A stretch of DNA of 64,000 nucleotides from positions 170,562,001 through 170,626,000 of the forward strand of contig CM075977.1 in NCBI GenBank assembly GCA_038087875.1. Direction: 5' to 3'. How positions within the stretch are numbered: position 1 is the first letter of the stretch; every line of letters begins with the position of its first letter. This document shows, one piece after another, positions 1-64,000 of this stretch. The notes under the pieces were generated by a model. That model saw only the letters and a list, made by a program, of their open reading frames with translations. It was not told the DNA's origin and did not search any database. Source of the DNA: Malacoraja senta. Lineage: Eukaryota. Both the position numbers and the translations under genes were made by a program.

Positions 1-315
1 AAAAAACGGGATGAGGTCCTACAAGGCGAATTTAGGGAGCTAGGCGATAAACTTAAAAGTAGGACCTCAAAGGTAATAATCTCTGGATTATTGCCAGTGC
101 CACGTGCTAGTCAGAGTAGAAATAGGAGGATATTGCAGATGAATACGTGGCTTGAAAAATGGTGCAAGGGGGAGGGATTCAAATTTCTAGGGCATTGGAA
201 CCATTTCTGGGGGAGGTGGGACCAGTACAAACAGGACGGTCTGCACCTGGGCTGGAATGGAACCAATGTCCTTGGGGGAGTGTTTGCTAGTGCTGTCAGG
301 GAGGATTTAAACTAA
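1..315 (+). pseudogene. CR1 ORF1 C-terminus, SGNH/GDSL esterase-like domain
   Basis: ...ISGLLPVPRA...MNTWLEKWC..EGFKFLGHW..FW....YKQDGLHL...G..VL; DGLHL is the SGNH block V typical of CR1 ORF1 esterases. Confidence 0.85.
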
Positions 316-3298
316 TGTGGCAGGGGAATGGGAGCATGAGTAGAGAGACAGAGGGGTGTAAAATGAGGGTAGAAGCAACAGGTAGCAAGGTGAAAAGTAA
401 AAGTGGCAGGCAGAAAAATCCAGGGCAAAAATCAAAAAGGGCCACTTTTCAACATAATTGTATAAGGGGTAAGAGTGTTGTAAAAACAAGCCTGAAGGCT
501 TTGTGTCTCAATGCAAGGAGCATTCGTGATAAGGTGGATGAGTTGAATGTGCAGATAGTTATTAATGAATATGATATAGTTGGGATCACGGAGACATGGC
601 TCCAGGGTGACCAAGGCTGGGAGCTGAACATCCAGGGATATTCAATATTCAGGAGGGATAGACAGAAAGGAAAAGGAGGTGGCGTAGCGTTGCTGGTTAG
701 AAAGGAGATTAATGCAATAGAAAGGAAGGACATTAGCTTGTAGGATGTGGAATCGATATGGGTAGAGCTGCGAAACACTAAGGGGCAGAAAACGTTAGTG
801 GGAGTTGTGTACAGGCCACCTAACAGTAGTAGTGGAGTTGGGGATGGCATCAAACAGGAAATTAGAAATGCGTGCAACAAAGGTAAAACAGTTATAATGG
901 GTGACTTCAATCTACATATAGATTGGGTGAATCAAATTGGCAGGGGTGCTGAGGAAGAGGATTTCTCGGCATGTATGCGGGATAGTTTTCTAAACCAACA
1001 TGTAGAGGAACCAACGAGAGAACAGGCTATTCTAGACTGGGTACTGAGTAATGAGGAAGGGTTGGTTAGCAGTCTTGTTGTGCGTGCCCCCTTGTGCAAG
1101 AGTGACCATAATATGGTTGAGTTCTTCATTAGGATGGAGAGTAACAATGTTAATTCAGAAAAAAGGGTTCTGAACTTAAATAAGGGTAACTTTGAGGGTA
1201 TGAGACGTATGAGAGGGTATAGACTGGCAAGTGATTCTTAAAGGGTTGACGGTGGATATGCAATGGAAGGCATTTAAAGGCTGCATGGATGAACTACAAC
1301 AATTGTTCATCCCAGTTTGGCAAAGGAATAAATCAGGGAAGGTAGCGCATCCGTGGATAACAAGGGAAATCAGGGATAGTATCAAAACAAAAGATGAAGC
1401 ATACAAATTAGCTAGAAAAAGCAGCCTACCAGAGGACTGGGAGAAATTCAGTCCAGCAGAGGAGGACAAAGGGTTTAATTAGGAAAGGGAAAATAGATTA
1501 TGAAAGAAAACTGGCAGGGAACATAAAAACTGACAGCAAAAGTTTTTATAAATATGTGAAGAGAAAAAGATTGGTTAAAACAAATGTAGGTCCCTTGCAG
1601 TCAGAAACTGGTGAATTGATCATGGGGAACAAGGAAATGGCAGACCAATTGAATAACTACTTTGGTTCTGTCTTCACTAAAGAAGACATAAATAATCTGC
1701 CGGAAATAGCAGGGGACCGGGGGTCAAATGAGATGGAGGAACTGAGTGAAATCCCGGTTAGCCGGGAAGTGGTGTTAGGTAAATTGAATGGATTAAAGGC
1801 TGATAAATCCCCAGGGCCAGACAGGCTGCATCCCAGAGTACTTAAGGAAGTAGCCCCAGAAATAGTGGATGCATTAGTGATAATTTTTCAGAACACTTTA
1901 GATTCTGGAGTAGTTCCTGAGGATTGGAGGGTAGCTAATGTAACCCCACTTTTTAAAAAGGGAGGGAGAGAGAAAACGGGGAATTACTGACCAGTTAGTC
2001 TAACATCGGTAGTGGGGAAAATGCTAGAGTCAGTTATTAAAGATGGGATAGCAGCACATTTGGAAAGTGGTGAAATCATTGGACAAAGTCAGCATGGATT
2101 TATGAAAGGTAAATCATGTCTGACGAATTTTATAGAATTTTTCGAGGATGTAACTAGTAGAGTGGATAAGGGAGAACCAGTGGATGGATGTGTTATATCT
2201 GGACTTTCAGAAAGATTTCGACAAGGTCCCACATAAGAGATTAGTATGCAAACTTAAAGCACACGGTATTGGGGGTGCAGTATTGATGTGGATAGAGAAC
2301 TGGCTGGCAGACAGGAAGCAAAGAGTAGGAATAAACGGGTCCTTTTCAGAATGGCAGGCAGTGACTAGTGGGGTACCGCAAGGCTCAGTGCTGGGACCCC
2401 AGCTATTTACAATATATATTAATGATCTGGATGAAGGAATTGAATGCAACATCTCCAAGTTTGCGGATGACACGAAGCTGGGGGGCAGTGTTAGCTGTGA
2501 GGAGGATGCTAGGAGGCTGCAAGGTGACTTGGATAGGTTGGGTGAGTGGGCAAATGCATGGCAGATGCAGTATAATGTGGATAAATGTGAGGTTATCCAC
2601 TTTGGTGGCAAAAACAGGAAAGTAGACTATTGTCTGAATGGTGGCCGATTAGGAAAAGGGGAGATGCAACGAGATCTGGGTGTCATGGTACACCAGTCAT
2701 TGAAAGTAGGCATGCAGGTGCAGCAGGCAGTGAAGAAAGTTAATGGTATGTTAGCATTCATAGCTAAAGGATTTGAGTATTAGAGCAGGGAGGTTCTACT
2801 GCAGTTGTACAGGGTCTTGGTGAGGCCACACCTGGAGTATTGCGTACAGTTTTGGTCACCAAATCTGTGGAAAGACATTTTTGCCATAGAATGAGTACAG
2901 AGAAGGTTCACCAGACTGATTCCTGGGATGGCAGGACTTTCATATGATGAAAGATTGGATAGAATCGGCTTGTACTCGTTAGAATTTAGAAGATTGAGGG
3001 GGATCTTATAGAAACTTACAAGATTCTTAAGGGGTTGGGCAGGCTAGATACAGGAAGATTGTTCCCGATGTTGGGGAAGTCCAGAACAAGGGGTCACAGT
3101 TTAAGGATAAGGGGGAAGTCTTTTAGGACCGAGATGAGAAAATCATTTTTCACACAGAGAGTGGTGAATCTGTGGAATTCTCTGCCACAGAAGGTAGTTG
3201 AGGCCAGTTCATTGGCTATATTTAAGAGGGAGTTAGATGTGGCCCTTGTGGCTAAAGGGATTAGGGGGTATGGAGAGAAGGCAGGTACGGGATACTGA
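315..3298 (+). pseudogene. CR1 ORF2 (APE endonuclease + reverse transcriptase), fragmented
   Basis: ORF pieces 315-743, 747-1241, 1231-1482, 1556-1990, 2012-2236, 2184-2783 and 3035-3298 join into one EN-RT protein. Confidence 0.93.
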
Positions 3299-6200
3299 GT
3301 TGGATGATCAGCCATGATCATATTGAATGGCCGAAGGGCCGAATGGCCTACTCCTGCACCTATTATCTATGTTTCTATGTTTCTATGTTGGCATGGACTT
3401 GGTAGGCCAAAGGACCTGTCTCCATGCTGTATCTCAAAACTAAACTAAATTAAACATGTGGCAACTCTGCTCACTTTAGTGGAAGAATAGGGTAAATATC
3501 TTTATTTCCCTGTTTCTGTCTTCTTAAGTGCTGAGGTGATGTTTGCTTTTGCAGTGTGGAGGCCTAGAGTATGGAGTGGTCCAAAGCTGGACTACAACAA
3601 CAGCTGGTGACATGTGTTCTAAAGTTGTGCTGAGCATCTCTAGATTAATTTGTTCTCTGGCTACATGAAGCATCTGTAAATATTCTGAAGCCTTTTGCTC
3701 AAACCTCTCCTATCAGAGATGGAAATTGGACAGAAAAACAGATGCGGTATTTCATAATGTTTACTCTTTGTTTAACCTTTACAATCCTCTATTGTCTGTG
3801 GTGTTAATATATGAACTAAGAACTGCAAAACCTCTTGGTTGGATTAGGTGATTAGAATAATGGGCAAAAGTCATGCAATTCCTTCCCAACAATAATCTCT
3901 TTATCAATATAGTGGAGTGATTGTATACGAAAATAAAACATTTCCAGATTATTAAATAAACACTGCATTTAGACACAAATGTTGGATTTAACAGAAATTA
4001 TAGTTGAGGGGAATCAGTAATCCCAGAGGCAGAAATAGCTGAAAACAGTTGGATTTATTTGTGCAAATCACTGAAGATCACATGTGCCAAAGAAATTGCT
4101 GTTTACCAGCTGTAGAAACTTGTCCTTCAGAAACCGTAGGACAAGATTAAGACTGATTTAAATGAAATATATTGCACGCTAGTTATCTGGAGGTTGACTA
4201 CCATTCCACTCTCTAAAATGCCAGCAACAGACATTGAATTAAATCAGTGTGCACTCTGAGTGTCCGCATATGGTAGGCACCCAGGATCAAAGGTGAAGTC
4301 TACTTCCAGCCAATGCTTGTGTTGTGGGATCGAGCACAATCCCTGATGTGATTCAGCTGTGAAATAATAATGCTGGAATTGAGAAGGGCAAAAAAAAAAA
4401 AAGCCAAGAATACTTCTCTCAGAGGCCACAAACTGTTCATACAAATGGTTCCAGGTTTCACGGGGGAGAAATGCAACCTTTGTCTTCGCCTGGGATTTCT
4501 CTAAATTGCTTTATATCCAGAAGCAAACGACTGAATCCAAAATGCCCCCAAATTGACCGGTCTGAGCACTGAGCCATTTTGTGTTAATATTAGGAGCCTA
4601 CAGGGCAATGGACCCTGGTGCCGAGAAACTGGTTTGTGTGGGCTGTTTTTTTATCAGTGCTACATACATTTTAATTGTAATGGGACACAATTCCAACAAT
4701 TACCGGGTTGAACTGCACCACTGGATTTCCAATCCAACCCCTCAGACTATGAATTGTGCTTGTGCCAAATAGATAATGTATGTTGGGCACACATACAATT
4801 TCCCATTCTCCTTGAGAACTTTGCCTCAAAAATGAGGCTGCATCATCCTGATGCACTTCAATGTGAACACGCTTCAGGCACTGTGAGATTCTGCTGCAAT
4901 GATTCTTCCATGTACTTCCGTGCGGTAGAGAGGTAGAAAGAGTGAGGAGAAGACGGACTAAATCAAAAAGAAGCAATTAAATCCTGTTGTGCTTGGATTT
5001 TAACAAGTTTGAAATCAGCTAGGAGAAATTAGTGATATGTACCACCGGGGAGCAGGTATAATGGGTTTCTATTCAAATAATTATCCATTATATAACATGA
5101 GCAAATGTTAGTGAGGCCCATAGTCTGATTTTATCATGGTACAGGTTGAAACAAGATAGTACATGGCTCTGTGTTTAGAGTTTAAGATGGGTCAGAGTGA
5201 AATGTTCCATGAAGTCAGATCTGAAAGCAGTTGGTAAAATGGAGGCAAGTGCTATATGATGGAAGAAAGAAGATGGGTGTTTGAGGTGGGATGAACAAGA
5301 ATATAACTGCATCGTATGCAGGTTGCAGGAATCACAAAGCATTCATTGCAGATTGTTTTATGATTACTTCATGCCACCACATTCCCCCTACCTGGACTGT
5401 TCAATTTGGATAAGCAAAAAGACAGAGGCATCTGCATGGGTGGCTGGGAAAGAGGAAGGGTCATATGTGTTGAACAAGCAGAGGACTTGAGCTCATTGGT
5501 ATTTCCTGGAAAAAAAAACACAAGACCACCAGCATTACCTCACTTTTCATAATCATTTCAGTATGATGAAATGCATTATTGAGCTACTGCTGCCAAATTT
5601 CCTAATTTGTCCAGATTTCTTAACCATAAACTATTATCTTGCAGTATCAGACCTTTGGAAAACTTGTTATATATATGTGTTCAGTGCTGGAAGGTTTGTG
5701 TGCTGAACTAAATGTGGTGCATAAACATATAGATACAAGAAACAACAGATGTTGGTTTACAACAAAAAAAAAGAAAGTGCTGGAGTTACTCAGCAGGTCA
5801 GGCAGCATCTCTGGAGAACATGGATAGGTGTTGTTTCGGGTTGGGTCCACCCTTCGCCCACCTATTCCACCTACATTCCTTCCTCTTGCTTGAATATGAA
5901 ACTCTATCCTTTTGACTCCTGTGACTGTATCTGTAACTCCATGACTATGTGACATGATCTGTCCCATCTTGGGTTCCATTTGTGGTTCAAGTGACATTCC
6001 ATCAATGCCATGTTACAGATGAACTGTTGAAATTTTCACCCGACCCACCCCTCATCTGGTCTCTCAGATCCAACAGTACTACTTTGAACATTGTCACAGG
6101 AATTATCCCCAATGTTCTAGCAAAGAATTATAATCTGATTGGACATGTACTCAAAATGCTGTGACCAAACCAGGCTAAGGCCTGTTGATGGATTGTCGGA

Positions 6201-6669
6201 TTAGGTTAATAACGTTTTGTCTTGTCCAGACACTGTGGGTCAAATGGCCTCATTCTGTGTGTAAGTTTTCTTGTTTCAACATTTATCTCTCTATCAACAA
6301 TATTAAAAAGTCATTAATAAATTACTGCTCATGGGAGATTGCATATTCAAACTGGCTTCCGTTAGTTATTACAACAATGACTACACAACAATAAATCTTG
6401 ATTGGTGTTAAAGCACTTTGCCACATGTTTATGCAAGCACAAGGCTTTATTTCCTCCTCCCTCATGTTCCTGCTGTGGAAACATTTAATCTCCATCAATG
6501 TCAGTCGCTTTGAGAAAGGCTCAATAATCAGTTACTTTTATTAAGATCAGTGAGTTATCATTCACCTTGCTAGTAGTAGCCTTGCTGTTGGTATTTCCAA
6601 ATCATCTGCAAAACCAAAATATGTTTTGCTGACCAGGGTCAAAGTGACGGCTTAGTTGTACACATAGCT

Positions 6670-7860
6670 GGTGGGGCTGCACTTGGAGTATTGTGTTCAG
6701 TTTTGGTCACCCCCTGCTATAAGAAAGATGCCATTAAGCTGGAAAGAATGCAGAGAAGATTTCGAAAGAGACAAGAAATTGCAGATACTGGACTCTTAAT
6801 CAAAACACAAAATATTGGAGGAGCTCAATAGGTCAGGCAGCTTCTGAAGAAGGGTCCCGACCCAAAGCCTCACCTATCTATTTCCTTCACAGATGCTGCC
6901 TGTCTCACTCGGTTCTTCCAGATTTACGATGATGTTGCGAGGACCTGGGCTGTAGGGAGAGGTTGAGCAGGCTAAGGGGTTATTTGTTTGCTTTCAGGAG
7001 GATGAAGGGCCTGTTCCACTTAGGCTATTTTTTAGGTGACTCGAGGCTACTAGGCTGTCGCCACATGGTCGCTGGGGTGTCGCCTGTATGGTCGTGAGTA
7101 GTCTCCTCAGTCGCCCAAAGAGTCGTAGCGTCTTTCTGGTCGCCGTTGGATTTTCAACATATTCAAAAATTTTCGCCGACAGTCAGCAACAATGGGTTGA
7201 CGCCAATGAGCGTAGCTTGATTTCTCCCAACTTCGGCGAATTCCATAGGCGACTACCTACGTCCACCGCCGACTGAATTGTCTTCAGCTTGTAGCTTGTC
7301 GTAGCTTGTCGCGGGTCGATGTAGGTTGTCTTCGGTTGTCGTTGGTTCGCCTGTGTGGTCGTGGGTTGTCGTAGGCGTGGTCTTAGGTGGACGTCCTAAT
7401 GGGTCGCCGGTTGTCGGTAACTTGCCATAGCTTGACGTCGACTAGGTGGTAAGTTGTTGTAGCTTGTTGTAGACATATCTGGGACAGGCCCTTGAGTGGT
7501 GAACTTACAGAGGTGTATAAAATCATGAGTGGAATAGATAGGTTGAATGCATAATCTTTTTCCCAGGGTAAGGGGATCAAGAACTAGAGGGCATAGGTTT
7601 AAGGTGAGGGAAAACATTCAAATGAATCCCGAGGAGCCACTTTTTCACACAGTAGGCGGGAGTATATGGAACAAGATGTCAGAGGAAATGGTTCAGACAG
7701 GTACAATAACAACGTTTAAATACACTTGGACACATACATGGTTAGGAAAAATTAGATGGATATAGGTCAAGTGAGCGCACATGGGATTAGCAAAGAAGGA
7801 GCTTCTTGATCCACATGGACAAGTTGGGCTGAACGGCCTGTTGATTATGCTGATTATGAC
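6670..7860 (+). mobile_element. Old CR1 3' fragment, interrupted by a hammerhead/PLE repeat pair (~6770-6925) and a MITE (7006-7492)
   Basis: cacttggagtattgtgttcagttttggtc...; actagagggcataggtttaaggtgagggaa; sequence is collinear across the insertions. Confidence 0.75.
7006..7492. mobile_element. Non-autonomous TIR DNA transposon (MITE), probably PIF/Harbinger
   Basis: Termini AGGGCCTGTTCCAC...TGGGACAGGCCCT flanked by TGA (7003-7005) and TGA (7493-7495); interior made of GTCG/GTTG/GTAG motifs, CpG-rich. Confidence 0.8.
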
Positions 7861-8070
7861 TTCACCAAAGCCAATCCAATTGTAATGTGCTTTCAATGGG
7901 GCATATTTTATCCATCTCAAAGTGCACAGAGTAAACATGTTAACGTGATGGCAATGGTGTAGAAAAAAATTATCTTTTTTTTTCTGATGAAAGAAATCCG
8001 CAGTATAATCCACAGGTCACCAATTTTCATGACTTTCTTGAGATGACTTTGAGACTACTCCTCAAAGTCA

Positions 8071-8261
8071 TCAAAAACGTATCTACCTCCACTTTAAATA
8101 CTTCTAATGAGCTTGTTTCCACAAATTCCTGGAGCAGAGAATTCTTAGGATTAGAATGATTAGGATCACACTCTGTTAGAATCCTAGGAATTCTCTGCTC
8201 TAGGAATTTGTGGAAACAAGCTCATTAGAGGTATTTAAAGTGGAGGTAGATACGTTTTTGA
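8071..8261. repeat. Near-perfect inverted repeat (~80 bp arms) made from a CR1 3' fragment
   Basis: tcaaaaacgtatctacctccactttaaatac...aggatt / aatcct...gtatttaaagtggaggtagatacgtttttga. Confidence 0.9.
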
Positions 8262-8417
8262 AAGATTGTGGTGGGGGTGGGGAGGGTGGGGAGGGGGGGA
8301 GGGGGGGAGGGGGGGGTGGGAATTAAGGGCTGAGGGGAAATAGCACAGAAGATTTGATTCAGCTGTGATTATATTGAATGGTGGGGCAGGTTGAGGGACT
8401 CAGCGTCTGTTCCTGCC

Positions 8418-8695
8418 CCTGTCCCACTTAGGCGATTTTGTCATAGACTACAAGCGACTAGGCTGTTTTCACATGGTGGCGGGGGTGATGCCTGTATGGT
8501 CGTGAGTGGTCTCTTCAAGTTGCCTAAACATTCGCAACGACTTTGGGCTTGACGTAGCTTGTCTTCTCCTGTCGTAGGTGCTGTCGTAAGTTGTCGCCAG
8601 GATGACGCAGGTTGTTGCCAGGTGACGTTGGTTGTTGCCAGGTGCTGACTTTGGTAAATTCCATTGGTGACCACCTACGTCATCCTACGACACCA
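8418..8695. mobile_element. Partial copy of the AGGGCCTGTCCCAC MITE family (one end only)
   Basis: cctgtcccacttaggcgatttt...gactaggctg...gcctgtatggtcgtgagt matches 7010-7105. Confidence 0.7.
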
Positions 8696-9593
8696 CTGTA
8701 TATACCACAACAGGTGCAAGGAGAACTGAGGTCAAGAAAAATGACACAGTTGCAGAACAATTACTAAATCCCCACATCACTGTTTTTGATATTTCATAAT
8801 AATTCAACACAGTAATGGACAAAAACATGGCACCATACATTCTAATTTCTATGTTTTTATCTTCCTGAAAGCTTCACTTGCAATTAATTACTTTGATTAA
8901 GCCAATAAATCAGCCAGACATGCATTGTGAATCTGCAGTTTAACTTGTTTGCTGGAAGAAGTATACTGAACTGCTCGGGAGCACTGGATCCACCATGACT
9001 TTGGGACTACCCCACACCTAGTACTGGAGATCTGTACTCCAGAGCAAGCCAGGCCTCCACCTAAGCAGTACACAGAATGGTGCACCATCAAAATCTGTAA
9101 CTTAAAAAAGTGCTGGAGTAACTCAATGAGCCAGGCAGCATCTCTGGAGAACATGAATAGATGACCTTTCGAATCGGGACCCTTCTTCAGATTGATTGTA
9201 GTAACCTTATGGTTCAGCATGCCCCTCATTCTACCCTCAATATCCAGGTTGGGGAGCAATCCTAGAAGTACAGTAGAGGACTGCAAGCAGCCCCAGCACA
9301 GCTTTAAAAGATGAGATGGCCACCAGGTGAAGCTGCCATCCATGACTACAGCATTCACACAGCACAAACAGTATGCAATGGGCAGGGATAAATGGGCACA
9401 CGACCAGTGAGTTTGATCAAAGCCCTGGAATCCTTCCACATCTAGTTAGGAATGGTGGTGGACAATTAAATAGCTATCAGGAGGAGACTCCCAGAACTCA
9501 ATAATGGATTCCTCCTGAGATCCCCATCGTCACAGAGGCCCTTCATCACCGAGGTTCCAGCCAATCAGATTCCGTCAACAAGATATCATCCCA

Positions 9594-9975
9594 GTGGCAC
9601 TGCTGGTAGAGCTGCAGCCCCACAAGCACCAGAGCCCTGCATTCAATCCTGACCTTGGGTGCTGTCTGTGTGGAGTTTGATAATTCTCCCTGAGGCTGCA
9701 CAGGTTTCCTCCAGGTGCTGTGTTTTTCTCCAGATCCCAAAGACATGAAGGTTAATTGGCCTCTGTAAAAATTGCTCCAAGTATGCAGGGAATGTTTAAG
9801 AAAGTGGGATCAATTTTAGTTTAGTTTATTGCCACGTGTAGAGTGAAAAGTGAAAAAGTAGGGATTGGAGAGATTTGGATTGTGCTCACGAGGATGGGCT
9901 TAGTTTAATTTGGCATCATGGTCAGCACAGATGTTATGGGTGGAATGGTCTGTTCCTGTGGTGTATAATTCTTTG
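9594..9975 (+). mobile_element. tRNA-derived SINE (HE1/V-SINE-like)
   Basis: tggtagagctgc...ttcaatcctgaccttgggtgctgtctgtgtggagttt...caggtttcctccaggtgct: A/B-box-like head plus V-domain-like core. Confidence 0.7.
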
Positions 9976-10245
9976 CTCATGTTCGCAGCCATCAAGAGGA
10001 AAACCATTCTAGTTGGACTGATACCCTGCACAAAGGAAGATGGCTGTGATTGTTCAAGGCCAATTTATCCCCCTCCTAAGGTATTACTATAGGACTTTCT
10101 CTGAGCAGTGTCCATGGCAAACCACCTTCAGCTGCTTTACTATTGACAATCTTTCTATTGCAAGGTCAGTACTGGGGATGTTTGCTGCTGATTGAGTAAT
10201 GTTCAATTCTGTTCACAACTCAGCAAATCAAGCAACCTGTACTTA

Positions 10246-11146
10246 AAGGTACACAAAAATGCTGGAGAAACTCAGTGGGTGCAGCAGCATCTATGGAGCG
10301 AAGGAAATAGGTAACGTTTCGGGCCGAAACCCTTCTTCAGAATGATAGGGGGTGGGGAGAAGAAAGGAAAAAAGGAAAAAGGCGGAGGAGGAGCCTGAGG
10401 GCTGGGGGAGGGGAGGAGACAACCAGATGGCTGATGAAGGGGAGGGGACAGCAAGGGCTAGCAGAATTGGGAGAATTCAATGTTCAAACCCCCAGGATGT
10501 AGACTGCCCAAGCGGAATATGAGGTGCATTTCCTCCAATTTACGGTGTTGCTCGCTGTGGCCATGGAGGAGACCCAGGACAGAGAGGTCAGATACGGAAT
10601 GGGAGGGGGAGTTGAAGTGCTGAGCCACCGGGAGTTCAGGTTGGTTATTGCGGACCGACTGGAGGTGTTCGCTTGGTCTCACCGATGTAGATCAGCTGGC
10701 ATCTAGAGCAGCGAATGCAATAGATGAGGTTGGAGGAGATGCAGGTGAACCTCTGTCGCACCTGGAACGACTGCTTGGGTCCTTGAATGAAGTGGAGGGG
10801 GGAGGTGAAGGGACAATTGTTGCATCTCTTGCGGTTGCAAGGGAAAGTACCAGGGGAGGGGGTGGTATGGGAGGGAAGGGAAGAATTTACAAGGGAGTTA
10901 CGGAGGGAGCGGTCTTTGCGGAAGGCAGACATGGGGGGAGATGGGAAGATGTGGCGAGTGGTGGGGTCACGTTGGAGGTGGCGAAACTGACGGAGGATCA
11001 CTTGTTGTATGTGACGGCTGGTGGGGTGAAAGGTGAGGACTAGGGGGACTCTGCCCTTGTTGTGAGTGGGGGGATGGGGAGAGAGAGCAGTATTGCGGGG
11101 TATGGCAGAGACCCTGGTGCGAGCCTCATCTATGGTGGAGGAGGGG
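10246..11146 (-). mobile_element. 5'-truncated Penelope-like element (GIY-YIG endonuclease C-terminus + 3' repeat with hammerhead motif)
   Basis: Minus-strand ORFs ..PCNRKRCNNC..FTCISSNLIYCIRCSRCQLIYIGETKR and HFNSPSH..LEEMHLIFRLGSLHPGGLNIEF; 12-bp TSD AACCTGTACTTA at 10234-10245 and 11147-11158. Confidence 0.9.
10311..10340 (-). ncRNA. Minimal hammerhead ribozyme motif in PLE 3' repeat
   Basis: Minus strand CTGAAGA-A-GGGT-TTCG-GCCC-GAAACGTTAC: CUGANGA core, stem II, GAAA, palindromic AACGTT stem III. Confidence 0.7.
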
Positions 11147-12384
11147 AACCTGTACTTACATGCAGGACAACATCCTGGTACCAAGCACTGATCAAAGGAG
11201 AGTCTAACATTGAACTTGATGTTGAAAGGCTTTAATTATTTCCATTTTACTCCATCAACCACTTGCAGGAAGCAACGTTGATTAGAAAGACAACTGGACT
11301 GGGCACATAAATGCCATGGCCACACAGTGGTCAGAGCCAGAGCATCCCCGGCTGCAAGAGATCCATCTCCTGACACCCTAAAGGCTTCCCACCACCTACA
11401 AGGCACAGATCAGGAATATGCCAGATACTCTCCACTGGCCTGGATTAATTAACTGCCAACAACAATCAAGAGGTTCAACATTATTAAGGACAAAGCAGCC
11501 TTTATGCTTGACATGCCATCCACCAACCTAAACCTTCCTCCAACTCCTCCTCTCTCCAAATGTGAACATACCTGCTGTATATATTAACTACAAAGTACCT
11601 TGGCATTTGGTTGCCTCAGACCACAACTTCCTTATCCTGACCCTACTGGCAAGAGTGAGAAGGGCAGCAATTATATTGAAACACCATGACCTGTAGGTTC
11701 TTCTCGATTTCACGCACTCTTCTGAGCTGGAAATCTATTGCAGGATTCAAATCCTACAACTCCCCTACCCAGCAACATTGTGGAAATATTTTCACCTGAA
11801 GGACCTCAGAGGTTTAGGAAGATGGATCACCATCATCTTCCTAAGGGCAATTAGGGGTATTGATTGCTGGCCTTAGCAATGGTGCCTACATCTCAAAAAA
11901 TGACTAGGAAATAAAAAGATTCAACTTCACATTGATTACGTGCTTCTTAAAGTTCTTTTTTTCAGGAAAATTTCCAGACTTTTCAATAAAACAGAAGGGT
12001 TTTCAAAATGTGGGCATTCAGTGAAAATGCTGCAGGGCACGGTGCAATTATTTTTGCTCTTCAATTAATTTTAATGGAAGATGAAGTGTCCATCAGTGTC
12101 ACTCATACCAGGCAACAGTTTCAACATTCTATTGAGTTTTGGATGAAGATTTGGATGGATCATGAACGATCCAGCTTTCCTCAGGCAATAAGGCCCGCTG
12201 GAAGTCTGAGTGAATATGGTAAAAAAATTTGCTCCTTTTAATTACTCAGAAGAAATCCTGTTCACGTCTCCATGACCTTTCTTATGAGTTGTGCAGAATA
12301 AAATAGTCTTGCGAACTTGGCAGACAAATTGCATGCTTTGCTATGGCAAGTGTAGCAAAATGAAGTGTTGTTTTATAAAAAGCA

Positions 12385-12600
12385 AAACACAAAATGTTGG
12401 AGCACCACAGCGGGTCAGGCATCACCTGAGGAGGGAATGGACAGACCATGTTTCGGGTCGGGACCCTTCATCAGACGAGGGTCCTGACCCAAAGCATCGT
12501 CTGTCCATTCCGTCTGCAGAAGCTGCCTGACTTGCCGAGTTTCTCTCGCACTTTGTGCTTTGCTCAAGATTCCAATATCTGCAGTTTCTTATGTCTCCAG
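12385..12600. mobile_element. Inverted pair of PLE-derived hammerhead mini-repeats
   Basis: Minus strand CTGATGA-A-GGGT-CCCG-ACCC-GAAACATG (12448-12474, canonical CUGAUGA) back-to-back with a degenerate plus-strand copy. Confidence 0.75.
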
Positions 12601-13669
12601 TAGTGTTATAAAAAAAGGAGCATAAAACTGACAAGTTTCTTAAAGTTCTGCATTAACTAATCACAGAGAATGGATTCCAGCTTCAACATTATACTCCTTG
12701 GTATTGTCATTTTATTAGTGATAATTATCATGACACACTGTGTTTGGAATTTCTGGCTATCATTTTGTAATATTCATTACTATCTTGGGCATGCTTACAG
12801 TTTTTTGGGGCCACAGGAGCCAGAGTATGGTGTTGAATAACGTTCCCAGAAGGCTATTATATTGCTACATCGTTGACCTTACTAGTACAGAATCAGTTGA
12901 AAACAAATTACTACATACTGTATGACAGGAAAGTTTGTTAAAAATACTGTTTCCTACTCTGGTAACAATTAAAGGATTTCTACTCGAGGTAAAGGGGCCT
13001 GGAGTCATTGCAAAGTTGCATAACGAGTCCAGAGCTAAAATTAATCAACTCAAGGAAAGGTTGAAGAATTTCAAATGCAGATTTTATCCATCACTAATGG
13101 CACGTGTAATTTTTGCCCTGGTCGGAAAATACTTGTGCCAGACGTAGGCCATATCTTTCTGCATAGAACTTACAGGAGACTCTTAAAATTGATGTTCCCC
13201 ATATTTGGACATCAGATCTAATTTCTATTTTAGTTATACCTTTCTACCTTGTTGACTACCAGGGATCATTAAATGATATGGTTCCATTTTCAGTCTGCCA
13301 ACGCTATTATCTCACAAAAGCAGCATAAACACCCCTGAAAAGTCTTATCCACAATAATCTCTAAAATGAGCACATGAGGAAGAGGAAAAAGTGATTGCTG
13401 TTTGGAAGCCCAAGCACAATCAGCGATTTGAGGAAGTTGCAAAGCTGGTAACGTTGATATCAATCACATACTGATTTGAAACCATACTGGTTGGAGCTCC
13501 TAAATTCATGCTGGGTGGGAAAACGAGAAACTTGCATTTCAAAAGCATTTTTCAAGACACGAGTAGATTACTTTTAAAATGTTGACACATTCCATCCATG
13601 GAAAAACAGCTGTCAATTATTGAACTGCACTGTCCCCTATACAGTGCTGTGAAAGAATAGGACAACTTT

Positions 13670-13970
13670 AGGTTAAAGATACAGCATGGAAACAGGCCCT
13701 TCATCCCAACGAGTCCACGCCAACGATCACCTGTTTACGCTAATTCTATGTTATCCCAATTTTGCATCCACTCCCTGCACACTCGGCAAGTTACAGAAGC
13801 CAGTTAACCCACGACCTGCATGCCATTGGAGTGTGATAGGAAACAGGAAACCCATGCGGTCACAGGGAGAATATACAAACTCCGCACAGACAGCACACGA
13901 GGTCAGGATCGAAGCCGGGTCTCTGGCGCAGTGAGGCAGCAGCTCGACCGTTGCACCACTGTGCCGCCCT
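13670..13970 (-). mobile_element. HE1/V-SINE-like SINE
   Basis: Reverse complement reads ggcggcacagtggtgcaacggtcgagctgctgcctcactgcgccagagacccggcttcgatcctgacc...gctgtctgtgcggagtttgta. Confidence 0.85.
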
Positions 13971-15483
13971 GTGCCAAGCATACTTGTTTGCTTTGATATT
14001 GGTGAGGGGATCAATGTGAAAGGATTCAGTTCAGAACTCCTTTGCTTCACGGGTGAACTTGATCGCAACATTGCTTGGGTTGTTGTGCCAGCAGTTATGG
14101 AGTAGGTGAAGATGCAGTCCCTCCTTCAGGCTAACTATCACCTGCCTGCTCATGTCCAATGGAAGTCCAGCTCTAGGGGAGGCCCACCCAGTCATTTATC
14201 AGCATTCCCCTTCATCACTTTGTCCTGTAGTGGGGTTTGGACACATCTCTCTGGAGGCTGGAGAACTCTCTCTTGCCTTAATTACATCCAGGTTCAGCAG
14301 CAGCTTCTTCCCAACAATCAGGAAACTGAGCACCACAAACTCCAAACTATGAACTGACTTGATTACACTGGGACTTAGGTCTTTGCCTTTTTGTCTTTCA
14401 CTATATTGTTTTAAAAAAATATATTTAACTTTTTGTTGTTGTTTGTGATGGTGTTTACTGAATACAATGTTTACATATCTGCTGTGCTGCTGCAAGTCAG
14501 AATTTCATTGATCCTTTTTGGGACATTTATCTTTCAGAGACTGACAGAAGTAAAGTCCTTCACCAGCCATTAATAAAAGTCATGGAAATGTCAGAGCCAT
14601 GACATCTGTTACTCTATATTATTTACAGTCCATACATTATATTATCCATACCTTACCAAGTCCCAATTCATCTTAACACAGAATAATGCTCATTAAAGCA
14701 TCCTCACAAAGCCATAATTGCCAAGTTTATCCTCTTCCCTAGCTTTGAACTGAGCTGAAACATTTGCGATCTTTCCTCCTTCTGCCACCTAGTCTTACAT
14801 CTGAGGAATATTTTGTTTGGCTGCTCCGCCATCTTTACCCTTGCGGCTCTCGACAGCTTCTGAAGCAACTAAGGATTTTTGTATTTTGAGGTATGTCAAC
14901 ATTTTAGCAAACCTCATATCATCCACCCCACCATATTGGAGACAGATGCTTTGTATTTTGTGCATTCTGATTTTATGGGAACATCTCTATTTTGGTCTGC
15001 ATCCAGTCCTACCCTTTGACAACCTTCCTCTCCTGTATGTGTTTCTAAAGAGCTTTTGGTCATTTAAACTCATTGATCTACGACCAGAGACCCTTTTTCC
15101 CTCATTTCATTTTTCAGTTTTCTTTGTATCTTTTGTGTTCAGTTATGCTCTCAAATACATTTTGTGTCAGGCGTTTATCTTACCTTTTTTTAAAATAAAC
15201 TTTTGTTTTAATTTCTGTGTGCTTAGTCTTGCAGGGAAGTTATGATTTGCAACACTCTTCTTTCTCTCCACGAAGAGTGTATCTAGTCTGTGACTAAAGC
15301 AGCTCCTATCCGTCAGCCTGCCTTTGCTATTTTATCTGCCGATCCTTGAGTTTATGCCATCTTAGGTCAGATTTCCTTTCAACTCTCTGAAATTAGCCCT
15401 CCTACAGTTGTATTGTTACATTTGGCTGTTCCGTTCCCATAACTACTCTCAACACTTTAGCTGTGCCTAACAGCAGACTCTTC

Positions 15484-15981
15484 ACTTGCATTCTCCATCA
15501 TGGTCTGGTTTGGCTCAGCCACCAAGCATGACATCCGGACGCTGCAGCGAATCGTCCGATCAGCTGAGAAGCTTGTTGGCTGCAACCTTCCCCCCATTGA
15601 CGAACTGTAGACTGCAATGGCCAGGAAGCGAGCGGTTAAGATCATCTCTGACCCCTCTCACCCAGGCCACATACTCTTTGAAGCACTTCCCTCTGGAAGG
15701 CGACTCTGGACGTCAAAGCCGCCACAGCCAGACATAAAAACAGCTTTTTTCCACGAGTAGTAGCTCTACTCAATAACCAAAAATCTCTAGCCTCATTTTG
15801 CTTTGGTATTTTATTTCATTCACATGTTTAAACTGTAATGTTTTATTATTAATGTTTAATGTCTTATTTGTCATTCTTAATTGTTACTGTATGTCGTGTT
15901 GTTACTTGTGAGCGGAGCACCAAGGCAAATTCCTTGTATGTGTACATACTTGGCCAATAAACTTATTCATTCATTCATTCA
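15484..15981 (+). mobile_element. Rex1/Babar LINE 3' fragment
   Basis: Translates SIMVWFGSATKHDIRTLQRIVRSAEKLVGCNLP...KIISDPSHPGHILFEALPSGRR; AATAAA followed by an (ATTC)n tail. Confidence 0.8.
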
Positions 15982-17031
15982 CTTAAACTCACAATGCTAA
16001 AACTGCCAAGATTTAAAAAACCATGATATCTGATGACATTCAGCACTGGGAAAGTAGGGTAGAAATCAATCTGTTCCTTCGTAATATGCTGGCATTTTAT
16101 TTCACAAAATGTTTTATTTTACTGGCTGTTTTCACATTTAAACGTTCAGCTGCTCAACGCATTCATCCAGGAAATGAAAGAAAACACATTGCCTGTATTC
16201 TACTATCATTGTTTTTACCTGCTAACTCATTTCATTAAACACATTCCTTTAAATAATTACATTTGTATCTAAATTAAATTGCCCAAAATGAGCAATTCAT
16301 TGTTCAATCCTCACAGAATTCCCAATAAAAATAATGAACATGTCAGAAATCTAGAGTTGTATGGGGACAATATTCATGAGATATTGCATTTGATTTTGCT
16401 TTTGAGGTCCAGTACACACACTGAACAAAGGACTTGCATTCACCCATCCATCTCCGAATTGAACGGGTTCAATGGGTTGTCTCTGCTGTCTTTGTCACGA
16501 TGTTGAGCATTTACTTATTTTTTTCTCCATCCTTATTAGTTAATTGTTTAGAGCTGCTACATTTTTAGAGAGGGGTAAGGACAGTAGCTTAAACAATTAA
16601 TTAAGTGTAAGATTAATACATTTCACAACTTCTTATCCATTACTTTCAGAGATTAGCAGCAGAACATGCCTTTAGGATACTAAATTCATGGGGAAAAGAT
16701 TACAACGGTATTGACTGAGGATGAGATGAGGGAAGAGTGCGCTTCATGGGTTAAATTGTTGTTTTTTAAATTTTAATAGATCGTGTATCTTGCACACATT
16801 TTCCCCATCTTAAATCATTTTCCCCATCTTAAATCAGAAACCACATACTGTGTGTCTCACTCTGATAAAAGCCACAAGAGAACAATCATCACAGTACAGT
16901 AAAATCATGTATATATTACGTTATGCCCTTCAGGCCATTATGCCCTACTGTTTATATTATGTTAGACAGTTAGTTACTGATAATATTGTAACTGCACCAT
17001 TTAAAATCCTGTCAAGAATTGTAGCACACTC

Positions 17032-17248
17032 TGTGTTGGAAAGAACTGCAGATGCTGGTTTAAATCAAAGGTAGACACAAAATGCTGCAGTAACTCAGCG
17101 GGACAAGCAGCATCTCTGGAGAGAAGGAATGGGTGACGTTTCGGGTTGAGACTGACTTAGACTCTGAAGAAGGGTCTCGACCCGAAACATCACCCATTCC
17201 TTCTCTCCAGAGATGCTGCCTGTCCCGCTGAGTTACTCCAGCATTTTG
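17032..17248. mobile_element. Palindromic hammerhead mini-element with TSD
   Basis: Arms ~17076-17150 and ~17175-17250 are reverse complements; CTGAAGA-A-GGGT-CTCG-ACCC-GAAACATC at 17164-17191; TSD TGTAGCACACTC at 17020-17031 and 17249-17260. Confidence 0.88.
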
Positions 17249-17851
17249 TGTAGCACACTCGGGTTGTTTCAAATCAAAATTAGCCATAGATCTTTATTAT
17301 ATGTACATTAAAAAAAGCAATGGCAAAAGATATCTGGTTATTGAATTTAAACAGATTAAAAAAAAACAACTAAGAAACAGTGACACTTGCAAACTTCAAG
17401 AAGACATCAAAGGTTTCAAAGGTCTTTTATTGTCACGTGTACCAATTAAGGTACAGTGATATTACCATAGAGCCATACTAAAACAGAGAGTTATGCACCA
17501 TTGGGCCAAGTACAAAATGCTTTTTTGTCTTTTTCTTCGTAATGTAATTTAGTACTACTTGAACATGATGTCAGACCCCAGGAATTACAATCCCTGCTGA
17601 GAACTGCTTGTAAGTTCCTTGTGTACTCTGCAGTTTGGGGCCAGCCGCACAAAACAATTATGAAGCTTTGTTTTTAATTTCTAATCACCGAAATTAAGAG
17701 TCGGGCAAGCACCACAATCCTCCAAACGTAGCTTGTTACCGTGACATTTAGGCCTCCCATGTGTGATCTGCTCAGAATCCTGTGCAATTGAACTTGCAGG
17801 ATATTACTTGGTCATAACCAATCATTTTTTAAAATAATTTTGAACTCACCA

Positions 17852-18453
17852 GGAGCAAAGAGGTCCTTCTGCAGTTGTACAGAGCCCTAATGAGACCACA
17901 CCTGGAGTATTGTGTGCAGTTTTGGTCCTTTAATTTGAGGAAGGGCATTCTTGCTATTGAGGGAGTGCAGCGTAGGTTTACAAAGTTAATTCCCGGGATG
18001 GCGGGACTGTCATATGCTGAGAGAATGGAGCAGCTGGGCTTGTACACTGGAGTTTAGAAGGATGAGTGGGTATCTCATTGAAACATATAAGATTGTTAAG
18101 AGTTTGGACACGCTAGAGGCAGGAAACATGTTCCCGATGTTGGGGGAGTCCAGAACCAGGGGCCACGGTTTAAGAATAAGGAGTAAGCCATTTAGAACGG
18201 AGACGAGGAAACACTTTTTCTCACAGAGAGTAGTGAGTCTGTGGAATTCTCTGCCTCAGAGGGCGGTGGAGGCAGGTTCTCTGGATGCTTTCAAGAGAGA
18301 GCTAGATAGGGCTCTTAAAAATAGCGGAGTCAGGGGATATGGAGAGAAGGCAGGAACGGGGTACTGATTGGGGATGATCAGCCATGATCACATTGAATGG
18401 CGGTGCTGGGTCGAAGCGCCGAATGGCCTACTCCTGCATCTATTGTCTATTGT
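17852..18453 (+). mobile_element. CR1 3' fragment (young subfamily)
   Basis: [11 protein letters not shown]...GEKAGTGY*, 3' UTR, (CTATTGT)n tail. Confidence 0.92.
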
Positions 18454-18548
18454 CAGATAAGCTAATGACCTTTTCCAATCTCCTGCTCGCCTTTCACTTT
18501 CAGACTGAGGAAGGGTTATGACCTGAAACGTCACATGTTACTGAGTTA

Positions 18549-19042
18549 AGGGCATGTCCCACGGGCATGCGACTCCATGCGGCAAGCGCGACCTAACCGC
18601 AAGCGGGGGCCGCGCGGAGGTCGAGTGATCCCCGTACAGGGCCGGTCCCACCAGCATGCGGCTGCATGCGGCAAGCGCTACCAAATCGGAAGCGGGGGCC
18701 GCACGGAGGTCGAGTGACGTCAAGACGGTGCGTACGGCGGCGAGGCGGTGCGCACGGCCTCGATGCAGCTGCGTCCGGCCTCGAGGCGGCTGCGTCCGGC
18801 GTCGAGGCGGTGCGCACTGCCGTCTATGCGGCGCGCACGGGCTCGATGCGGCTGCGGGCCGGCAGGCCGTTGCGGCACGGAATTTTTGAACAGTGTCAGT
18901 TTTTCGGAGCCCCGCGCGATGTCGGGACCAGCTCCGCACAACTCCATACGGCCCCGCGACCTCCGCGCAGCCCCCGCACGGCCCCCGCTTGCGGTTAGGT
19001 CGCGCTTGCCGCATGGAGTCGCATGCCCGTGGGACAGGCCCT
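18549..19042. mobile_element. GC/CpG-rich MITE with ~68 bp TIRs, same terminal motif as 7006 and 44206, inserted in a hammerhead repeat
   Basis: AGGGCATGTCCCACGGGCATGCGACTCC... / ...GGAGTCGCATGCCCGTGGGACAGGCCCT; flanks TTA/TAA; internal direct repeat ~18577-18628 vs ~18665-18718. Confidence 0.85.
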
Positions 19043-20384
19043 TAACTCCAGCATCTTCAGCTATCGGTAGTATGTGGGTGCTGATTCCTGATCTTTGCTT
19101 CCACTTATTTTACCTCCTTACTGTCCCTACACAACATCCACATTTATTAAGGATGAATTTATTTGTTTGTGTAGGAAGGAACTGCAGATGCTGGTTTAAA
19201 CCGAAGATAGACACAAAATGCTGGAGTAACTCAGCAGGACAGGCAGCATCTCTGGAGAGAAGGAGTGGGTGATGTTTCAGGTCAAGACCCTTATTATTTG
19301 GGTATGTTGGATGCTGATATGCAAGTTATAAATTTGTTTTTTTTTGCAACATGTTTCAGGAGATAAAATAAAACATTGTTTCTGAATTTCTCAATGGTAC
19401 TGCACCCATTTTCAAACGCACGCCTTGTTGTTAAGAGCATTCAGCCATACTGTAAATGAATCTACCCTGGACCAATCATAAGGACAAACATCAGAAATTA
19501 ACAATTTGGGACGAGATGGTCTGATGCTCTCACTTAACCGGGTCTATTTACAGAATGTGCTCAGTCTCTTCTCATTTCCTTCTGCCTGACCAGACCTGCA
19601 GTCCTTAGGTCCCTGCTGAATCAAAAATCTAACTTCCTTTAAATCTCTGAACCTGCTCAGAATCTGTAACGGGTCTGATCTGATACATGGGAATGTAGTA
19701 AAATTGCTAACCGTTTAAAATAAACATTTATGATTTTGCTACGAAGAGTGCCTGGGGAACTCTTTCCATACCGCACCTAGCATCAGGTTTCCTCAGTTCA
19801 TTAGTTATATTCCTGCATCTCTTTTCCTGAGCCAGCAAAATTCATTTCCAGTTATATGATTTAAAACACTTAGATTATGTCACCTCCAATTGCTTTTTAT
19901 TTTAAATGTGAAGAAATCCAACTCTTTTAACTCCATGACAGAGTGATTTTAATTGGTACAGTGCCTGCCAAAAGTTACTAACAATTGGATTGTGATATTG
20001 ACACACCAAAATGCACAAAGAGTTTAAGAAGTCACTGAATGGTTGCAGCACAAGGAGCCACCATTTGGGACCATCTGATCCTTAGTGGCAGTCATTTAAA
20101 AATATCCCAGCTCATACCACTCTACTGCTGTGTCCCCATGGCCCAGTATATTCATCCCTTTGGCTGTTGCACATATAGTTAGTAAACTGAGCACTCAAAG
20201 TTATCCTCTGCTCCATTTCCTTGTCAAAATGGTTGAAATGTAAGGGAACTTAGGAAAACGCAAGCCTTATACCCCATTCTGCAAAATGAACAATAAGCTA
20301 TCTGCTGGAGGAACTGGTAAAGCAATTGCTAATGTTTCAGGTTCAAGCCTTGCATTAGGACTGATGCAGGGTTTCGACCCACAG

Positions 20385-20580
20385 AGGGTGGAGGGTACAT
20401 GGACAGACCTGCCAGAGGAGGCTGTAGAGGCATAATAACATTTAAAAGACATTTGGACAGGTACATGGATAGAAGAGGTTCAAAGGGATATGGGTCAAAC
20501 ATAGGGAGGTGAAACAAGCATAGATTGGGGATCTTGGTCAACAAGTTGGGTTGTAGGGCCTGTTTCCGTGCTGTCTGAAC
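20385..20580 (+). mobile_element. Short CR1-type 3' fragment
   Basis: gagggtggagggtacatgg...acatttaaaagacatttggacaggtacatggat...ggcctgtttccgtgctgt. Confidence 0.7.
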
Positions 20581-21514
20581 TGATGATTCTGTAACACAGC
20601 TCCCTTCATCCATTTTTTGCCGAACATGAAATTGACCTCCCCTTTCATTTTCCCCCCTCTATTTCTCTTTTAATCTTAATAAGGCAGCACAAGCTGACTG
20701 CCAAATTCTCATTGAGGAGATACGTTGGATTCTTACAAGAATCACAATTTTACAGCTTGTTTTCAAGATGGACATGTGTAGTTCCTCACTGATGCTACTA
20801 GCTCAATGGTAGCATTCAGTTGTTCTAGCCAATTATCTTCATAAATTCTGGAAGTAGATTATTTAACATTTTATATGTTTTTTGTTGCAATAATATTCAC
20901 AGATAGCTTCCATTTGTTTATCATGCTCCTATTCTCATGATCAATCCGTCATGTTAAAATAATGCATAGTTCTATCAATTCAAGCAAAGTTTCAATGTGT
21001 GGCTATGTCTTTCTGTCTTATAGAGAGATACAGTATAGTAATGTGCCCATCCACCCAGTCAGTCCATGTAAGGGTTTAATTCACCCCACATTCTCAAGAA
21101 CTCCCCACAGATTCTACCACTCACCTACACGAGGGCTGAATTTACATTAGCCAATTAACCTACACATCTTTGGAACGTGGCAGGAAACTGGAGCATTTGG
21201 AAGAAAACGTGCAAGCTTCACATAGACAGCAGTAAAGGTCAGGACCAAAACCAGCTCTACTAACCGTGTTGCTGTCTCATCCTTCTTCCCTTTGCAGAAG
21301 GCTTAGGTTAGTCACGATGTCCATTATACTTCTTTGGCTTTCCTTTTAATTTCCTTTGCTATCGTTTTTGCATTTCAAAATTTATCTCTCTATATGTTAC
21401 TGAGTTTTTTGTAATGGGCAGTCATTTTTCTTAATTATTTTTCCAAAACACTAAATAATGCACTGTTATAAACATTGCTTGATCTGATGCCTTCTTCAAG
21501 GACCTACTCTCTAG

Positions 21515-21775
21515 TTTAGTTTATTTTAGAGATACAGCATAGAAGCAGGCCCTTCAGCCCACTGAGCCATGCCGACCAGCGATCACCCACAGACTAATTC
21601 TACCCTACACACTAGGGACAATTTACAGAAGCCAATTAAGCTACAACTTGTGGGTTGAAACCTGAGCACCTGGAGAAATCGCACTCCATCACAGAGAGAA
21701 CATACAAACTTCGTACAGACAACACCCGTGAGCAGGATTTAACCCAGGTCTCGGGCACTGTAAGGCAGCAACTCT
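21515..21775 (-). mobile_element. HE1/V-SINE-like SINE (a more decayed copy lies at ~21020-21270)
   Basis: (GTTTA)n-like tail, ggcccttcagccc, caaacttcgtacagacaacaccc, ccaggtctcgggcactgtaaggcagc. Confidence 0.75.
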
Positions 21776-23604
21776 ATTGTATATAGTCTGTACACGAGGA
21801 GTTGAAAGTGAAGGCACAGTTTGTGGCGCACTCCTGGTTTAGAATAGACGGCAACGGATGCGGCTTTAGGTCATAATGCTTCACAGCTTTGCCCACATCC
21901 TGCCACTGCTTATTAAAATCACACTATATAGTTCTCGCACTGGGGACTTGCCATGCTTTTCATTAAAATATACTGCTGGCAGAAATATAGCTCTTCTGGC
22001 TGCACGTGTGGTATGCATTAATCTTATTGAATATTTTGGCACCGACTTTATTGATTCAAATTTATGTGAATACAATGTTTCTTTACCCAGATGTAAGGGT
22101 TTAAGTGCTCTGTATTGCATAATTGCCTTGTGATTATATCTCCGCCAGGACCAGTGTATTTTACATTTGGCAAGTCTGACATATATTGGACAGGACTGAC
22201 AAGATTAGACACAGTTAATTGCACATTGGGATAAAACAGGAGCAGACACTGGAGTGTGGTACCATGTCGTTATAGTTGCTGTCACATCCCTACAGCTTTT
22301 ATGTTTCTTTGAATCAACCATCCTATTTATTTTTCAAGAAAAGATGCTGTAAAAGGTTCAAAAGGCCCATTGTACTTTCTTCAATCAATTGAGCTGGTTG
22401 AATTATCATATTTTCTTTTGCAAAAATAGAATCTTAAATGCTCGCTGACCCACATGGAGTGAGGCAATCAGAGACATGTCTCTTTAAAGGCAATCTCTGT
22501 CTTTCCAAATATTCCTTGTGTTTTATTATCTTCCTTTGATGTTAGTTCATTTGCAGAGTCCGCCAACCCATGCAGCATGCTTGTAAGTGACCGAACCCTC
22601 AAGGATGAAAAGAAAGGACAGAATTGAGAGAGATCTTTGGATCTCTTTATCAATAAATTCTCTGCTAAGGGCTCACAACAAATGTTGCTGATATTTGCTT
22701 CCTTGTTGTCGTCTCACTTGGAGTTTTCATCTTAAATGCTGAACTGTGTACATCTCCAATACTAGCCTTTCAGTGGGATGAACCAACATTGAAATGAAAT
22801 CAGTGGCCAAGACTTTCAAGGTGACACAATTGATTAATTTGTTAGGATTCTGTAGGAATGCAGGTTAGTTCAAGCATTGATTCAGATTCCACCTTTTGAC
22901 ACAATCGTAAACTCAGTGGTAATATTGTCACTCATGAACAATTATTTCACTTTTTTTTAATTTTCTTTCTTTAACACTTTGTATCCAAAAGTATTAAACC
23001 TAACTGTAAGCAAACTGCAGATACTGGAGGAATGGGGGAACCCCACAAAACGCATGAGTAACTCAACAGGTCAGACAGTGTCTCTGGAGGTCTTGGATAG
23101 GCGATGTTTCGGGTTGGGTGCTAAAGAAAAGGTTGAAGCATTAACAACAAAGTTTTACTGGGAGTGCCAAGTAGATCAACCATTTTGGTTCCCCCACCCC
23201 GAGCTCTCCACCATCGCAGAAGCCAGTCCCCAGCAAGTCAAGGAATTACATTTTTCATTGCATCACGGTACACATGACCAATACAGGTACCAAATGGCTG
23301 AGAACACCAGATACAGCAAATGTTGTGAAGATAGATACATCTCAGATGTAGTATTGAAGGTGGTTGTTGGTTGATAATTGCACAATGTCCAATTCCATTT
23401 GCAGGTTCTCAACAAATGAAGTGACACATGTCCCGACAGCTGTATGTATCACGTACAAAATCCAATGCAGTTACTGAAACAGGCTACTCTGCCTAATCCC
23501 AAACCTCTTACCTCTATCACCAAGTATAATTACTGCAAATGCAATGAAACACCACTTGCATGCTTCCCTCAGATTATATACCATCCCATCTCAGAGTTTT
23601 ATTT

Positions 23605-23890
23605 TTATAGATACAGCATGGATACAGACCCTTCAGCCCACCGAGTCTGTGCTGACCAATGATCCCCACACACTAGCATTATCCTACACACTAGGGACGA
23701 TTTACAATTTTTTACTGAAGCCAATTAACCTGTACCTCTTTGGAATGTGGGAGGAAACCGGAGCTCCTGGAGAAAACCCACTCGGTCACATGGAGAACAT
23801 ACAAACTCAGTACAGACAGCACCCATAGTCAGGTTCGAGCCCGGGTCTCTGGCACTGTAAGGCAGTGACTCAACCGCTGTGCCACCCATA
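23605..23890 (-). mobile_element. HE1/V-SINE-like SINE
   Basis: gtgggaggaaaccggagctcctggagaaaaccc...cagacagcacccatagtcaggttcgagcccgggtctctggcactgtaaggcag. Confidence 0.85.
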
Positions 23891-25656
23891 TCACCGGTAT
23901 ATAACATAAATCACCAGTTGCTCCATGTCACTGGGTCTAGCTCCTGGAATGGCATGACAGTCTTGAAGGGCCTACTCCTGTTCTTATTTTCCATGTGTTT
24001 GTTCATAGTATTTGCTCTCACCTGCAATAAATAAAATATCAGACTGTTTCCATGATGGGTGCTTGATTTGCAAGAGCAGATTGTGGCACACAATCTGGCA
24101 TACTAAACAATTGCCGTTTCATCTCATCTCAAGTTTGAATTTAGCTAAATGTTTCATCTTGTTGTTCTGCAGAAACATGGATTTAACATTTACAATCTGG
24201 CCAGGATAGGAAATGCTTGTCTAATGGTTTGGGTGACAGATCCCACATGAATCGGCGTTAGATGTGAGACACATTTCAGATATGCATGGTATGTTGTAAT
24301 TATATCCTGAATGTATTCCCAGACCTCTGGATATATCTGGGATATATCAGAGACTAAGGAATTGTAAATTGGCTGCAGGACATATAATTCTGGCACAAGA
24401 ATTTGGGATTGTGTCATGATAACTAAAGGCTTTCAAACAATTTAATGATTTTTAACAATTTCCTTCACCACCACTACTGAAGAGCTCCAACTGATTCAAG
24501 AAAATATATCATGGAATGTAATTGCTAAGTATTTCTAAAATTACAAAAATTAAGGATGTAGTATTGGACATGATTGCTTGCCCAACAGTGGTGTCCGATT
24601 GTAGAAACCAAGAACTGCAGTTGCTGGTTTATACAGAAGATAGACACAAAGTGGTGGAGTAACTCAGCGTCTCTGGAGAAAAAGGATGGGTGACATTCTG
24701 GGCCTGGGTCCCTTCTTCAGACTCAATTGTCGGGTGCGGTTTGTAAAATAGGATTTTAACACTATTAGAACATACAAACTGAAAAAAAAATCATTCAATC
24801 CATCGTGGAGATGCAAGGGACTACAGATGCTAGCAAAAACTTTAAAAAAACCTGCTGGAGGAACTTAATGGGTCAGGCAGCATCTGTGGAGGGAACTGGA
24901 CAGATGACATTTTGTGTTGGGGCCCTTTTCCAGACTGATGGTGTGGAGCGGAGATGGTTTTATTAGACGCAGAGTCCCGACCCAATACGTCATTCATTCA
25001 GTAAGATCATGCATGACCTACTGCAGCTCACTCATCATGAGCATGACCTACCGCAGCTTTACATCATGAGCAAGCTGTGATATATTGCACCTGATTTAAA
25101 TCATTGATATGGATTGAAAACAGCCAGAGTACCCCATAAACAAAAGTTCCCAATGTGAATACCATCCATTTAAATCACCTGTGCTTTTCAATTATTGACC
25201 AATCCTAATCTATACCAGATTACTAAATATTTTTAATGACCTCTTATACATCACCTTGATAAAGGCTTTCAGAAAATTGAAATACACTATTATTCACTGA
25301 CGTGGCATTATGTGTGCTGCTTTTACAATCTAAAAACATGCTCATAGATTTGTCAAATGCAATTTACTTTTCATTCATTTGTGTTGACTCTGCTCCATGG
25401 GGGAGGTAATTCCAATGAAGCCTGTTTGTGACTGGCTTGAACGAACAGTGCACATATATACAAGGGGGGAAATGGCAGTCGATGTTTCAGGTTGGGACCC
25501 TTCATCTGGACAGGTCAGCTAAAGAGTCCCTACCCAAAACATTGACTGTCCATTTCCCTCCGCAGATGCTGCTCGACCAGAGTTCCTCCAACACACTGTT
25601 TGTAACTCCAGATTATAGCAGCTGCAGTGTCTCATGTCTCCTGTGCACATACATTA

Positions 25657-26010
25657 CAGTGGCGCAGCTGATGGAGTTGCTGCCTCATAGTGCCAGAGAC
25701 CATGGATTAATCCTGACCTCGGGTGCAGTCTGTGTGGAGTTTCCATTCTCCCTGTGACCGCGTGGGTTTCCTCTGGGTGCTTGGGTTTCCTACGGGTGCT
25801 CAAGTTTTCTCCCATATCCCAAAGACATGTGGGTTTGTACATTCATTGACCTCTGTAACATAAAATTACCCCTCGTGTGCATGGAGTGAAAGAGAAAGTG
25901 GAATAACAGTGTGTACGGGTGATCGAAGGTCGCCATGGACTCAATGGGATAACAGTATGAATAGGTGATCAAACGTCGCCATGGACTCAGTGGTCGAGCT
26001 GTATCTCTAA
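25657..26010 (+). mobile_element. HE1/V-SINE-like SINE
   Basis: cagtggcgcagctgatggagttgctgcctcatagtgccagagacc...gtctgtgtggagtttcc...gggtttcc. Confidence 0.8.
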
Positions 26011-29000
26011 CTGAAACACATTCCTGATTGACATAAAGATGTTAATAATTATTACAAAATGGCAGGCACATTGACTTTTCTTCCATTAAAATGTTTACAT
26101 GTGCACCATATGCGGTGCTTCCAAAAATAGGAGCTGTTCAGGAGCCAAACTTTACTGCAAATTGTGTTTTTGTACTTAATTGAGATGTGAACATTCACGT
26201 TTGTAACTAGTTACAAATTGCTTATCATGCTATGAATAATCCGATTATGCCTGAGAAAAGTACAGTGCTTTAATTTGCAAAGCAGTGTTTTTCCCATCTT
26301 AATGAATAATATACTAACGTGACTGAACATTCCCTTATGAAACATGCTGCCTTTCACACAACAGTGCTTTTTTCAAGCCGGCAAATCTCAACGGTTCTTT
26401 TGTTTATTTTCCATTCTCTTTTATTTGGAGCCACGAGTCAACAATGATTGGAAAAACTTTCTATTTTTAATCATTATTGTCTCAAAAACACTTCGACTTT
26501 ATTTGTGGAAATTAAACCTGCATAGCGTAATACGAAATGGAATAAAATGGAAAGTAAAGAAAAGCAGGAATCACTCAAAATCAAAAATATAAAAAGATTA
26601 TGAAGTATATTCAGCATATTGCCCACAGTTGTGGTTGCTCCATTACAGGAAAAATGTGGAGGTTTTGGAGAGGAGGTTTATCAGAATGCAGCATGCATTA
26701 GAGGGTTACAGCTATAGGGAGAGGTTGAATAGACTTGGATTGTTTTCTCCGAAGCAGAGATTTTTTTCTTTGACTATGGAACACAGGATGATTGATCTTT
26801 GTCCATTTGGTAATCATGTTTCTCAATAATGAGAACATTCTTCAATTCTTCTTGCTTTGGTTTTCTTTTTCATCTACCTGCCGTTGTCTAAGTAGTAACC
26901 TCTCTGAAGCCTATTGTTGCCGTATCGTAGATATCTTGCCCATGGGACTGCCATTATAGCACAGCACTGAGTTCCTAATACAAACTTTTTGCTTTTTTAA
27001 TTGACTGTGCTTATCTAGAATTACACAGAACATATAGCCTAGGAACAAGTCTTTCATCTGTTTTCATTTGTTGCTCAATCTTCTGTCAGCACATTTCATC
27101 AAAGCCAATCAACATACTCTTTTATTCTATTGTCCATCCAGTTTCCCCTTAAATACATCCACTTTATTTTCCTCACATACCTAATGTGATTGCAAATGCC
27201 CCAGTTTAACCACTCTTGGAAGACTTTGTCTTAATTATTGACTGGATTTATCAGCAGTTACCCCTGATCAGTAAGTGAGAGGTTGATGGTCACCATGGAC
27301 TTGGTCGGCCAAGGTGACCCGTTTCCATGCTGTACCTCTAAATGATTCCAACTATAAACTTGTTTTCGATATCCTCAAGTGGAAGCACAATCCTACCTGA
27401 CATCAAAACACCACAGTCCATCTCTTGTACTATCATGTGCTTGTTTTTTTTCTAATAATGCCATTGCACTGATGTCTTTTTGTTTGCACAGCTTTCCACC
27501 CCCAGCTCAGGACTGTTCAAACATTCATTGCTATTGAACATTTGTCTACTTTACTCTAGGGTCCTATACACTTGCAATATACACTTTCCCCCCCCAATAG
27601 TCAAAAGACTAAACTGCACATGAGCCAATTTGAAAAAAAAATTAAACCAACTTAATTAAATTGAATCAAATGAAAAGCTCTGATTACATTTTCTCTTAGC
27701 TGATTTCTCCTGTTTATTTTAATGGGAACGTTGTTCTTGCCAAGATTAACTGGCACAGGTTCAACAGGTAGATTTCCAAAGCAGAGAACTGGGGGTCTGA
27801 TGAAATTGGCACTCTGCCAGTGACTCCGTGAGGGAATCGCTCCATCGGCAAAGCTACACAGACCTCAGTGAAAGACCTGCCACAATGTTCCAGTTTTTCC
27901 TCATGGTCCCATCACTTTTAAATGCCCAATTCTTTTCTTTGTTACCTTGTGATGTATTCTCTACTCTTAATTTATTTTTGTGTTTACCTTTTTTTCCTTT
28001 GTGATCACAAAAGGTCAAACACAAGAAAAATTGACTAGCTTTCAATAAACTAATAGGCAAATACGTTAATCTGTGTTGCACGCTTATACAAAATTAAACA
28101 CTGAAATGTAAGTCGTACATACACATCAAAATAGATTCTACACATGGTTCAACACCACATTTGCATACAATGCAGATTAATGCCTCTGGTTATTCCCTCA
28201 AAGGCTGGCTTATTATTTGTTTAGTATACCATTTTATTAAAAAAATAAAGTTCAGTGGAAATAAATTCATGGTTCAAATGGCTCCATGGTGAAACAAAGT
28301 TTGCATTTAATGTGATCACAGGCAAGCAGTGCGAATTGGGGACTAAAGCTATCTAATAGATAGTGACCTGAGGGTTAATAGATCTCTTCAACATCGTGTG
28401 AATATAGTTTAAAAAAACGGAGCTGAAAATTTGTAGTCAAACAGATAATGCATCAAATGAGAAGCATATTCATTTCACATTTGATGGTGAATCAGGCCAG
28501 AAACATTAATCATGTTGGCTGCTGATTGACTTGTAACGCATCTTCTTTAACCTTACTTTGTTCGACATGGTGCATCTTAATTCAAGATTTTCTTTTTTAA
28601 CTTTCTCTTTAATCTCGTTTGCATGTACAAATTCCTGCCCCTCTTCTTACGCAATATTCACCATCTTAATTGTCAAGGTAAGCTATGCTCATGAGATGGT
28701 AAACTACAGACTAAAGAGGGAAAGGAGTTAATTAATGACTTCTCTAATCTCACCCTTGGAAACAAGTAAACCCACTGCCGAGTGCTGACTATTCAGAATT
28801 GCGGCCTGTCCAGAAGACAAAATTAGTCACCTTGCCATATTGTAATGGTATAAACAACAGTTTTATACAATGAACTATCCCATATCCTGTGTACAAGATT
28901 GGGACTCACTTCCTATTCTGTGCAACATGACTATTTTATTATTAAGTTGCCATCCATTCTTCATGGTACGATGGCATCAGAATGTGACTCGGTAATATAA

Positions 29001-32000
29001 AAGAGCAAGGAAAGTTCCAACACAAATCTCTGCACAGATCCCAGGGACCATCTGAATCAACATAGGACTGCTGGGTAACTCCATCAGTTCCGAGTCTCGA
29101 CTATTGAGACTATTTGAGTAAGAAGGTTCTCAACCCAAAACCTCACTTAGCCATTTGCTCTACATTCGCTGCCTGACCTGCTGAGTCCTTCCAGCGCTGT
29201 GTTCTTTTCCATTAGTTCAACGATCATGTGGACGCCAGCTTCAAATTCAGCACAGGCCTTGCACCTTCTAAATGCCACCTGAACTGGAACATCAGCTTGC
29301 TGGCACAGAAGGTCAAACCGGGCCAGATGTGGAGCACAAGATAGCTTTTGTCACCTCACCGTTGCATCTCTGCCAATGCCTATACTGTTGTCTGTTGGCC
29401 AGTGAGGTAATAGAGAACTCCCCAGCCAGTGCAGTCCGAGGCTGTTCTTTAAGATTATTCTCAGTCTTGTTCTTTCAGCCAGCAAATTCCCAATAGCCAG
29501 CTGCAGCCATTAGGAAGGCACAGCAGGGCCGCATATGGACATGCAAAGGATACAAGATTGTGTGCAAGTGACTAGATGTTAATTCTTAACAATTTAACAA
29601 AAGTTGATTTGTACATGTAGCTTGCAATATCAATTATGCCTGAAATATCAATTTTTCCCCATTGATTTCATAGGTATTGTGGCCACACAGAGTCAGTAAT
29701 AGTCACCAGCAGAGGGAAGATGTGGAATTTGTGAACTGGAAATCAAAGTTACACTCATTATGGTGCAACTGAGTGAGTTGGCTATGGGGAATATCCCAGC
29801 CAGAATGGGACCATCTCATTTGCCTCATCCCTTTCTCTTGCTCTTACACTTTATCCTGAGGCTTTGTATTCTTCCTGGTGTATTGCCAGTGGCAAAGGTT
29901 AAGGTCTCTCAAATGTATGATTGCTCAGTGTACACCTTGCATCTTGATATCTTACTTGGCAGCATGGTGAGGAAGCAAGTGGCTGGTTGGGAGGTTAAAT
30001 GGCCTCTGCAATTGTTTGTAGTGTGTCAGCGTAAGAACCTGAGGGGGTGAGGTGTGGAGGGGGGGATCAGTGGAAATTTAGAGAAAATAGAATAGGAAGA
30101 ATTAATATGTGTGTTTTTGATGGTTGGTCTCGACCCAGTGGGCCAAAAGCTATTTCCATGCCATACGACTTTATGAGCAGATATTTTGGCCCAGCATTTC
30201 ATGGGAACCTTGGACCACCTACTCTTCCCTCTCACGGTCCACATTACTGTTTGCACAGCTTCAGGCAGCAACAAAACAAAGACACAAGATGCTGGGGTAA
30301 CTAATTGTGTCAGGCAGCATTGCTGGAGAACATGGATAGGTCACGTTTCAGGTTGGGAGTCTTCTTCAGACTGATTATGATTAGCTGGAAGGGCAGAAAG
30401 CAAGAAGAGCAGAGGAGCAGAAGCAGTTTCTGTAGAAGGCGGAAAGATGATGAGAAGATGTGACAGGCGGTGAGATCACGTAGATCTGGAGAACATGGAT
30501 GAGTGACTTTTCAGGTCTGACCCTTCTTAGTATCTGAAGAAGACCCGCTGAGTTACTCCAGCACAATGTGTCGTTGTTGTGACTTGCCTGGTTTTGCTCT
30601 ACCCCTCCTCTCTTTTCCAGCTATATCCCCCTACTCCAATTAATCTGAAGAAGGGTCCTGATCTGAAACATCACTTGCCTATTTCCCTTTGCCTGTGCCG
30701 AGTTCCTCCAGCAGTTTGTGTTTTGTTCAAGATTACAGCATCTGAATCATTTTTTGCGTCTCCAGAGCAGCCCTTCTGGCTTGATGATGGGAAAAAAATA
30801 ACCTTCTTAAAAATGTAGATTGCAATGCCTTTTGGAAGCGAGGGTTATGTGCACCCTGAGACCAAACCAGGATAAATTCTTTAAAAATCTGGTTCCCATT
30901 GCTTTCTTACGGCTTGCAGTTGATTGGCAATGACAACAGTCCTCAGATTCATAATGCAAAAAACATCTGGAGTAGTCTGGCCTGGTGAGCAGGGTAACTA
31001 TCAAAGTGCTGATAGTTCAGCCAATACTCAACTGGCAATGATGCATAGGCCAGCAGAGCATGCACATCACTACGTCAGTCTCTGGGCTCGGCCACAGTCC
31101 GTGTACATTCTACATGCTGCCTATCAATGTCTTTCAATTGTAGAACAACTGTTATAAAACAAGCTAAACGGCAGAGTTATTTCAGTGCAAAGGGTCTGGT
31201 AAGCTGTCTTCCCATCCTCTGAGACAAATCTTGTATAGTCTTACCATTGGAAATCAATGCAGAATCATAATGTGTTACAGATTACAGCAGCCTGACAACA
31301 GTTACTTCAAGAAGTAGGTTCAAGAGCAGCTACTTCCCTTTACCCATCAGGTTCTTTAACCACCCTATTCAATCCTAAGCAGTTACAGACTACAATTACT
31401 TTTTGATCACCTTTCCGCCTTCCATAAAAACTGCTCCTGCCCTTCCGTCCTTCTAGCTTTCTTCCCCCCCTACAATCAGTCTGAAGAAGACTCCCAACCT
31501 GAAACGTGACCTATCCATGTTCTCCAGGGATGCAGCCTGACCCGCTTAGTTACTCCAGTACTTTGCGCCTTTTATGTAAACATCAGCAGTTACTTGTTTC
31601 TACACCTAGAATCTTAACACTTCTGGTTACAGAAGTAAAAGGGTATAGGGAAAAGGATATTTTTAAAAAATGGGAACAAAATAAAGTACTGGAGTAACTC
31701 AGCAGGACAGGCAGTGTCTCTGGAGGACATGGATTGGTGATGTTACGGGTCAGAACCCTTCTTTAGAATCAAAGTGTGGTGGCAACATTTGTTGAAGGAA
31801 CAATCACAGCTATGAAAATGATCGTCAAAGGAAGCAAAATGGGTCAATTTAAAATGTCAAATATTGGGGCAATAATATTGTTGGGAGTGTACTTCAAACA
31901 ACGGGGAGAGAAATCGGAGAGAAAAGAGCAGAGAGAACAATTGGCCAGTATCTTTTTCTTAGGATTGAAATGTCCAACACTACAGGACATATGTATAAGA

Positions 32001-32525
32001 TTAGAGGGGAAAAGTTTAATGGAGATGTGCGGAGCAAGTTTTTGTTTTACACAGAGGGTGGTGGGGGCCGGTTATACGAGAATTTTCCCGAACAGTCTGT
32101 GACCCATAGCGCTGTGGCCGGTAGCGCTATGTTTAAACAGAGGGCTGTCCGCTTAATGCGTGGGAATTTAAACAAAAAGCTGTCGGCTGCAGTGCTATGG
32201 GTTCTAAATATAATGCTACTGGCCACAGCGTTATGGGTCACAGACTGTAAGCCTGTGGGCCGGATGTAACGTGGTAAAGCCTGCGGGCTGGATGTGATGG
32301 CAACCAGACTGTTCGAGGGGTGGAATGTTTTATACGAGAATTTTGCCCGAACAGTCTGTGACCCAGAGCGCTATGGCCATAGTGCTTTGTTTAAAGCGCA
32401 TAGTGCTATGTTTAAAGCCCATAAGCGCTGTGACCGTTAGCGCTATATTTAGAACCCATAGCGCTGCAGCCAACAGGGCTTTGTTTAAATTCCCACGCAC
32501 TAAGCTGACAGCACTCTGTTTAAAC

Positions 32526-34776
32526 CTTTGCAATTGGAGAGGGAGAAGAGTAAATCGGAGGGGTCAGTGTTACAGTTGAATAAAGGGGACTATGGAGCCA
32601 TGAGGGAGGAGCTGGCCAAAGTTGACTGGAAAGATACCCAAGCAGGGATGACAGTGGAACAACAATGGCAGGTATTTCTGGGAATAATACAGAAGGTGCA
32701 GGATCAGTTCATTCCAAAGAGGAAAAAAGATTCCAAGGGGAGTAAGGGGCAACCATGGCTGACAAGGGACGTCAAGGACAGTATAAAAATAAAAGAGAAG
32801 AAGTACAACATAGCAAAGATGAACGGGAAGCCAGAGGATTGGGTAATGTTTAAAGAGCTACAGAAGATAACTAAAAAGGCAATACAGGGAGAAAAGATGA
32901 GGTACGAAGGTAAGCTAGCCAAGAATATAAAGGAGGATAGTAAGAGCTTCTTTAGGTATGTGAAGAGGTAAAAAATAATTAAGACCAAAGTTGAACCTTT
33001 GAAGACTGAAAAAGGTGAATTTATTATGGGGAACAAAGAAATGGCAGATGAGTTGAACAGGTACTTTGGATCCTTCTTCACTAAGGAGGACAATCCTTAG
33101 GACAAACAATCTTCCTGATGTACTAGTCGCCAGAGGATCTGGGGTGACGGAGGAACTGAAGGAAATCCACATTAGGCAGGAAATGGTGTTGGGTAGACTG
33201 ATGGGACTGAAAGCTGATAAATCCCGAGGGCCTGATGCTCTGCATCCCATGGTACTTAAGGAAGTGGCTCTAGAAATCGTGGATGCATTGGTGATAATTT
33301 TCCAATGTTCTATAGATTCAGAATCAGTTCCTGTGGATTGGAGGGTAGCTAATGTTAACCCACTTTTTAAGAAAGGCGGGAGAGAGAAAACAGGGAATTA
33401 TAGACCTGTTAGCCTGACATCGGTGGTGGGTAAGATGCTGGAGGCAATTATAAAAGATGAAATATCGGTACATTTGGATAACAGTGATAGGATGTTTTCT
33501 ATGTAGGATCAGTCTGCGTCAGCATGGATTTATGAAGGGGAAATCATGCTTGACTAATCTTCTGGAATTTTTTTGTGGATGTAACTAGGAAAATGGACAA
33601 GGGAGAGCCAGTGGATGTAGTGTACCTGGACTTTCAGAAAGCATTTGATAAGGTCCCACATAGGAGATTAGTGGGCAAAATTAGGGCACATGGTATTAGG
33701 GGTAGAGTGTTGACATGGATAGAAAATTGGTTGGCAGACAGGAAACAAAGAGTAGGGATTAACGGGTCCCTTTCAGAATGGCAGGCAGTGACTAGTGGGG
33801 TACCGCAAGGTTCGGTGCTGGGACCGCAGCTATTTACAATATACATCAATGATTTAGATGAAGGGATTCAAAGTAACATTAGCAAATTTTCAGATGACAC
33901 AAAGCTGGGTGGCAGTGTGAACTGAGAGGAGGATGCTATGAGAATGCAGGGTGACTTGGACAGGTTGGGGTGTGGGCAGATGCATGGCAGATGCAGTATA
34001 ATGTGGATAAATGTGAGGTTATCCACTTTGGTCGCAAAAACAGGAAGGCAGATTATTATCTAAATGGTGGGAAAAGGGGAAGTACAATGGGATCTGGGGG
34101 TCCTTGTTCATCAGTCATTGAAAGTAAGCATGCAGGTGCAGCAGGCAGTGAAGAAAGTGAATGGCATGTTGGCCTTCATAACAAGAGGAGTTGAGTATAG
34201 GAGCAAAGAGGTCCTTCTGCAGTTGTATAGGGCCCTAGTGAGACCACACCTGGAGTATTGTGTGCAGTTTTGGTCCCCTAATTTGAGGAAGGACATTCTT
34301 GCTATTGAGGGAGTGCAGCGTGGGTTTACAAGGTTAATTCATGGGATGGCGGGACTGTCATATGCTGAGAGAATGGAGGGGCTGGGCTTGTATACTCTGG
34401 AGTTTAGAAGGATGAGAGGGAATCTTATTGAAACATATAAAATTATTAAGGGTTTGGACCTAGAGGCAGGAAACATGTTCCCGATGTTGGGTGAGTCCAG
34501 AACCAGGGGCCACAGTTTAAGAATAAGGGGTAAGCCATTTAGAACTGAGACGAGGAAACACTTTTTCACACAGAGAGTTGTGAGTCTGTGGAATTCTCTG
34601 CCTCAGACTGCGGTGGAGGCCAGTTCTCTGGATAATTTCAAGAGAGAGCTAGATAGGGCTCTTAAAGATAGCGGAGTCAGGGAATATGAAGAGAAGGCAG
34701 GAATTGGTTACTGATTGGGGATGATCAGCCATGGTTACATTGAATGGCGGTGCTGGCTATTGTCTATTGTCTATTG
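32526..34776 (+). mobile_element. 5'-truncated CR1 LINE (RT region), disrupted
   Basis: ORFs 32528-32971, 33066-33506, 33575-33925 and 34064-34714 with [25 protein letters not shown]; (CTATTGT)n tail. Confidence 0.94.
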
Positions 34777-34950
34777 CCAAACCAGCAGCACTGTGTGCAT
34801 TGCTTTGCGTGCCAAACCAGCAGCACTGTGTGTATTGCTTTGGGAGCCAAGCCTGTAGCGCTGTGTGTATTGTTTTACACACCAGTCTGCGGCTGATAGC
34901 GCTTTGTTTCCAAAGGGGGTGGGGGTGTTGCTCGGATGCAGTCCCCAGCC

Positions 34951-35036
34951 ATTGGTTGTAGTTTGAATTTGGGATCAGCGCTATTGGTCAGGATTTACCG
35001 GCAGTCATTTCTATCACTGATTTCTGCCTGTATAAA
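34951..35036 (+). promoter_or_regulatory. Putative LTR Pol II promoter (two inverted CCAAT boxes + TATA)
   Basis: ATTGG at 34951-34955 and 34983-34987, TATAAA at 35031-35036. Confidence 0.55.
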
Positions 35037-35384
35037 GGTAGGCCATAAGGTAGTTCTTGACGAGAGCGGTTCACCGACGGGCTGGGTTGCGATTAGCGCC
35101 GCGACAGAGGCTGAGAGAGAGGGAGGTGTGCTGCTGTAAGACGGCCCACGCGCATACCGAGGTAAGTATTATTTTACTTCGGAGTCACGTGAGTGACTAC
35201 GTGAAGAACCCGTCCAGTACGCATGCGAGACATTAGCGTTCACGCAGTGCAACAGCGACGAACGGGAGTACAGGCGCTCCCGCTACAAGTTTAAAAAAGC
35301 GGACCATCAGGTAAGTACTTACTCTGAGGTCGTAATTAGGAAGCTTTGCTCTGCTTTGTGAACTCCAGATTGAGAAGCTGGAAA

Positions 35385-36630
35385 ATGAGCAAAGCACGGC
35401 AAGGGAAAAAGACCGGCCCCCGTTCGACTCCAACAGAACAGGAGTGTCCCATCAGTGGCGGGCGAGAGGCGGCATCTGGACCGCACACGCTGCGGTCCAC
35501 AATCATTGATACCGAGCCGAGCCCAGTACCGCTAGCGCAGCCTGACCAACAGCAGCGGACTGGAGGTAAATCAAAACGAAAAACTGGTAATCTCTGATAA
35601 CTCCGACGAGGAAGACTCTCCGCCTGAGAGCGGCAGAGGTAGCCGCCTGAGCCGCATGGAAAGGCTCATGGAGCAAATGCTCCAGCGAGACTTGCTTCGG
35701 GAGCTGGAGCAGTCTCGCCAAGGGAATTCAGGCACTCCCGCACCAGTGCCTTACAATGCACTGGCCATCGCTTCCCCTTTGCCGAGGGCAGCGTTGGCGA
35801 CCAGGGCTGGGCTGGTCAGGAACAGGGGTCATTGGCCGAAGATGTCGGGAGTACGCATGGGGTACAGGACCAGGAAGAGCTGCTGGGTGTGGTGAATCAC
35901 TACGTGGCTACACCACAAGCAGGGCGGCTGTTGCAGCCAAAACTGGCGGCCAGCATTGACTACCTGTCCCTCAAACCCCTACAAGAACAGGTAGTCAATG
36001 AGGCACTAGAACTCTACTCGCCTCCGGAGAACTTCATTTCACTCAACGTACCGGCCGTTAACTGGGGGTACGTTGGACAGAGTATCCGGAACCAGGAGCT
36101 AAAATTACAGCGTATCCTCAAGCTCCTGATGACAGGTATAACATCCTATGCTCGTTCTGTGGAAGGGGTGGATATGACCACCAACCAGCAAGACACTCTG
36201 GCTCTGCTGTGCAACACTCAATATGAGATAAACAACCTCCGCAAGGAGATAATAAGACCTGCCCTCAATCCCAAGTTTGCAGGACTGTGCAAAACACCGG
36301 CCTCAGAGCCACAGATCCTGTTATTTGGTAAGGACTTGTCAAAACAAGTAAAAGACCTGGAGGAAGAGTCTAAAGCATTCGGCCTCATGAGGGCAGGCCC
36401 CGGAACGAGCAGACCCACACAACCCAGATGGCAGTACCCCACCGCGTCCACCAGTCGACGTCAAACTTATGGGACTGGTGAAAGCTCGGGGTCCGCATAC
36501 CATCCCCGAAAGCCTTTTTTAGGCCAGGGCCCAGAGGGCCCCATGGAAAATGCGCCACCCCCAACCAGCAATACATCCAGCAGCACAACGACGGATGAAG
36601 AAACCGAAGAAAGGAACACTCCCATAACTA
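35385..36630 (+). pseudogene. DIRS gag-like ORF1 (frameshifted)
   Basis: MSKARQG... then PENFISLNVPAVN..LQRILKLL...EINNLRKEIIRPALNPKF..LLFGKDLSKQVK. Confidence 0.7.
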
Positions 36631-38555
36631 TGGAGGTAGGTGGGTCTAGTTCCCACCAGCATATAAAAAGTGGGGGAACTGTACTAACAGGGGGGAGATT
36701 ACACCTGTTCATGGAAGCATGGAGGTCTATCACGAATGATAGTTATATACTTAACAGTATTCGTGGATACAAAATAGAGTTCATTGAAGAAAATATGCCA
36801 CCAGTTCGGCATGCACCCCAAAGGGTCTTTACCCTCTCAGTCAAAGAAAAACTAGAGGGTCAAGCAGAACTGGTGAGGTTACTTACAAAGGGTATTATTG
36901 AGAAATCCAAACATGAACCTTTGGAATTTGTCTCAAATATATTTACCAAAAACAAAAAAGATGGTGGTTGTCGCATCATCATTGACTTAACCTCACTAAA
37001 TACCTTTGTTAAGTATATACATTTCAAAATGGAAACATTTGTAACTGCCAAACAACTGATTTCCAAAGGATATTTTATGGCAAGCATTGATTTAAAAGAT
37101 GCCTACTATACAGTACCCATTCAAAATGATCATCGCAGATACCTGAAATTTACCTAGATGGGGCAACTATGGCAGTTTAAAGCGTTGCCTAATGGGTTAA
37201 CATCAGCCCCAAGACTATTTACCAAGATATTAAAACCAGCCTTGGCAACATTAAGAAAACAGAGACATATTGTCATGGCATATCTAATATTCTAATAGTA
37301 GGCAAAACCATGGAATTGGCTAAATCAGCTGTATTAGCTACCAAACAATTGTTTGAAACCCTGGGATATGTCTTACATCCAGATTAAGTTGACGCCATCC
37401 GCAACTATGGACTATCTGGGATTCACAATTAACTCAGTCCACATGTCTGTAACATTGCCAAAAGATAAAGCAGCAGAATTGGCACAGACGTGTAACAATT
37501 TAATGGTTAGCGATCGACCAACCATCCGACAAGTGGCAAGAGTAATTGGCAAAATGGTAGCAGCATTTCCAGCTACACAATTTGGACCTCTGCACTATCA
37601 AAACCTACAAAAGGCAAACGTACAGGCGTTAAAACGACATGCAGGTCACTTTGACCGAACCATGAAATTACCCATTGAAGCAATATCAGAGTTACAATGG
37701 TGGATAGAGCACATTTGGCATAGTTCCAGCCCTATCATCATCAATAACCCAATGTTAACTATACAAACAGATGCCAGTGCTCAAGGCTGGGGAGCAACTA
37801 ATACCATATCCAGCACAGGTGGTAGATGGACTAACCTAGAATCATCTTTACTACAAACACTGGGCATAAATTATTTGGAAATGTTGGGTGTGTTTTATGG
37901 TTTAAAAGCATATTCTACGAATATGCACCATTTGCATGTTCGTTTACAGATTGATAATACCATGGTGGTGGCCTATATTAACCATATGGGCGGCATAAAA
38001 TTGATATCATGTGACAATTTGGTCAACATAATCTGGCAATGGTGTGTCAATAGACATATTTGGCTATCAGCAATTTACCTACCAGGTAAGCTAAATACAG
38101 TGGCAGACACCAGGTCACGCAAATTCAATGATAACACCGAATGGATGTTAAATCCTAAAGCTTTTGCTAAAATTACAAAGCAATATGGCACACCAGATAT
38201 CGATCTCTTTGCATCCAGACTAAATCACCAGGTACCAATGTATGTCGCTTGGGAACCTGACCCTGAGGCAGCAGCGATAGATGCATTCGCGCTGAACTGG
38301 GGAAACTATTTATTTTATGCTTTTCCCCCCTTCTGCCTCATCAGTAGGGTCCTACGCAAATTACAGATGGACTCTGCTTCAGTAATTTTGATAGTACCCG
38401 ACTGGCCTACACAGCCATGGTTCCCAGTGGTCCTCGACATGGTCATCGAAACTCCTATGACCTTTCCCAGTAGCCCAGACCTATTGACTCACCCGGTATC
38501 AGGCATAAGTCATCCATGCCATGACAAAATTAACCTACTGGGTTGCAGATTATGA
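36630..38555 (+). pseudogene. DIRS RT / RNase H / DNA adenine methyltransferase-like ORF
   Basis: GGRLHLFMEAW, KKDGGCRIIIDL, SIDLKDAYY, TDASAQGWG, INYLEM, DNTMVVAYINHMGG, NTVAD, DIDLFAS...YAFPPF...WPTQPWFP; stop at 37155-37157 and frameshift near YLDD. Confidence 0.9.
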
Positions 38556-38559
38556 AAAG

Positions 38560-39240
38560 ACCACTGCTGGGCCTGGGATTGTCTGACAGGACCATCAACA
38601 CGATGACAGTGTCCCACTGTATGTCCACCAGGAAACAATACCTATCGAACATCAGGAAGTAGGATAGATACTGCTCAAATACTGGGACAACATACTCATC
38701 TACAACCATAACCAATGTACTGGAGTTCCTGGCCGGCCTTCACCATAATGAAGGACTGAGCTACAGCGCCATCAATACTGCCAGAAGTGCCCTGTCAGCC
38801 TACTTAAAACAGGCACCAGGACAACAGGCCATAGGGTCTCACCCGCTGGTGATCAAACTCATGAGAGGTATATTCAACTCCAACCCCCCTAGACCTAGAT
38901 AACTCAAATCTGGGATGTCAGTGTGGTCCTGACATACCTAAGGGGATGGTCACCAGCCAGGTCTCTCATCCTGGAACAGCTAACCCTGAAAACGGTCATG
39001 CTGATGGCACTAGTCTCAGCACAAAGAGTCCAGTCCCTCCACTTACTGCGACTGGACAACATGGTTATAACACCAGACCGGGTCTCATTCACCATTCAGG
39101 AGCTGGTACAGCAGAGCAGGCCAGGAACTTCAGGCCTAGTTATGGATTTCCGGGCATACCCACCTGACCCACGGTTATGTGTCATGACTCACTTACTCAC
39201 TTACATCAACACAACAAGAGATTCCCGAGGGAGAGAAAAA
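38560..39240 (+). pseudogene. DIRS tyrosine recombinase, N-terminal two-thirds
   Basis: VLEFLAGL...LSYSAINTARSALS...HPLVIKLMRGIFNSNPPRPR..WDVSVVL..L...LTLKTVMLMALVSAQRVQSL; catalytic H-x-x-R/Y region is missing. Confidence 0.85.
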
Positions 39241-39561
39241 GCCCTCCGTGCCCTCCGCTCCCACCCTCAATTATAGAGATCAACTGGTATCTTAGTTCTC
39301 CTTTTCTTTACTATGTTTATTTCAATTATTGTGTTTCCTGTGATTCCACACCGCTGCTTTGAAGTATGTCGCGCATGCGTGCTGGACGGGTTCTTCACGT
39401 AATCCCTCATCGTAACTCCTCATAAAAACCAGATCAAACTTCAAACTGGTAAGTTCTCGTTTAATCTTACTATTTTTGTTGTCTCGTGATAATAAAACTG
39501 ATTTGTATCTTAAAGGACAAGTGTGCCTTTTATCCGTTCTACTAGTCAGATCCTTGAACCA

Positions 39562-39702
39562 ATGTTCAAGAAGGAACTGCAGATGCTGGAAAATCGAAGG
39601 TAGACAAAAATGCTGGAGAAACTCAGCGGGTGCGGCAGCATCTATGGAGCGAAGGAAATAGGCAACGTTGGCTGAAGAAGGGTTTCGGCCCGAAACGTTG
39701 CC
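39562..39702. mobile_element. 141-bp hammerhead mini-element with perfect 15-bp TSD
   Basis: TSD CAGATCCTTGAACCA at 39547-39561 and 39703-39717; antisense PLE 3' repeat joined to CTGAAGA-A-GGGT-TTCG-GCCC-GAAACGTTGCC (39672-39702). Confidence 0.9.
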
Positions 39703-42619
39703 CAGATCCTTGAACCAGTTCCCTTGTCACAGGGCCAGGAATCAATTTCCAGGGGTGGTGGTGGAGGCAGATACGATTTAAGTGGCATTTAAGAAGCTTT
39801 TAAATAGGCAACTAGAAGTGCAGGGAATGGAGGGAAGTGAATCATATATAGGCAGATGAGATCAGTTTAACTGGGCATCATGTTCGGCACAAATATTGTG
39901 GGCTGAAGGGCCAGTTCCCATGCTGTCCTGTTCTATATTCTAAATAGAGGAGCTGATCTAAAAGGCAATCTTTTACTAAGTGCAACAACAAAAAAGAAAG
40001 AAAGTTGAATGTTGCAATTGCCCCAACATTGAGTAGGATACATGGTCAAAGGTATATGGGCCACAAAGTTCCAATGTTTCATTCAGGAAATCATTGTTTG
40101 CCAGCATTCAGCAAGGACAAAAATATTGGATTTCTGGATTTAATTTTGGGGAATGAAACCAGGCAGATGGAAGAAATAACAGTAGGAATATATTTTTGTG
40201 CCAGTAATCATAATAGAGTTAGAATAAGCATAGATATAGAAGAAGACCAAAGGTAGAAGAGGACTGAAAATTCTAAATTGGGTTGACACCAATTTTGTTC
40301 GACGGAGAAATGATTTAAGAAAAGTGGAGTGGAAACTTTAACATGGAAATAAATAATTCCCATAACAATGGGAAGCATTTAAAAGGGACATTCAATGCGT
40401 CCCATATAAACATATTCCCACAAAGGGAAAGAGTAAAATCTAAACCCCCTAGATAACAACGTGCATAGAGAATATGACAAGAGTTGTGGCCGACAAGGCT
40501 ACAGACTCAATGCAGGATAGTTGGGGTGACTCATTTTCTTTTCGTGGGAAGAGGCATAGTCAGGTAGCTGTGGAGTCAGTATGCTTATAGTAAACAGCTG
40601 TGGTGAGTATGTCTCCTGAGATGGAGACAGAGATCTAGAACATGGTGAGAGGGCCAGTAGTGGCCCAAGTGAATTTGATAAAGGTAGATTAAAAGGTGCA
40701 TGGTACATTATAACATCATCATATCTACCAGGAAGTTATTTGGAGGATGCTATTTGAATAATAGTTTACGGGTTAAATATTATCATGGTACAATTCCACA
40801 AAATAGGTGGATTGGACATTTGAAATCACAAGATCCCCCAATTTCTGAATACATAGAAAACATAGAAAATAGGTGCAGGAGGAGCCGAATGGCTGAGTTT
40901 TATTCCCCAGTTGTTACCATGGTTTAATAGAATAAATCAAAACAATATGTTTGGGATCATAATTGTATTAGTTAAATAACCCTCATTATATTGTCAATGG
41001 ATGTATGGTACTTTAGGTTTGTGCAGCTAGACAAATGGAAAGTGATCCGATACATGATCTGACTCTCTCGTGACTGAGCGAACGGAGTAAAGCACAAAGT
41101 GTGAGCGCTAAAGACACTCTGCCCATTGGGTTGTCTAGTCTGTCCAATAAGCAAAGATTTTTGCGGTTGGTTAAGGATCATAAGGAAGTGTCTGCAAAAG
41201 TTGTACTGGCATCAGTGACATTGTGCTACATGATGTCTCAAATGTGTAGCACAAATGTTGTATTTTTTAAGCACGTGAATTGCCATTTCAGTCTTTCTCA
41301 GACATTGGAGGTTGACTAGCTCATCTGTTAGTCATATAAATTTAGTTCCATCTTTTTCTCGCAAGGATTTCCTCACTTCTTCCAGTGAATGTTTTCCTGC
41401 TGAAGAAAATATTTTTTTATTTCCCCGTCTTATTTATTTTGCTACTTTTCCTCTCCCATGTTTGTAAAGTATTAATGTATTAAACATCACATTTTCATCC
41501 TGTCCTTACTATAGACTTACTTCAGGAAAGATCGTTGATCTGAACAATTAGTTTTGTTTCTCTCTCTCCACAGAAGCTGCCTGGCCTGCTGACTATTTCA
41601 GCATTTCCAGTTTGTCTTTCCATTTTCCATTCACTGGTTGCCAGTGGACCCCTTCTCTCTCATCTTAGAATCATCATTCATACTTTTGTTGATTTCAGTC
41701 TACCATTTCAGTGATCTTCTGGCTGATCTGTCTACTTCCACCGTCCATAAACTAAATGTCAAACTAAAAACCTCTGTTTAGTTTAGAGACAGAGCATAAA
41801 AACAGGCAGGTTACGGGGAGAATTTACAAACTCCGTACAGACAAGCACCCATAGTCAGGATCGAACCCGGGTCTCTGGCGCTGTAAGGCAGCAAATCTAC
41901 CACTGTGCTATGCTAAAGTTGCTACAAGTTGAAGCACAGACATTCTGCACCATTCATTGGTCATGCTACCACATTCGATGGGCCGAGGTACAATGTCAGT
42001 GAAGCCTTTAGCTTACAGGAGATACATAAATTAGGCTGTGGCAGTTCCTCAGACTGATCTGCATCCAATGACCTGCATTAACATGTCAGTACCAATGGCT
42101 TTTAGTCATAAATACTGGCAAAAAAGAGCCAAGATACAAGCTTAACAGCTGTATATTGCTGTTTTATTTGCTTGAACAAATAGTTTACTGCACTTCCCCA
42201 CAAACATGTACTTAAGAGTGAACAATTTTCCAAAGCAGCAGGATTTCCAAACTCCAAGAGTTTCAAGGTTATAGCTAAATGCCATTCTCTCAACAAACAA
42301 TCAGACACTATTGTGCATTCAGCAAACACTCATATCAATGTTTGTTTTTCCGGCAGGTATAACAATGCCTTTACTTTAGGGCAAATCCATTCTCCTCACA
42401 GTTGATATACATTGACAAATTGCAATGGAGTGACAAAGGTATTTGGCATGCTTGCCTTCACCGGTTGGGGCATTGAGTACAAGAGTTAAGATGTCAGGTT
42501 TATACCTCTACAAGATGTTGATGAGTTGGCACTTGGAATACTGTGTATAGTTCAGGATGCCTAGCCTTAGGAATATTGTCAGTTTGCTGAAAAAGATGCA
42601 GAAGAGAGTCAGAGCTATA

Positions 42620-43150
42620 CAGCATGAACACAGGGCATTCAGCCTAACTCATTCATGCCAACTAAGATGCCTAATCAACCTAGTCCCACTTGAATGTACC
42701 TGGCCTATATCCCTCTGAACCTTTCTTATCCATGTACCTGTCCAAATGTCATAATTGTACCCATCTCTACCACTTCCTCTGACAGCTGGTTCCATGTAAG
42801 CTCCATCCTCTGTGTGAAAAGGTTGTAGTTCAGGTTCTTATTAACTTTTCCCCCCTCACCTTAAACTTATGACCTTCAGATTTAAACTCCTCTATTCTGA
42901 GGGAAAAGGTCAGTGCCTCACCCTCTTATCTGCGATTTTTTAAACCTTTATCTGTTCACCTCTCCTACGCTCCATGAGAAAGGACCCAGTCTATCCAGCC
43001 TGTACTTATAATTGAAACTCACCAGACCCAGTAACATCCTTGTAAATCTTTTATGCATCCTTTCCAATTTAATGATAATCTTCCTGTCACAGGGTGGCCA
43101 GAATTTTACGCAGCACTCTAAATGTGGCCTTACCAATGACTTCTACAGTC
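42620..43150 (-). mobile_element. Old CR1 3' fragment
   Basis: ORF VRPHLECCVKFWPP..KLERMHKRFTRML..YRLDRLG. Confidence 0.8.
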
Positions 43151-43378
43151 ACAACATCATGTCCTAACGGCTGTAATCAATACCATGACCAAAGAAGGCA
43201 AGTGAGCCAAAAGCCTTGGAAAGACAAAACGCTAGAGTACCTCAGGGGGTTAGGCAGCATCTCTGGAGAATATGGAAAGGTGATGTTTCTGGTCAGGGTG
43301 CGTCTTAAGACAAGAATGGTCCCGATCTGAAATGCCATCTATCCGTGTTCTCCAGGGATACTGCCAGACCTCTTGAAT

Positions 43379-43662
43379 ATTTCGCTTGGGTAGTTTACAC
43401 CCCAGCGGTATGATCATTGACTTCTCCAATTTCAGGCAGTCCTTGCTTTCTCCTTCCCCTCCCCAGCTCTCCCACAGCCCACTGTCTCCACCTCATCCTT
43501 TCTTCTTCCCGCACCCCCCCACCCCCACATCAGTCTGAAGAAGGGTCTCGACCTGAAACATCACCTATTCCTTCGCTCCATAATGCTGCCTCACCCGCTG
43601 AGTTTCTCTAGCATTTTTGTCTACCTTTGATTTTTCCAGCATCTGCAGTTCTTTCTTAAACA
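43379..43662 (+). mobile_element. PLE 3' fragment with hammerhead motif, inserted into another hammerhead repeat
   Basis: FRLGSLHPSGMIIDFSNF tail; CTGAAGAAGGGTCTCGACCTGAAACATC at ~43534-43562; 8-bp TSD TCTTGAAT at 43371-43378 and 43663-43670. Confidence 0.8.
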
Positions 43663-43750
43663 TCTTGAATCACTCCAGCATTTTGTCTTTCCTTAGTAGA
43701 CCAGCATTTGCAGTTCCTTGTTTCCACGGAGCCGAACACCACATTCAACA

Positions 43751-43879
43751 GTCCGAAGAAGGGTCTTGACCCGAAACGTCACCCATTCCTTCTCTCCAGA
43801 GATGCTGCATGTCCCACTGAGTTGCTCCAGCATTTTGTATCTACCTTTGATTTAAACGAGAATCTGCAGTTCTTACCGA
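43751..43879 (+). mobile_element. Monomeric hammerhead mini-element
   Basis: gtccgaagaagggtcttgacccgaaacgtcacccattcc...gcagttctt; imperfect 14-bp TSD caccacattcaaca / catcaccttcaaca. Confidence 0.75.
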
Positions 43880-44205
43880 CATCACCTTCAACAATCTGTC
43901 GAACATTGACTACACTTTTATGGAACTTTGTACCTGCACCCCTAGGTCTCCATTTTACAACACCCCTCATGGTACTAACATTTACTGTGCAGATTCACAA
44001 GGATGTTACCGGGATTGGAGGTTTTATAAGGAGATTCTAGATGGATTGTGCTCTTATTACCTGGAGGTTAGGAAGATTTGAGGTGACTCAGCAGAAGTAC
44101 ATAAAATCATGAACAGTATAGGTAAGGTTAATGGTAACTTTTTTTCACAGGGTACGGAGTCTAACACTAGAGGGCATAGGTTCAAGGTGATAGGGGAAAG
44201 ATTTA

Positions 44206-44431
44206 AGGGCCTGTCCCACTTGGCCACTTTTTCAGCGACTACCGGCATCATTGACTGATGTATTAGGTCACCGAAAAAATGCGCGGTGTGATGCGGCATG
44301 ATGATGTATGACGCACGGTGTTTTTTCAGGTGTCGCAACATTTTTTTTGTCGCCGCTGGATTTTGAAATGTTCAAAATCTTTTGGCAACACTGATATGAT
44401 GCCAGCAAAATCGCCAAGTGGGACAGGCCCT
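44206..44431. mobile_element. Short MITE of the AGGGCCTGTCCCAC family, inside a CR1 fragment (~43990-44670)
   Basis: AGGGCCTGTCCCACTTGGC...GCCAAGTGGGACAGGCCCT, flanks TTA/TAA. Confidence 0.85.
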
Positions 44432-45045
44432 TAAAAGGGGACCCGTCAGGCTATTTTTACAACAAAGAGGATGGTGGGTATATGGAACGAGCTTCTAGAG
44501 GAAGTATTTGAGGCAGGTTCAATTACAACATTTAAAAATAATTTAGACAGGTACACGAATAGGAGAGGTTAGAGGGATATGGAAGAAGTGTAGGCAAATG
44601 GGACTAGCTCCAAAAAAAACCCTGATCAGCATGGACAGGTTGGATTGAAGGGCCTCTTTCCATGCAGTATAACTATGATTATAACTCAAGTCTTCCCAGT
44701 GTTGACGGCCACCTTCTCCACATTGTCTCTGGACAAATCTACAGAACAAGATGGCATCTGCTCAATAAGGTGACAGCTCAATAAACTCACCAGATAACTT
44801 ACTGAATTCATCATTGACAAGTCCAATTGGTGCCTCAAGTGCAAGAATTGAATCCTGCTAAACTACTGCCCAAGACTTTAGCTTTTTCAAAGAGAGAAAA
44901 GTCTCGGGTAGTACTCCTTTTGAAGCAGTGTTAATCCTCTTTTTATATATGTGGATCTGGATGCACAATGCAAAATTAAAGTTTTATTGATAAAACACTA
45001 CAATAAAGTAAACAATGTGGTCCTGCAGGATAACAAAAGTTAATA

Positions 45046-45330
45046 AATAGGAAGGAACTGCAGGTGCTGATTGATACCAAAGGTAGACACAAGGTGCGGG
45101 ATCAACTCAGCAGGTCAGGCAGCATCTCTGGAGAAAAGGAACAGGTGACATTTCGGGTCGGAACCCTTCTTCAGACTGAAAGGGGGTGATAACTGGAGGT
45201 AGGAAAAAGCCAGAACGATCAGGGTTACTTGGAATTAGAGAAATCAACATTCATACCAATGGGTTGTAAGTTGCCCAACCCAGATATGAGGTGCTATTCC
45301 TCCAATTTGCGTGTGGCGTCACTCTGATAT
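45046..45330 (-). mobile_element. PLE 3' fragment with hammerhead motif
   Basis: tgacatttcgggtcggaacccttcttcagac (antisense hammerhead core) plus antisense GIY-YIG tail gggttgtaagttgcccaacc..atgaggtgct. Confidence 0.75.
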
Positions 45331-45362
45331 TAAATTAACGAAAAAGGTTAACACGTTGCAGT

Positions 45363-47664
45363 TGATCATAATATGATTAGTTTTAACATAATATGATTAG
45401 TTTTAATCTGCAATTTGAGAAGGAGAATGTTAATCGGAAGTGGCAGTGATGCAGTTGAACAAAGGGGAATATGAAGGCATGAGAGGGGAGCTGGCAAAAG
45501 TAGACTGGAAATGGATCTTAGCAGGAATGACAGTGGAACAGCAATGGCAGGAATTTCTGTGCATCATCCGGGAGACGCAGGATAATTTCATTCCAAAAAG
45601 GAGGAAAGATTCTAAGGGGAGTAGGAGGCAACCGTGGCTGACAAGAGAAGTTAGGGATAGCATAAAACTGAAAGAAAAGATGTATAACACAGCAAAGAGT
45701 AGCCGGAAGCCAGAGGATTGGGAAACTTTCATAGGACAACAGAAGGAAACAAAACGGGCAATACGGGCTGGAAAGCTGAAGTACGAGGGGAAGCTGGCCA
45801 GGAATATAAAGAAGGACAGTAAAAGCTTCTTTAGATATGTTAAGGGAAAAAGAGTAGCAAAGTCAAATGTGGGTCCCTTGAAGGCAGACACAGGTGAAAT
45901 TATTGTGGGCAACAAGGAAATGGCAGAAGAGTTGATTAGGTACTTCGGATCTGTCTTCACTAAGGAAGACAAACAATCTCCCAGATGTACTGGAGGACAG
46001 AGGATCTAAGGGGGTAGAGGAACTGAAAGAAATTTTCATTAGGCGAGAAATAGTATTGGGTAGGCTAATGGGACTGAAGGAAGATAAATCCCCTGGGCCT
46101 GATGGTCTGCATCCCAGGGTGCTCAGGGAGGTGGCTCTAGAAATAGTGGACGCATTGGTGATCATTTTCCAATGTTCAATAGATTCCGGATCAGTTCCTG
46201 TGGATTGGAGGATAGCTAATGTTATCCCACTTTTCAAGAAAGGAGCGAGAGAAAAAACGGGGAATTACAGACCAGTTGGCCTGACTTTGGTGGTGGGAAA
46301 GATGCTGGAGTCAATTATTAAAGAGGTAATAATGGGGCATTTGGATAGCGGTAAAAGAATCAGACCAAGTCAACATGGATTTATGAAAGGGAAATCATGC
46401 TTGACTAATGTTCTGGAATTTTTTGAGGATGTGACAAGTAAAATGGATGAAGGGGTGCCAGTGGATGTAGTGTATCCGGATCAGTTCCTTTCAGGCATGA
46501 GAGGGGAGCTGGCAAAAGTAGACTTTCAGAAAGCCTTTGATAAGGTCCTGCACGGGAGACTGGTGACTAAAATTAAAGCACATGGTATTGGGGGTAGGGT
46601 GTTGACATGGATAGAAAATTGGTTGGCAGACCGGAAGCAAAGAGTAGGAGTGAACGGGTCCTTTTCAGAATGGCAGGCAGTGGCGAGTGGAGTGCCACAA
46701 GGCTCGGTGTTGGGGCCGCAACTGTTTACCATATATATTAATGATTTGGAAGAGGGAATTAGGAGGAACACTAGCAAGTTTGCAGATGACACAAAGCTGG
46801 GTGGCAGTGTGAACTGTGAAGAGGATGTTAGGAGGTTGCAGGGTGACCTGGATACGTTGAGTGAGTGGGCAGATGCGTGGCAGATGCAGTATAATATAGA
46901 TAAATGTGAGGTTATCCACTTTGGCGGCAAAAACAAGGGGGCAGATTATTATCTCAATGGGGTAAGGTTAGGTAAGGGGGTGGTACAGCGAGACCTTGGT
47001 GTCCTTGTACTGAAAGTTGGCGTGCAGGTACAGCAGGCAGTGAAGAAAGCTAATGGAATGTTGGCCTTCATAACAAGAGGATTTCAGTATAGGAGTAAAG
47101 AGGTTCTTCTGCAGTTGTGTAAGGCTCTGGTGAGACCACATCTGGAGTATTGTGTACAGTTTTGTTCTAATTTGAGGAAGGACATTCTTGTGATTGAGGC
47201 AGTGCAGCGTAGGTTCACGAGATTGATCCCTGGGATGGCGGGACTGTCATATGAGGAAAGATTGAAAAGACTAGGCTTGTATTCACTGGAGTTTAGAAGG
47301 ATGAGGGGAAATCTTATAGAAACATATAAAATTATAAAAGGACTGGACAAGCTCGATGCAGGAAAAATGTTCCCAATGTTGGTCCAGAACCAAGGGCCTC
47401 AGTCTTAGAATAAAGGGGAGGTCATTTAAGACTGAGGAGAGAAAAAACTTTTCCACCCAGAGAGTTGTGAATTTATGGAATTCCCTGCCACAGAGGGTAG
47501 TGGAGGCCAAATCACTGGATGGATTTAAGAGAGAGTTAGATAGAGCTCTAGGGGCTAGTGGAGTCAAGGGGTATGGGGAGAAGGCAGGCACGGGTTATTG
47601 ATAGGGGACAATCAGCCATGATCACAATGAATGGCAGTGCTGGCTCGAAAGGCCGAAAGGCCTA
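45363..47664 (+). mobile_element. 5'-truncated CR1 LINE
   Basis: ORFs 45440-46009, 46056-47408 (RT, FADD) and 47356-47601 (GEKAGTGY*); 3' UTR ends at ggccgaaaggccta. Confidence 0.95.
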
Positions 47665-48848
47665 TTTTCTATCCATGTCAACACCCTACCCCCAATACCA
47701 TGTGCTCTAATTTTAGTCACCAGTCTCCCATGCTGGACCTTATCAAAGGCTTTCTGAAAGTCTAGATACACTACATCCACTGGCACCCCTTCATCCATTT
47801 TACTTGTCACATCCTCAAAAAATTCCCGAAGATTAGTCAAGCATGATTTCCCTTTCATAAATCCATGTTGACTTGGACTAATCCTTTTACTGCTATCCAA
47901 ATGCCCCATTATTACCTCTTTAATAATTGACTCCAGCATCTTTCCCACCACCGCAGTCAGGCTAACTGGTCTGTAATTCCCCGTTTTCTCTCTCGCTCCT
48001 TTCTTGAAAAGTGGGATAACATTAGCTATCCTCCAATCCACAAGAACTGATCCTGAATCTATTGAACATTGGAAAATGATCACCAATGCGTCCAATATTT
48101 CTAGAGCCAACTTCCTGAGGACCTTGGGATGTAGACCATCAGGTCCAGGGGATTTATCATCCTTCAGTCCCATTAGCCTACCTAATACTATTTCTCGACT
48201 AATGCAAATTTCTTTCAGTTCCTCTACCACCTTAGATCCTCTGTCCTCCAGTACATCTGGGAGATTGTTTGTCTTCCTTAATGAAGACAGTACCTATTCA
48301 ACTCTTCTGCCATTTCCTTGTTGCCCATAATAATTTCACCTGTGTCTGCCTTCAAGGGACCCACATTTGACTTTGCTGCTCTTTTTCCCTTAACATATCT
48401 AAAGAAGCTTTTACTGTCCTTCTTTATATTCCTGGCCAGCGTCCCTTCGTACTTCATCTTTTCAGCCCGTATTGCCCGTTTTGTTTCCTTCTGTTGTCCT
48501 ATGAAAGTTTCCCAATTCACTGGCTTCCGGCTAATCTTTGCTGTGTTATACATCTTTTCTTTTAGTTTTATTCTATCCCTAACTTCTCTTGTCAGCCACG
48601 GTTGCCTCCTACTCCTCTTAGAATCTTCCTTTTTGGAATGAAATGATCCTGCTTCTTCCGGATTATGCCCAGAATTCCTGCCATTGCTGTTCCACCGTCA
48701 TTCCTGCTAGGATCCCTTTCCAGTCCATCTTGGCCAGCTCCCCTCTCATGCCTTCATAGTCCCCTTTGTTCAACTGCATCACTGACACTTCCGATTTAAC
48801 GTTCTCCTTCTCAAATTGCAGGTTAAAACTAATCATATTATGATCACT
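47665..48848 (-). mobile_element. Inverted CR1 copy of 45363-46618
   Basis: ORFs 47622-48230, 48278-48553 and 48663-48857 mirror the plus-strand copy. Confidence 0.93.
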
Positions 48849-49104
48849 AACCAGCATTTTGTGTCTATCTTCAATTTTCTTGGCCCCGCTCTGGGAGTAG
48901 AAGTGGGGGCGGATCCGGACCGCAAAGGCCTTGAGCCCCAGGCCGAGTTCGGCGATCGTTGCCTGCTTCTGCTGCTGTTAGAGGTGAGATGTTGCATCGC
49001 GCCAGGTTCTTGGGCGTGTCCCACTTTGGCCGTCAGTTCCGCAACAGGCCGTTGGCGAGCGAAGATTTCGCTCGCTACAAACATTTTGGAGCCCCGCACA
49101 AAAA

Positions 49105-49772
49105 ATTTGATAAAATTAGGCAAATCTTTTATTAACATCTTTTGGTAATGTTAGTAATTCACCCTTATCTGATTTGATTTTTGTAATTGTATTTTCCTTT
49201 TCGCGTTTTTTCAGCTGACGTGCTAAAAGTTTCTGTGGTTTATCGCCAAATATGTGGACTTCAAATATGTTAGAAACATTACACCTAGAAGAGATAAGAC
49301 TCCTCCTAGCAGGTAAACCAAATCACTTCCACCTGACATAGTCTGCATTTATAGAATTATTACAAATATAGGGTGCAAAAGTACTTTAAAAAAAAAATTG
49401 AGGTCAGGTAAGGGGGGATGCTAGTTGAAGAGTTGGTATGTCCCATTTACGTAATGCTCATAAAAATATTTGTTTCTCTCTTTTTCCTCTTTCTCTTTCT
49501 CTTTCTTTTCTAGGGTCTATTTCTTAACTCTTTTTCTTTTGTTTTTTTAATTTTGCTCTTATAGGGTCTTCGTCCTTTTTTGTTGTCACATTTTCTACAC
49601 TTTCACTTTTTCCTTAACCTTCTTCTTTCTTTCAATCTTTTCTTTTTCTAGTGTAAAAAATAAATGGAGTACATTAATTGTAAGAAGACATAAGTGACGA
49701 GTACTAATGTATGTGGTTGTAATGTAATGTACTTCTAATAAATAAAAATTAAAAAAAAAAAATTAAAAAAAA
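49105..49772 (+). mobile_element. L1 3' end with poly(A), preceded by an inverted internal L1 segment (twin-priming-like structure)
   Basis: 49105-49250 duplicates 51485-51630; 49251-49365 encodes an L1 ORF2-like C-terminus (MLETLHLEEIRLLLAGKP..F); T-rich 3' UTR, AATAAA and A-tail at ~49737-49771. Confidence 0.75.
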
Positions 49773-49774
49773 GA

Positions 49775-52700
49775 TTCCCATTTCATACAAATCTCCAAAA
49801 CTTTTAATTCCTAATCTTTCCCAAAAGGTGTACACTTTATCAATAAGAGATGGCTTGAATGAGGGGTTATTTACTATTGGAGTTAAAAGCGATAAATTTC
49901 TTACTTTCAAAGTTAGTTTTATTTGTTTCCAAATTCGAATTGTATTGTGAATAATTGGGTTCTTCTTATATCTTGTATTGTTTAATTTTATCGGGGAAAA
50001 GAGGATCGCTCCTATATTAAAAGGAGAACAATCCTCTTTCTCCATTCTTATCCATTCTACCTGTTGGGCAGAGCTGTCCAACCAATTAATTATGTTTTTA
50101 ATATCTACTGCCCAATAGTAGTAAAAAAAGTTTGGGAGTGTCAGTCCCCCAAATTCTTTAGGTTTACACAGATGTTTTCTTTGGATTCTATGCACTCTAT
50201 AGTCCCATATGAAGTTAGTAATACTAGAATCTAATTTTTTAAAGACGTTTTTTGGTAAGTGTATTGGAATAGATTGAAATAGGTATAATATATGTAGTAG
50301 AAAAATCATTTTTATAGCATTTATTCTACCTATTAAAGACATCGGCAAGGTTTTCCAGAATTTAATCAACCCATTCAGTTTAGTTAGTAAAGGCATAACA
50401 TTTGCATTAAATAATGATTTATATTTTCTAGTAATTTGGATACACAAATACTTAAATTTTTCTGTTGCAATTTTAAAGGGAAATTTTAACAGATGTGTCG
50501 AGTCTTGTGGTTTTAACGTCATAATTTCACTTCCAATTTATTCTATATCCTGAAAAGGAGCCAAATTCCTCCATTAAATTTAGTATGTTTGGTATACTAA
50601 TTTGCGAATTTGTGATGTATAATAATACGTCGTCTGAGTATAGTGAGATTTTATTATTTGAATCTTTGGTATTATATCCCCGTATATTCGGATGGCTTAT
50701 ACTTTCGGCTAAAGGCTCTATCACAAGTGCAAATAGTAGGGGTGATAGTGCACACCCCTGTCTATTGCCCCTTGTTAAATTAAATTTTAAAGATAACATA
50801 TTATTAGTCAGTATTCTAGCTGTCGGCTTATCATATAATAATTTAACCATGAAACGAAATTCTCTCCCATGTTAAATTTTTGCAATACTTTATAAAGATA
50901 TGGCCATTCTACTTGATCAAATGCTTTTTCTGCATCCAATGAAATAATTGATACATCTTCTTCTTCAGTTTTTAGTGAGTACATTATACTAAACAAGCGT
51001 CTTAGATTATTGGCTAAGTATCTTTTAGATATAAACCCCGTTTGATCCGGGTTTATTAGTTTGTTAACGTATTTACTCAGTCTTCTCGCTAAAGTCTTTG
51101 CTAGTATTTTCTGATCTGTATTTAAGAATGCTATAGCTCTGTAAGAGCCAGGTTCTTCTAGATCTTTATCTTTTTTTGGTATGAGTATAATGGTTGATTC
51201 AGCTACTGTTTCTGGTAATGTGTTTTCCTTAAAGGCATGAGTATATAATTTTTGTAGACGGGGAGAAATTATCTCATGGAATCTTTTGTAAAATTCGTTG
51301 CTAAAACCATCTGATCCTGGAGTTTTGCCATTTTTCAACGAGTTTATTGTTTCTTCTATTTCTTTAAGTGTAATCTGAGCTCCTAACTCCTCTTGTTCCA
51401 ACAAAGTAAGTTTAGGAAGGTTGCAGTTATCTAAGAAATTTGTTATTTTAATGTTATCTGCTGTAGTTTTAGATGTATATAAGTTTTGATAAAATTGGGC
51501 AAATCTTTTATTAATATCTTTTGGTAATGTTAGTAATTCACCCTTATCTGATTTGATTTTTGTAATTGTATTTTCCTTTTCGCGTTTTTTCAGCTGACGT
51601 GCTAGAAGTTTCTGTGGTTTATCGCCAAATTCAAAATGTTCCTGTTTTGTCATTTGAAATAATCTTATTACTCTTGCCGATAAAATTTTATTTAATTTAA
51701 ATTTCAATAAGGCATTATCTAGGTCTAATTGTCTGATTTCTTGTTCTAACTGCTGTTGTTCTGTGTTATTCTTTCTATTTTGGAAGGCTTGATATGAAAT
51801 TATAACTCCTCTCATGAATGCCTTAAAAGTTTCCCATAATAACGAAGGTGAAATACCTGTTGTATCATTGGTCTCAAAAAAGAGGTTCATCTGTTGTTTT
51901 AAATATGTACTACCCTGTGGGTTATTTAGAATTTGGGGATTAAACCTCCAGAATGCCTTTCTATCCGTCATTCCTTCTATTTTAATGAAAAAGTTAACAG
52001 AGAGTGATCAGAAATACTGCAATTATGATATTTAGGGCTAATTGTATACGGGATCAATTTCGTCTCTACTAAAAAATAGTCAAGTCGTGAATACATTTTA
52101 TGTCCCGTCGAATAAAATGAGTATTCCCTCCCAACTGGATTGACAATTCTCCATACGTCTGTTATATTTGTATGTTTTATATATGTATTCAGGAGTTCAC
52201 TCGTTTTAGATTTTAGATTACTCCTTTTATGTTTTGCAGATTTATCCAAATATGGATCTAAGACTCAGTTGAAATCCCCCCCTATTATCAAATGTTGATA
52301 ATTAAACTCTGAAATCATATCCAGAATTTTCTTAAAGAATTGAGGGTTATCAAAATTAGGCGCATAAATGTTTATCAGTAATTGGAGTTGAGTGAATTTC
52401 TCCCGTAACTATAACATACCTTCCCTCCTTATCTAATATGGTGTTTTTGCATTTAAATGGTATACCTTTACGAATGATAATAGCCATCCCTCTAGATTTA
52501 GAAGTAAATGAGGAATAATATGTTTGCCCGATCCAATTTGCCTTCAATCTTATCTGTGTTTGTTGTTTCAGGTGTGTTTCCTGCAAAAACATTATGTCAC
52601 AATTCAGTGATTTTAATTGAGCACGTACCTTGCCCCTTTTAATTGGTTCATTAGCGCCCCTTATATTCCAACTACAGAACGTGACTCCTCCTGACTTCTT
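49775..52700 (-). pseudogene. L1 ORF2 (APE + RT), fragmented
   Basis: ORFs 52356-52592, 51977-52249, 50808-51971, 50527-50850 and 49749-50522. Confidence 0.9.
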
Positions 52701-53804
52701 TTGTTTATCGTCTTGCCTTGTGAATCATTTTATTACCCTTAAGTCATATGGTGCAACCCAGTACCTCAGAGCTCTAGGTGTTGGGTGGACGTCTCGAACT
52801 GCTGAGTTTATGTAACATCTCCTTTCCAGAGTAGACCTTAAAACCAACAAGAAAGCGTGAAGTGATGAAAGAGTAATAATAATTAAAACAATTTTAAAGG
52901 TGGTGTTAAAGTATTTAAAGAGTGATACCTTAATAAAAAGAAACTACCTAACAGTGGTGAATAAGTATTTGTGGACTTCCGTCGATGTTATTATACATTC
53001 AGCTCTGCCCCCTTGAACAAATATTTTAAAAGGGAAGAAAAGCCGCTTTAATATTATGAAATATATCCAAACTGGTAGAGAAAAAAAAGAAGAACCACCT
53101 GGGATGTAATATCTATATGCATCTCCAAGTAATCTAGTCTTGAGTATGTACTGAAATTTAGCCTATGTTAGTTTATATATCCCTATATACCTATACCCCA
53201 ACCATTATTACCTTCAGTTCCCCACTTAAATCCCCAAATTTGATTTTAAACAACAGCAGATTCCAACAGCAGGTTCCAAGGGGTTAACGGAGTCAGACTC
53301 CTGGATATCTTCCAAGTGTCTGGGTCTCCTCCCCCCTCATTACCCAAATCTTATACTAGTTCTGTTATGAATTTTTTAATGCTTAATATTAGTTAGTATA
53401 TATCTATAATTTTAGCTCATTATCCTTAAACTTAGATGTACATTAAAGTAGCTTAGTATTATTTAGTTAATTAGTTGTGTTAGTGAATTATTTGTGTTAA
53501 TATCTGGTTATATAAAAACAGAAACACAGATCAAACTTTTTTATAATCAAGTCCGTCTGTATTATTTCGCTTGTTCTCCGGCTTGAGGTTGTTTTCCATG
53601 TTCCATCACTTTGTTTTGTTTTTCTTTGAGTCCTTCATTCAAGGTGAAAAATAGCTTGCGACCTTGAATACACATTCCATGGAGATAACATGTCTGTCCG
53701 ACGCCTCATGTAAAATTCCGCCATCTTAATGAGAACCAGTTCTTTTTATTTTAAACAGAAAGAGTCTTATCTTCACCGATTCTGCTCTATAATATTCTTA
53801 GTTC

Positions 53805-54853
53805 TCAGTCCTTCTCCTTTACGATATCTTGTGCATATTTAAATGCCTCTTCTGGGTCCAAAAAGGCCCGTTCCCTGGAGTCATAGGTAATTCCCATTTT
53901 AGCCGGATACAAAATGCCATATCTTACCCCCGGGACTCCTTTCAAAATGTTTCTTGTTTTTGTGAACATGTTCCGTTTTCTGACTATTTCAGGCGGGTCG
54001 TCACGGAAAAAACGTAGATTATCCCCTTCAAATGCCAGATTCGAACCGTACGGAATCTTTTTCATTATATCTTCTACTGTAGAGATGTCAAGAAATTTCA
54101 CAATAATCTGCCTATGGGGGAACTCAGATCCAGTCTGAGCGCGACGGACCCGATGTGCCACATCTATTCTGGGATTTTCCGACAGCTTAAAAACTTGTTT
54201 AATTAAGTTGGCCGCAAATTCTCGGGGGTGCTTTCCAGCCTCCCTCCCTTCTTTTACTCCAACAATTCTTAAGTTCTGCCTTCTCTATCTCGCTTCCAAG
54301 TCCAAACATTTATCAGTCATTTTAACAAGTTGCCCCCCCAGCAGCTTCTTGTGCCTTTTTCAGTCTCTTTATCTCCTCAGCCATCTCACTCATTGTTGCA
54401 TCCATTTCTTCCATAATCTTGTCGCACTTTTGTGTAGCCTAAGCATAGAATCACATTTCTTGTTACAAGCTTTTTCCAGTCACTTGATCTCTGAAGCAAA
54501 CTCCTTCTCAACTTCTTTCACACGTTTCTCTAAATAATCAAATTTCTCCTTCAACTCATCGTTACCTTTTTTAATTTCTCTAGACAGCTTTTCCAGTAGT
54601 GAGACATTCCCATCCGATATCATCTGAGAAAGCCTTTGAGAAACTTCTTTCATAACTGACTCTTTTATCGATTGTTCCATTTGTTCCCCTTTCGTAGCCA
54701 TTTCAAAAGGTAACCTTTGGGGATCAGCTATGTCTTCTTCTTCTGAGCTTTCAGCTACTGTTTGAGAAGTTTGAGAAGCTTTGCCAAGTTCTTTAGTATA
54801 GCTTCTTGTGGCTGGTCTTTCAGGTCTCGGAGGAAGATTCCTTTTTTTTTCAT
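53805..54853 (-). pseudogene. L1 ORF1 (coiled coil + RRM + CTD), frameshifted
   Basis: ORFs 54480-54701 and 53805-54161. Confidence 0.85.
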
Positions 54854-56319
54854 TTAAAGTCGTGAATCTCCGCTAATTCACGGCGATTTCTGATGACGTC
54901 ATCAACGCGACGTCAAACAGCTCCGGTGAGTTTTTTAAATCGATCCTGTCATTTAAAACGGCTTTTTTTAACGATTTTTAACGGGAGCAGAGCTCAATGC
55001 AGCGCCCTTACTGTTCCATGGCACCACCGGAAGTCCTTGTGTATGTAGTCTTAACCTCAAATGTACTCTGTAAGGGTTATGGGCAGAGAACCCCAGGTGG
55101 CCAAACCAGCATAATAATAATTTTGGATTGTGCTTCCATTTTGTTAGCTGAAGGACAGGATGGGTAACAGCAATGAACGTGGGGGAGGAGTGGACTTGCA
55201 GGATGTCCAGTTCAATAGCCTTGAGAACTAGTGTCACTACCCATGCCCATGGCTGATTACTTCCTACTGTCAAACGTCTGGTCCATTTGCAGACACAGTG
55301 ACATCAACTAGTCCCACAGCCAATGTTCGGTTCCAGATATACGTGGATTATTGCTAACTGCAGGAGGTAAATGATCTTAGCTGATCTCACGCAAAGTCCC
55401 AGATCAATATCTGATTCAGACCATCGAACCAGTTCACAAATAATCTCCAAACGGTTTATTCATTTCATCAATTTGAATAACTGTCGGCTTAGTTCAACAA
55501 GAACTGCCAACCTTCCTCACGATTGAGTAAGTCTTAAGTATAGTTTGGTTTGGATGTGTGACTAGCTTTTACCTCATGGTGATCACCTTGGAGGCAACCC
55601 AAGTCCTTGAAACATGTGTATTGAGTTAATCTGAGAACATGGAGGCTGAATTAGAATATTTATTTTTAACTCTTTCTCTATATAATGTGACCATTACCCA
55701 GCTAAAGCTAAAGAATGTTTTAATTTCACAGGTTTTAGCAGTGAGAAGCAGCCACAAAAGGAGAAAGGATCATTCCAGTCTTAGTTAAAGGTTCGAGTGT
55801 ATTGTCAGTATTCACTTGTCATTAGAAATGCTTAAATCTTAGACTTGGGTTGTTTGCTTCAGCATTTGTCATCCAGCAGTTTTCCTGCCATTAGGAATGC
55901 TGGCAAATCATATGGTCACAGAAGCAGGTTTATGCCATTGACCAACCTTTCTTCTCATATGAAGACCCTTCGAGTCATGGGGAAAAGATAGGGTGAAAAT
56001 AAATGCATGACTTGTGCTCAAGTGGACTCTGAGATATGCTAGAGTGGTGGCAGCGAGGGAGTTGTCTTACTGTGGTTTCTCTTTAATCAATCTTCTGTCA
56101 GAGGTAGGCAAGCTGGGAGTCAGCAAGCAATAACTGTCCTTAATTGCCATCAAAAAGGTCGAGTGGTTGCCTTCCTGACCACATGGGCCACTTCAGATAA
56201 AGGAACGGTTATGTGGTCAACTCCAACAAATGAGGGACTGAAGAGGAACGAGAACATATTTCCAGGCCAGGATCATGTGCAATTTAGAACATGAGAACAT
56301 TCAAAAATAGGAACATGAC

Positions 56320-56640
56320 CAGGCCATTGGGCCCCTCCAACCTGGCCACCATTCAATGAGATTCTGGATGATTTGCCCTCAGCCTCATCTCTTCTGTACC
56401 AGTTTCCCTTAGGCTTTGGTTCTGCAATCTTTCAAAAATGCATGTACCTTGAGCAAAAACTGCCAGTGATCTAGGTATTGAATTCCAAGGATTCACCACC
56501 CTCTGTGACAAGAAGCTTCTGCACACTTCAGTTTTAAATAAAAGGTTCCCAAGCTTGTAATTATGTCTCTCCTTCAAATCTCTCCCATGAGTGGAAGCCA
56601 CGTCTACCCTTCATGCTCCCTCAGGATCTTCAATGTTTCA
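56320..56640 (-). mobile_element. Decayed CR1 3' fragment (another at ~57230-57450)
   Basis: LFKTEVCRSFLSQRVVNPWNSIP. Confidence 0.7.
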
Positions 56641-58093
56641 ATTTGTACACTAGCTTGTAGATACCATTGCCTCTAGGTTAAATAACAGCTTATTTTCATT
56701 AACAATCCGAGTCTTGAACCACACTGCACGACACTAATTGCAACCATACCTCAGTACTGGAGTACTATGAAGTTTGTGCAAGGGCTGCAGTGTGTACTTG
56801 CCATTGTCTGCTTATTTAGTATAACTGAATCTAATTGTATTATTGTATATTGTACATTTGTGTTGCTGTATTTACCTACCTGTTAAAGTTGTAACATTTA
56901 AGAATTTCATTAGTCCATTCCATAGGACAACAAAACACTCTCAGGGTTTCGGCCCAAAACGTTGCCTATTTCCTTCGCTCCATAGATGCTGCCTCACCCG
57001 CTGAGTTTCTCCAGCATTTTTGTCTACTCTCAATGACTAGTCTTGACTAAAATATCCAGCATTTGTTGCCTTTGTTCTACCAAATGATAAAGGCTTTTGT
57101 GTGTTCTGCCACTTTGCTGATTGAGTTTGCAAGTTGACAGATTCTTCAGGAAGTTGGTAGATACTAGACAGCAGTGGATGCTGTGTTGATAATTGGGGTT
57201 GAGATTCACATGTGTTATAGAATGTTACAGTCTGGAGACAGGCCCTTCAGCTCAACTTGCCCACACCGGCCAACATGTCCTAGCCACACTAGTCCCACAT
57301 GCCCGCATTTGGTCCATATCCCTCCAAACCCGTCCTGTCCATGTACCTGTCTAACTGTTTCTTAAATGTTGGGATAGTCATTGCCTCAACTACCTCCTCT
57401 AGCAGCTTGTTCCATACATCCACCACCCCTTGTGTGAAAGAGTTACCCCTCAAGTACTCTGTCAACGAACGTTCCCTTTGTAAGCCTTAACCTCTCGGTT
57501 CTTCGCTCCTTGGATTTCAGATTATTGTTCCTGGAAGGCTCTCGGGGCAAGTTGTGGGAAATCTAATTTTCTGTCTTTGGTTTAAACTGTATGCGGGTTG
57601 AATATACATGGACCAATTAAACTGAGCAGATCTCGACTGAACATCCCTTACAAAATTCACATCAATAGTGGTACTTGCCATTCCTTCGGCATGTGCACAG
57701 ATTGTGCTCGTCCTTCATTCTTCAATTGTGTATCACAGATTGCACATCATCAACATTTTCTTCAAACAAGGAGCACATTAAAAACAAGAACAGGCACACT
57801 GAGAATAACTTGCTATCTCATAGAATTTATATCAAGTCTTTGTTTTTAATGCAGTTGCTACTTTTAAGTTAATTTACCTGAAAATGGATGGCATCAATTT
57901 TAATCGCAGACAGTTACAAATGGGCCAAGACAAAGTAGAATGATAATGAAGGGATGCGGAATGCTTCTGCTTTAGCTGCGTGACTGGGGTCTATAGTAGG
58001 ACCAGGTGGATGTAGCATATCTTTGCTGTTTAAATTGGGCTTAAACTGGACTTAAAACAACCAAACAGACACTTGCAACATCAGAAACAAGGA

Positions 58094-58320
58094 TAGACAC
58101 AAAATGCTGGAGTAACTCAGCGGGGCAGGCAACATCTCTGGAGAGAAGGAATGGGTGATGTTTTGGGTCGAGACGTCACCCATGTGCTGTCTGAAGAAGG
58201 GTCTCAACCTGAAATGTCACCCATTCCTTCTATCCAGAGATGCTGCCCGTCCCGCTGAGTTACTCCAGCATTTTGTGTGTATCATAGGTTTAAACCAGCA
58301 TCTACAGTTCCTTCCTACAT
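58094..58320. mobile_element. Palindromic hammerhead mini-element with 14-bp TSD
   Basis: TSD ATCAGAAACAAGGA at 58080-58093 and 58321-58334; inverted arms around gtctgaagaagggtctcaacctgaaatgtc. Confidence 0.85.
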
Positions 58321-58920
58321 ATCAGAAACAAGGAATTGGAGATGCTAGTTTACAAAAAAGGACAAAGTGTTGGAGTAACCCAGTGGGTCAGGCAGCATCT
58401 CTGGAGAACATAAGTGAGGTTTCAGGTTAGGACCCTTGTTCAGACTGATTGTAAGAGGGTTGGGGATGGGGGAAAAGAAAGCGGGGAGAGAGGAGAGCAG
58501 GTGATAGGTAGACACACTGTTTTTGGTTGGAACAAAGGCTAGATATTTGGTTTTTGGTTGGAACAAAGGCTAGATATTAAAATAGAAAGTGTGAGACAAA
58601 AAGATTGCAGTGTTGTGAATTTTGAAGCCAGAGGAAGGAATGTGGGTGGGGGATGAGGGAGGGGAGAAGTAAGTGAGAATCAGCTGGTCAGAAAGGGGAG
58701 GGGGCGGGAGTGAGGGTTGTAGGGGTCACTTGAAGTTTAAGAATTCAATGTTCATACTGTTGGGTTGTAAGCTACAAAAGGAGAATACGAGGTGTTGTTT
58801 CTCCAGTTTGCCTGTAGACTCATATTGGCAATGGAGGAGACCCAGGACAGAAAAGTTAGTATGGGAATGGGAAGAGGAGTCAAAATAGTTAGCAACTGGG
58901 AGATCCAGTAAGCCTTGGTG
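58321..58920 (-). mobile_element. Older PLE 3' fragment
   Basis: Antisense GIY-YIG tail (ttcaatgttcatactgttgggttgtaagc...) plus degenerate hammerhead repeat. Confidence 0.7.
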
Positions 58921-59564
58921 GCAAAGGCATCTTTGCTGGAAAGAGAGGTGGAGACATCTTTCTTAATTAATTCCTATAAGAGCCAGATTTGGACAGACCT
59001 TAAAAAGGATATGCAATCAACAGTTTTGGGAGAGTCTGCGGTTTCAGGGCTGCATGCATGGAGATAATTTGTGGTGAAATACAATAGGAATGGACAAAGC
59101 ATGTAGAATAACCGGCTCATATTCCTGCCAGCCACTTCAAATGAGAAAGGCTGCCTCTGTGCTGATGTTGGCACAGAAAAGCTACATTTCAAAGGATTGA
59201 CTTGCATGCATTGAGCTCTCGGTCTGTCCATGGCCTGGAGAGATCACCACAAGTAGTTTGATACCTTTGGCAATGTGCCTCTGGCAAAACAGGAAGAGAA
59301 ACACTATCTGCTGATGTCAACCTCTTCACAGCCAAAGGCATCAACATCGCCCCATTTGCAATGCAATAGTGCAATCAAAAGGTGGAACTGTTGGGAATAC
59401 TCTAATTCCCAACAGGTGGAACTGTTGGGAATACTCTACGTTTTGCTCCAGTTTTAAAATTGTATAACAATCCTGATATTTTCATTTCAGCTTCCATATT
59501 GAGACCCAGTAGTTTTCTTGTTGTTACTGACGTTTTACAATTAGGTTAAATAAACAATACAATG

Positions 59565-60005
59565 GTTGCCAAACATTTTAACTCCCCTTCCCATACTGAC
59601 CTTTCTGTCCTGGACCAACTCCACTGTCAGAGACAGGCCACACGCAAATTGGAGGAAATGCCTCATATTTCGCTTGGGCAGCTTACAACCTAGCGGTATG
59701 ATATCTCTCATTTCAAGTAACTCCTGCATTCCTTTCTCACCCTCCCCTTCCCCCCACCCTCTCAGTAATTCTACTAGTTCCACTGTTCACATCTTTGTAT
59801 CCCTGTTGTTAGCACATCTTCCCCAGCCATCGATGGGCCATTATGGACTCCATCCTTCCTGAGATAATCTGTTACCAGCCCTGTTTTGTGCTGGCCTTCT
59901 CTATCTTTCAGTCTGAAGAAGGGTTCTGACCCAAAATATCACCTATTCCTTTTCTCCAGAAATGCTGCCTGATCCGCTGAGTTACTCTAGCATTTTTAAC
60001 ATCTA
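59565..60005 (+). mobile_element. Older PLE 3' fragment
   Basis: CLIFRLGSLQPSGM; gtctgaagaagggttctgacccaaaatatc at ~59912. Confidence 0.72.
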
Positions 60006-60759
60006 TCTGAAGGAATTTCTGGGTTTTCTTGGTGAGGCAGAGTCAGGAACTCTCATCCAAATTTGTACTCGGGTATTGCAATTATCTATAATGCGCTAGG
60101 GACAAGGAGCTTTGTCTATAGAAGGCAGATGGTAGGTCTACGTCATGGCTTGATCAACTGAGGGGAGCCCAGGGAATGCTGGATGCACAAGGCATCGTTA
60201 GAAAAAAATGTATACACAAAGCTGCAAAATCTGTAGGGAAATCCAAGACCAACTTACCTGAAAACTCAGCAAAGCAAATAGGCCAGATATGCATGTGAAT
60301 CAGCAGTAACTACTGAGTTATGATTATGTTAAAGTTGATAATGCACAACGCCTGGTTCAGAAGTTAACCTGCCCACACAGATCAAGTATGAATCGTATAT
60401 TATGGATGATGTTCCAGTCTTCTCCATCACAATAGTTGGGTACAAACCATCCGACTAGTTGGACAGGCACACCATAAAGGATGAGAGGGAGTAACCCTGC
60501 GAGCTCTCAACATTAATTCCGAATGCTAAACAATTTCTTGGAATCACGTCGCATCTGCTCCTGATTACCACTTCCTGTCCTCCCTCAATTGGCGGATCAT
60601 TGATCCTCCATGCTGAACCATACCATGAAGAAGCTCTCGCAGTACCAAGGGCACAGAATGTACTGAAGCGTGAAGGTCTTCAATGTCCATCAACAGGCAC
60701 CAAGTACCACCACCATTGGCCAAGCTGGCCATGACTGAAGGATGTCAAGATAGGATCTG

Positions 60760-61095
60760 AGTTTAGTTTAGTTTACAGATGCAACATGACAACGGGCCCT
60801 TCGGCCCATGGAGTCCATGTCGACCATCGATCACCCGTTCACACAAGTCCTACGTTATCTCACTTTCGCCTCCACTCACTACACACTTGGGGGTAATTTA
60901 CAGAGGCCAATGAACCACAATCCCACGGGACTAGGGAATGTGGGAGGTAACCAGCGCACCTGGAGGAAACACACCCAGTCACAGGGAAACGTGCAAACTC
61001 CACGCAGACAGCTCGGGGGGGGGGGGGGGGTCAGGATCGAACCCGGGTCTCTGGCATTGCGAGGCAGCAGCTCTGCCAGCTGCACCACTATGCCA
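60760..61095 (-). mobile_element. HE1/V-SINE-like SINE
   Basis: gtttagtttagtt tail; gtcaggatcgaacccgggtctctggcattgcgaggcagcagctc. Confidence 0.82.
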
Positions 61096-61669
61096 GTGGT
61101 TGGTGAACCAACAGGTGGGATGAACCTACTTGAGCTGCTCCTCATTAACTCATTTAAGCAGATGCATCCATTTATGACAACATTGTACAAAATGACCAGC
61201 ATATTTTCCTCTTGGAGACAGAATCCCACCTTTACACCAAGTACATTCTCCACAGGGAACAGATCCAAGTCGTCAAAACCAGGCAACTACAATACCCTGT
61301 GAATCATCAGCAGGAGAAACACACACCACTACAACCTGAAAGCTGATGACTTGGCATCTCCCCCCACTCTATGTTATACACTCTGGCTCACTGAGGAGTG
61401 CAGAAAGGCATGCTTGGAGCAACAACAAACTAACCCAAAAGTGAGACATCAGCCTGATGGAGGCACACCCAGGCACGGTGAACAGTAAATTTAGCATGCA
61501 ATTGACAGTGCCTGAAACAACCAACTGGACCAAAGCCTACATTCTGTCACATCTAGGTCTTGGTTGGATTGCTCTTTGTCAGAGTCCTCCCCCTCGACCT
61601 TACCAACATGGGTGGCCCTATCAGGAGCACATGTATTCCTCAACAAAATGACAGAGCCCAGGAGGTGCG

Positions 61670-61995
61670 GCTGAAGCATCCACCACCATGTTCAGCCAAA
61701 AGTGTCAAGTGGATGATTCATCTTGGCTTCCTCCCGAGATCCTCACCGACAAAGTTAATCGTCAACCAATTCAATTTGCAGCGCTTGGTATCAAAGAACA
61801 GGTGAAAGCACTGGATACAAGAAAGACTGTGTGATCATGTGACATCCCAGCTGCAATACTGAAGATCTGCACTTCTGCTTCTGAGTAGGCTATTCTAATA
61901 CTGCTACAACAATGGCATCTTCCCACCAATATCAAAAATTGCTCTGATATACTAGTTCAGGGAAAGCTGGACAAATCCAAACTGGCCAATTATTG
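61670..61995 (+). mobile_element. Decayed LINE RT fragment, followed by a CR1 tail (~62000-62133)
   Basis: KALDTRK...DIPAAILKIC...KLDKSKLANY-like pre-RT segment; (CTATGTTT)n at ~62118-62133. Confidence 0.55.
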
Positions 61996-64000
61996 TTGGA
62001 GGGATATGGGGAAAAAGCAGGAACAGGGTAATGATTTTAGATGATCAGCCATGACCATATTGAATGGCGGCAGTGCTGGCTCGAAGGACTGAATGGCCTA
62101 TTCCTGCACCTATTTTTCTATGTTTCTATGTTTCCTAGCACAGAAAGTAGGGAATAGGGCTCTATCCTACCACTTGGCCATCTCGGTTTGCAATGTTGAG
62201 CATTGAACAGCTACTTGCAACTTCCTTTTCAATTCTTTGGATTTTCCCTCATTCTACAGGACTGGGAACAGTGATTTTCTACCACTGTAGGCATCTAGGT
62301 AGTATAGGTTTACAAAACCTGCACCCCATATGGCCCTGGCAAACACTTAACAAGTATGCCTGGCCTTGGCCATATGCGGGTGCTGTAATCCCCACAAATA
62401 GAGAAAATCTCAACGAACTGCCCACTCAGATCCTGAGAACATTCTACCTTCCTGTTGCAGCAGCCACACTTGAAGGAGCACTCAGTGGTTGAAGGGATGC
62501 TGATTGTGTTGTGCTTGTATCCGTTCAAGGGCTGGTTGCTGTGCTTAAGGATAAGTGCTAGCATCTGCACAATCTTGCATAAATCACTAGAACAGCACGC
62601 CTTAGGACTAATGCAGTGCGTTGCTTTAACCAGGAAACTTGACAACACTGTTTTGTAATCCTCTCAATAGAAGACAGCAATCTTAATGTCTCTTTTTATT
62701 ACAGCATTAGCATGTCTCGCAACACTATTTTATTGGCAACAAAATGAAAAGAATTAATACTCCAAGGTCAACAAGAAAGTCGATAAAGGGAGGAATCCAT
62801 AGTGCTCGAGGACCATATCATTTCAATGATGAAAGGGGAAGAACAATGGTGAAGGAGAGAGTTGATATAGTAAAGTCTAATATAGTAAAGTAGAAACAAG
62901 GAATTACAGATACTGGTTTATACCAAAGATGGGCACAAAGTGTTGGAGTAACTCAGAGGGTCTGTCAGCATCCCTGAAGAAAAAGAATGGGTGACTTTGG
63001 GTTGGGACCCTTTGAATAAGTTTCTCCAGCACTGTGTCTGATATAGTAGAACCTTTAAAGCTGCATCTGAAGTTTTCTATTAGTTTGCCCAGTGGCAGTT
63101 GTTAAGTGATCGAACATATGCAAGCAAAGATAAATCAAATGCGCATCAAACAAGCTGGATGAAATGGGAGATTCTGATCTTCAGGTTGGTTGTAATAGGT
63201 GGACTAGCTGGTTAGACATATGTATAACACATATTTAAACTGATAATCTCCTACACCAACACATTTTGAAATCAGCAAGGACAAGGTCATATTCCTTTTG
63301 GCAGTGAGTTATAAACACAATTTGTGCATTTCCCAATGAGGTGTGAACATTTATATGAGAAATCATTAAAAGATTGTGTCCAACTAAGTGTTTGAAGGGG
63401 AAAAATGCAAAACAAAACATTTAGATTTAGATAAGGCCGACCTCAAACTTGATGGACCAGGCATGGCAAAGCATGGTGGTGGCATCAGTGGGAGGTTACA
63501 ATAAAATGCATGGGACTGAAATATCTCAAAAGGGGCAAGATGCTGAAGACCAATGACTCTAGGAGTCAGGGGCAACAAGCAAATAACATAAAATGCAAAA
63601 GCAATCAAAGTTCCTGGTGACAGGGAGAGATGCAAAGAACAAAATGTGATGGGACTGTTAGTAAGCATTAGAAAGGAGACAGAAAATAAAATCAGCAAAG
63701 CCAACTACTGTGGATGTTGGAAATCCGAAATAGAAATGCATATCCTCAGGTCGGATTTTAATGGAATGTGCGTGAATGAATGCTCACAGTGAATGAATGG
63801 ATGGCGTGAATGAATGCTCACAGTGAAACTCCCACGGTACATGCACTGGCACAGGCAGTAGTAGTACTGTGCCTTGCACACAATTTGTGGACCTTCTGTT
63901 TGAACTGCAAGCTCAGTGGATGTGGGTTCTTCCCAGAATAAGTGCAAGACCCTCATTCTTACTCCAAACATGGTGGACTTGGAATCACCCACGGGAAAGA

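What the first reader, a model, noticed from the sequence alone, without database searches (positions are those of the whole stretch)
10246..60005. Abundant hammerhead-ribozyme mini-retroelements derived from a Penelope-like element
Seen: roughly 25-30 short repeats (e.g. 5735, 6770, 9105, 12385, 17032, 19170, 24600, 30275, 31478, 39562, 43751, 56942, 58094, 59910, 62890) share CTGA[A/T]GA-A-GGGT-NNNG-(A/G)CCC-GAAAC(G/A)T(C/T). In the better-preserved copies variation falls where a hammerhead tolerates it: N7 (A/T), the stem II loop (CTCG/TTCG/CCCG/CTTG) and a T-A to T-G wobble. The same motif sits just 3' of the GIY-YIG ORF of the PLE at 10246-11146. Established: PLEs carry minimal type I hammerheads with a palindromic stem III (ACGT) thought to work as dimers, and non-LTR retrozymes are small hammerhead-bearing non-autonomous elements. 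Inference: this is a very high-copy, protein-free ribozyme retroelement family in a vertebrate, mobilised by PLE RT/GIY-YIG. Caveats: stem I is only ~2 bp by eye, and there is an extra A after CUGANGA.
Basis: partly seen in the sequence, partly recalled or inferred. Interest (0 to 1): 0.85.

Follow-up and report, generated by a model that had tools for sequence, protein, structure and literature searches.

The report
Truncated Penelope tails carrying hammerhead motifs
The abundant short repeats are the last ~100-135 bp of a Penelope-like retrotransposon, inserted alone or as head-to-head pairs, and they carry the minimal hammerhead-type motif already described for these elements in 2014; most copies are mutated fossils, so this is a known kind of repeat rather than a new ribozyme element.

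Summary
A profile built from the window finds 40 repeat arms (5.9% of the window), against 0 motif matches expected by chance. All share CUGANGA-A-GGGU-loop-ACCC-GAAAC-GU-H followed by a conserved tail. The same unit lies 3' of a GIY-YIG ORF remnant whose full-length homologues are RT + GIY-YIG proteins, so the parent is a Penelope-like element (PLE). The motif matches the published PLE min-hammerhead feature by feature, except for a weak stem I.

The retrozyme reading is not supported. There are no tandem units, and no arm starts or ends at the cleavage site. RNA read depth tracks genomic copy number in both orientations, with no pile-up of read ends. Rfam models and covariation tests give nothing, and only 3 of 23 motif-spanning arms remain intact. 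Variation among individual copies is mostly CpG decay, including loss of catalytic G12.

Solo units, inverted pairs with 11-17 bp TSDs, unique inner junctions and two 3' ends ~40 nt apart all fit the published PLE insertion mechanism. Two points stay open: what sets the sharp 5' boundary just upstream of the motif, and whether the units are remobilised. First-stage readers of this scan noted the same repeat on other pieces of this genome.

The parts
10241..10345 (-). Best-preserved unit (subfamily B): motif at 10316-10340, predicted cleavage between 10313 and 10312, short-form tail. It is continuous with the PLE 3'UTR and ORF upstream.
   Evidence: one of two strict full-motif matches
10346..10457 (-). 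Pyrimidine-rich 3'UTR between the stop codon and the motif (93% pyrimidine in the last 40 nt).
10458..11184 (-). Remnant of the PLE linker plus GIY-YIG endonuclease ORF, in two frames separated by a frameshift (10645-11184 and 10458-10682).
   Evidence: Pfam GIY-YIG E=0.12; Atlas clusters with GIY-YIG/HTH_animal at 0.92-0.95, best (unnamed) cluster 0.97; 3,954 homologues, with the query aligning at the C-terminus of the 750-950 aa ones; two of three long homologues scanned show RVT_1 + GIY-YIG, the third GIY-YIG only
17032..17248 (.). Head-to-head inverted pair (subfamily A), tails pointing outward. One arm has the long tail and one the short. Perfect 12-bp TSD at 17020-17031 and 17249-17260.
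   Evidence: RNA fold -153 kcal/mol
39564..39702 (.). Inversion resembling twin priming (subfamily B): the minus arm covers profile columns 29-126 and the plus arm columns 6-41, with a 13-column overlap. TSD 16/17 bp at 39547-39563 and 39703-39719.
58094..58320 (.). Head-to-head pair (subfamily A) with a perfect 14-bp TSD at 58080-58093 and 58321-58334. The left flank-insert junction is spanned by a contig from a related species, indicating a shared (orthologous) insertion.
   Evidence: X7 record 9; null 0/400 at this score
25460..25642 (.). Head-to-head pair (subfamily D, CUGAUGA type). TSD 11/12 bp at 25448-25459 and 25643-25654.
12382..12602 (.). Head-to-head pair (subfamily D). AT-rich TSD 11/12 bp at 12370-12381 and 12603-12614 (moderate confidence).
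43751..43882 (+). Solo unit (subfamily A) that starts 2 nt before the CUGANGA box and ends with the long tail. TSD 10/11 bp at 43740-43750 and 43883-43893.
43377..43651 (+). 5'-truncated PLE copy: end of the endonuclease ORF, 3'UTR, motif and long tail (subfamily B).
45055..45311 (-). 5'-truncated PLE copy: endonuclease C-terminus, short UTR, motif and long tail (subfamily E).
58333..58905 (-). 5'-truncated PLE copy (subfamily C) with ORF remnant, UTR, motif and tail.
59574..59997 (+). 5'-truncated PLE copy (subfamily E) with ORF remnant, UTR, motif and short tail.
30256..31770 (.). Cluster of older subfamily C arms, most continuing into pyrimidine-rich UTR: 30256-30374(-), 30485-30528(-), 30542-30576(+), 30641-30746(+), 31476-31591(+), 31670-31770(-).
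5740..5855 (-). Solo unit. Further solo units at 9105-9195(-), 19179-19295(-), 23013-23118(-), 24612-24725(-), 24818-24938(-), 29120-29232(+), 41528-41619(+) and 56943-57065(+).
6776..6923 (.). Old head-to-head pair. Further old pairs at 43220-43378 and 62901-63074 (arms 60-66% identical, no TSD recognisable).
18500..18541 (+). Motif-only fragment with an intact core (CUGAGGA type), preceded by UTR-like sequence and cut off 3' by a GC-rich tandem repeat.

Best explanation
The repeats are the 3'-terminal module of a Penelope-like retrotransposon (PLE): a minimal type I hammerhead motif, about 60 nt of conserved leader, and one of two alternative 3' ends about 40 nt apart. The PLE's own reverse transcriptase and GIY-YIG endonuclease copied this module into the genome by target-primed reverse transcription (inferred mechanism). 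Reverse transcription starts at one of two internal sites in the leader. That accounts for the short 3' end (...CATTTTGTG) and the long one (...CTGCAGTTCCTTCCTACA). Most cDNAs stop within about 20 nt of the 5' side of the motif, which gives units of roughly 100-135 bp. A minority continue into the 3'UTR and ORF and are ordinary 5'-truncated PLE copies. When both cut DNA ends prime synthesis, the result is a head-to-head inverted pair flanked by a single TSD, with a junction unique to that insertion. The hammerhead-type motif is inherited from the parent element, where it is under constraint. In the inserted copies it decays neutrally, mainly at CpG sites, and nothing here shows that cleavage takes part in making or moving the mini-copies. 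Shown here: the repeat, its link to a PLE, the insertion architectures, the TSDs, the decay pattern, and the absence of any cleavage signature in DNA ends or RNA reads. Inferred: the priming mechanism (by analogy with the Anolis Poseidon element studied in vitro) and the cause of the sharp 5' boundary. [quoted passage not shown]
For: The repeat and motif are far above chance. The same unit lies 3' of GIY-YIG ORF remnants at 10.3, 43.5, 45.1, 58.4 and 59.9 kb. Two of three long homologues scanned show RVT_1 plus a C-terminal GIY-YIG domain, the third GIY-YIG only. A full-length relative, L002, carries the same motif class in direct repeats about 165 nt upstream and about 295 nt downstream of its ORF. 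TSDs of 11-17 bp flank whole inverted pairs and a solo unit: six calls scoring 14, 14, 12, 9, 9 and 8 (five from the scan of 22 loci, the 12-bp one found by eye), where random loci reach >=11 in 0.5% and >=14 in 0/400 trials. Every pair has a different inner junction. The two arms of a well-preserved pair belong to the same subfamily. The two 3' ends differ by about 39-43 nt, matching the 30-40 bp optional PLE tail that lies between two RT start sites; the Anolis protein also cleaves and extends both strands (PMC11167929). High 5' truncation and adjacent inverted 5'-truncated copies are standard for PLEs (PMC8557442). 35 of 40 arm 5' ends fall at profile column <=19 and none at the cleavage site. 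In three runs, hundreds of reads or contigs from other copies run through the motif and then scatter. RNA depth divided by DNA word depth is 0.75-1.7e-4 for units and ORF parts alike, both orientations are equal, and no end pile-ups appear. The hairpin at 39.6 kb is about 91% identical to the PLE-linked copy at 10.3 kb in the profile alignment (94.5% over 73 nt by blastn).
Against: The 5' ends cluster much more sharply than simple processivity loss would predict, and I could not show what sets that boundary. Subfamily A (4 loci, 6 arms) has no PLE-linked member in this window. Summed word depth for the units exceeds that of ORF 3' ends by about 9-100 fold. Both facts would also fit a lineage that propagates independently of the ORF. 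No full-length parent is present in the window, so its 5' end is unknown. The priming mechanism is taken from one in vitro study of a different PLE clade.
Confidence: 0.75

Rival explanations
1. The ~125 nt unit is a genuine non-autonomous retroelement lineage, comparable to a SINE. It would be transcribed from its own copies or by read-through, recognised through its tail by the PLE reverse transcriptase, and amplified independently of the ORF-bearing parent.
For: The 5' boundary is sharp and shared genome-wide. Units outnumber ORF 3' ends by about 9-100 fold in word depth. Subfamily A has only mini copies in this window. A 2026 preprint argues that animal retrozymes are non-autonomous PLE derivatives (10.64898/2026.07.22.740005).
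Against: Rfam finds no tRNA, 5S or 7SL head and no other hit. RNA depth is proportional to copy number, with both orientations equal, which points to passive transcription. Subfamilies B, C and E have ORF-linked members with the same tails. The sample for subfamily A is only 4 loci. A short template that ends at the parent RNA's 5' end would give the same boundary.
Confidence: 0.2
2. The copies are non-LTR retrozymes: tandem hammerhead units that self-cleave, circularise and are reverse-transcribed from circular RNA.
For: They carry a type I hammerhead-type motif with a palindromic helix III, are non-coding, and are related to a PLE.
Against: There are no tandem arrays of the unit. The two same-orientation neighbours at 24.7 and 43.7 kb have unrelated spacers. 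No DNA end lies at the cleavage site. No RNA read ends pile up there. Only 3 motifs remain intact.
Confidence: 0.03
3. The conserved motif is kept in the parent element for a role other than self-cleavage, such as RNA dimerisation through ACGU or RNP assembly at the reverse-transcription start region, and is catalytically weak or inert.
For: Stem I is about 2 bp, or 2+2 bp across an internal loop. On the best copy, stem II has a predicted pair probability of 0.003, and the double-hammerhead core is at -13.3 against a dimer MFE of -29.8 kcal/mol. There is no covariation and no in vivo ends. Published PLE min-hammerheads cleave poorly in vitro (PMC4209133). In Anolis, cleavage needed protein and was not required for insertion (PMC11167929). 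Three tail blocks are as invariant as the core.
Against: The full set of catalytic-core nucleotides is conserved across subfamilies and varies only at N7. That is hard to explain by dimerisation alone. PLEs of fungi and plants have fully active hammerheads (PMC4209133).
Confidence: 0.25
4. The inverted-repeat copies are MITE or foldback DNA transposons.
For: They are long, near-perfect hairpins with TSDs.
Against: TSD length varies from 11 to 17 bp. The inner junctions differ in every copy. The arms are the oriented 3' end of a retroelement and also occur as solo copies and attached to the ORF.
Confidence: 0.01

Closest known systems
Minimal hammerheads (min-HHR) of metazoan Penelope-like elements (Cervera & De la Pena 2014, PMC4209133)
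   Same: Shared features: CUGANGA and GAAA boxes; an unpaired nucleotide between A9 and G10.1; a G10.1-C11.1 pair; no helix III loop, with palindromic 15.2-16.2 (ACGU); a GUH cleavage triplet; location in the PLE terminal repeat; thousands of dispersed solo copies from truncated PLEs, plus pairs on opposite strands 100-700 bp apart; several consensus families per genome; presence in fishes, coelacanth, amphibians and reptiles.
   Different: Helix II is only 4 bp here (7-8 bp in the Schistosoma families). Helix I is 2 bp, or 2+2, rather than 4-5 bp. In this window most sequence heterogeneity among copies is explained by CpG decay rather than by compensatory change.
Poseidon element PAc of Anolis carolinensis (PMC11167929)
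   Same: The motif layout is the same: CUGAGGA-U-stem II-GAAAC-GUC. There are two RT start sites 30-40 nt apart that define the optional tail. Both target strands are cleaved and extended. Uncleaved RNA is the template. No RNA-seq ends occur at the hammerhead site.
   Different: In PAc the ORF starts inside stem II. Here the leader after the motif is non-coding, because subfamilies differ by 1-3 nt indels. The linker motif CX4CX2C suggests a Neptune-type clade rather than Poseidon; that assignment rests on my own knowledge and a sentence in PMC8557442 and was not tested by phylogeny.
General PLE insertion architecture (Evgen'ev & Arkhipova 2005; Craig et al. 2021, PMC8557442)
   Same: High 5' truncation, partial tandems, an adjacent inverted 5'-truncated copy that forms inverted repeats, and a 30-40 bp tail.
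   Different: Here truncation is extreme and strongly peaked, so the dominant product is a ~100-135 bp unit or a ~140-230 bp hairpin.
Non-LTR retrozymes (Cervera & De la Pena 2020, PMC7229834; Li et al. 2026 preprint)
   Same: Small, non-coding, PLE-related sequences that carry type I hammerheads. 'Monomer' derivatives are also reported.
   Different: No tandem arrays, no unit bounded by cleavage sites, and no evidence of circular RNA.
L1 twin-priming inversions (Ostertag & Kazazian 2001; my own knowledge)
   Same: An inverted 5' segment joined to a 3' segment with a short overlap, within one TSD. The 39.6 kb copy is the clearest case.
   Different: Most pairs here duplicate the same 3' region in both arms. 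That needs priming at the tail from both DNA ends rather than internal priming on a single RNA.

Membership tests
PLE minimal hammerhead (min-HHR) | Conserved boxes CUGANGA and GAAA | tested here: met
   Present in the consensus of all five subfamilies, with only N7 varying. Intact in 13 of the 23 arms that span the motif.
PLE minimal hammerhead (min-HHR) | Extra unpaired nucleotide between A9 and G10.1 | tested here: met
   A in 30/33 arms and invariant among subfamily consensuses.
PLE minimal hammerhead (min-HHR) | Helix II closed by G10.1-C11.1 | tested here: met
   GGGU/ACCC in every consensus. 89.7% of cells are paired, but variation is one-sided only, so there is no compensatory change.
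PLE minimal hammerhead (min-HHR) | No helix III loop; palindromic A15.1-C15.2-G16.2-U16.1 and GUH triplet, allowing a dimer | tested here: met
   ACGU followed by C or U in the consensus. G16.2 is retained in 18/36 arms, with the losses being CpG G>A changes. The 4-bp dimer helix is not favoured thermodynamically.
PLE minimal hammerhead (min-HHR) | Helix I of about 4-5 bp between the sequence 5' of C3 and the sequence 3' of H17 | tested here: not met
   Only U2.1-A1.1 and G2.2-C1.2 are contiguous. A 2+2 bp version is paired in 74% of cells, which equals the shuffled control. A 2-bp helix I is, however, reported for the D. virilis Penelope variant (PMC4209133).
PLE minimal hammerhead (min-HHR) | Location in the terminal repeat of an RT + GIY-YIG element | tested here: met
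PLE minimal hammerhead (min-HHR) | Site-specific self-cleavage | not testable with these tools
   Indirect evidence only: no RNA read-end pile-up at the site in a polyA RNA-seq run of a related species at roughly 1,700-2,500x summed depth. This is a weak negative, because most copies are mutated.
Rfam hammerhead families (Hammerhead_1, _3, _II, HH9, HH10) | Score at or near the gathering threshold of a curated covariance model | tested here: not met
   No hammerhead hit at the gathering threshold, at E<=10 on the whole window, or on a 161-nt stretch. This is expected, because the models require a helix III hairpin.
Non-LTR retrozyme | Head-to-tail tandem units, each with a hammerhead, with unit ends at cleavage sites | tested here: not met
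Non-LTR retrozyme | Abundant small circular RNAs | not testable with these tools
   Only a polyA library was available. RNA depth is proportional to DNA multiplicity.
5'-truncated PLE insertions | Co-linear with the PLE 3' end, optional 30-40 bp tail, adjacent inverted 5'-truncated copy, TSDs | tested here: met
SINE (pol III head) | Head derived from tRNA, 5S or 7SL | tested here: not met
   No Rfam match of that kind anywhere in the window.

The most novel reading that the evidence does not exclude
The conserved role of the min-hammerhead in this PLE lineage may be to pair two template RNAs through the ACGU palindrome rather than to cleave. A dimeric RT-EN particle would then prime on both ends of the staggered DNA break, producing the head-to-head insertions. 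The ~125 nt motif-plus-leader RNA would be a discrete, preferentially mobilised minimal template, which would account for its large excess over the ORF.
Probability: 0.08. Interest if true: 0.6.

Novelty: new member of a known kind. Interest (0 to 1): 0.25.

Why it matters
The finding is useful mainly as annotation. About 6% of this window, and by read depth a large share of the genome, consists of PLE terminal-module copies. Their hairpin forms resemble miRNA precursors or foldback elements and could be mis-annotated as such. For PLE specialists, these genomic fossils are an in vivo record that agrees with recent in vitro results: two RT start sites, priming from both strands, and an uncleaved template. 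They also raise one specific open question, namely what fixes the 5' end a few nucleotides upstream of the hammerhead box. The finding does not reveal a new class of ribozyme element.

Tried and rejected
- Rfam at the gathering threshold and at E<=10, on the whole window and on a 161-nt stretch: no hammerhead hit, only sub-threshold miRNA-precursor-like matches caused by the long inverted repeat.
- RNAalifold on 17 arms: -0.5 kcal/mol, and it pairs GGGU with ACC(C/U) 3' of the cleavage site instead of forming stem II.
- Explicit pair counts for stems I and II: no better than the shuffled control. Copies decay neutrally after insertion, so covariation among them says little either way.
- Tandem or retrozyme unit: rejected.
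- Coding constraint on the leader: rejected, because subfamilies differ by 1-3 nt indels and the only ATG-led frame stops after 17 codons (read by eye from the consensus).
- Pfam on the ORF remnants at default thresholds: nothing. A lenient scan gave GIY-YIG at E=0.12.
- A bacterial promoter/terminator scan was irrelevant to this genome.
- The Lunse, Weinberg & Breaker paper (PMC5785218) is not held, and no supplements are held for the 2014 paper.
- A literal search for the tail sequence in the paper library found nothing.
- The DNA around the closest protein hit could not be served. The full-length relative that could be fetched (L002) is cut 23 nt upstream of its 5' motif, so it does not show where a 5' pseudo-LTR starts.
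- A putative intron (5' GTAACC overlapping the stop codon, then a polypyrimidine tract and CAG just before the motif) is not consistently present across subfamilies, so it is left as a passing note.

Full report
**Observation.** The pattern CTGAWGANGGGTNNNNRCCCGAAAC occurs 15 times at <=2 mismatches, against 0 expected in shuffles. Inspecting the flanks and a blastn self-search showed that the motif is the 5' part of a longer repeat. A profile built only from the window's copies finds 40 arms at about 27 loci, covering 3,796 bp or 5.9% of the window. The profile reads: 5 nt (TCAGT), CUGAAGA, an extra A, GGGU, a 4-nt loop, ACCC, GAAAC, GUC, then about 60 nt of conserved leader, which is optionally followed by about 40 nt more.

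**Parent element.** At 10.3, 43.5, 45.1, 58.4 and 59.9 kb the unit continues upstream into a pyrimidine-rich stretch and then into ORF remnants. The 179-aa piece at 10645-11184 (minus strand) carries CX4CX2C and ..IY..YIGET.. signatures. Pfam sees GIY-YIG only weakly (E=0.12). The language-model look-up places it next to eukaryotic clusters carrying GIY-YIG and HTH_animal domains (0.92-0.95). An exhaustive phmmer search finds 3,954 homologues, and in those of 750-950 aa the query aligns near the C-terminus. Two of three long homologues scanned show RVT_1 plus a C-terminal GIY-YIG domain, the third GIY-YIG only. That is the protein architecture of a Penelope-like element. A fetched full-length relative (L002) carries the same motif class, CTGAAGA-A-GGCC..GGCC-GAAAC-GTC, in direct repeats about 165 nt upstream and about 295 nt downstream of its ORF. 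The sequence after the motif is therefore the leader of the next unit, as in the published pseudo-LTR model.

**Is it a hammerhead?** Feature by feature, the consensus matches the PLE min-hammerhead descriptor of Cervera & De la Pena (PMC4209133). [quoted passage not shown] The experimentally studied Anolis Poseidon element has the same layout (PMC11167929). Across five subfamily consensuses the CUGANGA box varies only at N7. Stem II varies only by a wobble-preserving A>G change and one CpG transition, and loop II varies freely. In contrast, 37 of 92 tail positions vary (Fisher p=0.12, or 0.029 without the two CpG columns). Per-column identity among arms is 0.91 for the non-CpG core against 0.78 for the tail. 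Three tail blocks are almost as invariant as the core.

Several tests count against a confident assignment:
- No Rfam hammerhead model matches, even at E<=10 on a 161-nt stretch. This is expected, because those models need a helix III hairpin.
- RNAalifold finds no structure.
- Pair counts equal the shuffled control, and stem II shows no compensatory change.
- Helix I is 2 bp, or 2+2 bp across an internal loop.
- On the best copy, stem II has a predicted pair probability of 0.003. The double-hammerhead core scores -13.3 kcal/mol against a dimer MFE of -29.8.

This is consistent with the poor in vitro activity reported for metazoan PLE min-hammerheads and with the protein-assisted cleavage seen in Anolis.

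**State of the copies.** Variation among copies sits on the three CpG dinucleotides and consists only of C>T or G>A changes. G12 is lost in 11/35 arms, C11.1 in 12/35 and G16.2 in 15/36. Seventeen arms are truncated inside the motif. Of the 23 arms that span it, 3 keep core, stem II and ACGU-H17 together, and 2 match the strict pattern (10340 minus strand, 39672 plus strand). Subfamilies A, B and E are about 6-7% diverged from their consensus, and C and D about 16-18%. The left flank-insert junction of the 58.1 kb hairpin is spanned by a contig from a related species, which indicates a shared, old insertion. These are fossils from several waves of activity.

**Architecture and mechanism.** Three forms occur:
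- solo units, for example 43751-43882, which has a 10/11-bp TSD;
- 5'-truncated PLE copies that read through into UTR and ORF (about 11 arms);
- eight head-to-head inverted pairs with their tails pointing outward.

TSDs flank whole pairs: 14/14 bp at 58.1 kb, 16/17 at 39.6 kb, 12/12 at 17.1 kb, and 11/12 at 25.5 and 12.4 kb. Random loci reach the two top scores in 0/400 trials and a score of >=11 in 0.5%. Each pair has a different inner junction, and its arms belong to one subfamily. Pairs are therefore made afresh at each insertion and are not copies of a hairpin master. The 39.6 kb copy has one arm covering profile columns 29-126 and the other covering columns 6-41, which resembles a twin-priming inversion of a single short RNA.

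The 3' ends fall into a short form and a long form about 39-43 nt apart. This equals the optional PLE tail, which in Anolis is the sequence between two RT start sites. The Anolis protein also cleaves and extends both DNA strands (PMC11167929). High 5' truncation and an adjacent inverted truncated copy are textbook PLE features (PMC8557442). The 2014 paper already reported mostly solo motifs from truncated PLEs, plus pairs on opposite strands.

**No retrozyme signature.** No tandem array of the unit exists. The two same-orientation neighbours have unrelated spacers. 35 of 40 arm 5' ends lie at profile column <=19 and none at the cleavage site; no 3' end lies there either. In a polyA RNA-seq run from a closely related species, depth over the unit is 500-1,300 per orientation, with both orientations equal. 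RNA depth divided by the summed DNA word depth from the same species is 0.75-1.7e-4 for units of three subfamilies and for ORF fragments alike. No place is flagged where many molecules begin or end. This looks like passive transcription of embedded copies.

**What remains open.** The 5' ends are sharply peaked just upstream of the CUGANGA box. In three runs, hundreds of reads or contigs from other copies run through ...CCTTCTTCAGAC and then scatter. Word depth for units exceeds that for ORF 3' ends by about 9-100 fold. The simplest reading is run-off at the 5' end of a template RNA that starts at the pseudo-LTR. An independently propagating mini-lineage cannot be excluded from one window (20%).

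**Novelty.** This is a known kind of element. The min-hammerheads of PLEs, their mass occurrence in vertebrate genomes, the inverted and tail architecture, and the PLE origin of hammerhead-bearing non-autonomous repeats are all published (2014, 2021, 2024 and a 2026 preprint). I found no literal match for this family's tail sequence in the paper library, so it counts as a new member of a known kind. First-stage readers of this scan flagged the same repeat in many other windows of this genome. Those notes are unchecked and I do not count them as support.

**Organism.** Names were coded. The closest protein representative lies on NCBI assembly GCA_030144855.1, which I believe from memory is a stingray; this is unverified. 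That the window comes from a vertebrate is plausible but was not tested.

Noticed in passing
window 49749-51971 (-): ORFs of an L1-type LINE (RVT_1 E=6e-17). Unrelated to the PLE.
   Followed up: partly
window 45440-47601 (+) and 47622-48553 (-): Two copies of another LINE (RVT_1 E=1e-28) in opposite orientation, abutting each other. The same LINE's C-terminal region is interrupted by the hairpin at 6.8 kb.
   Followed up: no
window 18549-18856: GC-rich tandem repeats (periods of 89 nt and 21/41/62 nt) directly 3' of a motif-only PLE fragment with an intact core (18500-18541).
   Followed up: no
window 10346-10457, 43440-43534, 45180-45240 and equivalents: In ORF-linked copies, the 40 nt before the motif are 72-93% pyrimidine and usually end in CAG|U, which looks like a 3' splice site. 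In the 45.2 kb copy, GTAACC overlaps the stop codon. This recalls the D. virilis Penelope intron, which ends at helix I (PMC4209133). The signals are not consistent across subfamilies.
   Followed up: partly
window 17032-17248, 58094-58320 and other pairs: As RNA, the inverted pairs fold into near-perfect ~100-bp duplexes (-153 kcal/mol). They give sub-threshold Rfam miRNA-precursor matches (for example MIR7723 at 49.7 bits, gathering score 200). They could be mis-annotated as miRNA genes and could feed siRNA pathways.
   Followed up: partly
window 1-4000: Strong GC skew (0.29-0.37) and AT skew (0.21 in 1-2000, 0.03 in 2001-4000), with several 140-200 aa ORFs on the plus strand. Not examined.
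   Followed up: no
window 35832-38555 (+): Two long ORFs (441 and 400 aa) without a significant Pfam match. They lie inside a region that another first-stage note calls a nested LTR insertion.
   Followed up: no
window 58519-58578: Perfect 31-nt tandem duplication inside the UTR of the PLE copy at 58.4 kb.
   Followed up: no
L002:24-49 and 3159-3184: A full-length PLE relative from an ENA assembly carries CTGAAGA-A-GGCC-TGATC-GGCC-GAAAC-GTC in both flanking repeats. It shares the CUGAAGA-A prefix and the ACGU palindrome with this window's family, despite only ~39% protein identity in the endonuclease region.
   Followed up: partly
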